Shown: positions 1 through 64,000 of the stretch, piece after piece
Position numbering within the stretch: the first letter of the stretch is position 1
Layout of the letters: each line of letters starts with the position of its first letter
Assembly (NCBI GenBank): GCA_947054505.1
Contig: CAMRWU010000010.1
Coordinates: forward strand, 1,893 to 65,892
Source: an uncultured Pseudomonadota bacterium
Lineage (GTDB): Bacteria > Pseudomonadota > Alphaproteobacteria > RF32 > CAG-239
DNA: 64,000 bases
Direction: 5' to 3'
Position numbers and translations under genes: made by a program
Notes under the pieces: generated by a model
Seen by the model: only the letters and a program-made list of their open reading frames with translations
What the model was told of the DNA's origin: nothing
The model's database searches: none

Positions 1-1
1 C

Positions 2-109
2 ATTAAGAAACTCTCTTCAGTTCAGTTGCCGATGCCTGCCGGTTTGAAAAAAGTTGATGAACCTGTTGCAGTTAAAGCTGAGGCTGAAGCTCCAGCTGAT
101 AATGCATAG
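2..109 (+). CDS. rplC: 3' end of 50S ribosomal protein L3 (partial, runs off window start)
   Basis: Open frame IKKLSSVQLPMPAGLKK...APADNA* ending at TAG 107-109, directly upstream of rplD; identity inferred mainly from S10-operon gene order. Confidence 0.6.
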   Translation: MKKLSSVQLPMPAGLKKVDEPVAVKAEAEAPADNA

Positions 110-126
110 TATAAAGGATTGAAATT

Positions 127-747
127 ATGAAACAGGACATCTTGAATTTAGATAATAAAAATGTTGGTTCTATCGAACTCGACGAATCGATTTTCGGTTT
201 GGAAGTTCGTCCTGACATTTTACACCGTGTTGTTACCTGGCAATTGGCCAGATTGCAGTCCGGCAACCACAAAACCAAAGGTCGCTCTGAAGTTGCTTTG
301 ACACCGGCTAAGCCGTTCAAGCAAAAAGGCGGCGGTCGCGCTCGTCAGGGTTCTCGCAAGGGTACTCAGTTCCGTAAGGGTGGCGTTGTTTTTGGTCCGG
401 TTGTTCGTGATCATTCTCATGAGCTGACCAAAAAGTTCAGAAAGCTCGGTTTGAAGACTGCTCTTTCTGCTAAAGCCAAAGAAGGTAATTTGGTTATTGT
501 TGATGAAGCAAAACTGTCTGCTCCGAAAACTAAAGATTTGCAAAACAAATTGGTAGCTTGCGGTTTGACAAACAGCTTGTTCATTGACGGTAAAGAAGTT
601 GACGTTAATTTTGCATTAGCAACCAGAAATATCATTGGTGTTGACGTTTTGCCGACTATCGGTGCCAACGTTTATGACATCTTGAGAAAAGACAAACTCG
701 TGTTGACTAAAGATGCAGTTGTTTGCTTGGGAGAGAGATTGAAATGA
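127..747 (+). CDS. rplD: 50S ribosomal protein L4
   Basis: Motifs [32 protein letters not shown]; operon order. Confidence 0.98.
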
Positions 748-1061
748 GCAAATCTAAAAAAACAAACAATGTAACTGCTAAAATGTACGACACTCTCGTA
801 CGTCCGGTTATTACTGAAAAATCTATGATTTCTTCAGAAGCCGGTAAGGTTACTTTTTTAGTTCCTTTGTCTGCTTCAAAAGATGACGTTAAAGCTGCTG
901 TCGAAAGCATTTTCAACGTTACAGTAAACAAGGTAAATACAATTCGTCAATTCGGTAAGGTAAAACGCTTTAGAGGTTATCTCGGACAACGTTCAGATTT
1001 CAAAAAAGCTGTTGTTACGCTTGCTGAAGGCCAAAATATTGATGTTACAACAGGAATTTAA
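744..1061 (+). CDS. rplW: 50S ribosomal protein L23
   Basis: [19 protein letters not shown]; likely start ATG 744 in ATGA overlap with the rplD stop. Confidence 0.97.
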
Positions 1062-1064
1062 GAC

Positions 1065-1901
1065 ATGGCATTGAAAAATTTTAAGCCCACATCTCCTGGA
1101 CTTCGTCAGCTCGTTATCGTTGACAGAGGCGAGCTCTATAAAGGTAAACCGGAAAAAACTCTGACAATCGGTCTGACAAAAACCGGTGGTCGTGATAACT
1201 TCGGTCACGTTACAAGTCGCAGAATTGGTGGCGGTCATAAACGCAAACTGCGTATTATTGACTTCAAACGCAATAAATTTGACAACGAGGCTACTGTCGA
1301 GAGAATCGAATATGATCCTAACCGTTCAGCTTTCATCGCTTTGATTAGCTATGAAGATGGCGAAAAGGCTTATATTTTGGCTCCGCAAAGACTGAAAGCC
1401 GGCGATAAAGTTATCTCTTCTAACAAAGCAGATATTAAGCCGGGTAATGCTATGCCTCTTAAAAATATGCCGGTCGGTACCATTATCCACAACGTTGAAC
1501 TGCGTGCAGGCAAAGGCGGCCAATTGGTTCGTTCTGCCGGATGTTATGCTCAACTCGTTGGTAAGGATGCCGGTTATGCTCAGTTGAAACTGAACTCCGG
1601 TGAATTAAGGGTTGTTCGTGAAGAGTGCTTGGCTACTGTCGGTGCTGTTTCCAACCCTGACAACCAGAACGTATCACTTGGTAAGGCTGGTCGCAATCGT
1701 TGGCTAGGTAATCGCCCGGTTTCCCGTGGTGTTGCTATGAACCCGGTTGATCACCCGCACGGTGGTGGTGAAGGTCGTACTTCCGGCGGTCGCCATCCGG
1801 TTACTCCTTGGGGTAAACCGACTAAGGGTGCTAAAACTCGTACTAATAAAAAGACGGATAAATTCATTATGAGAAGCCGTCATGACAACAAAAAGAAATA
1901 A
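1065..1901 (+). CDS. rplB: 50S ribosomal protein L2
   Basis: [25 protein letters not shown]. Confidence 0.99.
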
Positions 1902-1913
1902 GGAGAAACGCTA

Positions 1914-2192
1914 ATGACACGTTCCGTATGGAAAGGGCCGTTTGTTGATGGCTATCTTCTCAAAAAAGCTGAAGCAGCTAGAGCTTCCAGCCGTAATGAA
2001 GTGATTAAAATCTGGTCACGTCGTTCTACAATGTTGCCGCAGTTCGTCGGATTGACTTTCGGCGTTCACAACGGTCACAAATTTATCCCTGTATTGGTTA
2101 CTGAGGATATGGTTGGACACAAGTTTGGCGAGTTTGCTCCGACACGTACATTCTACGGTCACGCTGCAGACAAAAAGGCTAAGAGAGGTTAA
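1914..2192 (+). CDS. rpsS: 30S ribosomal protein S19
   Basis: [23 protein letters not shown]. Confidence 0.99.
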
Positions 2193-2569
2193 TGATGAGT
2201 AAAGCTAAAGATGCAAGAAGAGTAGAAGCAAATGAAGCTTTGGCTGTTTGCCATTCTATTCGCACCAGCCCTCGCAAGCTGAATCTGGTAGCTCAGTCAA
2301 TTCGCGGTTTATCAGCCTCTAAGGCTATTGCTGAATTGAGCTTCTCTAAAAAGAGAATTGCAAAAGTTGCTTTGAGCGTTTTGCAGTCAGCTATCGCCAA
2401 TGCTGAAAACAATCACCAGTTGAACATCGATAAGCTTTTTGTTAAAGAAGCTTTCGTGGGCAAGGGTTTGGTAATGAAACGTATGCACGCTCGCGGTCGC
2501 GGCAGAGGGGCTAGAGTTTTGAAGCCTTTCTCTAACATGACTATCGTCGTTGCAGAGTGCGGGGAGTAA
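2192..2569 (+). CDS. rplV: 50S ribosomal protein L22
   Basis: [25 protein letters not shown]. Confidence 0.98.
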
Positions 2570-2574
2570 ATTAA

Positions 2575-3246
2575 ATGGGACAGAAAGTAAATCCTATCAG
2601 TCTTCGTTTGGGAGTTAACCGTACTTGGGATTCTCGTTGGTATGCCGACGATGAAAAATACGCTGACTATCTCCTTGAAGACGTCAAAATCAAAGAATTC
2701 TTGAAAGAGAAATTGGCTCAGGCTGGTATCAGCAGAATCGTTATTGAACGTCCTGCTAAAAAAGCCAGAGTTACAATTCACTCTGCAAGACCGGGGGTTG
2801 TAATTGGTAAAAAAGGTCAGGATATTGAAAATCTCCGTAAGGAAATTCAGAAATTGACTGACTCTGAAGTTCAATTGAACATCTTGGAAGTTAGAAAACC
2901 GGAGCTTGATGCAAAATTAGTTGCAGACAGTGTTGCTCAGCAGTTGGAACGCCGTGTTGCTTTCCGTCGTGCTATGAAACGCGTTATGCAGTCAGCTTTG
3001 CGTTTGGGTGCTGAAGGTATTAAGGTTAGCTGTTCAGGCCGTTTGGGCGGTGCTGAAATCGCTAGAACAGAATACTATCGTGAAGGTCGCGTGCCTTTGC
3101 ACACTCTGCGTGCTGACATTGATTATGCAACCTCTACGGCTCACACAACTTATGGTGCTTGTGGCGTTAAGGTGTGGATCTATAAAGGCGAAATTATGGC
3201 TCACGATCCAATGGCACAAGACAAGAAGTTGGCTGAACAAAAATAA
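2575..3246 (+). CDS. rpsC: 30S ribosomal protein S3
   Basis: [21 protein letters not shown]. Confidence 0.99.
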
Positions 3247-3263
3247 GAGTGAGGTTTTAGAAA

Positions 3264-3692
3264 ATGTTAAGTCCAAAAAGATTAAAGTTCCGCAAGCAGC
3301 ATAAAGGCCGTATTCACGGTGATGCTAAAGGCGGTTACAGCTTGAGCTTTGGTTCATATGGTCTGAAAGCTTTGTCTCCGGAACGCATTACAGCTCGCCA
3401 GATTGAGGCAGCTCGTCGTGCTATCACTCGTGAGATGAAGAGAGCAGGTCAGTTGTGGATCCGTATTTTCCCAGACGTACCGGTTTCTGATAAACCAGCC
3501 GAAGTTCGTATGGGTAAAGGTAAAGGTTCTGTTGAGTTCTGGGTAGCTCGCGTTCATCCGGGTCGTATCATGTTTGAATGTGACGGTGTTGATGAGGCGG
3601 TTGCGCGTTCAGCGTTTGCGTTGGGTGCTGCAAAGCTTCCGGTTAAGACCAAGTTCGTTAAAAGATTGAATTCAGAGCAAGGAGCAGAATAA
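3264..3692 (+). CDS. rplP: 50S ribosomal protein L16
   Basis: [24 protein letters not shown]. Confidence 0.99.
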
Positions 3693-3889
3693 TGGTAAAA
3701 ACTAAAGATCTTCGTGCTATGAGTATTGATGAGCTTGAAGCTAAATTGATCGAATGCAAAAAAGAACAATTTAACTTAAGAGTACAACAATCCACTGGAC
3801 AATTGCAAAATACTGCGGTATTAAGAAGCGTCCGTCGTGAAGTAGCAAAAATCAACACGCTCATTGCTGAGCGCAAGAAGAATAGTTAG
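3692..3889 (+). CDS. rpmC: 50S ribosomal protein L29
   Basis: [17 protein letters not shown]; operon order. Confidence 0.97.
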
Positions 3890-3900
3890 GAGAAAAGACT

Positions 3901-4137
3901 ATGCCTAAAAGAATTCTTCAAGGTGTTGTTGTTAGTGATAAACAGGACAAGACAGTTGTCGTTAGTGTAGAACGTCAAGTTATGCACCCTGTTTATAAGA
4001 AATTCATCAAGAAGAGCAAAAAATATGCCGCTCATGATGAAAACAATCAGTTCAAAGTCGGCGATATTGTACGTATTCAAGAATCCGTACCTTATTCAAA
4101 GACCAAATGCTGGACTGTGATCGTTGATAACGCCTAG
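3901..4137 (+). CDS. rpsQ: 30S ribosomal protein S17
   Basis: [24 protein letters not shown]. Confidence 0.98.
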
Positions 4138-4174
4138 GAGTTAACTGTTTTTGCTGATGGGGGCGATTTAGGGG

Positions 4175-4203
4175 TTGCCAGACGTGTAATTTTCTGGTAT
4201 AAC
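4175..4203 (+). promoter_or_regulatory. sigma70-type promoter of the spc operon
   Basis: TTGCCA (4175-4180), 17 bp, TATAAC (4198-4203), followed by GC-rich sequence, upstream of rplN. Confidence 0.75.
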
Positions 4204-4261
4204 TCTCCGGTCGCTCCTGCAAAGCAGGGACAGAAACTAAAATAAGAAAAGGAATTAAAAA

Positions 4262-4630
4262 ATGATACAGATGCAAACCAACCTAGATGTAGCCGACAAT
4301 TCTGGCGCGCGTCAGGTGCAGTGCATTAAAGTTCTTGGCGGGTCCAAGAGAATGCATGCTTCTGTTGGCGACGTTATTGTAGTGTCCGTTAAAGATGCTA
4401 TTCCAAAGGGTCGTGTTAAGAAGGGGGATGTTTTGAAGGCTGTTATTGTTCGTACAGCTTCTGACATCAGACGCAAAGACGGATCAGTTATCCGTTTTGA
4501 TAAAAACGCTGCAGTTCTTATCAATAAGGACGGCGAGCCTATCGGTACTCGTATCTTCGGCCCCGTTACCAGAGAATTGCGTGCAAAGAAATTTATGAAA
4601 ATTATTTCATTAGCACCGGAGGTATTATAA
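4262..4630 (+). CDS. rplN: 50S ribosomal protein L14
   Basis: [20 protein letters not shown]. Confidence 0.99.
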
Positions 4631-4947
4631 TGCCTAAATTGAAAATTAAAAAGGGTGACCAAGTTATCGTGTTGTCTGGTGACGACAAGGGTAAAACTGG
4701 TGAAGTAGTAAAATCAATGCCGAAAGAGGGTAAAGTGGTTGTTCAGGGTGTCAATTTGGTTAAAAGACACACTAAACCCAGCCAGACAACTCCGGGCGGT
4801 ATTGTTACTAAAGAAGCGCCGATTAATGTTTCCAACGTAGCCGTTGTTGATCCGAAATCCGGTAAAGCAACAAAAATCGGTTATAAAGAAGTTAACGGAA
4901 GCAAAGTGCGCGTTGCTCGCAAATCCGGTGAAGTAATCGATAAATAG
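4630..4947 (+). CDS. rplX: 50S ribosomal protein L24
   Basis: [20 protein letters not shown] (KOW motif), EAPINVSNV. Confidence 0.98.
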
Positions 4948-4958
4948 GAGAAAAATTT

Positions 4959-5498
4959 ATGGCAAATTTTGAAAACCTTTACAATGAGGTCATAAAAAAA
5001 TCTCTTGTGGAAAAATTCGGTTACACCAACCCACATGAGATTCCGAAGTTGACTAAAATTGTTCTGAACATCGGTGTTGGCGATGCCGTTACCGATAAGA
5101 AAAAACTGAACAATGCTGTTGACGAATTGGCTTTGATCGCCGGTCAAAAACCGGTTGTTACCAAAGCTCGTAAGTCTATCGCAACTTTCAAATTAAGAGA
5201 AGGCATGCCGATTGGTTGCAAGGTTACTCTGCGTTCTACAAGAATGTATGAATTCCTTGAAAGATTGATCAATATGGCTTTGCCGCGCGTCAGAGACTTC
5301 CATGGTATTAGCGGCAAGAACTTTGACGGCAAAGGTAATTTTGCTTTCGGTATCAAAGAACAGATTATCTTCCCTGAAATCAACTATGATAAAGTTGAAA
5401 ACATTCGCGGTATGGACATCTGCATTTGTACTTCTGCAAAGACTGACGAAGAAGCTAAGGCTCTTCTGACCGGCTTTAACCTTCCTTACAAGAAATAA
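4959..5498 (+). CDS. rplE: 50S ribosomal protein L5
   Basis: [22 protein letters not shown]. Confidence 0.99.
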
Positions 5499-5513
5499 GC
5501 GGAGATTTAAACT

Positions 5514-5819
5514 ATGGCAAAAACAAGTTCAGTTTACAGAAACTTGAAAAGAGCTAAAATGGCCGAGAAGTTTGCTTCCCGCCGTAACAAGCTCAAAAAG
5601 ATAGTTATGGATAAAACAATCTCTCCGGAAGAGAGATTCCAAGCTACTTTGAAATTGGCCGAGATGCCGCGCAATTCTGCAAAAATCAGATTTAGAAATC
5701 GTTGCAAATTGACAGGTCGTTCTCGTGGTGTATATCGGAAATTCGGTCTGGCTCGTGTTGAATTGAGAGACATGGCTAGCTTCGGTGAAATTCCGGGTTT
5801 GGTTAAATCAAGCTGGTAG
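5514..5819 (+). CDS. rpsN: 30S ribosomal protein S14 (long, non-zinc type)
   Basis: RNRCKLTGRSRGVYRKFGL, GEIPGLVKSSW; 101 aa, no CxxC pairs. Confidence 0.98.
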   Translation: MAKTSSVYRNLKRAKMAEKFASRRNKLKKIVMDKTISPEERFQATLKLAEMPRNSAKIRFRNRCKLTGRSRGVYRKFGLARVELRDMASFGEIPGLVKSSW

Positions 5820-5831
5820 GAGATAAAGATA

Positions 5832-6230
5832 ATGTCTATGTCTGATCCTTTGGGCGATATGCTCACACGCATTAGAAACGCACAAAGAGCAAAGAAGAGT
5901 GAAGTCGTATCACCTGCTTCTCGCTTGCGTGAAAATGTTTTGGAAGTTCTGAAGAAAGAAGGCTATATTGGCGGTTATGAACGTGTAAATGTTCGCCAAG
6001 GCGTTGATGAACTTCGTATTCAATTGAAGTATCATGAAGGTACTTCCGTAATTACTGAAATCTACCGTGTTTCTACTCCGGGTCGTCGCGTTTATTCGAG
6101 CGTTAAAGATTTGCCGAGAGTTTATAACGGTCTTGGTATTTCCATTATTTCTACACCGAGTGGTGTTATGAGCGATAACGAAGCTCGTAAAGCCAATGTC
6201 GGCGGCGAAATTTTGTGCCAGGTATTTTAA
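5832..6230 (+). CDS. rpsH: 30S ribosomal protein S8
   Basis: [30 protein letters not shown]. Confidence 0.99.
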
Positions 6231-6242
6231 GGGAGAAAATGG

Positions 6243-6782
6243 ATGTCTAGAGTTGGTAAATATCCGGTTATCGTCCCCGAAGGTGTTACGGTTTCCATTA
6301 ACGGCAATTTGGTTACAGCTAAAGGTAAATTGGGCGAATTGAGCCACAGTTTCGATGCTGATCATGTTACCGTTGAAATGAGTGAAAACAAGATTGTTGT
6401 TTCTCCTAAAGCTGAGACCAAACAGGCTCGCGCTTTGTGGGGTACAACCAGAGCTAACATTAACGTTCTTGTTAAAGGCGTTCATGATGGCTTTACAAAA
6501 AATTTAGAGTTAGTTGGTGTGGGTTATAAAGCCCGTGTAGAAGGCAGCAACAAACTGGTATTGTCTTTAGGTTTTTCTCACGATGTTCCTGTCGTTGCTC
6601 CTGAAGGTTTGAAAGTTGCATGCCCGTCTCCGACCCAAATCAGCATCTCTGGTGCGGATAAACAACTTGTCGGTCAATTTGCCGCGGAAGTTCGCAAATT
6701 CAGAAAACCTGAGCCTTACAAAGGTAAAGGCGTGAAGTATGAAGGCGAATACATCCGTCGTAAAGAAGGCAAGAAGAAATAA
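6243..6782 (+). CDS. rplF: 50S ribosomal protein L6
   Basis: [17 protein letters not shown]. Confidence 0.99.
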
Positions 6783-6794
6783 GGATTAAAGTAA

Positions 6795-7157
6795 ATGAAT
6801 ACGCCAAGAGATTTATTTCAGAAAAGAAAAAGTCGCGTCAGATCTGCTTTGAAAAAAGTTGCAAACGGCAAAATGAGATTGTCTGTTTTCCGCAGCGGTA
6901 AGCATATCTATGCGCAAATTATCGACGATGCCAAAGGCGCTACTGTCGTTTCTGCTTCTACTTTGGATAAAGAAGTCAGAGAAAACATCAAAAAGTCTTC
7001 TACAGTTGAAGCAGCAAGCTTCATCGGAAAAGTTGTTGCTGAACGCGCAGTTAAGACCGGTGTTAGCGAAGTTGTCTTTGACAGAGGCGGTTACATCTAT
7101 CACGGTCGTGTTAAGGCTTTGGCTGATGCAGCTCGTGAAGCTGGTTTGAAATTCTAA
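6795..7157 (+). CDS. rplR: 50S ribosomal protein L18
   Basis: [30 protein letters not shown]. Confidence 0.99.
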
Positions 7158-7167
7158 GGAGATGAAA

Positions 7168-7737
7168 ATGGCACAACAAGTTGCTGATCGTCGTAATAAG
7201 ACAGAAAAGAAAGATGAATTGGTTGAAAAATTAGTTCATATCAACCGTGTTGCCAAGACCGTTAAAGGCGGACGCACAATGTCATTTGCTGCCGTTGTCG
7301 TTGTTGGTGACCAGAAAGGCCGCGTTGGTTATGGTACAGGTAAGGCTTCTGAAGTTCCTGAAGCTATTACTAAAGCTACTAACGAAGCAAAAAAGAATAT
7401 GGTTCGCATTCCGCTTCGCGAAGGCAGAACACTGCATCATGATATTGCCGGTCGTTTTGGTGCCGGTAAGGTATTCTTGAGAACAGCTCCTGCCGGTACC
7501 GGTGTTATTGCCGGTGGTCCGATGCGCGCAATCTTTGAAGTTCTGGGTGTTCAGGACGTCGTTGCTAAGTCAATGGGTTCTAACAATCCGTACAACATGA
7601 TTAAAGCGACATTTAATGCTTTGGAAGCTATCAATTCTCCGCGCATGGTTGCTGCTAAACGCGGCAAAAAAGTCGGTGATATTGTTAGCCGTCGTGAAAA
7701 TACCGCTAATGCCAAAATGGCTATCGAGGAGGCTTAA
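7168..7737 (+). CDS. rpsE: 30S ribosomal protein S5
   Basis: [21 protein letters not shown]; start chosen after the AAGGAG ribosome-binding site. Confidence 0.98.
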
Positions 7738-7739
7738 TC

Positions 7740-7928
7740 ATGGCTACAAAGAAAACTATTAAAGTTACCCAAATCGGAAGTTCTATCGGACGTCCGGAAA
7801 GTCAGAAAGCAACTTTGGTTGGGCTTGGCTTGAACAAGATGCACAAAGTTTCGGTTTTGGAAGATACTCCGGCCGTTCGCGGAATGATCAGAAAGGTGGC
7901 TCACCTCGTTAAGGTTGAAGAAAATTAG
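7740..7928 (+). CDS. rpmD: 50S ribosomal protein L30
   Basis: [23 protein letters not shown]. Confidence 0.98.
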
Positions 7929-8057
7929 AGATTGCAAAAGGTGTGTCATGCTTGGAATTTTATCGCTCGTGTAACTAGATGTACACAACGCTCTAAAATT
8001 TCGGCGTAGCACACCCCTCTATCAATCTCTTAACTCAAGAATTTTAAGGTGAATAAT

Positions 8058-8516
8058 ATGAAACTTAATGAAATTAAAGATAACGAAGGCGCTAGAAAGT
8101 CTCGCAAACGCGTAGCTCGCGGTATTGGTAGCGGTTCTGGTAAAACCGGCGGGCGTGGTCAAAAAGGTCAGAAGTCTCGCTCCGGTGTTGCTATCAACGG
8201 TTTTGAAGGCGGTCAGATGCCGATTTACCGTCGTTTGCCGAAACGTGGTTTCAAAAATCCGTTTGCTAAAGTTTTTGCAGTCGTTAATTTGGATACAATC
8301 CAGAAGGCTGTTGATGCTGGTAAATTGAACGCTTCAGACATTACAATCGACGCTTTGATGAGTGCCGGTATTGTCAGCAAGAAATTGGACGGTGTCCGTT
8401 TGTTGGCTCGCGGCGCGATTACTTCCAACGTTAACATCAGTGTTAACTCCGCTTCCAAAGCAGCCGTTGCGGCTGTCGAGAAAGCCGGCGGCAAGGTTAA
8501 TGTTGTAGAAGCTTAA
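8058..8516 (+). CDS. rplO: 50S ribosomal protein L15
   Basis: [34 protein letters not shown]. Confidence 0.98.
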
Positions 8517-8532
8517 TTCGAAAACGCTTTTG

Positions 8533-8570
8533 AAAAGGCTGTTTGATTGAAAAGTCAAACAGCTTTTTTT
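8533..8570 (+). terminator. Intrinsic terminator after rplO
   Basis: GCTGTTTGA/TCAAACAGC stem followed by a T7 run. Confidence 0.8.
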
Positions 8571-8693
8571 GTTATTTTTTTAGTTAAATGCATAATTTAG
8601 TTGAATAAAAAATTTTTTAGTGTAAATATTCTAACCAAAGGGACTAAATCGTCCCTCGTTGTTTGTTTTAAATAATAGATTAAGGATGTAAAA

Positions 8694-10043
8694 ATGGTTT
8701 CATTAGCAGAGAAAATGGCTGCGAACTTGGATATGTCAGCCTTCGGTAAAGCTGAAGAACTAAAGAAAAGATTGTGGTTTACCGTTTTGGCTCTGATTGT
8801 GTTCCGCTTGGGCACATTCATTCCGTTGCCAGGGATTGATCCGAAAATTTTGGCTGAAATTTTTGCCAGAAATTCAGGCGGTATCCTTGGTATGTTTAAT
8901 ATGTTTGCCGGTGGTGCGTTGGAACGTATGACCATCTTTGCTTTGAATATTATGCCATATATTTCGGCCTCCATTATCATTCAGCTCGGACAGTCAGTGA
9001 TTCCGTCTTTGCAGGCGCTGAAAAAAGAAGGAGAGGCCGGACATCGTAAGGTTACTCAGTATACGCGTTATTTGACGGTTTTGATTACGATTGTTCAAGG
9101 TTATGGAATCGCCGTCGGTTTGGAAGGAATGACCGGAAGTGCCGGTTTATCCGCCGTGTTGATGCCGGGCTTTATCTTCCGCTTTACAACAATTGTTTCC
9201 TTGGTTGGCGGTACAATGTTTATCGTTTGGTTGGGTGAGCAAATCACAAAACGCGGTGTGGGTAATGGTTCTTCGTTAATCATTACGGTTGGTATTATTG
9301 CTAATATTCCGTCAGCATTGGCTCAGACATTTGAGTTGGGACGTGTCGGTTCGATGTCCGCTCCGGTTATTTTGATGCTGATGGCTATGGTTTTTGCTTT
9401 GATTTACTTGATTGTTTTGGTGGAGCGTGCACAACGCAAAATCACCATTCAATACCCGAAGCGTCAGGTTATGGGCAGAATGGGTGCCAGTGAAAGTTCT
9501 CACTTGCCATTGAAAATTAACCCGACCGGTGTGATTCCTCCGATTTTTGCAAGCTCTCTGTTGTTGTTGCCGATTACAATTGCAAACTTTAGCGCAGAAA
9601 GCGGTCCGGCATGGGTTCAGAATTTGAGCCAGATGTTGAGTCATGGGCAACCTTTGTATTTGGGTTTGTATGCTTTCTTGATTGCATTCTTTGCGTTCTT
9701 CTATACTGCGATTGTTTTTAATCCGGAAGAAACAGCTGACAATCTGAAAAAGCACGGTGGCTTTATTGCCGGTATTCGTCCGGGGAAAAATACTGCTGAA
9801 TATCTGGATTATGTTATTACTCGTTTGACGGTTTTGGGTGCCGTTTACTTGGTCGGTTTGTGCATTTTGCCGGAAGTTCTTATCAGCAAGTTGTCTGTTC
9901 CGTTTGTATTGGGTGGTACAACATTGCTCATCGTTGTGCAAGTGACAATGGATTTTGTTGGTCAGTTACAGTCTCATTTGATTGCTTATCAGTATGAATC
10001 TCTGATTAAAAAAGCATCTTTGGCGAATCGGAAGAAACGTTAA
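8694..10043 (+). CDS. secY: Preprotein translocase subunit SecY
   Basis: IFALNIMPYISASII, WLGEQIT..GVGNG.SL, GVIPPIFASS, IAGIRPG; about 10 hydrophobic segments. Confidence 0.99.
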   Translation: MVSLAEKMAANLDMSAFGKAEELKKRLWFTVLALIVFRLGTFIPLPGIDPKILAEIFARNSGGILGMFNMFAGGALERMTIFALNIMPYISASIIIQLGQSVIPSLQALKKEGEAGHRKVTQYTRYLTVLITIVQGYGIAVGLEGMTGSAGLSAVLMPGFIFRFTTIVSLVGGTMFIVWLGEQITKRGVGNGSSLIITVGIIANIPSALAQTFELGRVGSMSAPVILMLMAMVFALIYLIVLVERAQRKITIQYPKRQVMGRMGASESSHLPLKINPTGVIPPIFASSLLLLPITIANFSAESGPAWVQNLSQMLSHGQPLYLGLYAFLIAFFAFFYTAIVFNPEETADNLKKHGGFIAGIRPGKNTAEYLDYVITRLTVLGAVYLVGLCILPEVLISKLSVPFVLGGTTLLIVVQVTMDFVGQLQSHLIAYQYESLIKKASLANRKKR

Positions 10044-10044
10044 G

Positions 10045-10716
10045 ATGAATAAAAACGGATTAGGTCTGCATATCGTTTTTACCGGAGCTCCCGGTTGTGG
10101 TAAAGGAACTCAGGCGCGCTTGTTGAAAGAACGCGTTGCCATTCCTCATTTGTCAACCGGTGAGATGCTTCGTGCCGAGGCGGCCAAAGGGACACCTTTG
10201 GGGCTTGAGATTAAAGCTTTGATTGATGGTGGTAATCTTGTTTCTGATGAGATGATTATTAAAATGTTGTCTCAACGAATCGATGAGGATGATTGTAAGA
10301 ACGGTTTTATTCTGGATGGTTTTCCTCGGACTTTGCCTCAGGCTGAAGTTTTGGAAGAGATGCTGGCTAAAAAAGGGATAACCCTGGATGCTGTTGTTGA
10401 AATTCAGGTTCCTGATGAAATCATTATGGAGCGAATTTTAGGGCGATATGCTTGTATGTCTTGCGGTCAAGGGTATCATGATAAGTTTCAAAAGCCTAAG
10501 ATGTATGGTGTTTGCGATAATTGCGGCGGAACGGATTTTTATCGGAGAATCGATGATAATCGAGCAACAGTGCAGAATCGTCTGGTCAATTATCGGGCTC
10601 TGACATATCCGACAATTCCTTATTTTGAGCAAAAGGGATTGTTGCGTTGTGTGGATGGTACAGGTTCAATTGCGGCGGTGTCTAAGAAAATTGATGATTT
10701 GTTGGCTGTCGCCTGA
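10045..10716 (+). CDS. adk: Adenylate kinase with Cys4 metal-binding LID
   Basis: GAPGCGKGTQ, HLSTGEMLR, LDGFPR; LID CMSC...CDNC. Confidence 0.98.
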   Translation: MNKNGLGLHIVFTGAPGCGKGTQARLLKERVAIPHLSTGEMLRAEAAKGTPLGLEIKALIDGGNLVSDEMIIKMLSQRIDEDDCKNGFILDGFPRTLPQAEVLEEMLAKKGITLDAVVEIQVPDEIIMERILGRYACMSCGQGYHDKFQKPKMYGVCDNCGGTDFYRRIDDNRATVQNRLVNYRALTYPTIPYFEQKGLLRCVDGTGSIAAVSKKIDDLLAVA

Positions 10717-10829
10717 ATTTTTATGTTTCAATTTTCCGAGTCTTTTGAATGGATTGGGAATAAGAGGTAAGAAAAACGTTAATTTTTTGAAAAAAATGCG
10801 TTTTTTCAGAATTTTTATGAAATCTGAGG

Positions 10830-10857
10830 TTGACACTCGTGAAATTTAGCCTATAAT
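10830..10857 (+). promoter_or_regulatory. sigma70 promoter of the alpha operon
   Basis: TTGACA (10830-35), 16 bp, TATAAT (10852-57), followed by GC-rich CCGGC (stringent-type discriminator). Confidence 0.85.
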
Positions 10858-10927
10858 CCGGCTTAATTTTGAAAAGTGGTGATCAACTTTTTAAATGTAA
10901 TCATAATCTATAAAATGGAGAGTTAAT

Positions 10928-11296
10928 TTGGCTCGTATAGCTGGTGTAAATATTCCAACTGCCAAGAAAATTGAAGTCGCATTGACTTACATCTATGGCA
11001 TTGGTCGCAAAACTGCTCAAGACATTTGTTCCAAATCCGGTATTTCCGGTGAACGCCGTGTTCATGAATTGAGCGATGAAGATGTTGCTAAAATTCGTGA
11101 AGTTATTGACAACGATGTCGTTGTTGAAGGTGAACTCCGCCGTGAGGTTGGCGTTAATATCAAACGCCTGATGGATCTCGGTTGCTACAGAGGCTTGCGC
11201 CATCGTAAAGGCTTGCCGGTACGCGGACAGAGCACAAAACAAAATGCTCGTACCCGTAAAGGTAAACGCAAAACTGTTGCTAATAAGAAGAAATAA
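10928..11296 (+). CDS. rpsM: 30S ribosomal protein S13 (TTG start)
   Basis: [21 protein letters not shown]. Confidence 0.98.
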
Positions 11297-11309
11297 GGTA
11301 GGTTGTTAA

Positions 11310-11702
11310 ATGGCAAAAGCAGTATCACAACGTGTTAAAAGGAAAGAAAAAAAGAATATTACGGCGGGTGTTGCTCACGTAAATTCTACTTTCAACAATA
11401 CAAGAATTACAATTACAGATGCTCAAGGTAATACTGTTTCTTGGGCTACCGCTGGTGCGCAGGGTTTTAAAGGTTCTCGTAAATCTACTCCGTATGCCGC
11501 TCAGGTTGCCGCTGAAGAAGCTGGTCGCAAGGCTCAGGAACATGGTATGAAAACTCTTGAAGTTGAAGTTAAAGGTCCGGGTTCAGGAAGAGAATCCGCC
11601 ATCAGAGCATTACAGGTTATCGGTTTTACCATCACAACAATCCGTGATGTGACTCCTATTCCGCACAACGGTTGTCGTTTGAGAAAAAGACGCCGCGTAT
11701 AG
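11310..11702 (+). CDS. rpsK: 30S ribosomal protein S11
   Basis: [25 protein letters not shown]. Confidence 0.99.
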
Positions 11703-11791
11703 TGTTTCTTTATGGAAAGTGAGGCTTTTAGAGCCTCACGTCTTTTCGTTTATAAAATTTGCATATGCACTAAAATTTAGAGGACATACCC

Positions 11792-12802
11792 GTGATTCAA
11801 AAGAATTGGCAAGAACTTATTAAACCAACAAATTTGGAAGTTACCCCTCTGGAAGGCGGTAATAAAGCCAAGATTGTGGTTGAACCTTTAGAAAGAGGCT
11901 TTGGCTTGACTTTAGGTAACGCAATCAGAAGAGTTTTACTCTCCTCTTTGCAAGGTGGTGCTGTTACCAGCATCAAGATTAACGGAGTCCTGCACGAGTT
12001 TTCTGTGGTTCCGGGTGTTAGAGAAGATGTTACCGACATCGTTCTGAATATTAAAGGTTTGGCCGTTGCTGTTCACAGCGAAGGTCAGAAGACTATGACT
12101 TTGAAGGCTGAAGGTCCTTGCGAAGTTACTGCCGGTATGATTGAAACCGGTCATGACGTTGAAATCAAAAATCCGGATTTGTTTATCTGCACATTGGATG
12201 CCGGTGCCAAAATCAATATGGAATTGACTGTTGGTACAGGTAAAGGTTATGTTCCGGCCGCTTTGAACAAATCTGCTGATTCTCCGATTGGAGTTATTCC
12301 GGTTGATGCGATTTATTCTCCGGTAAGAAAAGTTTCTTACAAAGTTGAGAATACCCGCGTTGGTCAGGCTACTGACTATGATAAATTGACAATGATTGTT
12401 GAAACCAACGGCGTTGTTACTCCGGAAGATGCTGTTGCATTCTCTGCTCGTATTTTGCAAGACCAGTTGAAGCCGTTCATCAACTTTGATGAGCCGGAAA
12501 ATGAGGTTGAAGTTGAGAAAGAAGAACTGCCGTTCAACAGAAATCTGTTGAAGAAAGTTGAAGAACTTGAATTGTCTGTTCGTTCTGCCAACTGCCTCAA
12601 AAACGATAATATTGTTTACATCGGTGATTTGGTTCAAAAGACAGAAGCTGAAATGTTGCGTACACCGAACTTCGGTCGTAAGTCTTTGAACGAAATTAAA
12701 GAAGTCTTGGCTAAAATGGGTATTCATTTGGGTATGGATACACCGGGTTGGCCGCCTGAGAATATTGAAGATTTGATTCGTCGTTGTGATGAACATTTCT
12801 AG
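11792..12802 (+). CDS. rpoA: RNA polymerase alpha subunit (GTG start)
   Basis: [46 protein letters not shown]. Confidence 0.99.
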
Positions 12803-12808
12803 GAATTG

Positions 12809-12842
12809 AAAAAGCCCCCGCACTTAATGCGGGGGCTTTTTT
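12809..12842. terminator. Bidirectional intrinsic terminator directly after rpoA
   Basis: AAAAAGCCCCCGCA/TGCGGGGGCTTTTT perfect stem with A/T tails. Confidence 0.9.
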
Positions 12843-12859
12843 GTGTTTGGGGTAAATTT

Positions 12860-13303
12860 TTATTTTTGAACAAGAGACATATTTAGATTAACTTCTTCGT
12901 CTAGGTAGTACATATCACCCGTTATAGGATCAATAATCAAATAACCAATTAAACCTCCAATAACTAAGTTTCCTGCCCAATACCAAATACTAACATGCCA
13001 GTCAATAATATTAGTTTGTGTTTGAAAACCATCTTTCGAAGCTATAATGGTGTATTTTTCTGGGGTGAAATAGCCATTTTTAGCGGCTGTTTTTAGGGGT
13101 ATCACTGTCAGAGGTTGTCCTTCAAAAACAGTTTCTCCAGCTTTGTTAGTTATTTTTATATCCACTTTTTCAACGTTAGTTTTAATTGGAATCGCTTGAT
13201 TATTATCTTTCATCACAGTAGCTCAACTACTAAGATGGGTTGTAGAGATTCCAAGCATTAAGAATAAAAAAAAGTTTTTTTCATTTTTTGAACATCCTTT
13301 CAT
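12860..13303 (-). pseudogene. PEGA-like lipoprotein gene interrupted by TGA at the lipobox cysteine
   Basis: Frame reads MKGCSKNEKNFFLFLMLGISTTHLSS-TGA(13223-13225)-ATVMKDNNQ... and continues as the 118-aa ORF 12860..13216 (KDGF, WYWAGNLVIGGLIGYLIIDPITG). AT-rich, atypical codon usage. Confidence 0.65.
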
Positions 13304-13319
13304 TATTGTTAAAATAAAA

Positions 13320-13510
13320 CCCATCAGAAAAGGTGGGAGGATGTTCAGAAACCGTTCATAGATAAAGACGGCTCGGCTTATTTGGCAGAGCCTTATTCAC
13401 CGACATCCGTCCGATGGACAAGAAGCGGCGTATAATTTATTAGTCGCAATATACAGTGCGACTATCTATGATTAGGGTTTCTGATGCCCTAGATATGCAG
13501 AACATATCCG
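13320..13510 (-). ncRNA. Putative structured leader RNA (c4/Ash-like architecture)
   Basis: Long-range complementarity TCAGAAACC 13345-53 / GGTTTCTGA 13476-84 and TCATAGATA 13356-64 / TATCTATGA 13463-71, enclosing three internal hairpins. Confidence 0.45.
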
Positions 13511-13541
13511 ATTTTGACTGTAGATGAAAATATTGGATAAC

Positions 13542-13577
13542 AAAGAAAGCGCCATGGTATTCCATAGCGCTTTTTTT
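13542..13577 (-). terminator. Terminator after fabG
   Basis: AAAGCGC...GCGCTTT stem with inner CCATG/CCATA-region pairing and a T-rich flank. Confidence 0.7.
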
Positions 13578-13590
13578 GAGTTGAGGCAAT

Positions 13591-14328
13591 TTAAATCATT
13601 GCCATACCACCGTTGATATTGATGGTTTGACCTGTGATATACTGAGCTTCGTCAGAGGCCAAGAATGCAACAACGTTGGCGATGTCTTGTGCTTCACCGA
13701 GTTTGGCTTCCGGAATTTTAGCCAACAGAGCTTTTTTAACGTCTTCCGGCAGAACATCGGTCATCGGTGTTCTGATGAAGCCTGGGGCGATAGAGTTAAC
13801 TGTTACGCCGCGGGAACCAACTTCCTGAGCCAAGCATTTGTTCATGGCAATCATACCTGCTTTGGAGGCAGAGTAGTTAGCCTGACCGGCATTACCTGTT
13901 ACGCCCACAACAGAAGCGATACCGATGATGCGGCCGAAACGACGTTTCATCATGCCACGAACAGCGGCTTTAGCCAATTTGAAACCGGCTGACAAGTTAA
14001 CGTCCAAAACCAACTGCCAATCTTCATCGCTCATACGGATGAACAAGTTGTCGCGGGTCAAGCCTGCGTTGTTAACCAAAATGTCAATACGGCCCAATTT
14101 TTCTTCAACTTTTTCAACCAAGTTTTTTACGTCATCAGCGTTGGTCAGGTTAGCAGTGAAAACTTCAACATTGCTACCGAGTTCGGCTTTTAACTTCAAC
14201 ATCGGTTCTTCACGCATATCTGTCAAAGCCAAAGTTGCGCCCTGAGCATGCAGTGTGCGGGCAATTTTATCGCCGATACCGCCGGCGGCGCCGGTGATGA
14301 GAGCTACTTTACCATCTAATCTAAACAT
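13591..14328 (-). CDS. fabG: 3-oxoacyl-ACP reductase
   Basis: ALITGAAGGIG, LVNNAG, NYSASKAG (YxxxK), ININGGM; start MFRLDGK. Confidence 0.97.
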   Translation of the reverse strand: MFRLDGKVALITGAAGGIGDKIARTLHAQGATLALTDMREEPMLKLKAELGSNVEVFTANLTNADDVKNLVEKVEEKLGRIDILVNNAGLTRDNLFIRMSDEDWQLVLDVNLSAGFKLAKAAVRGMMKRRFGRIIGIASVVGVTGNAGQANYSASKAGMIAMNKCLAQEVGSRGVTVNSIAPGFIRTPMTDVLPEDVKKALLAKIPEAKLGEAQDIANVVAFLASDEAQYITGQTININGGMAMI

Positions 14329-14376
14329 ATTTTTTCCTTTCACGGGTGTGCTTTTGAATATCAGCAAGCACAACCT

Positions 14377-15327
14377 TTATTTCTGTAATGTTTTTGCCAA
14401 TTCTTCAATCTCGGCAACAGAGCCGGCAGAAATGGCGGTTATTCCTTTTTTACTGCGGTTGATGATACCGGAGAGCACTTTTCCGGCTCCCAGTTCGGCA
14501 ACATTTTCAACATTCTGTTCAGCCAGATAATCAACCGTTTCTCGCCAGCGGACAGAGCCGGTGACTTGTTTGACCAAGTTGGCAACGATTGTTTCGGCGT
14601 TGTCAACTGCGGCGGCAGCCACATTGGAAATTAACGGTACGGTAGGTGTGTGAGCCTTTACTTGTTGCAAAGCTTCGGCCATAACTTCTGCCGCCGGTTG
14701 CATCAACGGGCTGTGAAAAGGGGCGCTGACCGGAAGTTTGATGCAACGTTTGGCACCAAATTCCGAAGCAATTTCGACCGCCTTTTCAATCGCGGCCAGA
14801 TGTCCGGACAAAACAACTTGTCCATCAGCATTATCATTGGCGGCAACACAGATGTTTTTTTCATCGGCACAAGCTTCTGCCAGAGCAGAAACATCTTGAT
14901 AAGAGGCGCCGATGACCGCAGCCATTCCTCCGACCCCGACGGGAACAGCCTTTTGCATGGCGTCGCCGCGGGTACGGAGTAATTTAGCCGTATCAGTCAA
15001 TGAGAATACACCGGCAGCACAGGCGGCAGAGTATTCACCCAAAGAGTGACCAGCTACAAAACTCGCATAATCTTTTATTGAAATTCCAAAGTCTTTTTCA
15101 AGAATTCTGACCACAGCCATTGAGTGCGCCATCAGCGCCGGCTGTGCGTTTGATGTTAAAATCAAATTGCTTTCAGGTCCTTCGACCATAATCTTAAACA
15201 AATCTTGTGAAAGCGCATCATTAACTTCCTGAAAAACATCACGGGCCGAAGCAAAATTATCGGCCAACTCTTTTCCCATTCCGACAAACTGAGATCCTTG
15301 TCCGGGGAAGACAAAAGTGTATTTCAT
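14377..15327 (-). CDS. fabD: Malonyl-CoA:ACP transacylase
   Basis: FPGQGSQ, AGHSLGEY, LPVSAPFHS. Confidence 0.98.
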   Translation of the reverse strand: MKYTFVFPGQGSQFVGMGKELADNFASARDVFQEVNDALSQDLFKIMVEGPESNLILTSNAQPALMAHSMAVVRILEKDFGISIKDYASFVAGHSLGEYSAACAAGVFSLTDTAKLLRTRGDAMQKAVPVGVGGMAAVIGASYQDVSALAEACADEKNICVAANDNADGQVVLSGHLAAIEKAVEIASEFGAKRCIKLPVSAPFHSPLMQPAAEVMAEALQQVKAHTPTVPLISNVAAAAVDNAETIVANLVKQVTGSVRWRETVDYLAEQNVENVAELGAGKVLSGIINRSKKGITAISAGSVAEIEELAKTLQK

Positions 15328-15491
15328 TTATTTAACGTTCCTTATTATTAATATCTTGAGAATCTTTATAGATTGAGGGCTAAAAGTCAAGTTTTAAAAG
15401 CCGGTTATGCGCTGTTTGCTGTTTGTTAAGACAATTTTGAGAAATTGGCGTTATACTTTTGCCGAATTCTGCATTTTTACAGGTAAAGTCA

Positions 15492-17756
15492 ATGGCAAAA
15501 AAGAAGAAAAAAGAAAAAACATTGTGGGCAAAAATCGGTTGGCGATTATTGGGGTTGGCAATTATGTTATGGGTTGTCAGCTTGTGGGGTTCCTTCTTGT
15601 TTTATCATCATTCCGACAGCGCTGTTAATGTGGCGTCGGCTCATCCGGTGCAAAACTTTTTAGGTTTGTACGGAGCTGCTAATGCGGATGTGATTTTGAC
15701 ATGGATGGGGCTTGCCGTGCCGGTGTTTTTATTGGCAGTGTTTTTGTGGGGATATAGTTTTTTGCGCCTCAGGAGTTTGGTTCATCCGTATTGGCGTGTC
15801 TTTGCCTTTGTTATGGGAACGGTGTCTTTAGCGATTTTTGTCAGTTTGTTGCGGCCGTATTGGGGGGAGTTGAAAACCGGCGGTAATATCGGTTTGTTTT
15901 TATCTCGCCAATTTATGACGCTTTTGAATCGTTTTCATGCGTTTGCTTACGGGCGTTATTTGCTGGCGGCCGTGTTTGGTGTTGTTTCGTTGTTAGCTTT
16001 TAATCTGGCCTGCGGACTGACGTTAAAAGAATGGTACCAGACTTTCAAAAGGATTGTGCTGTTTGTGGTGGCGGCGGTCGTCGCTTGCGGAGAGGGCGTG
16101 AAATCTTTGTTTGCCAAACTGAAAGCGCATCCGACAGAAGAAAAGCCGCGGCGCAAACGTGAGCCTAAAGCCAGAAAAGAGCCTAAACTCGCGGAGGAGA
16201 AAGAAAAAACATCCGTCAAAAAGCCTCAGGAAGTTAAAATTTCAAAACCCAAAAAAGTTGATGACGGTTATCGTTGTCCGGATTTGAATTTGTTGACCTT
16301 AAACAAAGAAAAGGTTGCTAATGTCAATCAGAAAGAATTGGATAAAATCGCACTGGATTTGGAAGGTGTTTTGCAGGAATTCGGTGTTAACGGTAAGATT
16401 GTGAAAGTACGCCCCGGTCCGGTGGTAACCTTATATGAGCTTGAACCGGCTCCGGGGACGAAAAGCGCACGAGTTATCGGATTGGCGGATGATATCGCTC
16501 GTTCAATGAGTGCTGTTTCGGTGCGTATTGCCGTGGTTCCGGGGTCTAATACCATAGGTATTGAGTTGCCTAATCCGAAGCGGGAAATTGTTTATTTGCG
16601 TGAACTGCTGGAAAGCGGTGATTTTAAGGAGTCAAGTGCGGCGCTGACAATTACCTTGGGTAAGGATATCGGAGGTAAAAACGTTTATGCGGATTTGGCA
16701 AAAATGCCTCACTTGCTGGTTGCCGGTACAACCGGTTCCGGTAAGTCCGTTGGTGTAAACTCAATGATTATTTCTCTACTTTATCGGATGCGTCCGGATG
16801 AATGCAAGCTGATTATGATTGATCCGAAAATGCTTGAGTTTACTATGTATAACGGTATTCCGCATTTGTTAACGCCGGTTATTACCGATCCTGCGAAAGC
16901 TGTTATCGGTTTGAAATGGGCTGTGAAGGAAATGGAAGACCGTTATCGTGCAATGGCAAAACTGAATGTTCGTAATATTACCGGCTATAATAAACGGTTG
17001 GAAGAGTTGCGTTCAACGGGTGAAAAGGTTATGCGCACCGTGCAGACCGGTTTTGATATGGAAACCGGAAAACCGATTTTTGAAGAACAGGAATTGGATT
17101 TGACACCGTTGCCGTATATCGTCATTGTGGTTGATGAAATGGCCGATTTGATGTTGGTGGCCGGTAAGGATGTGGAAGCCGCCATTCAGCGTTTGGCGCA
17201 GATGGCTCGTGCGGCCGGAATCCATTTGATTATGTCAACTCAACGTCCGTCAGTGGATGTGATTACCGGTACGATTAAAGCGAATTTTCCGACGCGTATC
17301 AGTTTTCAAGTTACGTCCAAAATTGACAGTCGTACGATTTTAGGCGAACAGGGAGCAGAGCAACTTCTGGGGATGGGCGATATGTTGTATATGCCGGCCG
17401 GACAACGCCCGAATCGTGTTCATGCACCGTTTGTAAAAGATAGTGAAGTTGAGGCGGTTGTCGAATTTTTGAAATCACAGAAAGAACCGGAATATGTTGA
17501 GGCGGTGACCGAAGGTGAATTGAATACTGATAAAGGCGGTGCTGTTTTTGACAAAGGTGACTTTAGTGGCGGTGGTGATGAAGATTTGTATTCTCAGGCT
17601 GTTGCCATTGTGCAGTCAGATAAAAAAGCTTCAACCAGCTATATTCAGCGTCGGTTGAGAATCGGCTATAATCGAGCTGCTTCTCTTATTGACCGTATGG
17701 AACAAGAGGGGATTATATCGGCGGCTGATCATGTGGGGCGGCGCGAAGTCCTTTAA
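15492..17756 (+). CDS. ftsK: DNA translocase FtsK
   Basis: N-terminal TM segments, PGPVVTLYE, Walker A AGTTGSGKS, VDEMADLM, C-terminal gamma domain QRRLRIGYNRAA. Confidence 0.98.
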   Translation: MAKKKKKEKTLWAKIGWRLLGLAIMLWVVSLWGSFLFYHHSDSAVNVASAHPVQNFLGLYGAANADVILTWMGLAVPVFLLAVFLWGYSFLRLRSLVHPYWRVFAFVMGTVSLAIFVSLLRPYWGELKTGGNIGLFLSRQFMTLLNRFHAFAYGRYLLAAVFGVVSLLAFNLACGLTLKEWYQTFKRIVLFVVAAVVACGEGVKSLFAKLKAHPTEEKPRRKREPKARKEPKLAEEKEKTSVKKPQEVKISKPKKVDDGYRCPDLNLLTLNKEKVANVNQKELDKIALDLEGVLQEFGVNGKIVKVRPGPVVTLYELEPAPGTKSARVIGLADDIARSMSAVSVRIAVVPGSNTIGIELPNPKREIVYLRELLESGDFKESSAALTITLGKDIGGKNVYADLAKMPHLLVAGTTGSGKSVGVNSMIISLLYRMRPDECKLIMIDPKMLEFTMYNGIPHLLTPVITDPAKAVIGLKWAVKEMEDRYRAMAKLNVRNITGYNKRLEELRSTGEKVMRTVQTGFDMETGKPIFEEQELDLTPLPYIVIVVDEMADLMLVAGKDVEAAIQRLAQMARAAGIHLIMSTQRPSVDVITGTIKANFPTRISFQVTSKIDSRTILGEQGAEQLLGMGDMLYMPAGQRPNRVHAPFVKDSEVEAVVEFLKSQKEPEYVEAVTEGELNTDKGGAVFDKGDFSGGGDEDLYSQAVAIVQSDKKASTSYIQRRLRIGYNRAASLIDRMEQEGIISAADHVGRREVL

Positions 17757-17899
17757 AAAGTCATCAATTGGAAAGGGTGTTGCAGTCCGTCCGGAGTTAT
17801 TCTCTAACCTTATTAGATAAATATCGGGTAGCGATATATCTTGATTAATTTTGTTTTTCCGATTATATCTGACAATAAGAAGAAATAAGGAGAAAATAT

Positions 17900-18277
17900 A
17901 TGGCTGAGAATAAAGAGCCGTCACAGCGTCAATTGCGTGTGGGACAAGAAATCAAAAGAATTATTGCCGGAGAGATTGAGCGAGATGAAGTGCGCAACTT
18001 GGAAGGTATTGAGGTGATGGTAACGATTATGGAAGCCAGAGTAGCGCCTGATTTGAAGTATTGTAATGTTTATTTTATCACTTCTGATGATGCGAAAAAC
18101 GAAGAAGTGCGTGAAGCTTTACAATTGGCGGCTAATCATTTTCGCAAGGTTATCGGCCGCAAGACAGAGTTACGTTATGTGCCGGAGATTAATTTCCGTA
18201 TCGATAATAGTTTTGCAGAGGTTGATAAGATTGAGAAGCTTTTGCGGAATCCCAAGGTTGCTCAAGATTTGCAATAG
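17900..18277 (+). CDS. rbfA: Ribosome-binding factor A
   Basis: SQRQLRVGQEIK, VAPDL, LRYVPEINFRID.S. Confidence 0.95.
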   Translation: MAENKEPSQRQLRVGQEIKRIIAGEIERDEVRNLEGIEVMVTIMEARVAPDLKYCNVYFITSDDAKNEEVREALQLAANHFRKVIGRKTELRYVPEINFRIDNSFAEVDKIEKLLRNPKVAQDLQ

Positions 18278-18283
18278 TTTATG

Positions 18284-18306
18284 AAACCGCCGAAAGGCGG
18301 TTTTTT
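18284..18306 (+). terminator. Terminator after rbfA
   Basis: AAACCGCC-GAAA-GGCGGTTTTTT. Confidence 0.9.
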
Positions 18307-18307
18307 C

Positions 18308-18336
18308 TTGACTCCGAAGCAAAGAGAAGGTACGAC
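18308..18336 (+). promoter_or_regulatory. Putative promoter of the orphan ORF at 18372
   Basis: TTGACT, 17 bp, TACGAC. Confidence 0.5.
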
Positions 18337-18371
18337 TCGTTCATTAAATCTTATAATTAATTTTTACAATT

Positions 18372-18863
18372 ATGAAACCGATGTCAATTTTTCAAGTCAT
18401 TCGTATTGATGATACCCGAGTGGTTATTCGTCATTACAACGAAGAGACAGACAGATTTGAAAAAATCTGTTCTGCGCGAGATGATGCTTCTCTTTCCATG
18501 CAACCGCGCAATTATCGCTTGATCCGCGAGAAACTGCTGATTACTCCAGAAGGAAAAATCTGTTACAATTATCAGGGACGCCTCTGTTATCTGGGGGATC
18601 GATCTCAGTTGGTTACGGTTCTGGAAGCAACAACCGATGCGTTACTGATGCTGGATGTTTTCGCTCTGCATTTGCCGTTTCGTTATTTGTTTATTCCCGA
18701 GCAAGGCGAGTGGTTCGAAGAGGTCATTTCTTATAAAGAAATTGAGGGAGGTCTTGAGCTTCAGGTCGCTCCCAAACGATGGGTGAAATGCACTCTGCGG
18801 ACAGAGAGCTATAATGATCCGGAGTATGGACCCACGAGTTATACGATGTTGTGTCGTAGATGA
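18372..18863 (+). CDS. Hypothetical protein (163 aa, beta-rich, orphan-like)
   Basis: Only long ORF between two terminators; own promoter; no motif recognised. Confidence 0.8.
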   Translation: MKPMSIFQVIRIDDTRVVIRHYNEETDRFEKICSARDDASLSMQPRNYRLIREKLLITPEGKICYNYQGRLCYLGDRSQLVTVLEATTDALLMLDVFALHLPFRYLFIPEQGEWFEEVISYKEIEGGLELQVAPKRWVKCTLRTESYNDPEYGPTSYTMLCRR

Positions 18864-18864
18864 T

Positions 18865-18897
18865 AAAAACCGGTGTTGCTTGGCAACACCGGTTTTT
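18865..18897 (+). terminator. Terminator
   Basis: AAAAACCGGTGTTG-CTTGG-CAACACCGGTTTTT perfect 14-bp stem. Confidence 0.9.
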
Positions 18898-18967
18898 GAA
18901 TTGACTCTTTTTTCGATTTGTTCTAATTTTTGGACAGAAAAGCAGAATTATTAAATATATTATTGGT

Positions 18968-20176
18968 ATGAAGAAATCAAAACATTATCGAGTCATCCAA
19001 ACTGTGGAACTGCAAGTTTGGGATGGCAAAGAACAAGCTTTTAAAACAGTGGTGGAGAAAGCTTCGTTTTTCAAAGAAGATGACAAGCAATTGTTTATCG
19101 GGCAAAGCGCGAAAAAATGTACGCTCTATGCTAAGACAAACAAAGGTTTGGTTGCCGGTCCCAGCATGTTTACTCGTGCGGAATATCTTGGCGGTGCATT
19201 CATCTACAGCAAAGGGCGTCAGTGGTTTCTGCAATTTCTCAATTCTGAGGATTGTGCGGCACTGGGGCGCGATGCGACCTATCAATGCATTGGCGGTCTT
19301 TATGTGATTGAGGCGTATAGTGTTAAACGACGCGACAGCATTGTCTTTCTTTACTCTCCTCAAACACAAGAGCTTTCCATGTGGTATGATACTTATTATC
19401 AGACAGATGCTTCTGCGAAATTCGGTGTTATACTGCGACAAGGGAACGATTATATCCATATCAGCGTTACGCAGAAAAAGAAATTGCTGGGTCGTTACGA
19501 CAAGGCCGGCGATTACTTCTGGCGGCGTAGTGATGCCGGTACTTTTATCGTTTCTTACGTCACGGATGACGGCAGAAGATGGGAAAGCGAGCGATATTGC
19601 GATTTGTCAATGTATCAGGTTCCGTATTGTGCTTTCGGTGAAAGTGCTTATAAGCATCATTCCCGTGTTGCAACCAAGTTTAACGGATCTTTTGATATCA
19701 TCAAACAAGCAACCGTTCAAGAATGGCTGGCTCCCCGCGGATTGAAAGATGATATGAGAGGCATTTGCCTTCTTCTGGAAGCGGGAGACGAGGCAAAAAC
19801 AATTCCGATGCGGATTGCTGTCGGTTGTCCGGAGCGGTATGGTGTCGCTCGTTACAGGAAGGTCTTTGAAGGCGAGGTCTATCTTCAGTGGTTCAATCTT
19901 ATTGTCGTCAAACGCGGCGAGTGGTTTGTTCTGTATCATATCGACAGACGGGGAATGTTGACGGAAATTGAACGTTCCTCGGTGTTGGATTACAACCCTG
20001 GAAAGTTTTGGTGTCAAGCGCCGTATGGCCCTTATGCCGAAGTAGACTATTGGGGGGAAGAAGGTATCAGACTTGCCAAAGAAACGACATGGCATTGGAG
20101 GTTGAGCCAATTTACCCGCCCACGGTTGGACTGTTCGCCGAAACGTAGTTGGTGGCGCCGGCTTTTAAATCTGTAA
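18968..20176 (+). CDS. Hypothetical protein (402 aa, aromatic/beta-rich, orphan-like)
   Basis: Long uninterrupted ORF; upstream TTGACT-17-TAATTT (18901-18929); no motif recognised. Confidence 0.85.
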   Translation: MKKSKHYRVIQTVELQVWDGKEQAFKTVVEKASFFKEDDKQLFIGQSAKKCTLYAKTNKGLVAGPSMFTRAEYLGGAFIYSKGRQWFLQFLNSEDCAALGRDATYQCIGGLYVIEAYSVKRRDSIVFLYSPQTQELSMWYDTYYQTDASAKFGVILRQGNDYIHISVTQKKKLLGRYDKAGDYFWRRSDAGTFIVSYVTDDGRRWESERYCDLSMYQVPYCAFGESAYKHHSRVATKFNGSFDIIKQATVQEWLAPRGLKDDMRGICLLLEAGDEAKTIPMRIAVGCPERYGVARYRKVFEGEVYLQWFNLIVVKRGEWFVLYHIDRRGMLTEIERSSVLDYNPGKFWCQAPYGPYAEVDYWGEEGIRLAKETTWHWRLSQFTRPRLDCSPKRSWWRRLLNL

Positions 20177-20278
20177 ACTGAGTTGACGGCTTCGGAGAAA
20201 TCCGGAGCCTTCGGCTTTTTTAAACGCGTTGACAAGTCGGGGGCTTTCTTTTATGAAAGAACAAACAGGAGATTTTTT

Positions 20279-21193
20279 ATGCGCCATAAAAAAGGAAATG
20301 CCGTCAACGGCTGGTTAATTATTGACAAGCCGCGAGATATGGGATCAACGCAGGTCGTAAATTTGACACGCCGTTTGTTCAACGCTAAGAAGAACGGGCA
20401 TTGCGGAACATTAGATCCTTTTGCAACCGGTGTTCTGCCGATTGCTTTCGGGGAGGCGACCAAGCTTATCCCCTATGTGACCGACGGCGCAAAGGAATAT
20501 GAGTTTATTATCAAATGGGGCTGTGAAACGGATAGCGGTGATACTGAGGGAACCGTGACGGAAAGCGGCGGGCGTGTTCCGACGCGTGATGAAATTTTGC
20601 AAATTTTGCCATCTTTTTGGGGAACGATAACTCAGGTTCCTCCTGCTTATTCTGCCATCAAAATAAACGGGCAGAGAGCGTATGATTTGGCGCGGCGAGG
20701 TGAGGAGGTTGACATGCCGTCTCGGCAGGTTGAAATTTATTCTCTTGAGTTGTTGGAAGAATTGTCGGCGAATCGGGCAAAGTTTCGGGTGGGATGTTCC
20801 AAAGGGACGTATATTCGCACTTTAGGAAGAGATATTGCCAGAAGACTCGGAACATTCGGCTATCTGGAAGAACTTCGGCGGACAAAATGCGGCAATTTTG
20901 ACTTGAGTCAGAAGATTTTGCTGGAAAATATAAAAAATATGGAGTATGGTGAAGACCTTGAAGAAGTTTTGCTTCCTTTAATAACTTGTCTGCGCGACAT
21001 CGCGGTCATAGCTGTAGGGGAAGTTGAAGCAACCAAGCTTCGTCAAGGGCAGGGGCTGTCCCCCAAGATGTTTGACGTGTCAAATCTGATCGGGAAGGAA
21101 GCCGCTGTGACGTATGACGGGCAGTTGGTTGCGATAGTGCGAATCGAAGAACGCAAAATTTCTCCGGTTCGGGTTTTTAATCTTAATAAATAA
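20279..21193 (+). CDS. truB: tRNA pseudouridine(55) synthase
   Basis: [44 protein letters not shown]; promoter TTGACA-17-TATGAA upstream. Confidence 0.98.
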
Positions 21194-21200
21194 GGAAAAT

Positions 21201-21473
21201 ATGATGTCGATTTCTAATGAAAAGAAACAAGAATTAGTTAAAGCTTATGGTTTGAATCCGAACGATACCGGTTCTCCGGAAGTTCAGATTGCAATTTGGA
21301 CAGCTGAAATCAATAACCTGATTGAACACTTCAAAACTCATGCCAAAGATACTCACTCTCGTCTGGGTTTGATGAAGAAAGTCAGCCGTCGTCGTCACCT
21401 TTTGGATTACCTGAAAGGTAAAAGCGAAAGCAGATATCAGGATTTGATTAAAAAATTAGATCTCAGAAAATAA
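21201..21473 (+). CDS. rpsO: 30S ribosomal protein S15
   Basis: [25 protein letters not shown]. Confidence 0.99.
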
Positions 21474-21718
21474 ATTTATGCGGCATCTGGAGCAAAAAAT
21501 ACAGGACAAAAAAAATTCACGTAGTAGTGTCTACGCTAAAATTTTTGTTGCCCTGTTTTTCACTCCAGTTGCCTACTTAAATTTATTTTCTCCGTGCCAT
21601 AAACACGTGGTGTTGTGGTAAGGTTTTATAGAACTGCGGGCAATGATGTTTCGCGGTTCTTTTTGTAAAAATCCTGCATGGGGCAGGTAGATGATTGTAT
21701 GAAGAAAGGTAAAGAAAT

Positions 21719-23839
21719 ATGATCGATTTTAAAGTGTGCCGCAAAGAGATGGAATGGGGCGGCCGCAAGTTGGTATTAGAAACAGGTAAAATGGCAAGAC
21801 AGGCTACCGGCGCTGTTGTTGTTACCTATGGCGGAACAGAAGTTATTGCGACAGTGTGCGCAGCAAAAGAGGCAAAGGCAGATCAGGATTTCTTTCCTTT
21901 GACAGTTAACTATCAGGAAAAATATTATGCAACCGGTAAAGTTCCCGGTGGTTTTATGAAACGTGAAGGTAAACCTTCCGAACGCGAAGTTTTGTTGTCT
22001 CGTTTGATTGATCGTCCTATCCGTCCGTTGTTTCCGGATGCTTTCAAAAATGAAGTTCAGATTATTTGTACGGTTTTGTCACATGACCAAAACACCGACT
22101 CAGATATTCCGGCTATGATTGCGGCTTCTGCTGCTTTGGCAATTTCGGGTATTCCGTTCTTGGGTCCTATCGCCGGTGCGAAAGTCGGTTATAAAAACGG
22201 TGAATATATTTTGAATCCGACGATTGAACAGCTCAAAGATACGGATTTGGAATTGGTTGTTGCCGGTACATCTGAAGGCGTTTTGATGGTAGAATCTGAG
22301 GCTCAGGAATTGTCCGAAGAAACGATGCTCGGAGCCGTTATGTTCGGTTTTGACAGCTTCCAGCCGGTTATCAAATTGATTGGCGAGTTGAAGGCTGATG
22401 CCGGTAAAGAAGCTTGGGAAGCTCCTGTATTTCCGCCGGAGTTTGACGCTTTGTACAATCGTATCGAAAAAGAATTCGGCGCTAAATTTGCCGAGGCTTT
22501 TAAGGAAACCGATAAATTAAAACGCGGTACTTTGGTTGGTCAGGCTTCTGAAGAAGTTAAGGCGACAATTGATCCTGAAAATGAATTGGAAGTTCGCTAT
22601 GTTGGCGATGCTATTGAAAAATTGATGCACAAAGTTATGCGTGAGGCTGTTTTGACAACCGGTCATCGTATTGACGGTCGTGATACCAAAACGGTTCGTC
22701 CGATTGAATGTCAGGTTGATGTTTTGCCGATGGCTCACGGTTCAGCTTTGTTTACTCGTGGAGAGACACAGGCTTTGGTTGTCACCACTTTGGGTACAGG
22801 CGAAGATGCTCAGATTATCGATGGTTTGTTGGATGAATATAAAGAAGACTTTATGCTCAATTATAACTTCCCGCCGTTCTCTGTCGGTGAATGCGGTCGT
22901 ATCGGAAGTCCGGGACGTCGTGAAATCGGTCACGGAAAATTGGCTTGGCGCGCTATCCACCCAATGATGCCGAAAGATAAGGATGCATTCCCGTATACCA
23001 TTCGCGTGGTTTCTGAGATTATGGAATCCAACGGTTCTTCTTCTATGGCAACTGTTTGCGGTACGACAATGTCTTTGATGTCTGCCGGTGTGCCGATGGA
23101 AAAGCCGGTTGCCGGTATTGCGATGGGTTTGATTAAAGAAGACGATGGTCGTGTTGCCGTTTTGACAGATATTCTCGGTGACGAAGATCACCTCGGTGAT
23201 ATGGATTTCAAAGTTGCCGGAACAAAAGACGGTGTAACTGCTTTGCAAATGGATATCAAAATTACATCCATTACTAAAGAAATCATGAAGACAGCGTTGG
23301 CTCAGGCGCATGAAGGACGTATTCATATTTTGGGCGAGATGGCAAAAGCTATTGCCGCTCCGCGTCCGCATGTTTCTGACAAGGCACCGCGTATTGTCGC
23401 AATTAAAATTCCGGTTGATAAAATCCGTGAAGTTATCGGTACAGGCGGTAAGGTTATTCGTGAAATCGTTGAAAAAACTCATACCAAAATTGACATTACT
23501 GATGACGGTGTCGTTAAAATCGCTTCTATGAAAAAAGAAGACGGTGATGCGGCTTTGGAATGGATTATGGGTATTGTTGCCGAACCGGAAGAAGGCAAAA
23601 TCTATCATGGTGTTGTTACCAAGATTATGGATTTTGGTGCTTTTGTTCGCTTCTTGGGAACAACCGAAGGTTTGGTTCATATTTCCGAAGTTAAGCCGGA
23701 AAGAATCGCAACCGTTTCTGAGTTCTATAAAGAAGGTGATTCTATTTGGGTTAAATGTCTGGGAACGGATAATCGCGGTAAGGTCAAACTTTCAGCCAAA
23801 CGCGTTAATCAGGAAACAGGCGAAGATCTCGAGAAGTAA
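21719..23839 (+). CDS. pnp: Polyribonucleotide nucleotidyltransferase
   Basis: [40 protein letters not shown] and S1 domains. Confidence 0.99.
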
Positions 23840-23855
23840 TCAAGAATCTTTGTTG

Positions 23856-23888
23856 AAAAAAGCCGAGAATAAACATTCTCGGCTTTTT
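23856..23888 (+). terminator. Terminator after pnp
   Basis: AAAAAGCCGAGAAT/ATTCTCGGCTTTTT. Confidence 0.9.
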
Positions 23889-23962
23889 CTTGACTTTTAT
23901 TTGTTTTTGTCTAAAATGTTGCTATCTTAAAAAATTAGAAAAAGAAATTATTAACCATTTTA

Positions 23963-24265
23963 ATGCCTAGTAACATGAGTGCATATTTTTTTATGATCAT
24001 CATGCTTGTTATGCTGGTTTGCTTCGCTCTCTGGAATGCTGATGTGAGGTTCTCGAAGCATCGCAAAAAAGTGACCAAGCAAGTGTTTATCGTCGTTATC
24101 TGTCTTATCGGTGTTATGGCTGTCTTTCTTACGCTTGATTTGCTGGATAGTCAGGCCATGTATCCGGAGATATATAAGCCGTATATCATGAATTATTATC
24201 CGATGGTCTTGTGGTCGTTGGTTAGTGTTCTGATGTATGGCGTTTATCGCAGAATGTTCTCATAA
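23963..24265 (+). CDS. Hypothetical membrane protein (3 TM)
   Basis: Three hydrophobic segments; own promoter TTGACT-16-TAAAAT (23890-23917) and terminator (24271-24309). Confidence 0.75.
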   Translation: MPSNMSAYFFMIIMLVMLVCFALWNADVRFSKHRKKVTKQVFIVVICLIGVMAVFLTLDLLDSQAMYPEIYKPYIMNYYPMVLWSLVSVLMYGVYRRMFS

Positions 24266-24414
24266 CGAGAGAAACGTCGTCTTTGTGAAAAGACGGCGTT
24301 TCGTTTTTTAAAAAATCCTTGAAAAATAAAAAAAAGTGATGTATGAGTCAACTCACCTGTCATGGCACCCCTGGAGGCCGGATGGGTTTGTTTAATTTTT
24401 TTAGGAATTTAAAA

Positions 24415-24705
24415 ATGGTATCTATTACATTTAATGCTGAAAAGCGTGAGAAAGCAGGTAAGGGGGCAGCTCGTGCGTGTCGTCGTGAGGGTCGCATTCC
24501 TGCCGTTATTTATGGTGGAAAACAAGAAAGCATTATGATTTCTTTGCACCCTGTTGAATTGGAAAAAGCTTTGGATACAGCTGGTTTTTACAATGCTGAT
24601 ATCGAAGTTGTTTTAGACGGCAAAAAAATCAAAGTCGCTTGTCAGGATGTACAGTTTCATCCGGTGTCTGATGCGCCGTTGCATGTTGACTTCTTGAGAA
24701 AGTAA
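24415..24705 (+). CDS. rplY: 50S ribosomal protein L25, single-domain short form (96 aa)
   Basis: GKGAARACRREGRIPAVIYG, DVQFHPV, HVDFLRK*; start after AGGA ribosome-binding site. Confidence 0.96.
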   Translation: MVSITFNAEKREKAGKGAARACRREGRIPAVIYGGKQESIMISLHPVELEKALDTAGFYNADIEVVLDGKKIKVACQDVQFHPVSDAPLHVDFLRK

Positions 24706-24838
24706 AACGTATTTTGGCTTTCTAATACAGATTTTTCGGGTTGGTGAAATGCTCATGTACGTCTTGTACACTCCGCTTTCACCCCCTGAAATCTTATTAT
24801 AAAGTTCAAACTCTGCTTTACTTTCAGCGGCTAAATTT

Positions 24839-24865
24839 CAATCCTGATTGCAGGATTGTTTTTTT
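24839..24865 (+). terminator. Terminator-like hairpin 13 nt upstream of the pth start
   Basis: CAATCCTG-ATTG-CAGGATTG followed by T7. Confidence 0.7.
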
Positions 24866-24878
24866 ATTGAGGGTTGCT

Positions 24879-25451
24879 ATGTTTCTTATCGTTGGTTTAG
24901 GGAATCCTGGGGCAGAATATGAAGCGACGCGTCATAATGTCGGTTTTATGACCGTAGATGCGATGGCGCAGGATTATGGTTTTGGTCCGTGGCGGGCTAA
25001 ATTTGACGGGATGATTGCCGAGGGTAAAATCGAGGGTGAGAAGGTTTATTTGTTAAAGCCGCAGACTTATATGAACTTGTCGGGAAATTCCGTGGTAAAG
25101 GCGGCACATTTTTATAAAATTCTTCCGCAGGATATTGTTGTTATCCATGATGATATGGATTTGCCGGTCGGAAAGATAAAAGCCAAGTTGGGTGGTGGTG
25201 CCGGTGGGCATAATGGTTTGAAGTCGATTGATGCCGCAGTTACACCGAATTATAATCGTATCAGAATTGGAGTGGGGCATCCTGACGGTAATGGCGAGAA
25301 AGTTGTTAATCATGTGTTGTCGCGTTTTTCAAAGACAGATGCGGAAGATATAGAAAAAGACATTGAAATCGTTGTCAAATCAATCGGTGTTCTTTTGAAA
25401 AAAGGAATCGGAGAATATTCCGGACAATTGGGAATGCTGATGAAAAAATAA
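24879..25451 (+). CDS. pth: Peptidyl-tRNA hydrolase
   Basis: LIVGLGNPG, TRHNVGF, KPQTYMNLSG, HDDMD, GGHNGLKS. Confidence 0.98.
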   Translation: MFLIVGLGNPGAEYEATRHNVGFMTVDAMAQDYGFGPWRAKFDGMIAEGKIEGEKVYLLKPQTYMNLSGNSVVKAAHFYKILPQDIVVIHDDMDLPVGKIKAKLGGGAGGHNGLKSIDAAVTPNYNRIRIGVGHPDGNGEKVVNHVLSRFSKTDAEDIEKDIEIVVKSIGVLLKKGIGEYSGQLGMLMKK

Positions 25452-25495
25452 GGACAGTTTTATAATAAAAATTAGTATGTAACTTAAATTATTTT

Positions 25496-25921
25496 ATGAT
25501 GAAAATTTTGACTTTTTTCAAAAAGTGGCGTGAACGAGCTTTGCTGAAAGAGCTACAGAACCTTTATTTTGGTAATCGAGCTTTCGGTAATGGTAAGAGC
25601 GCGTTGGATGACTGGTTTGAGAGGCATTATAAAGATGTTCTTGAATCCGATGAGCTTTTAAGCTTTATTGAGCGTCGGCATGGTTTAGCAGCAAGGTTCA
25701 TGAAGTATGTCCCTCAAACTGTGAAAACACAACGTGTTCTTTGCCGTTTGGGATGTGATGCGAGGAATAAGCCATGTCTGAAGTATAGCGACTTGTTTGA
25801 TTTGTATATCATGTATTATCAAAAACTCAGTCCCGAAATCGAGAGAATGCTTTTCGACGATGAGCAAAAATATCGTGATGCGCTTACCTTGCTTCGTCTG
25901 CGTGGTTATGAAAGAATGTAA
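25496..25921 (+). CDS. Hypothetical protein (141 aa, orphan-like)
   Basis: Fills the pth-ychF gap; followed by its own terminator 25928-25963. Confidence 0.75.
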   Translation: MMKILTFFKKWRERALLKELQNLYFGNRAFGNGKSALDDWFERHYKDVLESDELLSFIERRHGLAARFMKYVPQTVKTQRVLCRLGCDARNKPCLKYSDLFDLYIMYYQKLSPEIERMLFDDEQKYRDALTLLRLRGYERM

Positions 25922-26032
25922 TCTGAAAATAAAAGCCTTATCTGAAAAGATGAGGCTTTTATTGTTGAAAAAAGAAACTTTATCCGTTATAAGAAAAACA
26001 ATTTTATAGCTATAAAAACAGGAGTTTATTTT

Positions 26033-27142
26033 ATGGGATTTAATTGTGGAATTGTTGGTTTGCCAAATGTGGGAAAATCAACATTGTTTAATGCATTGAC
26101 GCAAACAATTGCGGCTCAGGCAGCGAATTTTCCGTTTTGTACGATTGAGCCGAATACTGGTCGTGTTGCTGTGCCGGATGCTCGTTTGGATAAGTTGGTT
26201 GAATTGGTTAAGCCGAAAAGTGTTGTGCCGACACAATTGGAATTTGTGGATATTGCCGGTTTGGTAAAAGGGGCTTCCAAGGGCGAGGGATTGGGTAATC
26301 AATTCTTGGCGAATATTCGTGAAGTGGATGCGATTATTCATGTATTGCGTTGTTTTGAAAATGAAAACATCACTCACGTCGAAGGTTCTGTTGATCCGGT
26401 GCGTGATGCGGAAATCGTTGAAACGGAACTGATGATTGCTGATTTGGAATCTCTGGAAAAACGTTTTGATCAAGCGCAGAAAAAAGCGCGCGGCGGCGAT
26501 AAAGAAGCAATTTTGAATGTTAGTGTCATGACGCCGGTTATTGAGGCATTAAAAGCCGGAAAGCCGGCCAGAGTTGCCGCACCGGATGTTGCAAACAAAG
26601 ATGCTTGCAAGGCTTATAAAATGTTGCAACTTTTGACATCAAAGCCGGTCTTATATGTTTGTAATGTCGACGAAAATTCTGCCGCTGAGGGGAATGAGTT
26701 TTCTAAAAAGGTTTTTGAAAAAGCGGCGGTCGAAGGGGCGCAAGCCGTTATTATCTCTGCGGAGATCGAAGCGGAAGTGGCTCAGTTGGAATCTGATGAA
26801 GAACGTCAGGAGTTTTTGGAATCTTTAGGTTTGAGCGAAACCGGTTTGACTAAGATTATTCGTTCCGGCTATGCTTTGCTCGGACTTCAAACTTATTTTA
26901 CCGCCGGTGTGAAAGAGGTTCGCGCGTGGACGTTTTTGAAAGGTTCGAAAGCACCGCAATGTGCCGGTATTATTCACTCTGATTTTGAACGTGGTTTCAT
27001 CCGAGCTGAAACAATCGCCTATGACGATTACATCTCTTTGGGTGGTGAGCAGGCTTGTAAGGAAGCCGGTAAAATGCGCTCGGAAGGGAAAGAGTATGTG
27101 GTGCAGGATGGGGATTTGCTGAATTTCTTGTTTAATGTTTAG
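26033..27142 (+). CDS. ychF: Ribosome-binding ATPase YchF
   Basis: GIVGLPNVGKSTLFNALT, DIAGLVKGAS.GEGLGN.FL, IHSDFERGFIRAE; promoter TTGAAA-17-TATAAG. Confidence 0.99.
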   Translation: MGFNCGIVGLPNVGKSTLFNALTQTIAAQAANFPFCTIEPNTGRVAVPDARLDKLVELVKPKSVVPTQLEFVDIAGLVKGASKGEGLGNQFLANIREVDAIIHVLRCFENENITHVEGSVDPVRDAEIVETELMIADLESLEKRFDQAQKKARGGDKEAILNVSVMTPVIEALKAGKPARVAAPDVANKDACKAYKMLQLLTSKPVLYVCNVDENSAAEGNEFSKKVFEKAAVEGAQAVIISAEIEAEVAQLESDEERQEFLESLGLSETGLTKIIRSGYALLGLQTYFTAGVKEVRAWTFLKGSKAPQCAGIIHSDFERGFIRAETIAYDDYISLGGEQACKEAGKMRSEGKEYVVQDGDLLNFLFNV

Positions 27143-27250
27143 GAAAGCTTGTCTAGCTGGTGACTAATATAGATTTTGCGGGTTGGCAAATCTTATTATT
27201 CACACACGCTATTCAACCTTTGGGATAGTGATTTTTGGGGAGAGAAGAAA

Positions 27251-27721
27251 ATGCGTTTGGCCTTGTTTCAGCCGGATATTCCGCAAAACACGGGAACATT
27301 AATGCGCTTGTGTGCGTGTGTCGATATGCCTATTGATATTATTGAACCGTGTGGTTTTATTTTTAATGAAAAGGCGATGCGTCGTGCCGGAATGGATTAT
27401 TTGGATATGGTTGATTATCGCCGGCATGACAGTTGGCAAGATTTTCTCAAATATCGTGAGGAACATCCGGAAGAATACGGGCGTTTGGTTTTGATGACAA
27501 CAAAGGCCAGCCAGCCGTATACGGATTTTCAGTTTAGGGATAATGACATTATTTTGATGGGACGGGAAAGTGCCGGTGTGCCGGAAGATGTGCATCAGAC
27601 TGTTGATGCGCGGATTATTATTCCGATGAATGAAAAAGCTCGTTCTATCAATGTTGCTGTTTCGGCAGTGATGGTTGTCGGTGAGGCTTTGCGGCAAACA
27701 AACGGTTTTCCGAAAAAATAG
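27251..27721 (+). CDS. trmL: tRNA (cytidine/uridine-2'-O)-methyltransferase, SPOUT family
   Basis: FQPDIPQNTG, RRAGMDY, MGRESAGVP, RSINVAVS. Confidence 0.95.
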   Translation: MRLALFQPDIPQNTGTLMRLCACVDMPIDIIEPCGFIFNEKAMRRAGMDYLDMVDYRRHDSWQDFLKYREEHPEEYGRLVLMTTKASQPYTDFQFRDNDIILMGRESAGVPEDVHQTVDARIIIPMNEKARSINVAVSAVMVVGEALRQTNGFPKK

Positions 27722-27731
27722 TTTTGCAGAT

Positions 27732-27762
27732 AAAACCCCGAGATAATTTGTCTCGGGGTTTT
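27732..27762. terminator. Bidirectional terminator
   Basis: AAAACCCCGAGA/TCTCGGGGTTTT between convergent genes. Confidence 0.85.
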
Positions 27763-27771
27763 GTTGTATGG

Positions 27772-28320
27772 TTATTTTTTACACCTGTTAGAATCTTTGG
27801 CGATTTCAGAATATTCTTCAGGGTCTATGAATAAGTATGATTGTAGTTGTGTTGATGAGGAAACACCATAAGTTTGATTATTGGTATTGGGAATCTCGTA
27901 TACTCCATCTCGGCGGTGAACAAAAATGCAGGGTGTTCCTCCTATATCACTATAGGGAAGCCAGTGCCAATCTTCACCATAACCGAGATAAAACTCTTCG
28001 GTATTTCCGGCATTTTCAGATACTTTCTGCATTAGTCTTATTCGACAATTTAAAGTCTTTAGATTGCTATATAATAGCTCTAATTCATCAGCACTAGGAA
28101 TATACCAGACGGCTTTTCTGTCAAGAATATCTTTTCCTGTTTCTGGATTTGAGCAACCGAGATATTCCCTGTTTATTCGACCGGTACGGCTGAGTGCGGC
28201 CTGAAAGACATTGACAGGATTAAGATCTTCCTGAGGTTCGTCTTGGGCTCCTCGTTTGAGTGCGCAAAGCGTTGAGCTTGATCCATATGAATATATGGTG
28301 ACATGAGGGCTACCATTCAT
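27772..28320 (-). CDS. C-terminal part (DUF1566/Lcl-like domain) of the interrupted Cys-rich protein
   Basis: WYIPSADELELLYSNL resembles the WxLPSxxELxxLY motif; same frame as 28324..30078, separated only by TGA-GGC. Confidence 0.65.
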   Translation of the reverse strand: MNGSPHVTIYSYGSSSTLCALKRGAQDEPQEDLNPVNVFQAALSRTGRINREYLGCSNPETGKDILDRKAVWYIPSADELELLYSNLKTLNCRIRLMQKVSENAGNTEEFYLGYGEDWHWLPYSDIGGTPCIFVHRRDGVYEIPNTNNQTYGVSSSTQLQSYLFIDPEEYSEIAKDSNRCKK

Positions 28321-28323
28321 GCC

Positions 28324-30078
28324 TCAACGACAACTGGAAGCTGTTCCTCGTTCTTTAATTTCTTTTGTTAAAGAACAATCATCAGCTTTTACTGAAGAAA
28401 TGGTGCTACCACCACCATTTTGTGTTGCTTTGCTCCAGTATATGGAGTTTGTTCTTGTCATTGAATCAATTCCTACGGCAACGGAATAATCATCGGTTAA
28501 AACAACGGCAAGGGGACTTTTGTTTTTAACGAGATTGCTACATATTGTTCCGTCTGTATAAAGTATACTATCGTTATATATACTGCCTTCTTCTTCACAA
28601 TAATCTTCGGCAACCATTAAGCAACATTCTGATACTCCGAGAGTGTTTTTATTGCTGAGGTTACCGGTGCTGTCTATACATACCTGATAAGGTTCGTCGT
28701 TATCTTCAACAATATTTTCGCATTTGTAACAAGTTGAACCAGCTTCGGTTGTTGATGTCCCAGTTTGTTTCTGTGAAGATGTACAAGCCGTTTTGCTGTA
28801 ACCGCTCGGACATGTGTCATCTTTGTTCACACATTGGTAACAAGTTGAACCAGCTTCGGTTGTTGTTATCACAACTTTGTTCTGTATGTTTGTACAAGTA
28901 ATATCTTTGCTACCACTTGTACAAATGTCATTTTTACAGGTATCGTTAACCATTTTATATCCATTTTTGCAAGTGGTTACTTTATACCTGGTAACTTTCT
29001 CTGAACCACAACCGGTGGTACAACTTTCATAGTTGGTATTCACCGGTGCTGAAACCAAGGGATAAGAGGCTTCTGTACAGGTGTTATCCACACTATTACA
29101 CTTACACAAACCGCATTGTTGGCCGCCGGACCAACCACTCAAGCTGATATCCGGTTTGGTACTGCCACTGGTGCATGTTGTAACACCGGCTGTATACCCT
29201 GTCGGGCAACCAACCGCATCGCATGTTCCGTTAGCCTGATTCCAGCCTTTAGCCGTGTCGCAACCATCCAGTTTTTTCTTAGCACTGTTATCAGGACAAT
29301 CAGAACAAGTTCCTCCCATCGGGCAAACTGTCAAAGGATAAGCGCTACAATCTTCATTTTTGACGCAAGTACCATTTTGGTCGCTATATCCATCCTTACA
29401 GCCGGTCTGTTTATACTTATTATCACACTGATCGCAGGTTGCATTGGTTGGGCAGGAGGTCAACGAATAGTCGCTACAATCATTGATGCAGGTATCATTC
29501 TGTTTTGTGTGGCCCTTTTTGCAAGTCACAAGTTTATACCAGTTGATACAAGCTTCACAATTACCGTTGGTTGGACAAGAGCTTAGATTATACTCGTTCG
29601 GGTATATACACTCACTGTAATATTCCGTAGATGATGTTCGTCCTATCATATCTTCCGTAACAATAGTACAACTTTCTCCTCCTAAGATTTTCGGAGCGTA
29701 ACAGTTTGAGGGATAATAACGGTAATAAGAGGTATCGCAAATACATTCTTTATAACACGTCAAACCGGCTATCGGATGGACAACTCCTCTGCTGATAGAA
29801 TGTTCCGGACATGAATCAACCAGACCATAAATCTCGCATTTCCTATTGCTGATTTCTTTACCCCCGTCATTAGTCCTATTCACACCATAACTCTTGTTGT
29901 TGCCTAGATAATCAGGCAACCATGTCACTTTGGCCAGTTGATAACTTTCGCCGGAAGAAGCATATGAGGCCGGTTCCAGCGGTGTAGGGTTTTGTTTTAA
30001 GAGGAGGTTGGCTACCGTTTCGTTAACATATAAAAATAACGTTAAAGCGAAACATAACAAAGATAGATGATGTTTCAT
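28324..30078 (-). CDS. Secreted/surface cysteine-rich repeat protein (N-terminal 584 aa)
   Basis: Signal peptide MKHHLSLLCFALTLFLY, dozens of Cys in CxxxYxLxxCP and CxxC-type repeats, strong AAGGAGG ribosome-binding site and consensus promoter. Confidence 0.85.
   Translation of the reverse strand: MKHHLSLLCFALTLFLYVNETVANLLLKQNPTPLEPASYASSGESYQLAKVTWLPDYLGNNKSYGVNRTNDGGKEISNRKCEIYGLVDSCPEHSISRGVVHPIAGLTCYKECICDTSYYRYYPSNCYAPKILGGESCTIVTEDMIGRTSSTEYYSECIYPNEYNLSSCPTNGNCEACINWYKLVTCKKGHTKQNDTCINDCSDYSLTSCPTNATCDQCDNKYKQTGCKDGYSDQNGTCVKNEDCSAYPLTVCPMGGTCSDCPDNSAKKKLDGCDTAKGWNQANGTCDAVGCPTGYTAGVTTCTSGSTKPDISLSGWSGGQQCGLCKCNSVDNTCTEASYPLVSAPVNTNYESCTTGCGSEKVTRYKVTTCKNGYKMVNDTCKNDICTSGSKDITCTNIQNKVVITTTEAGSTCYQCVNKDDTCPSGYSKTACTSSQKQTGTSTTEAGSTCYKCENIVEDNDEPYQVCIDSTGNLSNKNTLGVSECCLMVAEDYCEEEGSIYNDSILYTDGTICSNLVKNKSPLAVVLTDDYSVAVGIDSMTRTNSIYWSKATQNGGGSTISSVKADDCSLTKEIKERGTASSCR
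28726..28865. repeat. Perfect 29-bp direct repeat, period 111 bp (37 aa), inside the Cys-rich gene
   Basis: GTAACAAGTTGAACCAGCTTCGGTTGTTG at 28726-28754 and 28837-28865 (encodes TTEAGSTCY). Confidence 0.9.
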
Positions 30079-30093
30079 GGCAGCCTCCTTTGC

Positions 30094-30149
30094 TTAAAAT
30101 AGAACCGGTCTCACCAGTCTATTTTAACAAAATCAGCGCAAAATGTCAA
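30094..30149 (-). promoter_or_regulatory. Consensus promoter of the Cys-rich gene overlapped by a 10-bp inverted repeat
   Basis: Minus strand TTGACA (30144-49), 17 bp, TAAAAT (30121-26); inverted repeat TTAAAATAGA 30094-103 / TCTATTTTAA 30118-127. Confidence 0.75.
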
Positions 30150-30185
30150 CAATCAATCGCGCAAGGAGGACAAAATTAGCTTTGT

Positions 30186-30734
30186 TTACATCACAAGCAG
30201 GGATAGAAATATGAAGCCATAGATGATAATGCCGCTCCAGTACATGCCGGCGACTTTGAAGTCGGCTCGTGACGGCATGGCGTTTTCAATGATAATTGTT
30301 TGCAACAAAACATATAAGACGTAGTTGACAAATGTCGGCGGTAATAATGGCAGGAAATATCTGTTGAGATAAAAACCGATGGGTAGTAACAACAGCGGAG
30401 CCATGGCTGACGGAACAGCGTTGTAAAAGGTGATGTTGCGAAAACCGACGCTCCCCATGACATAGTTGCCGTCTTCACTACGGCGGGGAATAATTGTAAA
30501 GTTGCAGGGGTGTGCGTTCAAAAACAAGCCGACACTAAAATGCATCAATTCATGCAAGACGGTGCCGGGGATGTTGACTAAGGCGCTCATCCACATGCTG
30601 CTATACGTTGTGTATTTGAAACGGAGCAGAATGATTACCAACAAAATGAGATAAAATCTATTGTCGAAAAAGCCGCGCAGAAATGTCGGGCTGTTTAACG
30701 TATACATAATTTTATAATAAAGTTCGTATAGCAT
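30186..30734 (-). CDS. Membrane-embedded HExxH metalloprotease-like protein (M50-like)
   Basis: PGTVLHELMHF, G.V, AMAPLLL, several TM segments. Confidence 0.7.
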   Translation of the reverse strand: MLYELYYKIMYTLNSPTFLRGFFDNRFYLILLVIILLRFKYTTYSSMWMSALVNIPGTVLHELMHFSVGLFLNAHPCNFTIIPRRSEDGNYVMGSVGFRNITFYNAVPSAMAPLLLLPIGFYLNRYFLPLLPPTFVNYVLYVLLQTIIIENAMPSRADFKVAGMYWSGIIIYGFIFLSLLVM

Positions 30735-31370
30735 TTATTTGACCTTTTTCAGGCTGTTTAACCCAGCCATGTATGTGTTCAAAAGTAGTTTGCAGATGTT
30801 TTGTTTGTTGACTTGGCGGAGGTTTTCCCATGTTCCGCCGATTAAAAAGCCGCTAAGGGCAAAAAGACTCATTGTCAGGACTTGACCAGCCAAACGTTTT
30901 TCGTTGTGATGCAAGTGTCCCAGCATTAGGTAAACCTGATTTTCGAGAAGCTGTTCAATCCGTTTTATTTTGCGGATATAGGAGAATGAAAACTCTGATG
31001 TTTTGGGATTTTGGTGAGCGGAAAAAAGCAGTTGCCACAAGTTGGGATTGTTTATAACAAAGTTGCTGAACGTATCAACATAACGATTGAGAGTGACGTA
31101 AGGATTGGAATCCGGCAGAAGGCGTTTCATTGTCTGATAAAGTTCGTCGAGAGTTTGCATATTTTCAAGCAAAATAAAATTTTCCATAGTTGAAAACTGG
31201 TTGTAAATACTGCCGACAGAGGTTGATGAGGCTTCTGACAGTTTGCGGGCGGTCAGATATTCCGGTCCTTTATCAATGACCAGTTTGCGCCCGATTTTTA
31301 AGAGGTTGGCACGCACTTGTTCTTTGATGAACATTTTTAATTTTTCGTCGTGGAGCTTTTCATTTATCAT
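30735..31370 (-). CDS. TetR-family transcriptional regulator (WHG-like C-terminus)
   Basis: HTH LTARKLSEASSTSVGSIYNQF; stop codon abuts the next start (TAAATG). Confidence 0.8.
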   Translation of the reverse strand: MINEKLHDEKLKMFIKEQVRANLLKIGRKLVIDKGPEYLTARKLSEASSTSVGSIYNQFSTMENFILLENMQTLDELYQTMKRLLPDSNPYVTLNRYVDTFSNFVINNPNLWQLLFSAHQNPKTSEFSFSYIRKIKRIEQLLENQVYLMLGHLHHNEKRLAGQVLTMSLFALSGFLIGGTWENLRQVNKQNICKLLLNTYMAGLNSLKKVK

Positions 31371-31488
31371 CGCGTATTGTCTTTTCTGCTTTTCGCCGTT
31401 ATATTTAATAAAATATTTGTAATTCGGATTATAGAATAAACAATAAATGAACACTGTTCAATTTAATTTTGATAATGCGGGAAAAAAT

Positions 31489-32343
31489 ATGAAAAAATTT
31501 GTTTATGGTGTTTGCGTGAGTATGGTCTTGGGTATCACTGGTGCAGATGCTCAGGAAAGCGGTGTGATTCAACGGGATTTTTTGATTGATGAGCAAGTGG
31601 CGGCGGAAGTCGAGCGTGATGCGGCGGCGGCAAAAAATGTGTTGAAAGAACAAGATGTGGAAGCGGCGCAAAATCAGGCGAAAAGACTGTTAAAGGCGCG
31701 TCCGCAAGCTTTGCGTAAACAGAATTTCCCGAAGCTCAGAAGCCAGATTAAAGCACCTGTGGTTGCTGAAAAAGCCGTTGCGGCACCGTTTGGTTTGATT
31801 TGGGGCGCCTCCATTAATGATACTCGCAATCAGGGAGTATTGTTGCAAGCGGTAGGCGAAAAAGATTATGTGAATAATTTTTCGGCATCTCATTTAACAA
31901 AACCGGTGAGCGATTTTGCGCGAATCGATGTGACTTTTGGTGAGGAAGATGAGCTATGGAGGATTGTTGCTTACGGACAGTTGCAAGATGATGATGCAAA
32001 AGCAACAAAAGTTTTGCGGCTATATAAAATTTATAATGATTTGCTAACTAAAAAATATGGGCATGCTCAACAATTTTTTACTCCGGCGTTAATTCAGGTT
32101 GAAAAGAAAGATGAGAAAGGACGTCCGGTTTTGGAACAGGAGGAAGCTCCGATCGGAAATGCCAATTTCTTACAACAGTTGCAGAGCGGAGAAGCCGTTT
32201 TATATTCGACATATTATAATGATGAAGTTGGGGCTGCTTTGGCTGTCAATGTTGACGGCGACGGAAAAAGTTATATAGTGCTGGATTATAAAAATCTGAA
32301 AATTTTGCGACAACGAGAAAATGTTACGTTGGATGCTTTGTAA
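31489..32343 (+). CDS. Exported hypothetical protein
   Basis: Signal peptide MKKFVYGVCVSMVLGITGADA; APFGLIWG motif. Confidence 0.8.
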   Translation: MKKFVYGVCVSMVLGITGADAQESGVIQRDFLIDEQVAAEVERDAAAAKNVLKEQDVEAAQNQAKRLLKARPQALRKQNFPKLRSQIKAPVVAEKAVAAPFGLIWGASINDTRNQGVLLQAVGEKDYVNNFSASHLTKPVSDFARIDVTFGEEDELWRIVAYGQLQDDDAKATKVLRLYKIYNDLLTKKYGHAQQFFTPALIQVEKKDEKGRPVLEQEEAPIGNANFLQQLQSGEAVLYSTYYNDEVGAALAVNVDGDGKSYIVLDYKNLKILRQRENVTLDAL

Positions 32344-32410
32344 AACAAAAATTAAGAATTACGAACTAAATATGATTTTTAATAAATCATAGTACTAAGG
32401 ATAATAAAGA

Positions 32411-33769
32411 ATGAAAAAAATTGCTTTTTGCGGCGCATCGGGAAATGGAATCAGCCCGCTTGAACAAATTATGATAAAAAAAGGATATGAGGTTTACGGA
32501 TCTGATTTGAGTTTTGATGAAGGACGTGATGTTTCCCGCAAAAAAGCTCTCGAAAACGTGGGGTTGCACATCATTCCGCAAAATGGTAGCGGTATTACGC
32601 CGGATATGGAGTGCTTGTATGTTTCGGCAATTATTGATGAAAATAATCCTGATGTGAAAGCCGCTCGTTCATTTAATATTCCAATCAAAAAACGTTCGGA
32701 TTTGTTGCAAGAATTGTTTAGTCAGTACTCTAAAGGAATCGCCGTCGGCGGGACTGCCGGAAAAACAACAACCACGGCAATGATCGGTTATATTCTTGAT
32801 ACTCTCGGCAAAAAGCCTTGTATGATTAACGGGGGGATGTTGTGTAATTTTGAGGATCGTCCGGGGTTGCCAAATTATATCTATAACGAGAGCGATATCT
32901 GTGTTATTGAGGCCGATGAAAGTGATGGTTCAATTCAGAAGTATTATCCGTATATCGGTATTGTCAACAATATCTCTCATGATCATACCAGTATGGAAAA
33001 ATTGGTAGAATATTTCAGCAATTTTGCGGCACATGTTCAGCATGCTTTAATTGTGAACTATGATTGTCCGTTGGCCAGCAAGTTGGCTTGTTCAAAGCAG
33101 GTTTTCAGTTTTTCAATCCAAAATTCTGAGGCTGATATCTATGCAACAGATATCAAGGCGGTGGCTCATGGTATCGAATATTCTCTTGATGGCAGAAGAT
33201 TTTCTTTAGGGGTTATCGGCAAGTTTAATGTTTCCAATGCGCTGGCGGCGATTGCCTCCTGTATGATGTTGGGAATTGACAAGTTTGAGGCCGCCAAAGC
33301 TTTGGAAGGTTTTACCGGAATTAAGGTGCGGTTGGAAAAAGTCGGAACATCTAAAGATGTAACGTTTTATGATGATTTTGCTCATAATCCAAGCAAGATT
33401 GCCGCTTCGGTTGCCGCATTGAAAGAATATCCGGGGCGGGTGATTGTGATGTATCAGCCGCATACGCCGTTTTCGGTTATCAATACCGGTGATGAAGTGG
33501 CGGAAGTTTTGCCGAAAGTTATGAGTGATGATGATATCATCCTGATGCAGGAAATTTATGAAAAAACGCCGGCGGATGCTGTTTCGGCCAATGATATTAT
33601 TTCTAAAATTCGCGAACATGGTCACAATAATGCTCATTTTATGTCTCAACGTGATGAGGTTCGTCGGTTTATTTTAGATAATGTTCGTGCCGGTGACAGA
33701 GTTGTGATTATGGGGGCGCATGATAATTCTCTTCCTGATTTTAGTCGCGAACTTTTGAAAGCTGTTTAG
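32411..33769 (+). CDS. Mur ligase of the MurC/Mpl family, probably murein-peptide ligase Mpl
   Basis: GASGNGIS Rossmann motif, GTAGKTTTT, IEADESDG, YDDFAHNP (Phe as in Mpl DDFAHHP); adjacent to an LD-carboxypeptidase. Confidence 0.8.
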   Translation: MKKIAFCGASGNGISPLEQIMIKKGYEVYGSDLSFDEGRDVSRKKALENVGLHIIPQNGSGITPDMECLYVSAIIDENNPDVKAARSFNIPIKKRSDLLQELFSQYSKGIAVGGTAGKTTTTAMIGYILDTLGKKPCMINGGMLCNFEDRPGLPNYIYNESDICVIEADESDGSIQKYYPYIGIVNNISHDHTSMEKLVEYFSNFAAHVQHALIVNYDCPLASKLACSKQVFSFSIQNSEADIYATDIKAVAHGIEYSLDGRRFSLGVIGKFNVSNALAAIASCMMLGIDKFEAAKALEGFTGIKVRLEKVGTSKDVTFYDDFAHNPSKIAASVAALKEYPGRVIVMYQPHTPFSVINTGDEVAEVLPKVMSDDDIILMQEIYEKTPADAVSANDIISKIREHGHNNAHFMSQRDEVRRFILDNVRAGDRVVIMGAHDNSLPDFSRELLKAV

Positions 33770-34669
33770 ATGTCTGATTTGTTACATACCGGAGATACTG
33801 TCGCTCTTGTTTCACCGTCAATTTCCTTAAATCGGAAACGGGATATTAATGTTGACGGTGTCGTTCGGTATTTAACGTCGCTGGGTTTTAAGGTGATTGT
33901 GGCACCAAGTTGTTATTCCGGTTTGACCTTAACTGCGGACAGCGATAAGGCCAAAGCAGATGATATTATGGCGATGTATCGCAATCTTGAGGTGAAGGCT
34001 TTGTTTGCGTTGCACGGTGGGGCAGCGTCTTTGCGGGTTCTTCCTTTTTTGGATTTTGATGAGATAAAAAAGAATCCGAAACCGCTTATTGGTTTTAGTG
34101 ATACGAGTTCTATTCAAATGGGGATTTATTCTCAGACTGGGTTACCTTATATCAGCGGTTTTTTAGGAGAATATGAACTGCGACAAGGTGAGGTTGACGC
34201 TCTTGTTGTTCAGGATTTGCGCACTGTTCTCAAAGGTGAAAAATTCTATTCGCGAGAAGGAGTGTCTTTGCGCGGTGGTGTTGCTGAGGGTGTTTTAATC
34301 GGAGGCAATCTCAGTATCTTCAGTGACTTGACCGGTACTCCGTATTATCCGGATATTCGTGACAAAATTATCTTGTTTGAAGATGAATGTGAGAAACCTT
34401 ATAAAATCAATCTGATGTTGACGCAGTTGCGGCTTAATCCGTGGTTTGAACACGTGCGAGGGGTGGTGTTCGGGCGTTTCAGCGAATGTGAATTGGAAGG
34501 TTCAACGTTTGGAACGGTTGATGATGTGATTGATGATTTTGTTCGTCAGACCAAGGTTCCCGTCATCAAGAATTTTAATTACGGACATTTTCCCACGCGT
34601 CATGTTTTAACATTGGGAGTATCCTATCGCTTGGATGCAGATAATTGCGTGTTAGAACAAATTGGATAG
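33770..34669 (+). CDS. LD-carboxypeptidase (S66 family)
   Basis: ALHGGAAS, IGFSDTS, GGNLS, LFEDECE, FNYGH (Ser-Glu-His triad context). Confidence 0.92.
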   Translation: MSDLLHTGDTVALVSPSISLNRKRDINVDGVVRYLTSLGFKVIVAPSCYSGLTLTADSDKAKADDIMAMYRNLEVKALFALHGGAASLRVLPFLDFDEIKKNPKPLIGFSDTSSIQMGIYSQTGLPYISGFLGEYELRQGEVDALVVQDLRTVLKGEKFYSREGVSLRGGVAEGVLIGGNLSIFSDLTGTPYYPDIRDKIILFEDECEKPYKINLMLTQLRLNPWFEHVRGVVFGRFSECELEGSTFGTVDDVIDDFVRQTKVPVIKNFNYGHFPTRHVLTLGVSYRLDADNCVLEQIG

Positions 34670-35335
34670 AAAATTCATTGCCATATTTAAGTTTTTTGTG
34701 TTCAGGTTCGCGATGAGTTCCTGATATATCCAGATGCCTTCCCAGCCGCGGCTGTTGAAAGCAAGCATTGAGCCGATTGTCCATAGATTGGCAGACGGGA
34801 GAAATAAGACGCAAAATAAGTAAGAGACTTTAGGCAAATCTGTTTGTTTTTCGTGGATTTGAGAGCCGACAGCGTCTAAGTGGTAGCCGATTAAAAAACC
34901 GAGGATGCCGTTTAAAAACAAATTCATAGGGGCAAAATGGGTGTAAAAAGAAACGGCAATCATGAAAAAGAAGCCAAAGAGCGGAAAGAAGTAAGGTGCA
35001 ATGGTAATCAACCAGTTTCCTTCTCCCTCAAACGACATATTGCCGCCGGAGTTGTCCCAAGCAATACGGATGCCGGTAACCTTGTGCAGTGTCAATAACG
35101 CAAAAAAGGCGTGGGTCAGTTCGTGCGCAAGGATTTCCATGCTGGTTTTAACGCTGGAATCCATCATTCCGCGAGAGATGAAAAATAAAAAGAAACCACC
35201 AAACAAGGCCAGATAACGAAAGTTGGTAAATTGAAAATATGCCAACGACTGAGCGTATGCCGGTAAAGATATCAGCATGTATAGTGCAACAGGCCATTTT
35301 AACAATTCTATGAAACGGTTTAGTAGTATTTTCAT
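34652..35335 (-). CDS. Peptidase M50B-like membrane protein
   Basis: ILAHELTHAFFA, SGG, ITIAPYFFP, multiple TM segments. Confidence 0.75.
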   Translation of the reverse strand: MKILLNRFIELLKWPVALYMLISLPAYAQSLAYFQFTNFRYLALFGGFFLFFISRGMMDSSVKTSMEILAHELTHAFFALLTLHKVTGIRIAWDNSGGNMSFEGEGNWLITIAPYFFPLFGFFFMIAVSFYTHFAPMNLFLNGILGFLIGYHLDAVGSQIHEKQTDLPKVSYLFCVLFLPSANLWTIGSMLAFNSRGWEGIWIYQELIANLNTKNLNMAMNFLSNLF

Positions 35336-35524
35336 GTTTTCCTCTACGACTATTTTATATAAAATAAAAAATATTTCACTTGCTTTATGTATTCTATTAA
35401 CATTTCTTCAATAATTGTTATTTATGCTAGGTTTATAACTTATAACGTTATAAGTTTGCGGCCGCCTTCGGCTTCCCCCAGAAATTTCGGAGGCGGCTTT
35501 TGAGTTTTTTGGAAGGATGTTGTA

Positions 35525-35824
35525 ATGGCCAGTGAAAATTTGGATATGTATGATTTTTTGATTAATGATGAAGACGAGGCAATGTTGTTGCTGTATGTCA
35601 GAGATGGCGAACCTAAAAATCCGACCATAAATGTTGATATGGATGCTAAAACAGCGGTATTAAAAAGAAATGATGATGATGTCTTGTCTTTGCAAGGTAT
35701 TCCGGAGAATGTTATCGACAGCATGCAGGAAGCGGATAAGCTTTTGGTTTGCGAGCTTAGTCGTGAAGAAGATGACAAAGACAGTAAAATTGTTTTTGCG
35801 TATGAGGCAGATATTACTGATTAG
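35525..35824 (+). CDS. Small acidic hypothetical protein (99 aa)
   Basis: GGAAGGA ribosome-binding site, host-like codon usage, terminator 35844-35880; 27 D/E versus 9 K/R. Confidence 0.8.
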   Translation: MASENLDMYDFLINDEDEAMLLLYVRDGEPKNPTINVDMDAKTAVLKRNDDDVLSLQGIPENVIDSMQEADKLLVCELSREEDDKDSKIVFAYEADITD

Positions 35825-35843
35825 AATTTTATGCGGTTTGAAA

Positions 35844-35880
35844 AATAAAAACGAGCTGTTCAAACAGCTCGTTTTTATTT
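35844..35880. terminator. Bidirectional terminator
   Basis: AATAAAAACGAGCTGT-TCAA-ACAGCTCGTTTTTATT perfect 16-bp stem. Confidence 0.9.
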
Positions 35881-36481
35881 AATAAGTTACAAAATCTTTT
35901 TTGAATATTTGTCGCCAAAGTTTTTGTGTCATTTCTTCAAGATTGTCGTAGGTTTCCGATACTATCGTCAGATTCAGCTTTTTTGCACGGGCCCGATGAA
36001 CAGGGCGAGAACGAAATTTGCAGACTTCGTTATGAGCCTTTTTTTCATCGAAAATCCATTTGTATCTTCCGGCAATGTAAACGTCTTCTTCAAAAAAATA
36101 GTGTTCGGAGACGGGAATGTCATTGATGAAACGTTTTTCGTATTGATAGCTCTGGTGTTCAAGTGTGAGCTTGGTCAGAAAATCGTTCCATTGAGAGGCC
36201 AAACGGAAATGAGAAATCAGTTCGGTGTCACCACAGGTGAGAAGATTGGTGATGAAGACATCATCATAAATTCTTGCGATGTGTGAACCGCTGTAGATTT
36301 CTCTTTTTTTGCAGAAGAAATAGCGTTTTCTGATTTGAGTACAGATTTGGGCAATCTGTTTGTTGGCGGGATGCAGTCGATGAAACCGTAGCAAGACGAT
36401 TTCTTCCGACGGCGAGAAACCAACGCGTTGCTTCTTTCTGAGTTCGCGGTAACGGCGAAACATCTTTAGAATATTTTTCAT
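35879..36481 (-). CDS. Hypothetical protein (200 aa)
   Basis: Longest ORF of the interval; upstream minus-strand TTGACA-17-GATACT; basic N-terminus. Confidence 0.7.
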   Translation of the reverse strand: MKNILKMFRRYRELRKKQRVGFSPSEEIVLLRFHRLHPANKQIAQICTQIRKRYFFCKKREIYSGSHIARIYDDVFITNLLTCGDTELISHFRLASQWNDFLTKLTLEHQSYQYEKRFINDIPVSEHYFFEEDVYIAGRYKWIFDEKKAHNEVCKFRSRPVHRARAKKLNLTIVSETYDNLEEMTQKLWRQIFKKDFVTY

Positions 36482-36559
36482 AAAATAATAGGGTTAATAG
36501 CTTATTTTGAGCGTCAGTATCGGCTTCTTATTTTTCTTTGTCAAGGCAAAATATGATAT

Positions 36560-36588
36560 AAAAAAAGCCGGTTGAAAAACCGGCTTTT
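36560..36588 (-). terminator. Terminator after rplQ
   Basis: AAAAGCCGGTT/AACCGGCTTTT stem with a long U tract on the minus strand. Confidence 0.85.
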
Positions 36589-36605
36589 GGAGAGTATCGC
36601 TAAAC

Positions 36606-37055
36606 TTATTTAGCTTCAGCATTGGCTTTTTCAACCTCAGCGGCAGCAGCTCTTTCAGCCGCAACACGTGCCAAGTCTTTAGCGCCTTTAGCGTTAACAT
36701 CACGGTCAACTAACTCAACGATAGCCATCGGAGCGCAGTCACCATAACGAATGCCGGCTTTCAGAACGCGAGTGTAACCGCCGTTACGGTCTTTGTAGCG
36801 TTCAGCCAATGTAGAGAAAAGTTTGGAAACAACTTCGTTATCACGTAAAAATGCCAAAGCCTGGCGACGGTTGTTCAACTGACCTTTTTTACCCAAAGTA
36901 ATCATGTTGTCAACGAAGGTTCTCAATTCTTTTGCTCTGGGAAGAGTAACTTTAATTTGTTCATGGGTCAGAACAGCAGCGGTCAGGTTAGAGAATAAAG
37001 CCTTGCGAGCGTTTGTGTCCATGTTCAATTTGCGATGTTTCATTCCATGTCTCAT
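36606..37055 (-). CDS. rplQ: 50S ribosomal protein L17 (stand-alone, outside the alpha operon)
   Basis: [41 protein letters not shown]. Confidence 0.99.
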
Positions 37056-37162
37056 GACATTTTCCTTTCTTTTCTCTGTGGCTTGCGGGGCAAGCCGTAT
37101 AAAACGCAGACTCACCACGGATTTGCACGGCAATCATGCATGAGTCCTTCCAATTCGAAGTG

Positions 37163-37191
37163 TTTCTAGCATATAAGATTCAGAAAATCAA
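37163..37191 (-). promoter_or_regulatory. Putative rplQ promoter
   Basis: Minus strand TTGATT (37186-91), 17 bp, TAGAAA (37163-68). Confidence 0.6.
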
Positions 37192-37291
37192 GCGATTTTT
37201 GCGAAAAGGGGAATTATTTTTTCCTGAAAAACTTGTATTTGCGCTCGGGAAGCATATCTCATTGCTATAATTCATTAGAGAGGAGAGAACC

Positions 37292-37624
37292 ATGTTAGTT
37301 GCAAAGACCAAAGATAATTTGAAAAAATGTAAATGTATGTCCTGTCCATCATACACATTGGGATGTAAGATTAAAAATATGCCGGAAAACATGTTTAAAT
37401 TGTTGGATGATTTGGACAATGTTGAGCATTATGAGTCGATGTTCTGTGCTTTTGAAAAAAGTCATTGTATTGATGAAGATCGCGGTTGTTTGTGTGAAAC
37501 TTGTCCCATTCATGCCGAATATGACCTGCATCGCGAAGACTATTGCATGAAAACCGGAGGAACACTGGCTCATAAGTGTTTGATGGGGTTTGATGACGCG
37601 GATGATGATTTGACAAAGCAATAA
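37292..37624 (+). CDS. DUF2769-like Cys-rich small protein
   Basis: CKCMSCPSY...MFCAFEKSHCI...GCLCETCPI...DYC pattern; GAGAGGAG ribosome-binding site; extended -10 TGCTATAAT. Confidence 0.7.
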   Translation: MLVAKTKDNLKKCKCMSCPSYTLGCKIKNMPENMFKLLDDLDNVEHYESMFCAFEKSHCIDEDRGCLCETCPIHAEYDLHREDYCMKTGGTLAHKCLMGFDDADDDLTKQ

Positions 37625-37637
37625 TACTGCGGAGGGG

Positions 37638-38297
37638 TTGGTGTCTGACATCTATGTTTCTGAAGCGAAGCCGCAAAATATTATGCAGGCCTATAAGATG
37701 GCAATTCTTGACGCTAAAAAAGCGGCGGATTTTGATGCCGAGATAGCGGCTTATCGTCGGGTTATTGACTATTGTCGAAATACTACGGAATGTCGGAAAG
37801 ATACCAGTGTGCGGCGACAGGTTTTGTTGCGTTGGGCTTATGAAAAAATCGCTGAAGCCTATTGGCACAAGAAAGATAAAAATCATGCCTTGAATTTTTT
37901 TGAAAGCAGTTTTAATTTTGCCAGAAACCGTCAGGAACAAAATTCGACTCTTGAGAAAATGGGGGAAATTTATTGGGAAACGGATGCGATGGACAAGTGG
38001 TTTGACGTGCGGGAAAAAATGGTCGGCAACCTTAGTCCGCAAGATAAAAGAGCTGCTTATTTGGTGTTGGCTCGCGAAGCTGTTGAGGAACAACAGGCGA
38101 TTGATTATCTGGAACAGGCATTGCAGGCTGTCAGCGGAGAAAACGGACCGTTGGACGAGCGTATGCAGAGTATTTTAGATATATCCGACCAATTGATGAC
38201 GCTTTATCGTCTTCGGAAAGATAATGCCAATTTGCAACGCTTGGAGAATCTGAGCGAACGGGTTGAGCAACTTCGTAAAAAAATAAGCCTTCATTAG
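37638..38297 (+). CDS. Helical-repeat (TPR-like) hypothetical protein
   Basis: Repeated A-Y-x-K-x-A/G-E-x-Y-W and A..YLEQAL helices. Confidence 0.65.
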   Translation: MVSDIYVSEAKPQNIMQAYKMAILDAKKAADFDAEIAAYRRVIDYCRNTTECRKDTSVRRQVLLRWAYEKIAEAYWHKKDKNHALNFFESSFNFARNRQEQNSTLEKMGEIYWETDAMDKWFDVREKMVGNLSPQDKRAAYLVLAREAVEEQQAIDYLEQALQAVSGENGPLDERMQSILDISDQLMTLYRLRKDNANLQRLENLSERVEQLRKKISLH

Positions 38298-38299
38298 GC

Positions 38300-39703
38300 T
38301 TATTTTTTTATGTCACAAAGAACTTGAAATTCTTCTTTTTTGTGTTGCAACATTTCTGCTTGTTGTTGCGGTAAAACGCCAAGTTTGCGCGCGATGACGT
38401 ATTGAGGCAATTGTTGCTTGATTTCTGTAATCGGACGATCCCAATGTTGCGGGCGGATACGAATTTTTTTGCTTTGTCCGGCAGAAACTTTTGAGGTGAT
38501 TTCGCCACTTTGGGCATCTTCAAATTCGCTTAGTGTCAGACGGATGTTTTCAAGGGTGTTCGGAATTAAAAATTCGATGAATTCTCCGCTGTTGATGTAG
38601 TTGCGGACCTCAAATATTGCATCATCACCTTGCCATTCGACAATGGAACCGGCGAACAGCCAGTCACCCAGTGTGCGGGTGTATTCATAATTTTGGCTGA
38701 TATTGGTCAGTTTTCCGTCATGAAAACCAAGACAATAGCCACGGTTTTGTAATGTGTTGAGGTCGTTCATATATTTTTGATAATCCCATGTTTGAGGATT
38801 TTGATACCAGTCGTCAATCGCCTGACGATAGGTGCGGGCGACAATGGCGGCATAATATTCTGTTTTGTTGCGGCCCTCGACTTTAAGAGAATCCATGCCG
38901 CTGCCAAGCAGGTCGGGCAGACGGGGCATTAAGCACATGTCTTTGGAGTTGAGCATATAGCCGCCAAACTCATCTTCCATAACCTCGTAATATTCTCCGG
39001 GACGGAATTCTTCTTCCAACAAAAATTCAAAGGAATCTTTGTTGTTCTCATCAATTGTCAGTTCTTTTATCGTACCGTCTTTGAGGCGCAGGTGCAGTTT
39101 GTAGTGCCAACGGCAACAGTGGGCGCATTTGCCCTGATTGGCGCTACGGTCAGCCAGATAGTTTGAGATTAGGCAACGGCCGGAGTAGGACATACACATG
39201 GCACCATGCATAAAGCATTCGAGCATAATGTCCGGACATTTTTCTCTGATTTCTTTCATTTCTTCGAAAGTAACTTCGCGGCCGAGAACACAGAGTTTTG
39301 CGCCTTGCGACTGCCAAAATTTGACGGCTTGATAGGAACAGATGTTTGCCTGTGTGGATACAAATAAGTTTAATTCCGGAGCGTGTTCTTTAACAAACTG
39401 AAAAACCCCCGGGTCGGCAATGAGTACGCCGTCCGGTTGCAGTTGACGCAACGTTTCGATAAAGGTCGGCAGTTTTTCAACATCGCGGTTATGCATAAAG
39501 AGGTTGAGTGTCAGATAGATTTTTTTGCCGTGTTGGTGAACGAAGTCAATGCCTTCTTTCAGTTCTTCAATAGAGAATTTTGACTGGGCGCGCAAGCACA
39601 TGTCCGGTGTGCCGGCATAGACGGCATCTGCACCGTAAAGGATGGCGGTTTTGAGTTTGACCAGTGAGCCGGCCGGCAACAGTAATTCAGCTTTATCTAA
39701 CAT
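38300..39703 (-). CDS. trhP: U32-family protein, TrhP/YegQ-like (O2-independent tRNA hydroxylation)
   Basis: GADAVYAG, HGAMCMSYSGRCLIS...NQGKCAHCCRW (Fe-S Cys motif), SLKVEGRNK. Confidence 0.85.
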   Translation of the reverse strand: MLDKAELLLPAGSLVKLKTAILYGADAVYAGTPDMCLRAQSKFSIEELKEGIDFVHQHGKKIYLTLNLFMHNRDVEKLPTFIETLRQLQPDGVLIADPGVFQFVKEHAPELNLFVSTQANICSYQAVKFWQSQGAKLCVLGREVTFEEMKEIREKCPDIMLECFMHGAMCMSYSGRCLISNYLADRSANQGKCAHCCRWHYKLHLRLKDGTIKELTIDENNKDSFEFLLEEEFRPGEYYEVMEDEFGGYMLNSKDMCLMPRLPDLLGSGMDSLKVEGRNKTEYYAAIVARTYRQAIDDWYQNPQTWDYQKYMNDLNTLQNRGYCLGFHDGKLTNISQNYEYTRTLGDWLFAGSIVEWQGDDAIFEVRNYINSGEFIEFLIPNTLENIRLTLSEFEDAQSGEITSKVSAGQSKKIRIRPQHWDRPITEIKQQLPQYVIARKLGVLPQQQAEMLQHKKEEFQVLCDIKK

Positions 39704-39704
39704 C

Positions 39705-40487
39705 TTAATCCTTTATTTCTATTTTTTGCGCCAGAGCTTCCAAGCGTCCCAGCGGTGTGTCTTCAATCATAATTTTAGCAATGAAAGGTTTGCGGGTTTT
39801 CTCATCTTCCATCATCCAGAAGTATATCGGACGGTCAGAGGTCATTTCCCACAGCAAATCATCACCTTTGTCACCCAGTTTGTCAATATATATTGAACAC
39901 TTTACGGCCGTTCCGGAATAGGGTAGGCCTTTTTGGGGCAGAAGTTCTTCCTTGCCCTCGTCTTTGAAGATGACATCAAAACGTTTTTTGCCGTCAAAGA
40001 CCTGCATACGGGCATCGCAAAAGCGGACATCATTATATTGTTTGGCCAGTTTGGCAAAGATGGTTTGCAAGTCGGTTGTGTCCGTGCTGTCAATGGTGGT
40101 GTCGACACTGCCTTTTTTTTGTTTGCCGTTTTTGGTGCTGAGGCGATAAAGCGGTCGGCCGTTGTCATCATAAACAAGTTCTTTACTGCGTTTGTTGAAA
40201 CGAGATTGCGAATCGTAATGATAGCTGGCTGTTTCGAATTTTTCTTTTTTTATTTTTCCGGTGGTGGCGTAGTTTGCTTTGAACGGATATAGGGTGTTAA
40301 AAACGCCGTTTGTTTGGACTCTTGAATTGACACCATAGGTCACTGGATTCAATGTGTAGGCAAATTGCGCATTGGCGGCATCAAACGGACCGATGGAAAC
40401 ATCAAAGTGATGCTGAACCTCGAAGGCCGCGGCAGAGGATATTTTTATGAGGCCAATCACCAGAATAAATAAAGTTGTTTTTTTCAT
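39705..40487 (-). CDS. DUF3108-like exported protein
   Basis: Signal peptide, DLQTIF, FDGKKRFDV; beta-rich. Confidence 0.65.
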   Translation of the reverse strand: MKKTTLFILVIGLIKISSAAAFEVQHHFDVSIGPFDAANAQFAYTLNPVTYGVNSRVQTNGVFNTLYPFKANYATTGKIKKEKFETASYHYDSQSRFNKRSKELVYDDNGRPLYRLSTKNGKQKKGSVDTTIDSTDTTDLQTIFAKLAKQYNDVRFCDARMQVFDGKKRFDVIFKDEGKEELLPQKGLPYSGTAVKCSIYIDKLGDKGDDLLWEMTSDRPIYFWMMEDEKTRKPFIAKIMIEDTPLGRLEALAQKIEIKD

Positions 40488-40554
40488 TGTGGTTTTAGTC
40501 TTTCTTTAAACTTTTCGGATACAATAGCAGAAAATTTGAAAAAAGGAAGTTAAT

Positions 40555-41469
40555 ATGTCAAAAAAAGTTTTGGTTTTAGCCGGTGGTTTTTCTGCAGAGA
40601 GAGAAGTCAGCCTAAATGCTTGTGATGATATTGTTGCCGCTTTGCAGGTTAGCGGGTATGATGTTGTGTTGCATGATTTGAAAGATGTTTGGGCTTTTAT
40701 TGATGTTTTGAGGCAAGAAAAGCCGGATGTCGTTTATAACGGATTGTACGGTAATTGGGGTGAAGACGGCGAAATACAAGGATTGCTTGATTTGTTACAA
40801 ATTCCCTATACGCACTCCGGTGTATTGGCTTCCTGTGTGGGGATGGATAAATATCTGAGCAAGGTTGTTGCCAAGAGTTGCGGTATTCGCGTAGCTCCGG
40901 GGCAAAAAATGACGGCCCGTGATTTTATGGCAAACGGGACGGTTATTCCTTATCCCTATGTGGTTAAGCCGGTGAGTGACGGTTCCAGTGTCGGTGTATT
41001 TATTGTTGAGAATCCGGAAGATCAATTGAAAGTTAAATATCCGGATTTGGATTGCGAAATTTTGGTTGAGAAATTTATTTCCGGGCAGGAACTGACGGTA
41101 ATGTGTTTGGACGGTAAGGCGCATGTGGTAACGGAGTTGCGGGCGTCTGACAAGTTTTATGATTATAAGGCCAAATACACAAACGGTGTGACACAGCATA
41201 TTTTGCCGGCGGAAATTCCGCATGAGGTGGCAGAGGTCTGTAAAGCTTATGCCGAGAAAATGCATCAGACGTTGGGATGTAATTCGGTATCTCGTACCGA
41301 TTTGCGTTATAATTCGGAAGACGGTGTCGTCTTTTTGGAGATTAATACGAATCCGGGGATGACATCACTATCCTTAGTTCCGGAGCAAGCCAAGTATGCC
41401 GGTGTCGATTATCCGACACTATGTTCTCGCTTGGTTGAAAATGCCAAGTGTCGGAAATTGTCCGTATGA
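40555..41469 (+). CDS. ddl: D-alanine--D-alanine ligase (DdlB-like)
   Basis: GGFSAEREVSL, GNWGEDG, YPYVVKP..GSSVG, FYDYKAKY, LEINTNPGMT. Confidence 0.96.
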   Translation: MSKKVLVLAGGFSAEREVSLNACDDIVAALQVSGYDVVLHDLKDVWAFIDVLRQEKPDVVYNGLYGNWGEDGEIQGLLDLLQIPYTHSGVLASCVGMDKYLSKVVAKSCGIRVAPGQKMTARDFMANGTVIPYPYVVKPVSDGSSVGVFIVENPEDQLKVKYPDLDCEILVEKFISGQELTVMCLDGKAHVVTELRASDKFYDYKAKYTNGVTQHILPAEIPHEVAEVCKAYAEKMHQTLGCNSVSRTDLRYNSEDGVVFLEINTNPGMTSLSLVPEQAKYAGVDYPTLCSRLVENAKCRKLSV

Positions 41470-42374
41470 TTGAATTACCGGCATTGAAACATAATTCGGT
41501 TGTTGTTATCGGCGGACCGACAGCGTCCGGAAAGTCCGGTTTGGCTATTGATATCGCAAAAATGTATAACGGCGAGGTGATTAATGCCGATTCAATGCAG
41601 GTTTATTGCGGGTTGCCGATTTTGTCGGCAGTGCCGTCTTTAGAAGAGCGACAGGGAATCCCTCATCATCTGTATGAAATTTATGAACCGTCGGTGAACG
41701 GAACAGTGGTTGATTGGTTGAATTTGGCGGTGGCGAAAATTCAAGAAGTGTGGGCAAGAGGCAAACTTCCTGTTGTGGTTGGTGGTACGGGGATGTATCT
41801 GGATAATCTGGTTAACGGAACAACGCCCATTCCCGAACCGGATGAAAAAATAAGGCAACAGATTTTAAGTTTGCAGGGGCAGTTGAATGCCGAAGAGTTT
41901 TATGAGCGGTTGCGTCAAATCGATGCGGCGGGAGCGGCAATGCTTAATCCTAATGATACAACCAGAGTGCGACGGGCGTATGAAATTTTTGAGCAGACGG
42001 GTATGTCGATAGCTGAGTGGTATCAAAAGCCGATGGTTAAAAAAATTCCGGAGGCTGATTTTGTGACGATTAAACTTGTGCCGCCGGCAGATGTTTTGGA
42101 TGAGCGGTGCTATCGGCGGTTTGATATGATGGTGGAAGCCGGTGCGGTGGATGAAGTGCGACGTTTGTTGCTATTGAGGTTGGATGAAAAGCTTCCGGCA
42201 ATGAAAATGCTCGGCGTTCCGGAGTTGGCGGGTTTTGTACAAGGTGTGTGTTCTTTGGACAAATCTGTTGAAGAGGCAAAACGCCATACCAGACAGTATG
42301 CAAAGCGGCAGAGAACGTGGTTTCGGAACAAGTTTGCCGCGGATGTCGTTTTTGACGGAATCTATTCTTGTTGA
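41466..42374 (+). CDS. miaA: tRNA dimethylallyltransferase
   Basis: GPTASGKS, INADSMQVY, VVGGTGMY, TRQYAKRQRTWFR. Confidence 0.98.
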   Translation: MIELPALKHNSVVVIGGPTASGKSGLAIDIAKMYNGEVINADSMQVYCGLPILSAVPSLEERQGIPHHLYEIYEPSVNGTVVDWLNLAVAKIQEVWARGKLPVVVGGTGMYLDNLVNGTTPIPEPDEKIRQQILSLQGQLNAEEFYERLRQIDAAGAAMLNPNDTTRVRRAYEIFEQTGMSIAEWYQKPMVKKIPEADFVTIKLVPPADVLDERCYRRFDMMVEAGAVDEVRRLLLLRLDEKLPAMKMLGVPELAGFVQGVCSLDKSVEEAKRHTRQYAKRQRTWFRNKFAADVVFDGIYSC

Positions 42375-42430
42375 CAAAAAGTGCCGTTTGTGCTAAATTG
42401 TTGCCATACTTAAATCTAAGGAGACAATTT

Positions 42431-43381
42431 ATGACAATTGCAATCGACACAAACAGAGTTGGATTTGAAACCCTGAATATAACGCAAAAAGCTGAGGCGC
42501 TCGGATTGTTGGCACCGTTATCCGATATCCCGACTCAAAATGCTGGGGCTTATAAGGAAACGCCGGTCGATGTCGATGGCGAAGCTAATCAGGAAAAACT
42601 TGTTGATGTTCGTGATTTCGGGATTGCCAGTGTTCCTTATTATCGAAGTCAGGCGCACACAAATCCGACATACGGAAAAGATATTCCGGGAGCTCCAGAT
42701 GTTAATTATGTCCGTGAAGGGACAGGTCGCTTGTTAAAACAGGTTAATGAAATTTTGGATAAATTGGGGTTGGAACTTGTTGTTGTTGACGGTCATCGTT
42801 CGCCGGTGACACAAAATATTTTGTTCAAAGCCTTTAAAGAGAAATATTTTGAAAAAGTTCATTGCGGTGAATCTTCCCGTACTCCGGAAAATTCTGATAC
42901 TTTAGATGAAAAACGGCGCTTTTATGACAGAAAAGCCAGCGAATTTGCTTTGGATTTTTGTTCAAGTGCCGAAAATTTTGATGCTAAAAATCCGAAGACA
43001 TGGTCTATTCATTCTACGGGCGGAGCAGTTGATGTCTATATGCGCGATAAAAACAGCGGCAAAATTGTCGATATGGGCGAAGAGTATTTTGATAATCCGC
43101 AACCGGCAACTTGTATGGGGTTTTATGAAAAACAGCAGGAAACGCAATTGAGCGAACAGCAACGCGGGTATCGTGATGCCAGACGTGTTTTGTATAATGC
43201 GATGACTTCGGCTGATTTTGTTAATTTTGGAAACGAATGCTTCCATTTCAGTTATCAGGATATGTATTGGGGATGTGTTAAGGGAAAAAATGCAAAATAC
43301 GGTTATATGCAAAGCCCTAAAGACCGCAGTTTGTCCTTGATGCTGGGAGCGCTGGTTGATAGTAAAACTAAGAATGTATAA
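42431..43381 (+). CDS. D-Ala-D-Ala dipeptidase-like M15 metallopeptidase (VanX/DdpX family)
   Basis: VDGHRS, SIHSTGGAVDV (SxHxxGxAxD), DMG..FD, ECFHFSY; own promoter TTGACA-17-TAAATT (42371-42399). Confidence 0.85.
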   Translation: MTIAIDTNRVGFETLNITQKAEALGLLAPLSDIPTQNAGAYKETPVDVDGEANQEKLVDVRDFGIASVPYYRSQAHTNPTYGKDIPGAPDVNYVREGTGRLLKQVNEILDKLGLELVVVDGHRSPVTQNILFKAFKEKYFEKVHCGESSRTPENSDTLDEKRRFYDRKASEFALDFCSSAENFDAKNPKTWSIHSTGGAVDVYMRDKNSGKIVDMGEEYFDNPQPATCMGFYEKQQETQLSEQQRGYRDARRVLYNAMTSADFVNFGNECFHFSYQDMYWGCVKGKNAKYGYMQSPKDRSLSLMLGALVDSKTKNV

Positions 43382-43400
43382 TGCATTTTTTATTTTTTTC

Positions 43401-43424
43401 AGAGGCCGAAAGGCCTCTTTTTTT
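43401..43424 (+). terminator. Terminator
   Basis: AGAGGCC-GAAA-GGCCTCT followed by a T run. Confidence 0.85.
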
Positions 43425-43502
43425 CTTGTTGTTAAAAAAGTAATTACTGCTTGCACTGTAGCGAATATCGTTATAAAAGTTAATCAATAACAAGTTATCT
43501 AA

Positions 43503-44564
<1,062 letters not shown>

Positions 44565-44676
44565 GCTTTGCAGAGTTAAATAAAGGGGGTAACGTTTTTC
44601 TTGTTAAAAACCTGAGCGACGTTGCCCCCGATTGTTGTTTATCTTTGTTTTATTCGAATATTTTTAGGTTTTTGTT

Positions 44677-45543
44677 ATGAAACGGCGGAGAAGTTTATTT
44701 ATTCATTTAAGCCATATCAGATTGCTGGCGCAAAAATTTGCGTTGGTTATTTTGTTTTTATCCGCCTTTGTTTTGATGCTTGTTAATAAAACCGACACAA
44801 TCCTGATTGAGAAAACCTCTTCTGTGGCGACAGATGTAGTGACGCCGATGATTGATGTTTTGGTTATCCCTGCTAAGATTTTGGCTCAGGTTTATGATTA
44901 TTTTCATGATTTGAAACAAGTGAGAGAGGATAATCTGAAGCTCAAAGAAGAGAATCGGCAGCTGAATCTTTTGTATGAACGAGCAAGAGCTTTGGAAATT
45001 GAAAATAAGCTTTTGTCCGGATTGTTAAATTTTGTTGTCCCGCCTGAGGCTGAATATGTTACCGCTCGTGTTGTGGCAGAAGAAGGAGATGCCTTTTCTC
45101 ATTCTTTGATTGCCTATATCGGTAACAAAGATGTGACACGAGGACAAATTGCCATTTCTGACAAAGGGGTTGTCGGGCGTGTTGATAAGGTTTCAAATGT
45201 TTATGCAAAGATTTTGCTGATCACAGATATTAACTCCAGAATTCCTGTTATGGTCGAAAAAACACGTGTGCGAGGGATTGTGGCCGGAGATAATACGATG
45301 TTTCCCAAGCTGGTATTTACGCCGTTGGGGGCTGAGTTGAATGTGGGAGACAGGGTTGTCACCTCTGGTGTTTCCGGCGTTTTTCCTGCGGGGTTGCCGG
45401 TCGGAAAAGTGGTTGGTGTCAGCAAGTATGAGATTAAGATTAAGCCGTTTACAAATCTGGAAGAATTGGAGTATGTCAAGTTAGTCAGCTATAATCTTGA
45501 CGATATGTTCTCCGCGGAAGAGCAGGGCAAAGAGGATGAGTGA
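44677..45543 (+). CDS. mreC: Rod shape-determining protein MreC
   Basis: N-terminal TM, coiled coil, GVVGRV, GDRVVTSGVSGVFPAGLPVG. Confidence 0.96.
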   Translation: MKRRRSLFIHLSHIRLLAQKFALVILFLSAFVLMLVNKTDTILIEKTSSVATDVVTPMIDVLVIPAKILAQVYDYFHDLKQVREDNLKLKEENRQLNLLYERARALEIENKLLSGLLNFVVPPEAEYVTARVVAEEGDAFSHSLIAYIGNKDVTRGQIAISDKGVVGRVDKVSNVYAKILLITDINSRIPVMVEKTRVRGIVAGDNTMFPKLVFTPLGAELNVGDRVVTSGVSGVFPAGLPVGKVVGVSKYEIKIKPFTNLEELEYVKLVSYNLDDMFSAEEQGKEDE

Positions 45544-46054
45544 TAACCTTGATGAAAATATTGCATCTCTGTTTCAGCGGATGTTGCCGTTGTTGTCGTC
45601 AATGTTTTTTCTTTTTTTGTCGTATTTGCCGCTTGATTTGAGTTATCTCAACAATATTCGTCCCGTGGCATTGTTGGTTTGTGTGTATTATTGGTTGTTG
45701 CATCGTCCGGATTTGTTCAATCTGTTGTCGGTATATTTTTTAGGATTGTTGGCGGATATTGTTTCATCGGCTCCCTTTGGTTCCAATGTTTTTGCGTTGT
45801 TGTTGTTGTATGTTTTGGTGATTAATACGTCACGGTTTTTTAATGCAAAGCCGTTTGTGGTAACATGGTATGGTTTTGCATTGTTGTCTTTTGTAACGAT
45901 GATCAGCCGTTGGTTGATTGTTTCAATTTATTATAGTCAGTTTTTGCCGTTGACGATGGTGTTGTTCAGCGTTTTGGCAACAATAGCCGCATATCCGCTG
46001 GTTTCTTTAGCTTTGGCGTATGTGCAAAATTCGCTGATGCAGGGTGAAGAGTAA
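45536..46054 (+). CDS. mreD: Rod shape-determining protein MreD
   Basis: Polytopic; YYWLLHRP, LGLLADIV..PFG; position in the operon. Confidence 0.9.
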   Translation: MSDNLDENIASLFQRMLPLLSSMFFLFLSYLPLDLSYLNNIRPVALLVCVYYWLLHRPDLFNLLSVYFLGLLADIVSSAPFGSNVFALLLLYVLVINTSRFFNAKPFVVTWYGFALLSFVTMISRWLIVSIYYSQFLPLTMVLFSVLATIAAYPLVSLALAYVQNSLMQGEE

Positions 46055-47874
46055 TGAATCGGGATAATGATAAAGGTAAAGTGTTAATCAGTCGCTCTCT
46101 GATATTGGGAGTGGGGAAGCTTGTCTTGTTGTTGGTGATTATTGCCCGTCTTTATTATCTGCAAGTGTATCAAGCCGATAAGTATAAAATGTTGGCTGAT
46201 GAAAATCGGATTTCGACGCGTTTGTTGGTTCCGCCTCGGGGTATTATCTATGATCGTCACATGAAAGAATTGGCAACCAATCGTCAAAACTTTCAGGCAT
46301 CTATTGTTGCTGAGCAGACGACAAATGTGCAGGAAACGTTGGATGCTTTTAAGAAGATTATGCCGCTGAGTGAAGCCGAGGAAGAAAAAATTAAAAAAGA
46401 CTTGCGCAAGAATCGTAGCTTTGTGCCTATTAAGATTAAGGATAATCTGACATGGGAAGAAGTGGCTAAAATTCAGCTTAATGCGCCGGATTTACCGGGG
46501 ATTATGATTGATGAGGGTTTGTTGCGTTATTATCCTTTGGGGGAGAAAGCCGCTCCGGTTGTCGGGTATGTGTCTTCAGTTTCCGATAATGATAAAAAAG
46601 ATGATCCGTTGTTGGAGATTCCGGGGTTCAAAATCGGGAAGGCTGGAATCGAAAAGTTGTTTGAACATCCGTTACGCGGAAAAGGCGGACACTTGAAACT
46701 GGAAGTTAATGCCTATGGTCGGGTTATGAAGGAGATTGAACGAAACGACGGTGTTTCCGGTGAAAAGATTGAGCTTAGCATAGATTCCCGCTTGCAGGAA
46801 AAAGCGTATGATTTGTTTGGCGAAGAAAGCGGCGCGGCTATTTTGATGAATGCAAACAGCGGGGAAATTTTGGCATTTGTTTCTACTCCGGCGTATGATC
46901 CCAATGTGATGACACAAGGTATTTCGCAAAAAGAGTGGTCGGAATTAAACAATAACGAACGTCATCCTCTGGTTAATAAAGCGTTGTCCGGACAATATTC
47001 TCCGGGATCAACTTTTAAGATGGTTGTGGCGTTGGCGGCTTTAGAAGCCGGAGTTATAACCCCGCAGACCCGTTCATTTTGTGCGGGAAAAATGATGTTG
47101 GGGAATCATACTTTCCATTGTTGGAAGGGGTTTGGACACGGGTATATTAATGTTGTGCAAGCTTTGGAGCATTCCTGCGATATTTTCTTTTATGAGACAG
47201 CGCAAAAAGTAGGGATTAACAAGATTGCCGAGATGGCTCGCCGTTTTGGGTTGGGTGATAAAATCAACATCGGTTTGGAGAACGAAAAAAGCGGCTTGAT
47301 ACCCGATACCGATTGGAAAATACGTCGTTTTGGCGAGCCGTGGCAACAAGGAGAAAGTTTGATTTCCGGTATCGGGCAGGGCTATGTTTTGGCCACGCCG
47401 ATACAATTGGCGACAATGACGGCCAGAATTGCCAATGGGGGATATGAGGTGGTTCCGACGTTTAAGAAAGCCAGTGAGCAAAACGTAACGGAATTAAAAA
47501 AGATAGATATTGCACCGGCATATTTGGATTTGGTCAAGCAAGGAATGTATGACGTGGTTAATTCCCAAGGGGGAACGGCCTATGCGCATCGTATAGATTT
47601 TAACGGGCAGAAGATGAGCGGAAAAACCGGAACGACACAGGTGCGTCGTATTACCATGAAAGAACGGCAAAGCGGTGTTTTGCGGCAAGAGGATTTGCCG
47701 TGGCATTTGCGTAATCATGCTTTGTTTGTCGGATATGCGCCTCATGATAATCCTAAATATGCTATTGCTGTTTTGGTTGAGCATGGGCGTGGCGGATCTG
47801 TTGCCGCTGATTTAGCAGGGAAATTGTTGTTACAAGCCTTAAAGTTGGATGCCTCGGAGCAACCGGTGGAGTAA
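46054..47874 (+). CDS. mrdA: Penicillin-binding protein 2
   Basis: PPRGIIYDR, PGSTFK (SxxK), SCD, KTGT. Confidence 0.97.
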   Translation: MNRDNDKGKVLISRSLILGVGKLVLLLVIIARLYYLQVYQADKYKMLADENRISTRLLVPPRGIIYDRHMKELATNRQNFQASIVAEQTTNVQETLDAFKKIMPLSEAEEEKIKKDLRKNRSFVPIKIKDNLTWEEVAKIQLNAPDLPGIMIDEGLLRYYPLGEKAAPVVGYVSSVSDNDKKDDPLLEIPGFKIGKAGIEKLFEHPLRGKGGHLKLEVNAYGRVMKEIERNDGVSGEKIELSIDSRLQEKAYDLFGEESGAAILMNANSGEILAFVSTPAYDPNVMTQGISQKEWSELNNNERHPLVNKALSGQYSPGSTFKMVVALAALEAGVITPQTRSFCAGKMMLGNHTFHCWKGFGHGYINVVQALEHSCDIFFYETAQKVGINKIAEMARRFGLGDKINIGLENEKSGLIPDTDWKIRRFGEPWQQGESLISGIGQGYVLATPIQLATMTARIANGGYEVVPTFKKASEQNVTELKKIDIAPAYLDLVKQGMYDVVNSQGGTAYAHRIDFNGQKMSGKTGTTQVRRITMKERQSGVLRQEDLPWHLRNHALFVGYAPHDNPKYAIAVLVEHGRGGSVAADLAGKLLLQALKLDASEQPVE

Positions 47875-47877
47875 AAA

Positions 47878-49017
47878 ATGTATAAGTTTTATGAGACAAG
47901 TTTTAAAAGCCAAACCCCGACATTGAAAGAGAAGCTCCAGAATTTGAGTTTTTCTTATATTATGTTTATTTTGCTGTTGGCTTCCATCGGGATTTTGATG
48001 CTTTATTCCGCCGCTAACGGGAACTGGAAGCCGTGGGCTCTTAATCAAGGATTGCGTTTTGGGTTGGGTTTTGCCGTCATGATTGCTTTTGCTTTGACGG
48101 ATATTCGTATTTTTATGAGATATGCTTATTCTTTTTATTTTGTTGCCTTAATTTTGCTCATTGTGGTGGAGGTGACAGGACACATCGGCATGGGAGCTCA
48201 GCGTTGGATTAATCTGGGATTTATGAAGTTGCAACCTTCCGAGCTTATGAAAATTGCCTTGGTTTTGGCCTTGGCTCGTTATTTTCATTCAACGCCGTTG
48301 CAGACAATTGAGAGTATCAAAGGATTGATTGTTCCGGGGATGATGGTGCTCTTTCCGGCATTTTTGGTTATGACACAACCCGATTTGGGAACAGCTTTGA
48401 TGTTGGTGTTTACGGCCGGAGCAATGTTTTTTGTTGTTGGGGTGCAGTTGTGGAAGTTTGGTGTTGTTATTTTGACCGCCATTATTTGTATGCCGATAGC
48501 ATGGCATTTTTTACATGATTATCAAAAAAATCGGGTGTTGACTTTTTTGAATCCGGAAAGAGATCCGTTGGGAGCCGGTTATCATATTATTCAGTCAAAG
48601 ATTGCGCTGGGATCCGGCGGCGTATTTGGTAAGGGTTTTCTGAACGGAACGCAAAGCCATCTGAACTTTTTGCCTGAAAAACATACGGATTTTATTTTTA
48701 CGATGTTGTCTGAGGAGTTTGGACTGATTGGGGCTTCGTTTATCATTATTTTGAATTTTTTGATTATCGCCTACAGCTATTCGTTTGCTTTGAAAAGTTC
48801 AAGTTATTTCGGAAAGTTGGTTGCTATCGGTTTGGCGACAAACTTCTTTTTCTATGTGTTTATTAATACCGCCATGGTTTTAGGTTTGATTCCTGTTGTG
48901 GGTATTCCTTTGCCGTTAATTTCATATGGCGGTACCGTTATTCTGTCGGTTATGGCCGGTTTTGGAATTATTCTTTCTGTTTATATTAATCGGAATATTA
49001 ATATCGGAAAAGACTGA
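47878..49017 (+). CDS. rodA: SEDS peptidoglycan polymerase RodA
   Basis: GAQRWI, QPSELMK, QPDLGT, LPEKHTDFIF. Confidence 0.97.
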   Translation: MYKFYETSFKSQTPTLKEKLQNLSFSYIMFILLLASIGILMLYSAANGNWKPWALNQGLRFGLGFAVMIAFALTDIRIFMRYAYSFYFVALILLIVVEVTGHIGMGAQRWINLGFMKLQPSELMKIALVLALARYFHSTPLQTIESIKGLIVPGMMVLFPAFLVMTQPDLGTALMLVFTAGAMFFVVGVQLWKFGVVILTAIICMPIAWHFLHDYQKNRVLTFLNPERDPLGAGYHIIQSKIALGSGGVFGKGFLNGTQSHLNFLPEKHTDFIFTMLSEEFGLIGASFIIILNFLIIAYSYSFALKSSSYFGKLVAIGLATNFFFYVFINTAMVLGLIPVVGIPLPLISYGGTVILSVMAGFGIILSVYINRNINIGKD

Positions 49018-49065
49018 TTTGTCGTCATGAAAAAAAGAACCTCATGTTTTGCATGAGGCTTTTTT

Positions 49066-50034
49066 TTATTCGTTGATGGTTTCTTGAAGCGTTTCGGTTA
49101 TTGATGTTTCAGGCGTTTCTTCGGATATGCTTTCCGGTGCTGGAGCGGCGGTTTTGCTCAGCGGGAAAATCTGAACGCCGTTATTTGACTGTTTGCGGCC
49201 GGCAGATGGTGTGGGGTTGCGTGTGAACCCTGCGGCTTGTCCGGCGGCCGATGTTTTGGTCGGTGCGGCTTTTTGACGCCCTTGAAGGCTGGGGGCCAAA
49301 GGATAGGCGTTTTTCGGTAAGCGCATAATCATATAGCCGTTACCACCGCCGTGAGCCGGTCCGGATAAGCCGATGGAATAAAAGCCGCCGATGTAACCAT
49401 AGTCCAAATCAATATAGTCGATGGCAAAAACGGTTTTGACGGTTGTTTGACCGATGGCGGTCATTTTACAGGTATAACCGGCATCTTCCAAAAGGACGTG
49501 ATTGATGTTTTTGGCAAACAGAATCGACTGAGACGGAGTACAATCCGGAGACTGTCCGCCATAGGTCAGATTGTAGTTCAAAATCAGGTTGATTTTATTT
49601 GCTTGTTTGCCGATAATCACATCCGTGATTTTGACGTGGTCAATATAAGCATTGGTCGGCGTTATACCTGCGGTAATGGGTAGTGTAATATAATTTTCAA
49701 GGCAGGTATGTGATGCCGGATCAGCCTGACAGATAAGTGCTTTTTGATAATTGTTGTTGTCAAAAAGGTGTAAAAGGCTGTTGTAAACGTATTCTCTGGA
49801 CATTGTCAATTTTGCCGGTGCGCATTGGTGAGAGCGACAAACGATAATGGCTCCCGGATTGCGCAATTCGGCAGGACGCATGGACGCTCCCAGTTTTGCA
49901 TATTCAACACTGCTCGGCTCAAAAGGATTGGTCATAAATTCTTTCGGGGTTCTGGTGCGGAAATATTCGCAACCACCCAAAAGCATTGCTGTCGATAGGA
50001 AAAGAATGTTTTTTGAAAATTTGTTTAAACGCAT
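49066..50034 (-). CDS. Lipoprotein of unknown function
   Basis: Lipobox LLGG-C; Cys-containing globular domain; low-complexity A/P/T/E tail; shares a bidirectional terminator (49030-49067) with rodA. Confidence 0.8.
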   Translation of the reverse strand: MRLNKFSKNILFLSTAMLLGGCEYFRTRTPKEFMTNPFEPSSVEYAKLGASMRPAELRNPGAIIVCRSHQCAPAKLTMSREYVYNSLLHLFDNNNYQKALICQADPASHTCLENYITLPITAGITPTNAYIDHVKITDVIIGKQANKINLILNYNLTYGGQSPDCTPSQSILFAKNINHVLLEDAGYTCKMTAIGQTTVKTVFAIDYIDLDYGYIGGFYSIGLSGPAHGGGNGYMIMRLPKNAYPLAPSLQGRQKAAPTKTSAAGQAAGFTRNPTPSAGRKQSNNGVQIFPLSKTAAPAPESISEETPETSITETLQETINE

Positions 50035-50184
50035 TGCTAAGCCTTATTGTCATAAATTATGCCTTATCTTAGGACAAAGATTATGAAAAACCAAAAGTTT
50101 TTTACAGTTTATTCAATGGATTTTGTGTTTATTCTTGCAATAAGTCGCTAAAAGGACTCTAATGAGGGGTATGGAGAAGGGGAG

Positions 50185-50670
50185 ATGCGTTTTTTGTTGG
50201 TGATTGCGGCGCTTTTGTTTTTTGTTGATGCGGCAGAAGCGCAGATAAAAATTGTTGATGGTGACAGCCTGTTTATCGGCAATCGCGAAATCAGATTATC
50301 GGGAATTGATGCGCCGGAATACAAGCAGGAATGTTTTGACGCGTCCGATGTTGCTTATCCGTGCGGGAAAAAGGCTTTGTCGGCATTAAAGGCTCTGGTG
50401 AAAGATGATTTGGAATGCAAAACGTTAACGACAGATCGGTATAATCGAGATGTGGCGGTTTGTTATTCCGGCGGTAAGAATATTAACCGTCAAATGGTTT
50501 TGCAGGGGTGGGCCGTGGCATATGATCGTTATACCCATGCCTATGACAAAGCACAAAGTAAGGCCAAGAAACAAAAACGCGGTATTTGGCAAGGGCGGTT
50601 TATGAAACCGGAATTATATCGTGCGTTGATGAGGCGGGATAAAAAGTCGGCGCGGCTTAAGAAAAATTAA
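50185..50670 (+). CDS. Thermonuclease (SNase-like) family exported protein
   Basis: DGDSL, IRLSGIDAPE, DRYNRDVA, GWAVAY, RGIWQG. Confidence 0.92.
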   Translation: MRFLLVIAALLFFVDAAEAQIKIVDGDSLFIGNREIRLSGIDAPEYKQECFDASDVAYPCGKKALSALKALVKDDLECKTLTTDRYNRDVAVCYSGGKNINRQMVLQGWAVAYDRYTHAYDKAQSKAKKQKRGIWQGRFMKPELYRALMRRDKKSARLKKN

Positions 50671-50689
50671 TTATTTGTAGAGATTCTTG

Positions 50690-50717
50690 TTGACAGCGCT
50701 AAAAACTTATGTATATT
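50690..50717 (+). promoter_or_regulatory. rplU-rpmA promoter
   Basis: TTGACA, 16 bp, TATATT. Confidence 0.75.
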
Positions 50718-50760
50718 GCAAGCAACGTTTTATGTTTAAATGAAATATAAAGGTGAAAAA

Positions 50761-51063
50761 ATGTACGCAGTAATTAAAACCGGCGGAAAACAATACAGAG
50801 TAGCATCTGGTGATGTTCTTAAAATTGAAAAAATTGCCGGCGAAGAAGGTAAAGAAGTTGTATTCAACGAAGTTTTGGCTTTGGGTGATACTGTCGGTAC
50901 TCCGTTGGTTGCCGGCGCTAGTGTTAAAGCGACTGTTCTGAAACAGGCTCGTGACGCTAAAGTTATCGTTTTCAAAAAGAAAAGAAGACAAAATTATCGT
51001 CGTAAAAACGGTCACAGACAATCAATCACATTAGTAAAAATTACTGATGTTTGTGGCAAATAA
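50761..51063 (+). CDS. rplU: 50S ribosomal protein L21
   Basis: MYAVIKTGGKQYRV, FKKKRRQNYRRKNGHRQ. Confidence 0.99.
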   Translation: MYAVIKTGGKQYRVASGDVLKIEKIAGEEGKEVVFNEVLALGDTVGTPLVAGASVKATVLKQARDAKVIVFKKKRRQNYRRKNGHRQSITLVKITDVCGK

Positions 51064-51085
51064 CAGAGTTTAAGGAGAATAAGTC

Positions 51086-51337
51086 ATGGCACATAAGAAA
51101 TCAGGCGGTAGCTCCAATAACGGACGCGATTCCATCGGACGCCGTTTAGGTTTGAAAAAATCTGGTGGACAGAGCGTTATTCCGGGAAACATTATCATCC
51201 GTCAACGTGGTACTCAGTATCATCCGGGGGCTAATGTCGGAATGGGCAAAGACCACACAATCTTCGCTGTTGCTGAAGGTAAGGTTCAATTTTCTAAACG
51301 GGCTGGCCGGACAATCGTTTCGGTTGTTGCTGAGTAA
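51086..51337 (+). CDS. rpmA: 50S ribosomal protein L27
   Basis: [27 protein letters not shown]. Confidence 0.99.
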
Positions 51338-51434
51338 TCCCGCAAAGAAAAAATCGAAGTTTGAAGGGGGTGTTGTGGCATCCCCTTTACTTTTCGATAA
51401 AACAGATTAAGTTTGAATTAGAAACATCTTTTGA

Positions 51435-52505
<1,071 letters not shown>

Positions 52506-52519
52506 ACAGGAGTGATAAA

Positions 52520-52891
52520 GTGGCTGAGAAAACAGTGGTCAAAAAAGATATCGCGGAACAAATTTTGGATATTATCAGTACGTCATTGGAAGACGGCAAG
52601 GCTAATGATATCGTTATTATGGATTTGCAGGGAAAGACATCTATTGCCAATTATATGGTGGTGGCCAGCGGAACATCGCAACGCCATGTCGCGTCATTGG
52701 CCGAACAGATTGAAATGAAGTTGAAAGCCGCCGGCTATAAGTCGGTTGTTGAGGGGGCGGAAAAGGCTGATTGGGTATTGATAGATGCGTTTGATGTGAT
52801 TGTGCATATTTTTAAGCCGGAAGTACGCGAATTTTATTCTATTGAAAAAATGTGGTCGGCGTTGGCTGAAGTTCGTCAAAGCGGCAAGTAA
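52520..52891 (+). CDS. rsfS: Ribosome silencing factor RsfS (Iojap)
   Basis: YMVVASGTSQRHV, DWVLIDAFDVIVHIF, REFYSIEKMW; GTG start after AGGAG. Confidence 0.95.
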   Translation: MAEKTVVKKDIAEQILDIISTSLEDGKANDIVIMDLQGKTSIANYMVVASGTSQRHVASLAEQIEMKLKAAGYKSVVEGAEKADWVLIDAFDVIVHIFKPEVREFYSIEKMWSALAEVRQSGK

Positions 52892-52927
52892 AATAAACCC
52901 CGTTTCTTTGGAAACGGGGTTTATTTT
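52891..52927. terminator. Bidirectional terminator
   Basis: AAATAAACCCCGTTTC-TTTG-GAAACGGGGTTTATTT perfect stem. Confidence 0.9.
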
Positions 52928-52939
52928 ACTCTATGGTAT

Positions 52940-53269
52940 TCATAAGGCCTTTTTTCTAAACGGGCATTTTTTGATGTCGGTTTGATAAACTTCTTGTTCT
53001 CCGATAAATACGATATAGGTATTGCGGAAAACAAAGGCTTTTTTGGCACTGTTTTTGTTTGTTCCCAGCCACATTGTTTCGATGTCTTGCGTTGATACAT
53101 GTTGAGGTGCAAGTGTTTGTGCACACAGATAAAGCGCGCAAAAGTGCATCAGGTCAGCAGGGGCTTTTGCCGGTTTGGAAAGGTTGCCAATCAAGGAAAG
53201 AAAAAGCGGTTTTTTTCCGTGTTGCGAAAGCTGTAGTTTGTTTAGCAGTTTTTTTAGAAGATATTTCAT
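52940..53269 (-). CDS. Hypothetical protein (109 aa, orphan-like)
   Basis: Own minus-strand promoter TTGACA (53324-29), 17 bp, TAAATT (53301-06) right after the rlmH stop; ends at the bidirectional terminator. Confidence 0.55.
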   Translation of the reverse strand: MKYLLKKLLNKLQLSQHGKKPLFLSLIGNLSKPAKAPADLMHFCALYLCAQTLAPQHVSTQDIETMWLGTNKNSAKKAFVFRNTYIVFIGEQEVYQTDIKKCPFRKKAL

Positions 53270-53331
53270 AATAATTGTTATAACATTTACTTTGTGTGCT
53301 AATTTAGCGGGATTGTTAGAAATTGTCAACT

Positions 53332-53772
53332 CTATTCGCGGTGGTAAGGGTGACCGCTGATAATGGTTTGCAGGCGATAAATCTGTTCACTGAGAACGGC
53401 TCTCATCAGCATGTGGGGAAGCGTTAATTTTCCAAAAGAAAGGATTAAATCGGCTTTGTCTCTGGTGCTTTGCAGGTGACCGTCGGCTCCGCCAATCAGA
53501 AAGCATATTTCTGAGCAACCGTTAAGTTGCCAGTTTTTGATTTTATCGGCCAGTTCAAGCGATTTTAAGTTATCGCCCCTTTCATCCAAAACGATAACTT
53601 TGGCATTGTGGGGAATCGATGATTGAAGGAATTTTGCTTCATCATCTTGTGATGAATTGTCTTTTTCTTTGATAATAATGTCCCAAGATGAGCGTTTGGC
53701 GTATTCGTTGATGATTGCCGCTTCGGGAGAGTTTTTTTTACATTTTCCGATGGCCAGAATTGTTACTTTCAT
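53332..53772 (-). CDS. rlmH: 23S rRNA (pseudouridine1915-N3)-methyltransferase
   Basis: LDERG, FLIGGADG, SFGKLTLPH, EQIYR, GHPYHRE. Confidence 0.97.
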   Translation of the reverse strand: MKVTILAIGKCKKNSPEAAIINEYAKRSSWDIIIKEKDNSSQDDEAKFLQSSIPHNAKVIVLDERGDNLKSLELADKIKNWQLNGCSEICFLIGGADGHLQSTRDKADLILSFGKLTLPHMLMRAVLSEQIYRLQTIISGHPYHRE

Positions 53773-53780
53773 GAGAGCTC

Positions 53781-54836
53781 CTATGGCAGATATACGGTTT
53801 GTCCGAAAACATTTTGCAAGAAAAACAGTGAAATGTAACAGATTATGGCCGCGATAATCGGCGTGCTTATCCAGCTGACAATGATTTTGCCGATAAGTGT
53901 CCAATTGAGACTGTGTCCGCCTTTGGCGAGGCCAATTCCCATAACGGCACCGATAACGGCTTGGGAGCTGGAAACAGGAACCAGAGGCAAGGCCGGCAGG
54001 TTATATGACAGTAAGATGTTGCGTAATCCCTGAGATGCAAAAAGGAACAATACCAAGGATTGAGAAACTACGACAACCCAAGCAATAAGAGGGGACATTT
54101 TCATCAGATTGTTGCCAACGGTATTCATGATTTTTTGAGAATAAGTTATAACGCCGACACCAATAGCAATACCGCCGATGAGGAATAAAACTTGGGTGGA
54201 AGACAGATGAAAACCCCAAGGAAGATTGGCTTCTTTCAGAGGGCTGGAAGGCACAAATACGCCCATAACATTGGCGATGTTGTTGGCTCCGAGGGCGTAG
54301 GCTCCGAAAGCGCCGGCAAGGATTAGTCCGATGCGTGTGTAGCAATCTTGCCTGATGAGGTGCATTCTGGATTTGCGAAGAATTTTTTTGATGCTCCAGT
54401 AAAGGAAAACAGAGATGGTACCAGAGAGAATCGGGCAGAAAACCCAAGTGCTGACAATTTGAGTAACAAGAGATAAATCTGTGGGTTTGGAGGCAAAGAA
54501 GTTCCAGCCGATAATCGCACCGACAATTGCTTGTGATGTGGAGGTCGGGATGGACGAGCGAACAATCCAAAAGATTGTTAATGCTGCGGCCAAGGCTGAC
54601 ATGAAAGCTCCGGGGAGGGTGTTGATGCTTCCCAATTCGCCCAGTGTTTGAGAAGCCCCTGAACCGGCATGAACCGCACCGATGATGATAAAAATTGCGG
54701 CGATGGTTGCTGCGGTTTTGAATTTGACCATTTTGGTGCCTACAGCGGTTCCGAAAATGTTGGAAGCATCATTGGCACCCAGTGACCAACCAAGAAACAA
54801 TCCCGAACTTAAGAACAGAAAAAATGTTAAATCCAT
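53781..54836 (-). CDS. Inorganic phosphate transporter (PiT family)
   Basis: Duplicated GANDAS/GANNIAN signatures, PTSTSQAIVG, PVSSSQ. Confidence 0.93.
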   Translation of the reverse strand: MDLTFFLFLSSGLFLGWSLGANDASNIFGTAVGTKMVKFKTAATIAAIFIIIGAVHAGSGASQTLGELGSINTLPGAFMSALAAALTIFWIVRSSIPTSTSQAIVGAIIGWNFFASKPTDLSLVTQIVSTWVFCPILSGTISVFLYWSIKKILRKSRMHLIRQDCYTRIGLILAGAFGAYALGANNIANVMGVFVPSSPLKEANLPWGFHLSSTQVLFLIGGIAIGVGVITYSQKIMNTVGNNLMKMSPLIAWVVVVSQSLVLFLFASQGLRNILLSYNLPALPLVPVSSSQAVIGAVMGIGLAKGGHSLNWTLIGKIIVSWISTPIIAAIICYISLFFLQNVFGQTVYLP

Positions 54837-55495
54837 CAGATATCCCGTTTGATTGTGAAAATTAGAAGTTCGTCAATAAAGTCTTCGGCGATATCGGCGA
54901 TGTCTGCGATATCGTTAATAAAATCACTAAGTTGCAGTTTGTTGGCCAAAGGGAGATCCGAATCGAAAATCGCTTCACGCAGGTGACCTGCACTCAAGTC
55001 AGATTCATGTTCAATAAAGTAGACTTTTTGTGAGTAGTCTCTGACGGAGCTTAGGTCTCTGAAGAAAGCGCGTGAAGCCTTGGCCATATTTTCGGCACAT
55101 TCGGCAGAAAGGTCGCACAGTTCGTTAATGCGCATATGATATTCAGAAGTTATTTCCGGACGCTCAATATAAAATTTATAAGAAACTTCATCAAATTTGT
55201 TGATGACTTTGTCCAGATTTTCAACCAAATGCAATACATCCGCTCTCAGGTCGGGAATCAGGTTTTGGGAATAGAGGTTGTTTTCAATATCTCGGCGCAG
55301 GTTGTCAGCGTCATGTTCAATCTGTTTGATTTGTTTGGACAATTGTCGGTATTCGGTACTGCGCTGTTCGGCAAGATAAACACGGACGGCTTTTTTGAAG
55401 GTCATCGCCGCATCAAGCAGTTTGTCGTGAAACAGGTCAATTTTGTTTTCCAGAGCTTTGGTTTGGGAGAAAAGAGATATATTGATATGAAACAT
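54836..55495 (-). CDS. DUF47 / PhoU-like phosphate transport regulator
   Basis: EHDAD..RR and EHESD helical repeats; coupled to the PiT gene by a TGATG overlap. Confidence 0.9.
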   Translation of the reverse strand: MFHINISLFSQTKALENKIDLFHDKLLDAAMTFKKAVRVYLAEQRSTEYRQLSKQIKQIEHDADNLRRDIENNLYSQNLIPDLRADVLHLVENLDKVINKFDEVSYKFYIERPEITSEYHMRINELCDLSAECAENMAKASRAFFRDLSSVRDYSQKVYFIEHESDLSAGHLREAIFDSDLPLANKLQLSDFINDIADIADIAEDFIDELLIFTIKRDI

Positions 55496-55661
55496 AATCC
55501 ATTCCTTTACGCTTAACTTTAAAGGACATTATAGCGGGGAAATTATGAAAAAATCATTTATTCTTTTTATGTTTATTCAATAATAAATATAATTTTAGGC
55601 TTGTAAATCTAGAACAGATTGTCTAGATTATATCTGTTTATTATAAATCATTACTCGAGGA

Positions 55662-56390
55662 ATGTATAAGATGAATAAAATTAATGCTGTTTATACTTCA
55701 TTGGTAGCTTTGGTTGTTGCTGTTATCGCTTTGGTTATGTGCCTTGTTTGCTGCAACAAAAAATCAGCCAATGTTGAAGAAGTTTTGAATGAAAAACCTG
55801 AATTGGTTATTAATGCTATGCAGAATTATGAGCAGAAAATGAGAGAAGATGCTCAGAAAAAAGCTCAGCAGATGATTGAAGAAAATAGTGAAGCTTTGAA
55901 CAATAATCCGAATGACGGTGTTATTGCCAATCCGGATGGTAAGATTGTTTTGGTTGAATTTTTTGACTTCTCTTGCGGTTATTGCCACAGAATTTATCCG
56001 GCTATCAAAGCTATTGCCGCTAAGAATCCGGATGTTAAAGTTGTTGCAAAATCTTTGACTTTTGTTTCTCCGGTTTCTTCTTATGCGGCTAAAGCTGCTT
56101 TGGCTGCTAAGAATCAGGGCAAATATGCTGAAATGTATACAGCTATGTTTGAAAACAAAGGGCCGTTGACAGAAGCTAAGATTGATGAATTGGCTGTTGC
56201 TAACGGTTTGGATTTGGAAAAATTGAAAGCTGACATGAATTCTGATTTGGTTAAAAATACTTTGAACGAAACTTCAGAATTGGCTGGAAAAATCCAAGTT
56301 AACGGCGTTCCGACATTGGTTTTGAACGGCAAGGTTGTTCAAACTTTGGATGAAGCTGTTATTCAAAAAGAAATCGACGCCGCAAAATAG
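55662..56390 (+). CDS. DsbA-family (ScsC/Com1-like) thiol-disulfide oxidoreductase
   Basis: EFFDFSCGYC, GVPT cis-Pro loop, N-terminal TM/coiled coil. Confidence 0.92.
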   Translation: MYKMNKINAVYTSLVALVVAVIALVMCLVCCNKKSANVEEVLNEKPELVINAMQNYEQKMREDAQKKAQQMIEENSEALNNNPNDGVIANPDGKIVLVEFFDFSCGYCHRIYPAIKAIAAKNPDVKVVAKSLTFVSPVSSYAAKAALAAKNQGKYAEMYTAMFENKGPLTEAKIDELAVANGLDLEKLKADMNSDLVKNTLNETSELAGKIQVNGVPTLVLNGKVVQTLDEAVIQKEIDAAK

Positions 56391-56475
56391 TTTTTTACGG
56401 TTTTGTCAGAAAGGGACGGTTGATGTTTCAGCCGTCCTTTTTTGTGAAACAATCTCTGGAGAAGATGTATTCAGA

Positions 56476-56504
56476 CTTGAGTTTTGGAAAGAAAAATCCT
56501 ATAT
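56476..56504 (+). promoter_or_regulatory. RpoH (sigma32)-like promoter upstream of ftsH
   Basis: CTTGAG...CCTATAT resembles the alphaproteobacterial heat-shock consensus (CTTG...CCTATNT). Confidence 0.55.
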
Positions 56505-56538
56505 ATGGTAGGTGGTTCAAATCAAAAGAGGAAACAGG

Positions 56539-58404
56539 ATGAAAACAGGGCGAAATTTACTGGTGTGGCTGTTGGCTATTGTTATTTTGTCAGGAGCGAT
56601 GAATATGCTTTCCGGCAATCCAGAAAGGGTAAATGCCGATAATTTGGCGTTTTCGGAGTTTTTAGATCATGTCGAAGGGAAAAAGGTTTCTGAGGTGACC
56701 ATCGAAGGGGCAATTATCAGCGGTACTTTTGTTGATGGAAAGCGTTTTTATACCTATGCGCCGTTTGATCCGAACATGATTGAATTGTTGCGCAAGCATG
56801 ATGTTAAGGTTACCGCTCGTCCTGAGGATACAACATCCAATACATTGTGGGGGGTGTTGATTTCGTGGTTTCCGATGATTTTGCTTATCGGAGTTTGGAT
56901 TTTCTTTATGCGTCAGGCCAATTCGGGCAACAACAAGGCGATGAGCTTTGGTAAATCGCGCGCTCGTTTGATTGAAAACACCAAAAAAGTGACTTTTAAA
57001 GATGTGGCCGGTGCTGATGAAGCTAAACAGGAATTGGAAGAAATTATTGACTTTTTGAAAGATCCTGCGAAGTTTCAGCGCTTGGGCGGTAAAATTCCGA
57101 AAGGTGTGTTGATGGTCGGACCTCCGGGAACCGGTAAGACATTGTTGGCACGTGCTGTTGCCGGTGAGGCTGACGTACCGTTCTTTTCAATCTCAGGATC
57201 TGATTTTGTTGAAATGTTTGTCGGGGTCGGTGCCAGTCGTGTTCGCGATATGTTTTCACAGGCTAAGAAAAACTCTCCGTGTTTGTTGTTTATTGACGAG
57301 ATTGATGCTGTCGGTCGTCATCGTGGTGCCGGACTGGGGGGGGGGAATGATGAGCGTGAACAGACTTTGAACCAGTTGTTGGTGGAGATGGACGGTTTTG
57401 AGGCCAATGAGAATGTTATTGTCATTGCGGCGACAAACAGGCCAGATGTTTTGGATCCGGCATTGTTGCGTCCGGGGCGTTTTGACCGTCAGGTTACAGT
57501 GACGAATCCTGATAAAAAAGGTCGTGAGGAAATTTTGAAAGTTCATGCGAAAAAAGTTCCTCTGGCAAAAGATGTTAATTTGTCCGTTATTGCTCGCGGG
57601 ACGCCGGGGTTTTCCGGTGCTGATTTAGCGAATCTGGTTAATGAAGCGGCATTGTTGGCGGCACGGAAGAACAAGCACAAAGTGACATCAAAAGATTTTG
57701 ATGAGGCTAAGGATAAGGTCTTAATGGGAAGTGAGCGTCGTTCGATGGCTATGGATGAAAAGGAAAAATTGTTGACGGCATATCATGAGGCCGGACATGC
57801 AATTTGTTCATTGTTTGTTGATGATACCGATCCGATCCATAAGGCAACAATTATTCCGAGAGGGCGTGCTTTGGGTATGGTGCAACAGCTTCCGGAAAAA
57901 GATCAATATTCATATTCTCGTTCCAAGATGCTATCCCGTTTGATTATCATGATGGGTGGGCGGGTTGCCGAAGAATTGAAGTTTGGTTATGATAAGGTTA
58001 CTTCCGGTGCCTCTTCGGATATTGCCGCGGCGACAAATTTGGCTCGTTCGATGGTTACTGAATGGGGAATGAGTGATACACTTGGTCCGGTTTTGTATGC
58101 TGAAAATTCCAGTGAGGTTTTCTTGGGAAAATCAGTAACGCAGAGCAAAAATATGAGTGAAGAGACTGCTCGTTTGGTTGATGCCGAAATTAAACGTTTG
58201 GTGACGACGGCTTATGAGCAGGCAAAGAAAATGCTAAAGGATAAACAAAATGAATGGGAAACTTTGGCGCAGTCGCTTATAGAGTATGAAACATTAACCG
58301 GAGATGAGATTAAAAAGGTTATCTGTGGTGAGAAGATTGATAAATCTGCAGAATCGCCTGTTTGTGCGGAGAAGCAGACACATTCTTCGGTTCCGGAAGT
58401 GTAG
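56539..58404 (+). CDS. ftsH: ATP-dependent zinc metalloprotease FtsH
   Basis: Two TM segments, [18 protein letters not shown] motif, HEAGH. Confidence 0.99.
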
Positions 58405-58477
58405 GTGTTATTTATATTGACTCCGGAGAACAGAGATGTTACAAAAGTTTTACTAAGAAACTTTAAAAAATTATTTT

Positions 58478-58756
58478 ATGAAAAATTCACTCGATTTGGT
58501 GATAGCCTTCAAGGTTAAGGAAGTCATCGCACAAAGCCTTCGGCGAAATGTGGAAGAGGTTAGTAGCGAAGCAGATGTCTTTAACGACTTATGTGACGGG
58601 GTGTTTGAAAGAGCCTTTCTTTTGCTCGATCTTGAGACGGCTTTTTCTTGCGAACTCATCGAAGATGATGTTGATCGCTGGGAGACCGTTGGAGATATCA
58701 TCAATACGATGTGTTTAATGCCTGCGGTTCGCAATTACTGTTTTGCTAACCAGTGA
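58478..58756 (+). CDS. Acyl-carrier-protein-like protein lacking the phosphopantetheine serine
   Basis: Gapless alignment by eye to E. coli AcpP over about 64 aa; the DSL motif is replaced by GVF; own promoter (58417-58445) and terminator (58759-58797). Confidence 0.7.
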   Translation: MKNSLDLVIAFKVKEVIAQSLRRNVEEVSSEADVFNDLCDGVFERAFLLLDLETAFSCELIEDDVDRWETVGDIINTMCLMPAVRNYCFANQ

Positions 58757-58809
58757 TGAAAAAACAGTCTTTACATTAAGTAAAGACTGTTTTTTTTGTG
58801 TGATACAGG

Positions 58810-58841
58810 AAAAAATCCCCCCAGTAAAGCAGGGGGGATTT
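58810..58841 (-). terminator. Terminator after the hydrogenase gene
   Basis: AAATCCCCCC/GGGGGGATTT stem with a U tract on the minus strand. Confidence 0.8.
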
Positions 58842-58844
58842 GGG

Positions 58845-60305
58845 TTAGCCTATTTTGCTGTCGGAGGTCAGTTGTTCTCCTGCTTGGGCATAGGTTTCAA
58901 CAGCTCGAGCCGCTTTTTTTGCCAAAGCAATGCAACCGGGGCCGCCAACACAACCGCCGGCACAAGTCATGACTTCAATCATGTTGTTTTCTCCGCCTTT
59001 GGTGGCATAACGTTTCAGGATTTTCATGCTGTCTTTGTTCAAGCCGTCGATTTTTTCGAGTTTGAGCTCGACTTTATCACCGACAAGACTGGCCACAGCA
59101 CCGGCAACACCGCCGCTAATCGGGAAGATGCGACCTTGTGCGTGGGAGATTTTATCTAGGTTTTCTTCCGGACATTCGGTAACATTGATTTGTGTAGCTT
59201 CGAAAATCGCGTGTAGTTCATCGAAGGTGATGACATAATCGGTGTTGGGATCGCTTTCGGCTTCCATCCGTTTTGCCAAACAAGGACCGACAAATACGCA
59301 GATGCAATCAGGATCTTCTTGTTTGAGAAGCTCCGCTGTGTAATACATCGGGGTTTTGGTGGTGGAAACATAAGGTGCCAGTTCCGGAATGTGAACATGT
59401 GCCGCACGGAAGTATGCCGGACAGCATGAGGTTGTCATAAATTTTTGACCTTCTTCCATACGTTCAACAAATTCGGCGGCTTCTTTTTGAGTGGTTATAT
59501 CCGCGCCGACGGCAACTTCCATTACATCGGAGAAACCAAGTTTCTTTAATGCGCCGACGAGATTGTTGATGGTTCCGCTGAATTGTCCCATAACGGCCGG
59601 AGCCAACATAGCAACAACTCTTTTGTCGGTCTCTTTGATTTTGCGGAGGACGTCAATCATCTGATAGCGTTCAACGATAGCGCCAAACGGGCAAGAACGG
59701 AGGCATTGACCGCAAGAAACGCATTTTTCGTGGTCGATATGTTCTTTGCCTTCTTCATCTTTGTATAATGCATTAACAGGGCAGGCGTCTTCACAGGGAA
59801 GAGGGGCCTTGATGATGGCGGAATACGGGCATGATTCTTTGCAGATACCGCAGTTGATGCACAGGTTGGTGTCAATCTGCGCTTTTCCGTCAACAAAGCT
59901 GATGGCTTTTTTAGGGCAATTTACCATGCAGGGACGGGCAACACAGCCGCGACATTGGTCGCTGACGACGTGTTGCGGTTTTTTGCAGGCGGCACAGGCA
60001 TTGTGAATGACTGAAATTTTATTGATGCAGAGATTTTCTCTGCGGAGGGCATCTTGAGCAAATTCGCCGAGAGTTTTTTCTGCGGCGTTAATTTCGTCAG
60101 GGCAAATTCCCAAAGCGGCCAGACATTGTTCTTTGATAATTTCACGATCGCGTGCAACTGAACCGCGGATGGGGGTTGCATCATCAGGAATTAATTCAGC
60201 CGGAATGTTTTCGATATCGGTCAAACGATTGTTAAGGTAGCTGCCGGCAATCTTGGTCAGAAGATTGTGGCGCATGGAATTGACATTGTTTTTGGGGACT
60301 AACAT
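58845..60305 (-). CDS. Monomeric [FeFe]-hydrogenase, group B-like, with N-terminal ferredoxin clusters
   Basis: H-cluster motifs TTSCCPA, VGPCLAKRMEA, EVMTCAGGCVGGPG; CxxCxx(xx)CxxxCP ferredoxin motifs; promoter TTGCCT-16-TATACT on the minus strand. Confidence 0.9.
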   Translation of the reverse strand: MLVPKNNVNSMRHNLLTKIAGSYLNNRLTDIENIPAELIPDDATPIRGSVARDREIIKEQCLAALGICPDEINAAEKTLGEFAQDALRRENLCINKISVIHNACAACKKPQHVVSDQCRGCVARPCMVNCPKKAISFVDGKAQIDTNLCINCGICKESCPYSAIIKAPLPCEDACPVNALYKDEEGKEHIDHEKCVSCGQCLRSCPFGAIVERYQMIDVLRKIKETDKRVVAMLAPAVMGQFSGTINNLVGALKKLGFSDVMEVAVGADITTQKEAAEFVERMEEGQKFMTTSCCPAYFRAAHVHIPELAPYVSTTKTPMYYTAELLKQEDPDCICVFVGPCLAKRMEAESDPNTDYVITFDELHAIFEATQINVTECPEENLDKISHAQGRIFPISGGVAGAVASLVGDKVELKLEKIDGLNKDSMKILKRYATKGGENNMIEVMTCAGGCVGGPGCIALAKKAARAVETYAQAGEQLTSDSKIG

Positions 60306-60399
60306 ACTTAATCTCTCTTAGTGGTTATAAAACTGAGTGGAGTATATCGCAACATTTTAAAAAGGCAATAACAAATCCCTGACAAAATGTATTATCCTA

Positions 60400-60439
60400 T
60401 TAACTGAAAGTTAGGAAAAACAAGTTAAACTCATTTTAA
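60400..60439. promoter_or_regulatory. Tandem CtrA-like boxes
   Basis: TTAA-N7-TTAG (60400-14) and TTAA-N7-TTAA (60425-39; reads TTAA-N7-TTAAC on the minus strand). Confidence 0.45.
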
Positions 60440-60459
60440 AAAGTTTGAGATGACGCAAG

Positions 60460-61755
60460 GTGACACAGATGGCCAAAGGCTTAAGTTTTGCAGCAGAAAG
60501 ATATCTATTGGATTCTTTGAATCGGATTGCCAAAAATCCGAACGGCTATGCTGTGTTGTTTGTTAAGGTTTCCAAGCTCAAACCCAAAAACAGACATCCT
60601 GAATTTCTGAAGATTTTTGCGAAGATGTTTGATGGTTTGGTGGGGGCAACCGATGGGTTGATGTTTATTTTATCAACCGGAGATTTTGCTATTTTGGGGA
60701 AGAATATCGCACCAGAGACGGTTGATTCGGCAGTTCAGAAGTTGCAACAGGGATTGTCGGCCGATCCGGTTTTTTATGCTCAGAATAAGGATGATTTTGC
60801 TCATCTGTATGAGTTTCCTGAAGACTTTACAACATTTTATCGGCATATTGAACAGATTATTGAAGCTGGAGAGGTTCCGGTTAATATGTCTTTAAAGAAG
60901 AATCCGATTACGGCTGCAGAGGTTGATGAAATCATTAATTATTTGGATACGTATGTTGATGTTTCCGAAATGGTTAAACGTCAGAGTGTTATGCGTATTG
61001 GCGGTAATAATAATTTTAAGGTTTTGTTTCAGGAATTTTTTGTGGCAGTTAAGGATTTGAGCAGTCGTTTTAGTCGCAATATTGATTTTTGGGCCAATCG
61101 TTGGTTGTTTTTATATTTGACGCAAACATTGGATAAGAAAACGATAGCTTCTTTTAAGAGTGCCGATATTAAAAATTGGCCGGAGCAAATTAGTCTGAAC
61201 TTAAATTTGTCTTCGGTGTTTTCGCGGGAGTTTGTTGATTTTGCGAAGAATTTTTTGACAGATACGCAGAAAATTATTGTCGAAGTGCAGATGATGGATG
61301 TTTTGAATAATCTACCGTTGTATTTTGAAGCTAAAGAGTTATTGAATCGCGGAGGACACAAGCTTTTAATTGATGCGTTGTGTCCTGAAACTTTGCATAT
61401 GTTGAATTTGAATCGTCTGGAGCCTGATTTTATCAAGATTTTTTGGAATCCGATGATGGAATTTGATATGGATAATGCGGAACTGCGACAAACTTTTGAT
61501 GAGTTTGGACGGGATCGGATTATTTTGGCAAAATGTGCTGATGAAAAAGCAATTCGCTGGGGTGTCAAGTATGGTTTGAATACTTTTCAGGGGCCGTATA
61601 TTGATACTTTGGAAGTGGCTCTTGTTCGTGCGCAGTGTCCGCATGGAAAAGAGTGTCAGGCGCTTGAGTGTTTGAAGCGGCGGCGCTTATTGTCAGGTTA
61701 TGAGCGGAATAACTGCAAGGGCAAAGATTATTTGGAAAAAATATTGGGGGCGTGA
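60460..61755 (+). CDS. Degenerate EAL-domain protein 1
   Basis: RQSV...EFF (for QP...EAL), LNLNLSS, VEVQ, LIDAL (for DDFG), FIKI, FQGPY. Confidence 0.7.
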   Translation: MTQMAKGLSFAAERYLLDSLNRIAKNPNGYAVLFVKVSKLKPKNRHPEFLKIFAKMFDGLVGATDGLMFILSTGDFAILGKNIAPETVDSAVQKLQQGLSADPVFYAQNKDDFAHLYEFPEDFTTFYRHIEQIIEAGEVPVNMSLKKNPITAAEVDEIINYLDTYVDVSEMVKRQSVMRIGGNNNFKVLFQEFFVAVKDLSSRFSRNIDFWANRWLFLYLTQTLDKKTIASFKSADIKNWPEQISLNLNLSSVFSREFVDFAKNFLTDTQKIIVEVQMMDVLNNLPLYFEAKELLNRGGHKLLIDALCPETLHMLNLNRLEPDFIKIFWNPMMEFDMDNAELRQTFDEFGRDRIILAKCADEKAIRWGVKYGLNTFQGPYIDTLEVALVRAQCPHGKECQALECLKRRRLLSGYERNNCKGKDYLEKILGA

Positions 61756-61756
61756 T

Positions 61757-63031
61757 ATGGGAATTGCTTTTGCCAGAGGCGGTGACAATGCTAATATAAA
61801 ACCGGATACGGTTATTTTTGATTATATGAAAAAAATTGCCGTGAACGTGAGTGATTATCAGGTTTTGTATTTTAATACCCATAAATTGCAAGCCGGCAGT
61901 TTGAAAATGGTTCAACGTCAGGAATTGATAGAAACATTTGAAAATGTGGTTAAAAAATCTGATGGTGAGATTTTTTCCTTGCCTAATGAGGACGTTCTTA
62001 TCTTTTTCAAAAAGAAATGTAATGATGAGGTCAAAGCTTGTTTGGTTAAGGTTCGTTTTATGTTTCATGATGATCCGGCAGTTAAGCATGCGGATGATTT
62101 GCAACAGGCCGGATTGGTAAAGATTTTTGATCTGGCGGTTGAAAGTGAAGCGTTTACGCAAGCGGTTAAGGAAACAATTGCTCATACAACACAGGAAATG
62201 AGCATCAGCAGAGATAAAAATCGTCTTCAGCCGATGTCGTCGGTTTTTAATACCAGTGCGAAAAAAATGCGGCGTGAATTGACACCGGAGATGTTGGCCA
62301 AGGTGCAAAAGGTTTTGACGGTGGCTGATTTTTCAAGTTTTATCCGGCGGCAATCGATTTGCGCGGTTATCGGAAAGGCTCCGCCGCAGAGAGTGTTTGA
62401 AGAGGTGTATGTTTCCATTCCCGATTTGCGTGAGATGTTGCTTCCTGATGTTGATTTGACAGCTAATCCGTGGTTGTTTTTATCTTTGAGCGAAACATTG
62501 GATAAAAAGGTTTTGGAGATAATCAACCGTCATGATGACGGGTCGCTGGCCGGTAATTTTAGTGTTAATATTAATGTTTCGACAATCTTGTCGGATGAGT
62601 TTTTGGAGTTTGATGATAATATTAGTCCGTCTATGCGCTCATCTGTTATTTTAGAATTGCAATTGGTTGATATTTTTAGCGACATTAAAGCTTTTATGTT
62701 GGCTAAGAATTTTGCGCAATCACGCGGGTATAAAATTTGTATTGACGGGATAACGGTCGATAAGCTGACGTATTTGAATCGCGTTAATTTGGATTGTGAC
62801 CTGTTAAAAATTATCTGGCATCCGAGTTTTATGGACGTGATTCATGAAGATTCTCATTTTATGGATTATGTGAACAAAGCGGAGCGGGCAAAAATGATAT
62901 TGTGCCGCATTGATGATCCGCAGGCGGTGGAAGTCGGAAATAATTTGGGGATTAATCTTTATCAAGGGCGCTATATTCAGCGTTTGTTGAACGCACAGCC
63001 GCGTCGGACGATTTTTGCAATCAAAAGATAA
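61757..63031 (+). CDS. Degenerate EAL-domain protein 2 (paralog of the previous gene)
   Basis: RQSI...EVY, VNINVST, LELQ, CIDGI, LLKI, YQGRY; shares WLFLxLxxTLDKK with protein 1. Confidence 0.7.
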   Translation: MGIAFARGGDNANIKPDTVIFDYMKKIAVNVSDYQVLYFNTHKLQAGSLKMVQRQELIETFENVVKKSDGEIFSLPNEDVLIFFKKKCNDEVKACLVKVRFMFHDDPAVKHADDLQQAGLVKIFDLAVESEAFTQAVKETIAHTTQEMSISRDKNRLQPMSSVFNTSAKKMRRELTPEMLAKVQKVLTVADFSSFIRRQSICAVIGKAPPQRVFEEVYVSIPDLREMLLPDVDLTANPWLFLSLSETLDKKVLEIINRHDDGSLAGNFSVNINVSTILSDEFLEFDDNISPSMRSSVILELQLVDIFSDIKAFMLAKNFAQSRGYKICIDGITVDKLTYLNRVNLDCDLLKIIWHPSFMDVIHEDSHFMDYVNKAERAKMILCRIDDPQAVEVGNNLGINLYQGRYIQRLLNAQPRRTIFAIKR

Positions 63032-63063
63032 AACACAAGCCTCTGATCCGAGGCTTGTGTTTT
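63031..63063. terminator. Bidirectional terminator
   Basis: AAACACAAGCCTC-TGATCC-GAGGCTTGTGTTT. Confidence 0.85.
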
Positions 63064-63071
63064 ATAGAAAA

Positions 63072-63251
63072 TCAGTTCGGATTTTGTACGATTTTTCTAA
63101 GTATTTCTTCTTTTTTGCGGTGTTTTTCTTTTTTTATTTGTTCTATACGAATTAGATTTTTCCAGACATGGCATTCTTCTTCCCGAATGAGAGTATCCAG
63201 CATCTCGTGTCTGATTTTGAGGTTCTCGGCGGTGGTGGCTATGTGTTCCAT
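63072..63251 (-). CDS. Small YdcH/DUF465-like protein (59 aa; not in the ORF track)
   Basis: Hand translation MEHIATTAENLKIRHEMLDTLIREEECHVWKNLIRIEQIKKEKHRKKEEILRKIVQNPN*; GAGGAGG ribosome-binding site; HxxLDxxI...IxxxKKEK pattern. Confidence 0.7.
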   Translation of the reverse strand: MEHIATTAENLKIRHEMLDTLIREEECHVWKNLIRIEQIKKEKHRKKEEILRKIVQNPN

Positions 63252-63432
63252 CTTTGGTTCCTCCTCGTCTGTTGGTTACAATAATAATGTAGTTATAAAA
63301 TATTATTTTTCCAGTAAAAATGATGATTTTTTTATTAGAATAGAAAAATGTATTGCAATTAAAAATAATCCGTTTTATAAATGTCTCAGCTAATTAATTT
63401 ATGGAATATCTGGACTACTTAGGACTACCCTC

Positions 63433-64000
63433 ATGTTAAGCAAACGTGATATGATGAATATGGAAGGCATTATGATGCTTTACGCAATTAAGCAAAATGC
63501 CGGAAAAAGAGAAGCCGCTCGCCGTCTCAACACCTCAATTGACACATTAAACAAATATTTGAACAGCTTGGAGGACGAGCTGGGTGTCAAATTGGTAACG
63601 CCGAATGAAAAAGGTTGTGTGTTGACAGAAAAAGGCGAACTGGTTGTTGAGATTGCCGATATTATCAAACAAAATTTGCAACAAGCTTATGCCGTGGCTC
63701 CTCTTGAAACCAATGTTAAGGGAGAGGTTCGTGTTGCTTATGAATGTGATGCTCGTAGCAATATGTATGTCTTTTTAGGGGACTTTTTATCTCAATATCC
63801 GGACATTACTCTTTTTATTGACACGTTTGACAATGTTCCCGATATGAGTAAGTTGTCATATGATATTTGTATGGGATATCATATTCCGAAAGGTGATGAT
63901 TTAGTCATTGTTTACAGCAAAAAGATTTCTTTTGGCTTTTTTGCAGCGTCGGAATATTTGGCAAAGCATTCTTATCCGCAGGATTTGAACGATTTGTTGG
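63433..64000 (+). CDS. LysR-family transcriptional regulator (partial, runs off window end)
   Basis: HTH EAARRLNTSIDTLNKYLNSLEDELGVKLV...LTEKGE, followed by a substrate-binding domain start (GEVRV...YPDITL). Confidence 0.9.
   Translation, partial: MLSKRDMMNMEGIMMLYAIKQNAGKREAARRLNTSIDTLNKYLNSLEDELGVKLVTPNEKGCVLTEKGELVVEIADIIKQNLQQAYAVAPLETNVKGEVRVAYECDARSNMYVFLGDFLSQYPDITLFIDTFDNVPDMSKLSYDICMGYHIPKGDDLVIVYSKKISFGFFAASEYLAKHSYPQDLNDLL

Follow-up and report, generated by a model that had tools for sequence, protein, structure and literature searches.

Three long hairpins that follow ribosomal-protein genes in the window (the whole stretch of 64,000 nucleotides analysed here) are probably copies of one superfamily of interspersed repeats: imperfect palindromes of about 115-135 nt, of the REP/ERIC/Correia type, co-transcribed with their host genes as 3′ or intercistronic stem-loops. 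The apical motif that the three share is the conserved core of this repeat, not an operator for ribosomal proteins. On our best reading the family is new and its kind, the interspersed palindromic repeat exemplified by REP, ERIC and Correia sequences, is already known; a search of the literature yielded no account of the element.

The window copies and their apical motif

The gene names given to the flanking reading frames in the first-pass annotation (L30, L15, S15, PNPase, L25 and Pth) were borne out by Pfam. The three apical strings quoted there are exact matches: GCTCGTGTA-actaga-TGTACAC-AA-CGCT between rpmD and rplO (7965-7992), GCTCATGTA-cgtct-TGTACAC-TC-CGCT between rplY and pth (24751-24777) and the variant TTCACGTAG-tagtgt-CTACGCTAAAATTT between rpsO and pnp (21516-21544). 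All three regions fold into long irregular hairpins, with z scores from −4.38 to −6.16 and 0 of 200 shuffles folding as well. The presence of the hairpins was thus correctly read, but their extent had been drawn too short, the full elements spanning 7921-8034, 21463-21595 and 24698-24827. The features are as follows (z against 200 shuffles; R1 and R2 are the covariance models of types 1 and 2).

7921..8034, + strand: type-2 repeat copy, rpmD (L30)-rplO (L15) spacer; MFE −33 kcal/mol, z −4.75; R2 114 bits
7965..7992, + strand: apical module of the type-2 copy; GC clamp, internal loop, 5-bp GUGUA/UACAC stem, 8-nt loop
21463..21595, + strand: full-length type-1 copy, rpsO (S15)-pnp spacer; MFE −35 kcal/mol, z −6.16; R1 97.9 bits, E 8.5e-23
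21516..21541, + strand: apical module of the rpsO-pnp copy; TTCA CGTAG tagtgt CTACG CTAAAA, fits the family pattern
24698..24827, + strand: type-1 copy of the 'CTAATACAG' subtype, rplY (L25)-pth spacer; MFE −26 kcal/mol, z −4.38; R1 42.1 bits, E 8e-8
24751..24777, + strand: apical module of the rplY-pth copy; GC UCA UGUAC guc uu GUACA CUCC GC
24841..24866, + strand: ordinary intrinsic terminator in the interval between repeat and pth; CAATCCTG-attg-CAGGATTG followed by T7, read directly from the sequence

The terminator at 24841..24866 is context and lies outside the rplY-pth repeat. In each of the three elements, the stop codon of the upstream gene is found in or at the basal helix. The TAG of rpmD (7926-7928) adjoins the basal helix of the type-2 copy; the TAA of rpsO (21471-21473) lies within a 14-bp basal helix (arms 21465-21478 and 21578-21591, inverted repeat I16); the TAA of rplY (24703-24705) is part of an AAGUAA segment pairing with UUACUU at 24816-24821. 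A long hairpin between rpsQ and rplN (4155-4236, −42 kcal/mol) was considered as a fourth member and discarded, being matched by neither R1 nor R2. A tRNA/tmRNA search returned none.

The motif is shared beyond chance: its 27-nt form is present at two sites only, with 0 expected from 200 Markov shuffles, and the loose core YRTGTA-N4-9-TACAC is expected 0.2 times. The architecture described for the three hairpins, in which a conserved apical stem tops an asymmetric internal loop and the lower stem is long and irregular, turned out to be common to the family, and the UGUA/UACA of the type-2 apex is invariant among rpmD-rplO orthologues. The 3′ strand of the apex (UGUACAC..CGC) bears what we take to be a resemblance to 16S rRNA around 1390-1404; the window contains no rRNA, and the likeness, noticed after the fact, was given no weight.

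Model R1 was built solely from dispersed copies and included no window sequence. It finds the rpsO-pnp and rplY-pth hairpins of the window along with many further copies, about 25 of them additional ones close to seeded copies; the covariance-model check suggested by the first-pass annotation therefore came out in favour of a family. The rpmD-rplO hairpin scores just 13-18 bits with R1 and belongs to a second, likewise dispersed subtype, for which R2 detects rpmD-like copies at non-orthologous sites and beside type-1 copies. Types 1 and 2 have the apex and the outer arms in common, occur within the same tandem arrays and are combined in chimeric copies that carry a type-2 apex on type-1 outer arms. 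Orthologues of the rpsO-pnp copy are found in L245, L271 and L278, and orthologous and paralogous copies of the 'CTAATACAG' subtype in L090, L095, L097, L102, L107, L109, L162, L163, L190, L198, L221 and L262. The remark that no RNA family could be recognised held up against Rfam 15, which gives 0 matches in the window at gathering thresholds; with E values up to 1 the only matches are chance ones below threshold, one example being a plant miRNA precursor (29.6 bits, threshold 60.5).

Dispersal, host genes and turnover

The family apex pattern, TTCAYGTAS-N5-6-STACRCTAAAA, occurs in at least 120 stretches of a collection of genome contigs. About 124 of the 129 matches listed fall in alphaproteobacterial MAGs (some 70, of gut, rumen and environmental origin), with several per genome and up to 5 per MAG among the matches listed; the family is thus lineage-specific, as had been anticipated. 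Records of the host MAGs carry labels such as 'Azospirillum sp.' and Ca. Scatocola. The superfamily is specific to uncultured Alphaproteobacteria of gut and rumen, with relatives in some environmental alphaproteobacterial MAGs. Copy density is about 1 per 25-50 kb of sequence examined, which outside the window consisted of stretches of up to 8 kb around matches, and amounts to tens of copies per genome. Single copies occur, as do head-to-tail arrays with a period of 121-128 nt in which subtypes are sometimes mixed. A phage origin was considered and set aside: 2.9 M viral contigs yielded one chance match, without the full element.

That all copies follow a ribosomal-protein gene is true of the window and is not a property of the family, in which more than 40 kinds of genes precede the element, many of them unrelated to ribosomal proteins. 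These include rpoA, ppdK, atpG, infB, lepA, dnaK, fusA, secA, ackA and ssb, as well as ftsH, bamA, glgB, pyk, recJ, fabF, fabZ, mutL, ddl, kdsB and a MacB-like permease gene. Since the copies follow dozens of different housekeeping genes, the element is not specific to ribosomal-protein operons, and the link to these operons proposed in the first-pass annotation is not supported. The many unrelated hosts, the density of about one copy per 25-50 kb and the head-to-tail arrays together indicate an interspersed repeat rather than the operator of a single regulon. The earlier idea of a cis-acting RNA dedicated to ribosomal-protein operons, whose apex would be read by one nuclease or regulator that segments the transcripts, could draw on the three window copies, on orthologues that keep the apex while their stems covary, and on the many translation-related hosts (fusA, infB, lepA, era, rbfA, rlmH, gatB/C and rpsC). 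However, copies also follow ppdK, ackA, pyk, glgB, atpG, fabF and others, and three out of three is not significant where about half of the window genes encode ribosomal proteins. Moreover, nothing that mimics rRNA in a way specific to L30, L15, S15 or L25 came to light, and a single motif could not mimic four different rRNA sites. We regard this explanation as very improbable.

The element is almost always oriented like the gene upstream of it: element and upstream ORF share a strand in 94 cases and lie on opposite strands in 17. Distances between the stop codon and the apex have maxima at 46-53 nt and at 36-37 nt. None of about 120 alphaproteobacterial copies is internal to an ORF; at most, the element contributes the stop codon and the 1-3 codons before it. 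A further feature that was entertained, a set of three stop codons sharing one frame within the 5′ arm, was rejected because the stop positions lie 12 or 13 nt apart and do not keep to one frame. Simple transposition does not account for the strict orientation and the anchoring to the stop codon.

Presence or absence of the element, and even its subtype, varies at the same site between related genomes. At the rplY-pth site the window and L081, whose Pth proteins are 93% identical, carry different subtypes; across relatives the site holds one of two types (A or B), a plain terminator, or a spacer of 10 nt. Between rplO and secY, the element is found in L005, L007, L229, L237 and L270, with a plain terminator elsewhere. 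For the gut-clade copies, no transposase, target-site duplication (TA or CG) or conserved terminal inverted repeat was found in the stretches examined; their apex is conserved and their ends are variable, whereas a classical MITE shows the opposite. The environmental copies have TATAGYA...TRCTATA ends and adjoin TA.

Pairing, transcription and possible roles

Covariation, another check suggested at the outset, was abundant across paralogues as well as within one orthologous site. Paired cells amount to 85.5%, versus 64.5% in shuffles and 34-51% in slid controls, and cells with double changes number 791 versus 245, with 0 of 500 shuffles reaching as high. Apex conservation in the underlying alignment (A2) is partly imposed by the search pattern. 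Among the eleven orthologous rpmD-rplO copies, compensatory changes affect 19 of 34 pairs.

The complementary strand folds better than the sense strand in 75 of 79 copies, by about 10 kcal/mol. An antisense RNA as the functional strand was nonetheless rejected, as the A.C oppositions occur only at a small number of fixed positions in internal loops, two of these being set by the search pattern; in the orthologous rpmD set, the sense strand has more G.U than A.C pairs. The element has conserved irregularities, namely mismatches and internal loops whose positions are fixed. They resemble those read by Y1 transposases, which recognise irregularities in REP and IS608 hairpins. Together with the better folding of the complementary strand and the transposon-like ends of the environmental copies, they lend some support to selection on a single-stranded DNA hairpin, read by an HUH/Y1 (RAYT/IS200-like) enzyme or another DNA-binding protein. 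The RNA fold and the location at gene ends would then be by-products, and the orientation bias would follow from the direction of replication. A replication-strand bias cannot account for a stop codon anchored within a few nucleotides, however, and the arrays run head-to-tail instead of alternating as in BIMEs. We therefore consider this alternative unlikely.

Assembled metatranscriptome contigs (Logan) run through all three window copies at flat depth. These contigs may contain DNA and cross a canonical terminator as well, and they are uninformative on processing. A second metatranscriptome contig has just the 35-nt rplY-pth apex in common, with different flanks. The basal helices of the family are A/U-rich. 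T-runs of 4 or more are present at the 3′ base of 64 of 91 copies (70%), and A-runs of 4 or more at the 5′ base of 56 of 91. The rpmD and rplY copies of the window lack a U-tract. Copies that lie within essential operons (rpmD-rplO, fusA-tuf and rpsC-rplP) cannot be efficient terminators.

The A- and T-runs would fit a view of the copies as non-mobile, oversized bidirectional terminators or attenuators of a lineage-specific style, grown in place and homogenised by recombination between copies. The copies do occupy the ordinary terminator positions of the genome, and their 5′ A-tract includes the stop codon; plain terminators are found at these sites in relatives, and L085 and L092 resemble an element from which the apex has been deleted. 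Against this stand the near-identical units of 105-125 nt at unrelated loci, the head-to-tail arrays, and the location in essential operons, where termination would be harmful. Furthermore, T-runs are as frequent at operon-internal sites as at others, a separate canonical terminator follows the window rplY copy, and the RNA contigs read through the copies. Growth in place thus seems to us improbable.

Under the preferred reading, that of an interspersed repeat, the element would spread, or have spread, as a small non-autonomous mobile sequence of the REP/ERIC/Correia kind. Being transcribed with its host gene, it would function at the level of RNA, as an extended stem-loop closing the cistron at its 3′ end. 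In this capacity it could block 3′-5′ exonucleases, and the T-runs would suit a leaky terminator. It would also be a likely substrate of RNase III, its duplex being long enough for the requirement of about 20 bp or more, and possibly a brake on terminating ribosomes, since it lies within 15 nt of the stop codon. A further reading, to which we give little credence, postulates a sense-only RNA module with a stop codon buried in the basal helix, an apex-reading factor and a novel mode of insertion at gene ends. The terminating ribosome could then be required to open the hairpin, and a factor bound to the apex and the CA/CUAA loop could set cleavage, stabilisation or reinitiation at the next cistron. 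Spread in this case could target gene ends in fixed orientation and yield outer stems that are complementary and specific to each copy, which would have no described counterpart among MITEs or REPs.

The host bacteria are common, uncultured inhabitants of mammalian guts. With tens of copies per small genome, placed at stop codons and including the spc, str and rpsO-pnp operons, the repeat likely affects many core genes in their stability, their processing and their expression relative to one another. Its fixed orientation and stop-codon anchoring make it a clean natural system for relating stop-codon hairpins to termination and mRNA decay. It is also a practical marker: assemblies are broken by it, and strains can be typed by its turnover. 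As the first-pass annotation illustrates, the repeat can pass for a regulatory RNA.

Comparison with known leaders and palindromic repeats

Autoregulatory leaders of ribosomal-protein genes differ from the element, which has more than 40 kinds of host genes and matches no Rfam leader with E values up to 1. Like the RNase III hairpin in the E. coli rpsO-pnp leader, the window copy at this locus is a long irregular hairpin in the rpsO-pnp spacer, but about 120 nt more leader separate it from the pnp start. The presence of the same element after dozens of unrelated genes excludes a pnp-specific autoregulatory structure.

Rickettsia palindromic elements (RPEs) share with the element an alphaproteobacterial host and a palindromic structure, are 100-150 nt long and form many subtypes. 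RPEs are noted for inserting, in frame, into genes that encode proteins, in contrast to the absence of ORF-internal copies noted above.

The REP/BIME sequences of E. coli and its relatives are likewise extragenic, transcribed palindromes clustered at gene ends. As with the element, a stop codon is often no more than 15 nt away, arrays mix subtypes and stems covary. According to PMC12306157 (citing its ref. 17), REPs this close to a stop codon reportedly make ribosomes stall and reduce translation. The REP unit measures 20-40 nt against about 125 nt (115-135) for the element, and BIME arrays alternate in orientation whereas those of the element are head-to-tail; in unit length and array orientation the element thus falls outside the REP/BIME group.

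Compared with the enterobacterial ERIC/IRU and the neisserial Correia/nemis sequences, the element has no sequence similarity, its gut-clade copies have a conserved centre, variable ends and no TA duplication, and it keeps a nearly fixed orientation towards the gene before it, whose stop codon is part of the basal helix. We know of no partner transposase for it. ERIC and Correia sequences are MITE-like, at 100-160 bp similar in size to the element (about 125 nt), and each is one long imperfect palindrome present in tens or more copies and folding as an RNA hairpin. All are intergenic yet transcribed, occupying operon-internal and gene-end positions. Correia elements end in TATAG...CTATA, and the environmental copies of the element have like termini. 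Correia RNA hairpins are substrates of RNase III, the same mechanism that the first-pass annotation had put forward in proposing a nuclease determinant.

Window hairpins and their counterparts in relatives

The first-pass annotation had proposed, from sequence alone, a family of cis-elements belonging to ribosomal-protein operons. The strings it quoted were found at their coordinates, and the three regions concerned fold as the long irregular hairpins it described, far stabler than shuffled controls (z-scores of -4.75 for rpmD-rplO, -4.38 for rplY-pth and -6.16 for rpsO-pnp). Pfam identified the flanking genes as L30/L15, L25/Pth and S15/PNPase, respectively. Within the window the 27-nt motif GCTCRTGTA-N-TGTACAC-NN-CGCT is present at the rpmD-rplO and rplY-pth sites only, with a chance expectation of 0. 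A tRNA search of the window found none; the Rfam search gave 0 matches at gathering thresholds, and relaxing it to E up to 1 added nothing of relevance, bearing out the statement that no known RNA family is matched. A sub-threshold match to Rfam 'sar' at 24268-24334 on the minus strand (31 bits, threshold 43) is probably due to chance.

L15 and Pth of the window have their closest relatives in MAGs of uncultured Alphaproteobacteria from gut and rumen (labelled 'Azospirillum sp.', Azospirillaceae or Ca. Scatocola), and the DNA runs containing the window sequence are mouse-gut metagenomes. The rpmD-rplO spacer of 10 relatives carries the window's hairpin too, with the apical UGUA/UACA, the flanks TTGCAAA/TTATCAA and two internal loops conserved and with compensatory changes at 19 of the 34 predicted pairs; other relatives have only a short G+C hairpin in this spacer. 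The rplY-pth spacer contains a hairpin with apex TCATGTAC-N5-TGTACACT in about 16 relatives, on either of two clearly distinct lower stems, and a plain terminator or a 10-nt spacer in further ones. The window and locus L081, whose Pth is 93% identical, carry different versions at this site, the closing helix being formed in both by the last rplY codons (GAAAGTAA/G) and downstream TTACTTTC. At L085 and L092, short terminators in this spacer keep the AGAGCG...CGCTCT box and the 3' arm (GCCTTGAAAATCGCTCT) of the repeat without its apex; they look like apex-deleted derivatives converted to plain terminators. In the window, rplY (24343-24705) codes for L25 in its short form of 96 aa, which lacks the CTC extension that Alphaproteobacteria usually have; the gene's mechanical ORF has 24 more codons on the upstream side.

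A dispersed structured repeat and its subtypes

One version of the rplY hairpin has its upper 40 nt nearly identical to those of the window's rpsO-pnp hairpin. The strict pattern derived from this common module, TTCAYGTAS-N5-6-STACRCTAAAA, matched at least 120 stretches in a one-genome-per-species collection. Among the matches listed, about 124 of 129 come from some 70 assemblies of alphaproteobacterial MAGs, with several in each assembly and none within an ORF; the five in other phyla all fall within ORFs and were read as chance, as was the single match in 2.9 million viral contigs. Scanning relatives' loci revealed extra copies after rplO, pnp and ppdK, all in sense orientation, and in at least 8 loci copies form head-to-tail pairs, the period being 121-128 nt. 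Copy density is roughly one independent copy per 50 kb, including copies found by model R1 (see below) beside seeded ones; together with the three copies in the 64-kb window, this implies tens of copies per genome. A second metatranscriptome contig, from a mouse-gut sample (run X26, record 8), agrees with the rplY copy over its 35-nt apex alone (24746-24780) and continues into different arms (…CTAGTACAAAATTAGCGGGCCAGA / TCTGGCCCTAAATTTTTACTA…); it represents another copy of the rplY-copy subtype, from elsewhere in the same community. A literature search found no earlier description of the repeat.

An alignment of the 115 distinct copies gives a unit of about 125 nt, a single long imperfect palindrome of about 46 pairs. 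The consensus for type-1 copies (the rpsO-pnp and rplY-pth kind) is aaAAnnTCGTATAAyGGcnCATCTAGAGCnATTTTac-gnGGTCTCGAAAAATTCAyGTACttcTaTGTACrCTAAAATTTTTCTCGCcnCTAGAAATcaCTCTATCTgnnCCATTCTCCGAnnTTTtt, with four helices:

Helix 1: basal, with an A-run and a T-run at its sides
Helix 2: holds the conserved box UCUAGAG/CUCUAUC
Helix 3: A/U-rich
Helix 4: 5-bp apical stem beyond an internal loop that is asymmetric, with CA in the 5' strand and CUAA in the 3' strand

In a set of 79 non-redundant copies, pairing holds in 85.5% of cells versus 64.5% in column shuffles, and both sides have changed in 791 cells versus 245, a value reached in 0 of 500 shuffles; sliding the partner by 1-3 columns lowers pairing to 34-51%. 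The apical stem also covaries in copies not selected by the pattern (CAUUUAC/GUAAAC, CACCUAG/CUAGGC, CACGUAU/AUACGC). Folding of the sense strand is about 10 kcal/mol less favourable than that of its complement, owing to C.A/A.C oppositions that are conserved at fixed places in the internal loops.

For covariance model R1, the input consisted solely of copies that the pattern had picked out in other genomes. Run without filters, R1 recovered the rpsO-pnp hairpin at 21463-21595 with 97.9 bits (E 8.5e-23) and the one of rplY-pth at 24698-24827 with 42.1 bits (E 8e-8), with no further significant match over the 64 kb; the rpmD-rplO hairpin scored 13-18 bits only. Model R2, built from rpmD-rplO orthologues, found copies of that kind (type-2) after ppdK (L142) and after rplO (L007), directly adjoining type-1 copies at L166, L187, L208, L248 and L256, and near one at L242. 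Several have type-1 outer arms (AAAGTTCGTATAATGG...CATTCTACGAACTTT) round a type-2 apex (TCGCTTGTGTAC...GTACACGTCGCT). Given these dispersed and mixed forms, the rpmD-rplO hairpin belongs to the same superfamily, as an old copy, passed on vertically, of its second subtype; the motif originally noticed is the core common to both. Further copies and covariation, whose absence would have told against the annotation, were both found. A fourth strong hairpin, at 4155-4236 (+) between rpsQ (S17) and rplN (L14), folds at about -42 kcal/mol (100-nt window) and carries CGTGTA in its loop; neither model nor any Rfam family matched it.

Position relative to genes

Relative to the apex, the closest upstream ORF has the same strand 94 times and the opposite one 17 times; several of these 17 are ORF-picking artefacts (ppdK, fusA, gatC or rpsO being actually upstream) and others belong to an environmental group described below. 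Downstream genes are co-directional in 39 cases and convergent in 31. Where the upstream ORF was clear (72 copies), it ended in TAA 62 times, TAG 8 and TGA 2. The stop codon lies 46-53 nt 5' of the apex pattern, that is, within the basal helix, in 49 of the 72, and at 36-37 nt in 13. In these 13 the ORF enters the element and stops at the conserved GTA-TAA, the protein ending in valine. L15 ends ...KVNVVEA in the window versus ...KVNLV or ...KLV where the element adjoins rplO; at L229 (minus strand, rplO end), L005 (1940-2130), L237 and L270, L15 is shortened where the repeat abuts, the element's conserved CTC-GTA-TAA supplying the last codons and stop. All three window copies follow the stop-codon rule:

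7926-7928, + strand: rpmD stop TAG, adjoining the basal helix of the rpmD-rplO copy
21471-21473, + strand: rpsO stop TAA, inside the 14-bp basal arms 21465-21478/21578-21591
24703-24705, + strand: rplY stop TAA, inside AAGUAA, paired with UUACUU

Ordinary terminators likewise start at the stop codon, the TAA of the upstream gene lying already within the 5' arm in those of the window, which explains the position of the repeat and not its orientation. Such terminators, perfect bidirectional A-tract/stem/T-tract hairpins, stand at 25928-25963, 38276-38310, 52887-52930 and 63028-63065. Another canonical terminator (12809-12841) directly follows the end of rpoA at 12802, where relative L161 has a repeat copy. 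No rplQ (L17) ORF follows rpoA on the + strand (12803-13590), and a 117-aa minus-strand ORF (12860-13216) has no Pfam match.

Upstream genes, named by eye from translations, include rpoA, rpsC, rplO, rpsO, fusA, infB, lepA, era, rbfA, rlmH, gatB, gatC, nusB, dnaK, secA, ftsH, ssb, atpG, ppdK, ackA, pyk, glgB, fabF, fabZ, cysK, ddl, kdsB, gmk, bamA, recJ, mutL and a MacB-like permease gene. With so many unrelated genes preceding the copies, the proposed specificity for ribosomal-protein operons is wrong; what stands of the original interpretation is a real, lineage-specific structured family matching no known RNA family.

Possible RNA role and kinship with known repeats

The repeat is a dispersed structured element at gene ends, oriented in one fixed way, and it counts as transcribed insofar as metatranscriptome contigs span copies; these contigs are flat in depth, may contain DNA and cross a canonical terminator too. 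Compensatory change within rpmD-rplO orthologues, maintenance inside essential operons and the orientation rule all argue that the structure is selected at its fixed site and is not merely decaying. As RNA, the long duplex with internal loops would be a plausible RNase III substrate and may act as a 3' exonuclease barrier. The A-run at the 5' base (56 of 91 copies) and the T-run, 4 or longer, at the 3' base (64 of 91) look like those of a bidirectional terminator. Any termination can only be partial, since copies lie between co-transcribed essential genes, T-runs are equally frequent inside and outside operons, and the rplY-pth copy is followed by a separate canonical terminator of its own.

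We conclude that the repeat is a new family within a known kind of element, interspersed palindromic repeats, and that it stands in an unusually strict relation to the stop codon and the upstream gene's direction. Functionally it would belong with REP, ERIC and Correia elements, small genome-spreading repeats that form RNA stem-loops once transcribed. Environmental alphaproteobacterial MAGs (labelled Rickettsiales, UBA6187 and others) hold copies with the same apical module on different arms (L176, L192, L201, L218, L219, L223, L240 and L246), in different gene contexts and often not sense to the neighbouring gene; their arms end in TATAGYA...TRCTATA, transposon-like in appearance and resembling Correia-like termini. 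The repeat itself has a conserved centre and variable ends, the reverse of a MITE, and no target duplication was seen at its copies. In one MAG, the nearly identical 105-nt cores of L195 and L215 are closed by outer 5-7 bp that differ between the copies and are perfectly complementary within each. REPs located within 15 nt of a stop codon have been reported to cause ribosome stalling and to reduce translation of the gene upstream (PMC12306157); the repeat has the same geometry relative to the stop codon.

Follow-up and report, generated by a model that had tools for sequence, protein, structure and literature searches.

The rplQ gene of the window (the whole stretch of 64,000 nt analysed here) is preceded by a leader of ~105 nt that is under selection, occurs in single copy and travels with rplQ, not with rpoA. 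This leader is almost certainly a selected, structured cis element of rplQ. Our preferred reading, to which we assign a probability of roughly 0.6, is that L17 is its ligand and that its output is translational feedback on rplQ. This reading is based on the exclusive association of the element with rplQ through rearrangements, its single copy, its invariant wobble, bulge and single-stranded features, and a Shine-Dalgarno (SD) sequence that is open unless bound. In the order of transcription, the locus consists of the following features:

37186-37191, minus strand: -35 hexamer TTGATT, read from the sequence.
37163-37171, minus strand: extended -10 element TG-c-TAGAAA (TAGAAA at 37168-37163, TG at 37171-37170), after a 17-nt spacer from the -35 hexamer.
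37147-37160, minus strand: P0, a small 5′ hairpin, CUUC-GAAUUG-GAAG, from the MFE fold.
37108-37147, minus strand: hairpin P1, with an outer helix of 8 bp, a U.G pair, a bulge, CAUG/CGUG and an apical sub-hairpin.
37097-37107, minus strand: single-stranded linker ending in UUUUAUAC; the family consensus is UUUUAUCC, containing UUAUCC.
37080-37096, minus strand: hairpin P2, GGCUUGC-CCC-GCAAGCC (GGCTTGC at 37096-37090 with GCAAGCC at 37086-37080).
37063-37079, minus strand: A/G-rich unpaired spacer ACAGAGAAAAG and SD AAAGGA, conserved in sequence.
36606-37055, minus strand: rplQ (ribosomal protein L17, 149 aa), ATG at 37055 and TAA at 36608-36606.
36555-36588, minus strand: intrinsic terminator of rplQ, a hairpin at 36588-36563 (11-bp stem, 4-nt loop) followed by a T run, from the terminator scan.

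The product of the open reading frame is L17 (Pfam PF01196, E 1.4e-37), its N-terminus (MRHG...) agrees with that of relatives, and a search of the whole 1.49-Mb genome found no second L17 gene, leaving rplQ as a single copy. A TTG start further upstream, at 37133, which would lengthen the product to 175 aa, was discarded because the first residues of homologues are MRHG. The gene is monocistronic: it is the only one between its leader and its terminator, which begins 18 nt after the stop codon, and it is bordered on the 5′ side by a divergent DUF2769 gene (start at 37292) and on the 3′ side, beyond the terminator, by another gene with a promoter-like site of its own. The S10-spc-alpha cluster occupies positions 1-12802 of the plus strand and is intact as far as rpoA (11792-12802), which is 24 kb from rplQ and on the opposite strand. 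Because rpoA ends the cluster at 12802 and is followed by convergent genes, the first of them 57 nt beyond it, rplQ is truly detached from rpoA. The initial, sequence-only reading of this DNA, which had described a stand-alone rplQ with its own terminator behind a structured leader of ~100 nt, is borne out on these points, and the two stems that it named and the AAAGGA sequence are all present as written. Just 5′ of rpoA are two short open reading frames (10928-11296 and 11310-11702), presumably rpsM and rpsK, with no rpsD-sized open reading frame between them and rpoA. The closest loci are from metagenome-assembled genomes of uncultured gut and rumen Alphaproteobacteria, and the window's genus comprises dozens of species with genomes of 1.3-1.7 Mb.

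The TTGATT-17-TAGAAA promoter proposed in the same reading was likewise located on the minus strand. It was not among the sites listed by a simple consensus promoter scan, which missed it because the -10 hexamer ends in A, and its support comes instead from conservation in relatives. Most relatives in which rplQ is not tightly linked to rpoA possess cTTGCA or cTTGAT as -35 boxes at the same spacing, and relatives keep TGnTAGAAA, TACAAA or TATAGT 17 nt past the -35 box. Transcription would start ~5-8 nt downstream of the -10 element.

Because the window's leader by itself folds no better than shuffled sequences (z = -1.2), the case for its structure is comparative. The same architecture is found upstream of rplQ in 21 genus-mates and ~50 further family members. 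In a MAFFT alignment of 30 leaders, with a structure written by hand (12 pairs and one bulge in P1, 7 pairs in P2), 97.5% of cells were paired, versus 41-52% when the 3′ partners were slid by 1-3 columns, and compensatory double changes were found in 14 of the 19 pairs. A covariance model built from this alignment (R1) matched each of 71 family loci exactly once, and every match stopped at the rplQ ATG. When these 71 leaders were aligned together with a marginal one (L024), 95.6% of pair cells were paired, versus 39-48% when slid, and double changes were present in 16/19 pairs (P1, 9/12; P2, 7/7); the covariation across relatives that the sequence-only reading had proposed as a check is thus present in both alignments. 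Independently of the model, ViennaRNA partition-function folds of the 72 sequences gave mean pair probabilities of ~0.7-0.9 for P1 and P2, with P2 at ~0.9. Of the 151 genomes from the order that were searched in full with R1, 150 contained one match, including all 149 sampled genomes of the family, which span 19 genera. In the window's own genome, the single match is the leader of rplQ, and no other gene is preceded by the element.

The position of rpoA, which was located in all fetched loci, divides the family loci into groups of 13, 14 and 44. In the first group, rpoA lies 184-260 nt upstream of rplQ, with the P1-P2 leader in the spacer; one of these tightly linked loci (L005) belongs to a genus-mate whose L17 is 96% identical. 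In the second, rpoA is 345-2200 nt upstream on the same strand, at a distance of at least 566 nt in 11 of the 14, which leaves room for inserted genes. In the third, no rpoA lies within 1.5-2.5 kb. All loci of the latter two groups also carry the P1-P2 leader, and the element is found in monocistronic mRNAs as well as in polycistronic spacers that follow rpoA. A clear consensus promoter is present in only 1 of the 13 tightly linked loci, in 13 of the 14 intermediate ones and in ~35 of the 44 others; the rpoA-linked relatives that already possess one include L006, L015 and L019.

Since rpoA-linked relatives carry P1 and P2 too, the leader predates the relocation of rplQ in the window's genome, and since L006, L015 and L019 have a promoter, the promoter predates it as well among close relatives. 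The sequence-only reading had supposed that the leader arose after relocation to restore stoichiometry, a proposal that fails in view of the identical leader in the rpoA-rplQ spacers of sister species. Judging from these sequences, the leader descends from an ancestor whose rpoA-rplQ spacer contained it, and what moved in the window's genome was a whole, ready-made cassette of promoter, leader, rplQ and terminator. A covariance-model search of the window's own genome found no remnant of the leader behind rpoA. In these bacteria rplQ behaves as a self-contained cassette, able to leave an otherwise rigid S10-spc-alpha cluster while retaining its control element. Extra DNA of 0.57-2.2 kb separates rpoA from the rplQ cassette in L018, L021, L037, L038, L042, L044-L046, L051-L053 and L065, which suggests that this junction is a recurrent point of insertion or rearrangement in the family.

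Within the leader, P0 is poorly conserved and not kept across the family; a twin genome (L003) has CUCUC/GAGAG. In P1 of the window, the first stem pairs GACTCA (37146-37141) with TGAGTC (37114-37109) and is followed by the closing pair U37140.G37115, the bulged G37139, four pairs of CAUG with CGUG (37138-37135 with 37119-37116) and a variable apical sub-hairpin (37121-37134). Across the 72 leaders, the outer helix of P1 covaries freely. The first pair of the core is A:U in 63 and G:C in 9; next come a U.G pair (72/72) and one bulged base (G in 44, U in 18, A in 10), then a Y:R position (U:A in 43, C:G in 29) and the inner pairs A:U (72/72) and U.G (70/72). Neither U.G wobble is ever swapped for a Watson-Crick pair. 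The core is capped by a sub-hairpin of 13-21 nt in some leaders, the window's among them, and by a loop of 4-10 nt in the others; the two forms are clearly homologous. The AUCC of the linker has A in 72, U in 71 and C in 60-66 of the 72 leaders. After P2, the family-wide order is ACAGAGAAAA, SD and AUG; in the window, P2 ends 11 nt before the SD, and AAAGGA (37068-37063) lies 7 nt ahead of the ATG at 37055. An out-of-frame mini-ORF, AUG-UCA-UGA, at 37052-37060 of the minus strand overlaps the rplQ start (AUGUCAUGA), and the corresponding string ATGNNATG is found in 37 of the 72 leaders. It could be a start-stop element, but with just 2 nt between the SD and its first AUG it is probably unused.

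The terminator scan also flagged CGTGGTGAGTCTGCG plus TTTTATACGG as terminator-like, and in many leaders UUUU follows P1 by 3-6 nt, as might be expected if P1 and the U-rich linker formed a conditional terminator. However, the U run is A-rich in several leaders (e.g. L011 and L012, with AGGAAAAAUUAUCC), it is set apart from the stem, and a conserved antiterminator pairing was not found; we consider a transcription attenuator very improbable.

Fixed wobbles and a nearly invariant single-stranded AUCC are typical of protein recognition, and L17 is named as the ligand because rplQ is the only gene downstream. L17 is among the proteins that bind early to the large ribosomal subunit. When the 72 leaders were folded, the SD columns had a mean pairing probability of only 0.2-0.4. 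Because the RNA alone leaves the SD open, any repression would need a bound factor, most likely L17. We propose that L17 in excess over free 23S rRNA would bind P1 and the linker, that the bound protein, together with P2, would block or trap the 30S subunit on a ribosome-binding site that is otherwise open, and that L17 translation would fall as a result. Counting against this model, the P1 core is ~65-90 nt upstream of the AUG, which is far for simple steric competition. Thermodynamic folds of the 72 leaders contained no conserved alternative pairing that hides the SD. Sequestration of the SD by the linker or U run was also considered and discarded: the probabilities of pairing with the SD or A run did not exceed 0.08, and some leaders have an A-rich linker.

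That the SD is not sequestered would also be consistent with a role in mRNA stability or processing, in which the 5′ hairpins shield the rplQ message from 5′-end-dependent decay without L17 feedback and, in rpoA-linked genomes, might label a point of cleavage at which rplQ is uncoupled from rpoA. The hairpins are stable and near the 5′ end, and such a role would accommodate their presence in post-rpoA spacers and monocistronic mRNAs alike. Protective hairpins, however, require stability rather than sequence, whereas the two wobbles, the position of the bulge and the single-stranded AUCC are nearly invariant across 19 genera, and the element stands before no other gene in the genome. The near-invariant core and AUCC therefore argue for specific recognition and against a role in stability only, which we view as unlikely.

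Compared with the Rfam r-leader models, a check that the sequence-only reading had suggested, the leader matches no Rfam family. The whole window had no match at the gathering threshold, and a permissive Rfam 15 scan (E ≤ 10) of 36400-37400 gave nothing in the leader, all of its matches being on the terminator; related loci had no relevant match (20 searched at the gathering threshold and 6, of Rhodospirillales type, at E ≤ 5). Of the proposed new L17-responsive leader, the part that is borne out is a conserved, covarying structure that is found only with rplQ and has no counterpart in Rfam; its novelty after relocation is not supported, and its response to L17 is putative.

That L17 leaders have been proposed computationally, as the sequence-only reading also held, is correct: one predicted L17 leader, L17-Actino-Proteobacteria, exists in the literature, in other phyla (PMC7247131). 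It is composed of a variable 5′ hairpin and a conserved 3′ hairpin (PMC7247131), and the 10-nt loop ACCUG(A/G)(U/C)ACG lies between CCGGU and GCCGG (PMC7247131; published alignment and SS_cons). The rplQ leader described here is similar to it in its position immediately 5′ of rplQ, in its presumed ligand, L17 (rplQ being the only regulated gene), in having a variable 5′ hairpin and then a conserved hairpin, and in containing a U.G-closed helix, one unpaired base (usually A) and a C:G pair; CCGG-U-[A]-C...G-G-CCGG in the published motif compares with A-U-[N]-Y...R-G-U in P1. It differs in that P1 is topped by a variable short loop or by an inserted sub-hairpin, and in that a conserved linker and P2 are added before the SD. 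A regex search found ACCUG(A/G)(U/C)ACG as an apical loop in 0 of the 72 leaders, its five string matches being in the P1 3′ strand or the P2 loop, and because the 10-nt loop is absent, we have not filed the leader as a member of L17-Actino-Proteobacteria. The members of the published leader that we inspected are from Actinobacteria and from accessions that we take to be Myxococcales. A search of the supplement of PMC7247131 for alphaproteobacterial linker strings and Rhodospirillales names returned nothing relevant, and RF03129 and RF03122, considered as possible entries for the published leader, are in fact L31-Corynebacteriaceae, from the same paper, and a coronavirus UTR.

Two further RNA elements bear on rplQ. 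The L17 downstream element (RF01708) is structured and rplQ-associated and was proposed as an L17 feedback site, but it is found downstream of rplQ, in Lactobacillales and Listeria (Firmicutes) (Weinberg et al. 2010, PMC2864571). It has no structural likeness to the leader and is unrelated to it. No match to RF01708 was obtained with Rfam at the gathering or E-value threshold, and the 3′ UTR of rplQ holds only a plain terminator. In E. coli, the S4 operator of the alpha operon (RF00140, Alpha_RBS) exerts translational feedback on an operon that ancestrally ends with rpoA-rplQ. Feedback by a ribosomal protein may be common to this operator and the leader, but RF00140 is situated before rpsM, binds S4 and regulates rplQ only indirectly, whereas rplQ here has its own element. 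The only sub-threshold matches to RF00140 came from two Rhodospirillales loci, at a distance of ~2 kb on the 5′ side of rplQ and none at rplQ itself (L089:363-473, 28.8 bits, E 0.004; L091:357-463, 25.9 bits, E 0.02; gathering score, 38), where they presumably lie before rpsM.

The element is a 5′-UTR structure adjoining an r-protein gene and it covaries, two of the properties that characterize r-leaders; as a class, these are also expected to bind the encoded protein specifically, to repress the gene when that protein is in excess and, frequently but not necessarily, to resemble its rRNA site. We classify the element as a candidate r-leader for L17, with a structure that sets it apart from the published one. 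A literature search found neither another description of an alphaproteobacterial rplQ leader nor an experimentally proven L17 feedback site. With one occurrence per sampled family genome, heavy covariation and a nearly invariant wobble-bulge core, the leader is among the best-supported candidates for such a site.

What L17 might recognise in the leader was approached through its rRNA target. An assembled 23S rRNA was not found in the window's genome, and that of a genus-mate was therefore used for comparison. A leader sequence profile (nhmmer) had no significant match to this 23S rRNA, the best (E = 2.6) being elsewhere than helix 101, and the long-range pairs that a naive motif scan of it produced were all unconvincing. 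The base of helix 101, 5′-UAG-G-NNNN...NNNN-U-[A]-CUA-3′ (flanking helix, U.G, bulged A, C:G), is common to the Rfam bacterial LSU consensus, E. coli, the genus-mate and two other alphaproteobacteria, and its flanking helix shows compensatory changes (CCGG, CUGA/UCAG, CCAG/CUGG). The P1 core resembles this base in four features only, namely R:Y, U.G, a single bulged base and C:G in the same order. It is unlike helix 101 in the next pairs, which are U:A and A:U in the rRNA versus A:U and U.G in the leader, and in having the loop on the other side of the motif. The published L17 motif, CCGGUAC...GGCCGG, matches E. coli H101 in sequence as well. One paper describes bL17 as lying in a crevice whose borders are H47, H61, H100 and 'H10' as printed (PMC11354259). 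We tentatively raise the idea, which we ourselves find doubtful, that P1 imitates the conserved base of 23S helix 101 and that the published Actinobacteria/Myxococcales L17 leader has this module as its conserved centre. If this is true, rplQ mRNAs of at least three distant lineages would have acquired copies of one L17 recognition module, and the alphaproteobacterial leader would be an AU-rich, two-hairpin version of it. The possible link of the leader to helix 101 and to the published L17 motif offers a concrete model of L17 recognition that can be checked. A separate resemblance involves the P1 3′ strand (CCGUGGUG/A, 37109-37122), in which 7-10 nt are identical to the 5′ strand of helix 100 (CCGUGGUAGA) of the genus-mate (L113). 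This identity (CCGUGGUA) was discarded as mimicry, because ~16 shared 7-mers are expected, making it a chance-level match, and because the pairing partners differ.

The assignment of L17 solely from rplQ being the only downstream gene, and the lack of a statistically supported rRNA match, would suit a different protein ligand, e.g. a ribosomal protein other than L17 or an RNA-binding regulator that acts globally. Against this, the motif occurs once per genome, which is a poor fit to a global regulator, and stays with rplQ through every rearrangement; we judge such a ligand quite improbable, and retain L17 as the preferred one.

Outside the family, R1 searches without filters returned weak matches (E 0.04-9), all of them right before rplQ (L024, L025, L089, L091, L093, L096 and L100). 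Seven Rhodospirillales-type rpoA-rplQ spacers, from records that name Magnetospirillum, Terasakiella and Caenispirillum, have a common layout of rpoA terminator, small hairpin, U.G-closed bulged hairpin, AUC linker, 7-bp hairpin and SD; as in the family, AUC is found right before P2. A model built from the Rhodospirillales-type leaders (R2) matches 6 of 150 sampled alphaproteobacterial families, a count that includes genome G205. Of these matches, the five that were read (G205 not among them) are all just upstream of rplQ, four ending at the start codon and the fifth ~40 nt before it. Related forms thus adjoin rplQ in other alphaproteobacterial families, which also speaks against a leader born of the relocation, and their presence in culturable Rhodospirillales-type bacteria makes the leader testable there. 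Rhodobacterales-type rpoA-rplQ spacers (L090, L101, L107 and L111) contain a different conserved block, CCGGGCAAUCCCGCCCCAAGGAG ... GGACAAAGCAUAAA, which has no Rfam match at the gathering threshold; it lies ~120-200 nt upstream of rplQ and may be yet another lineage-specific rplQ leader.
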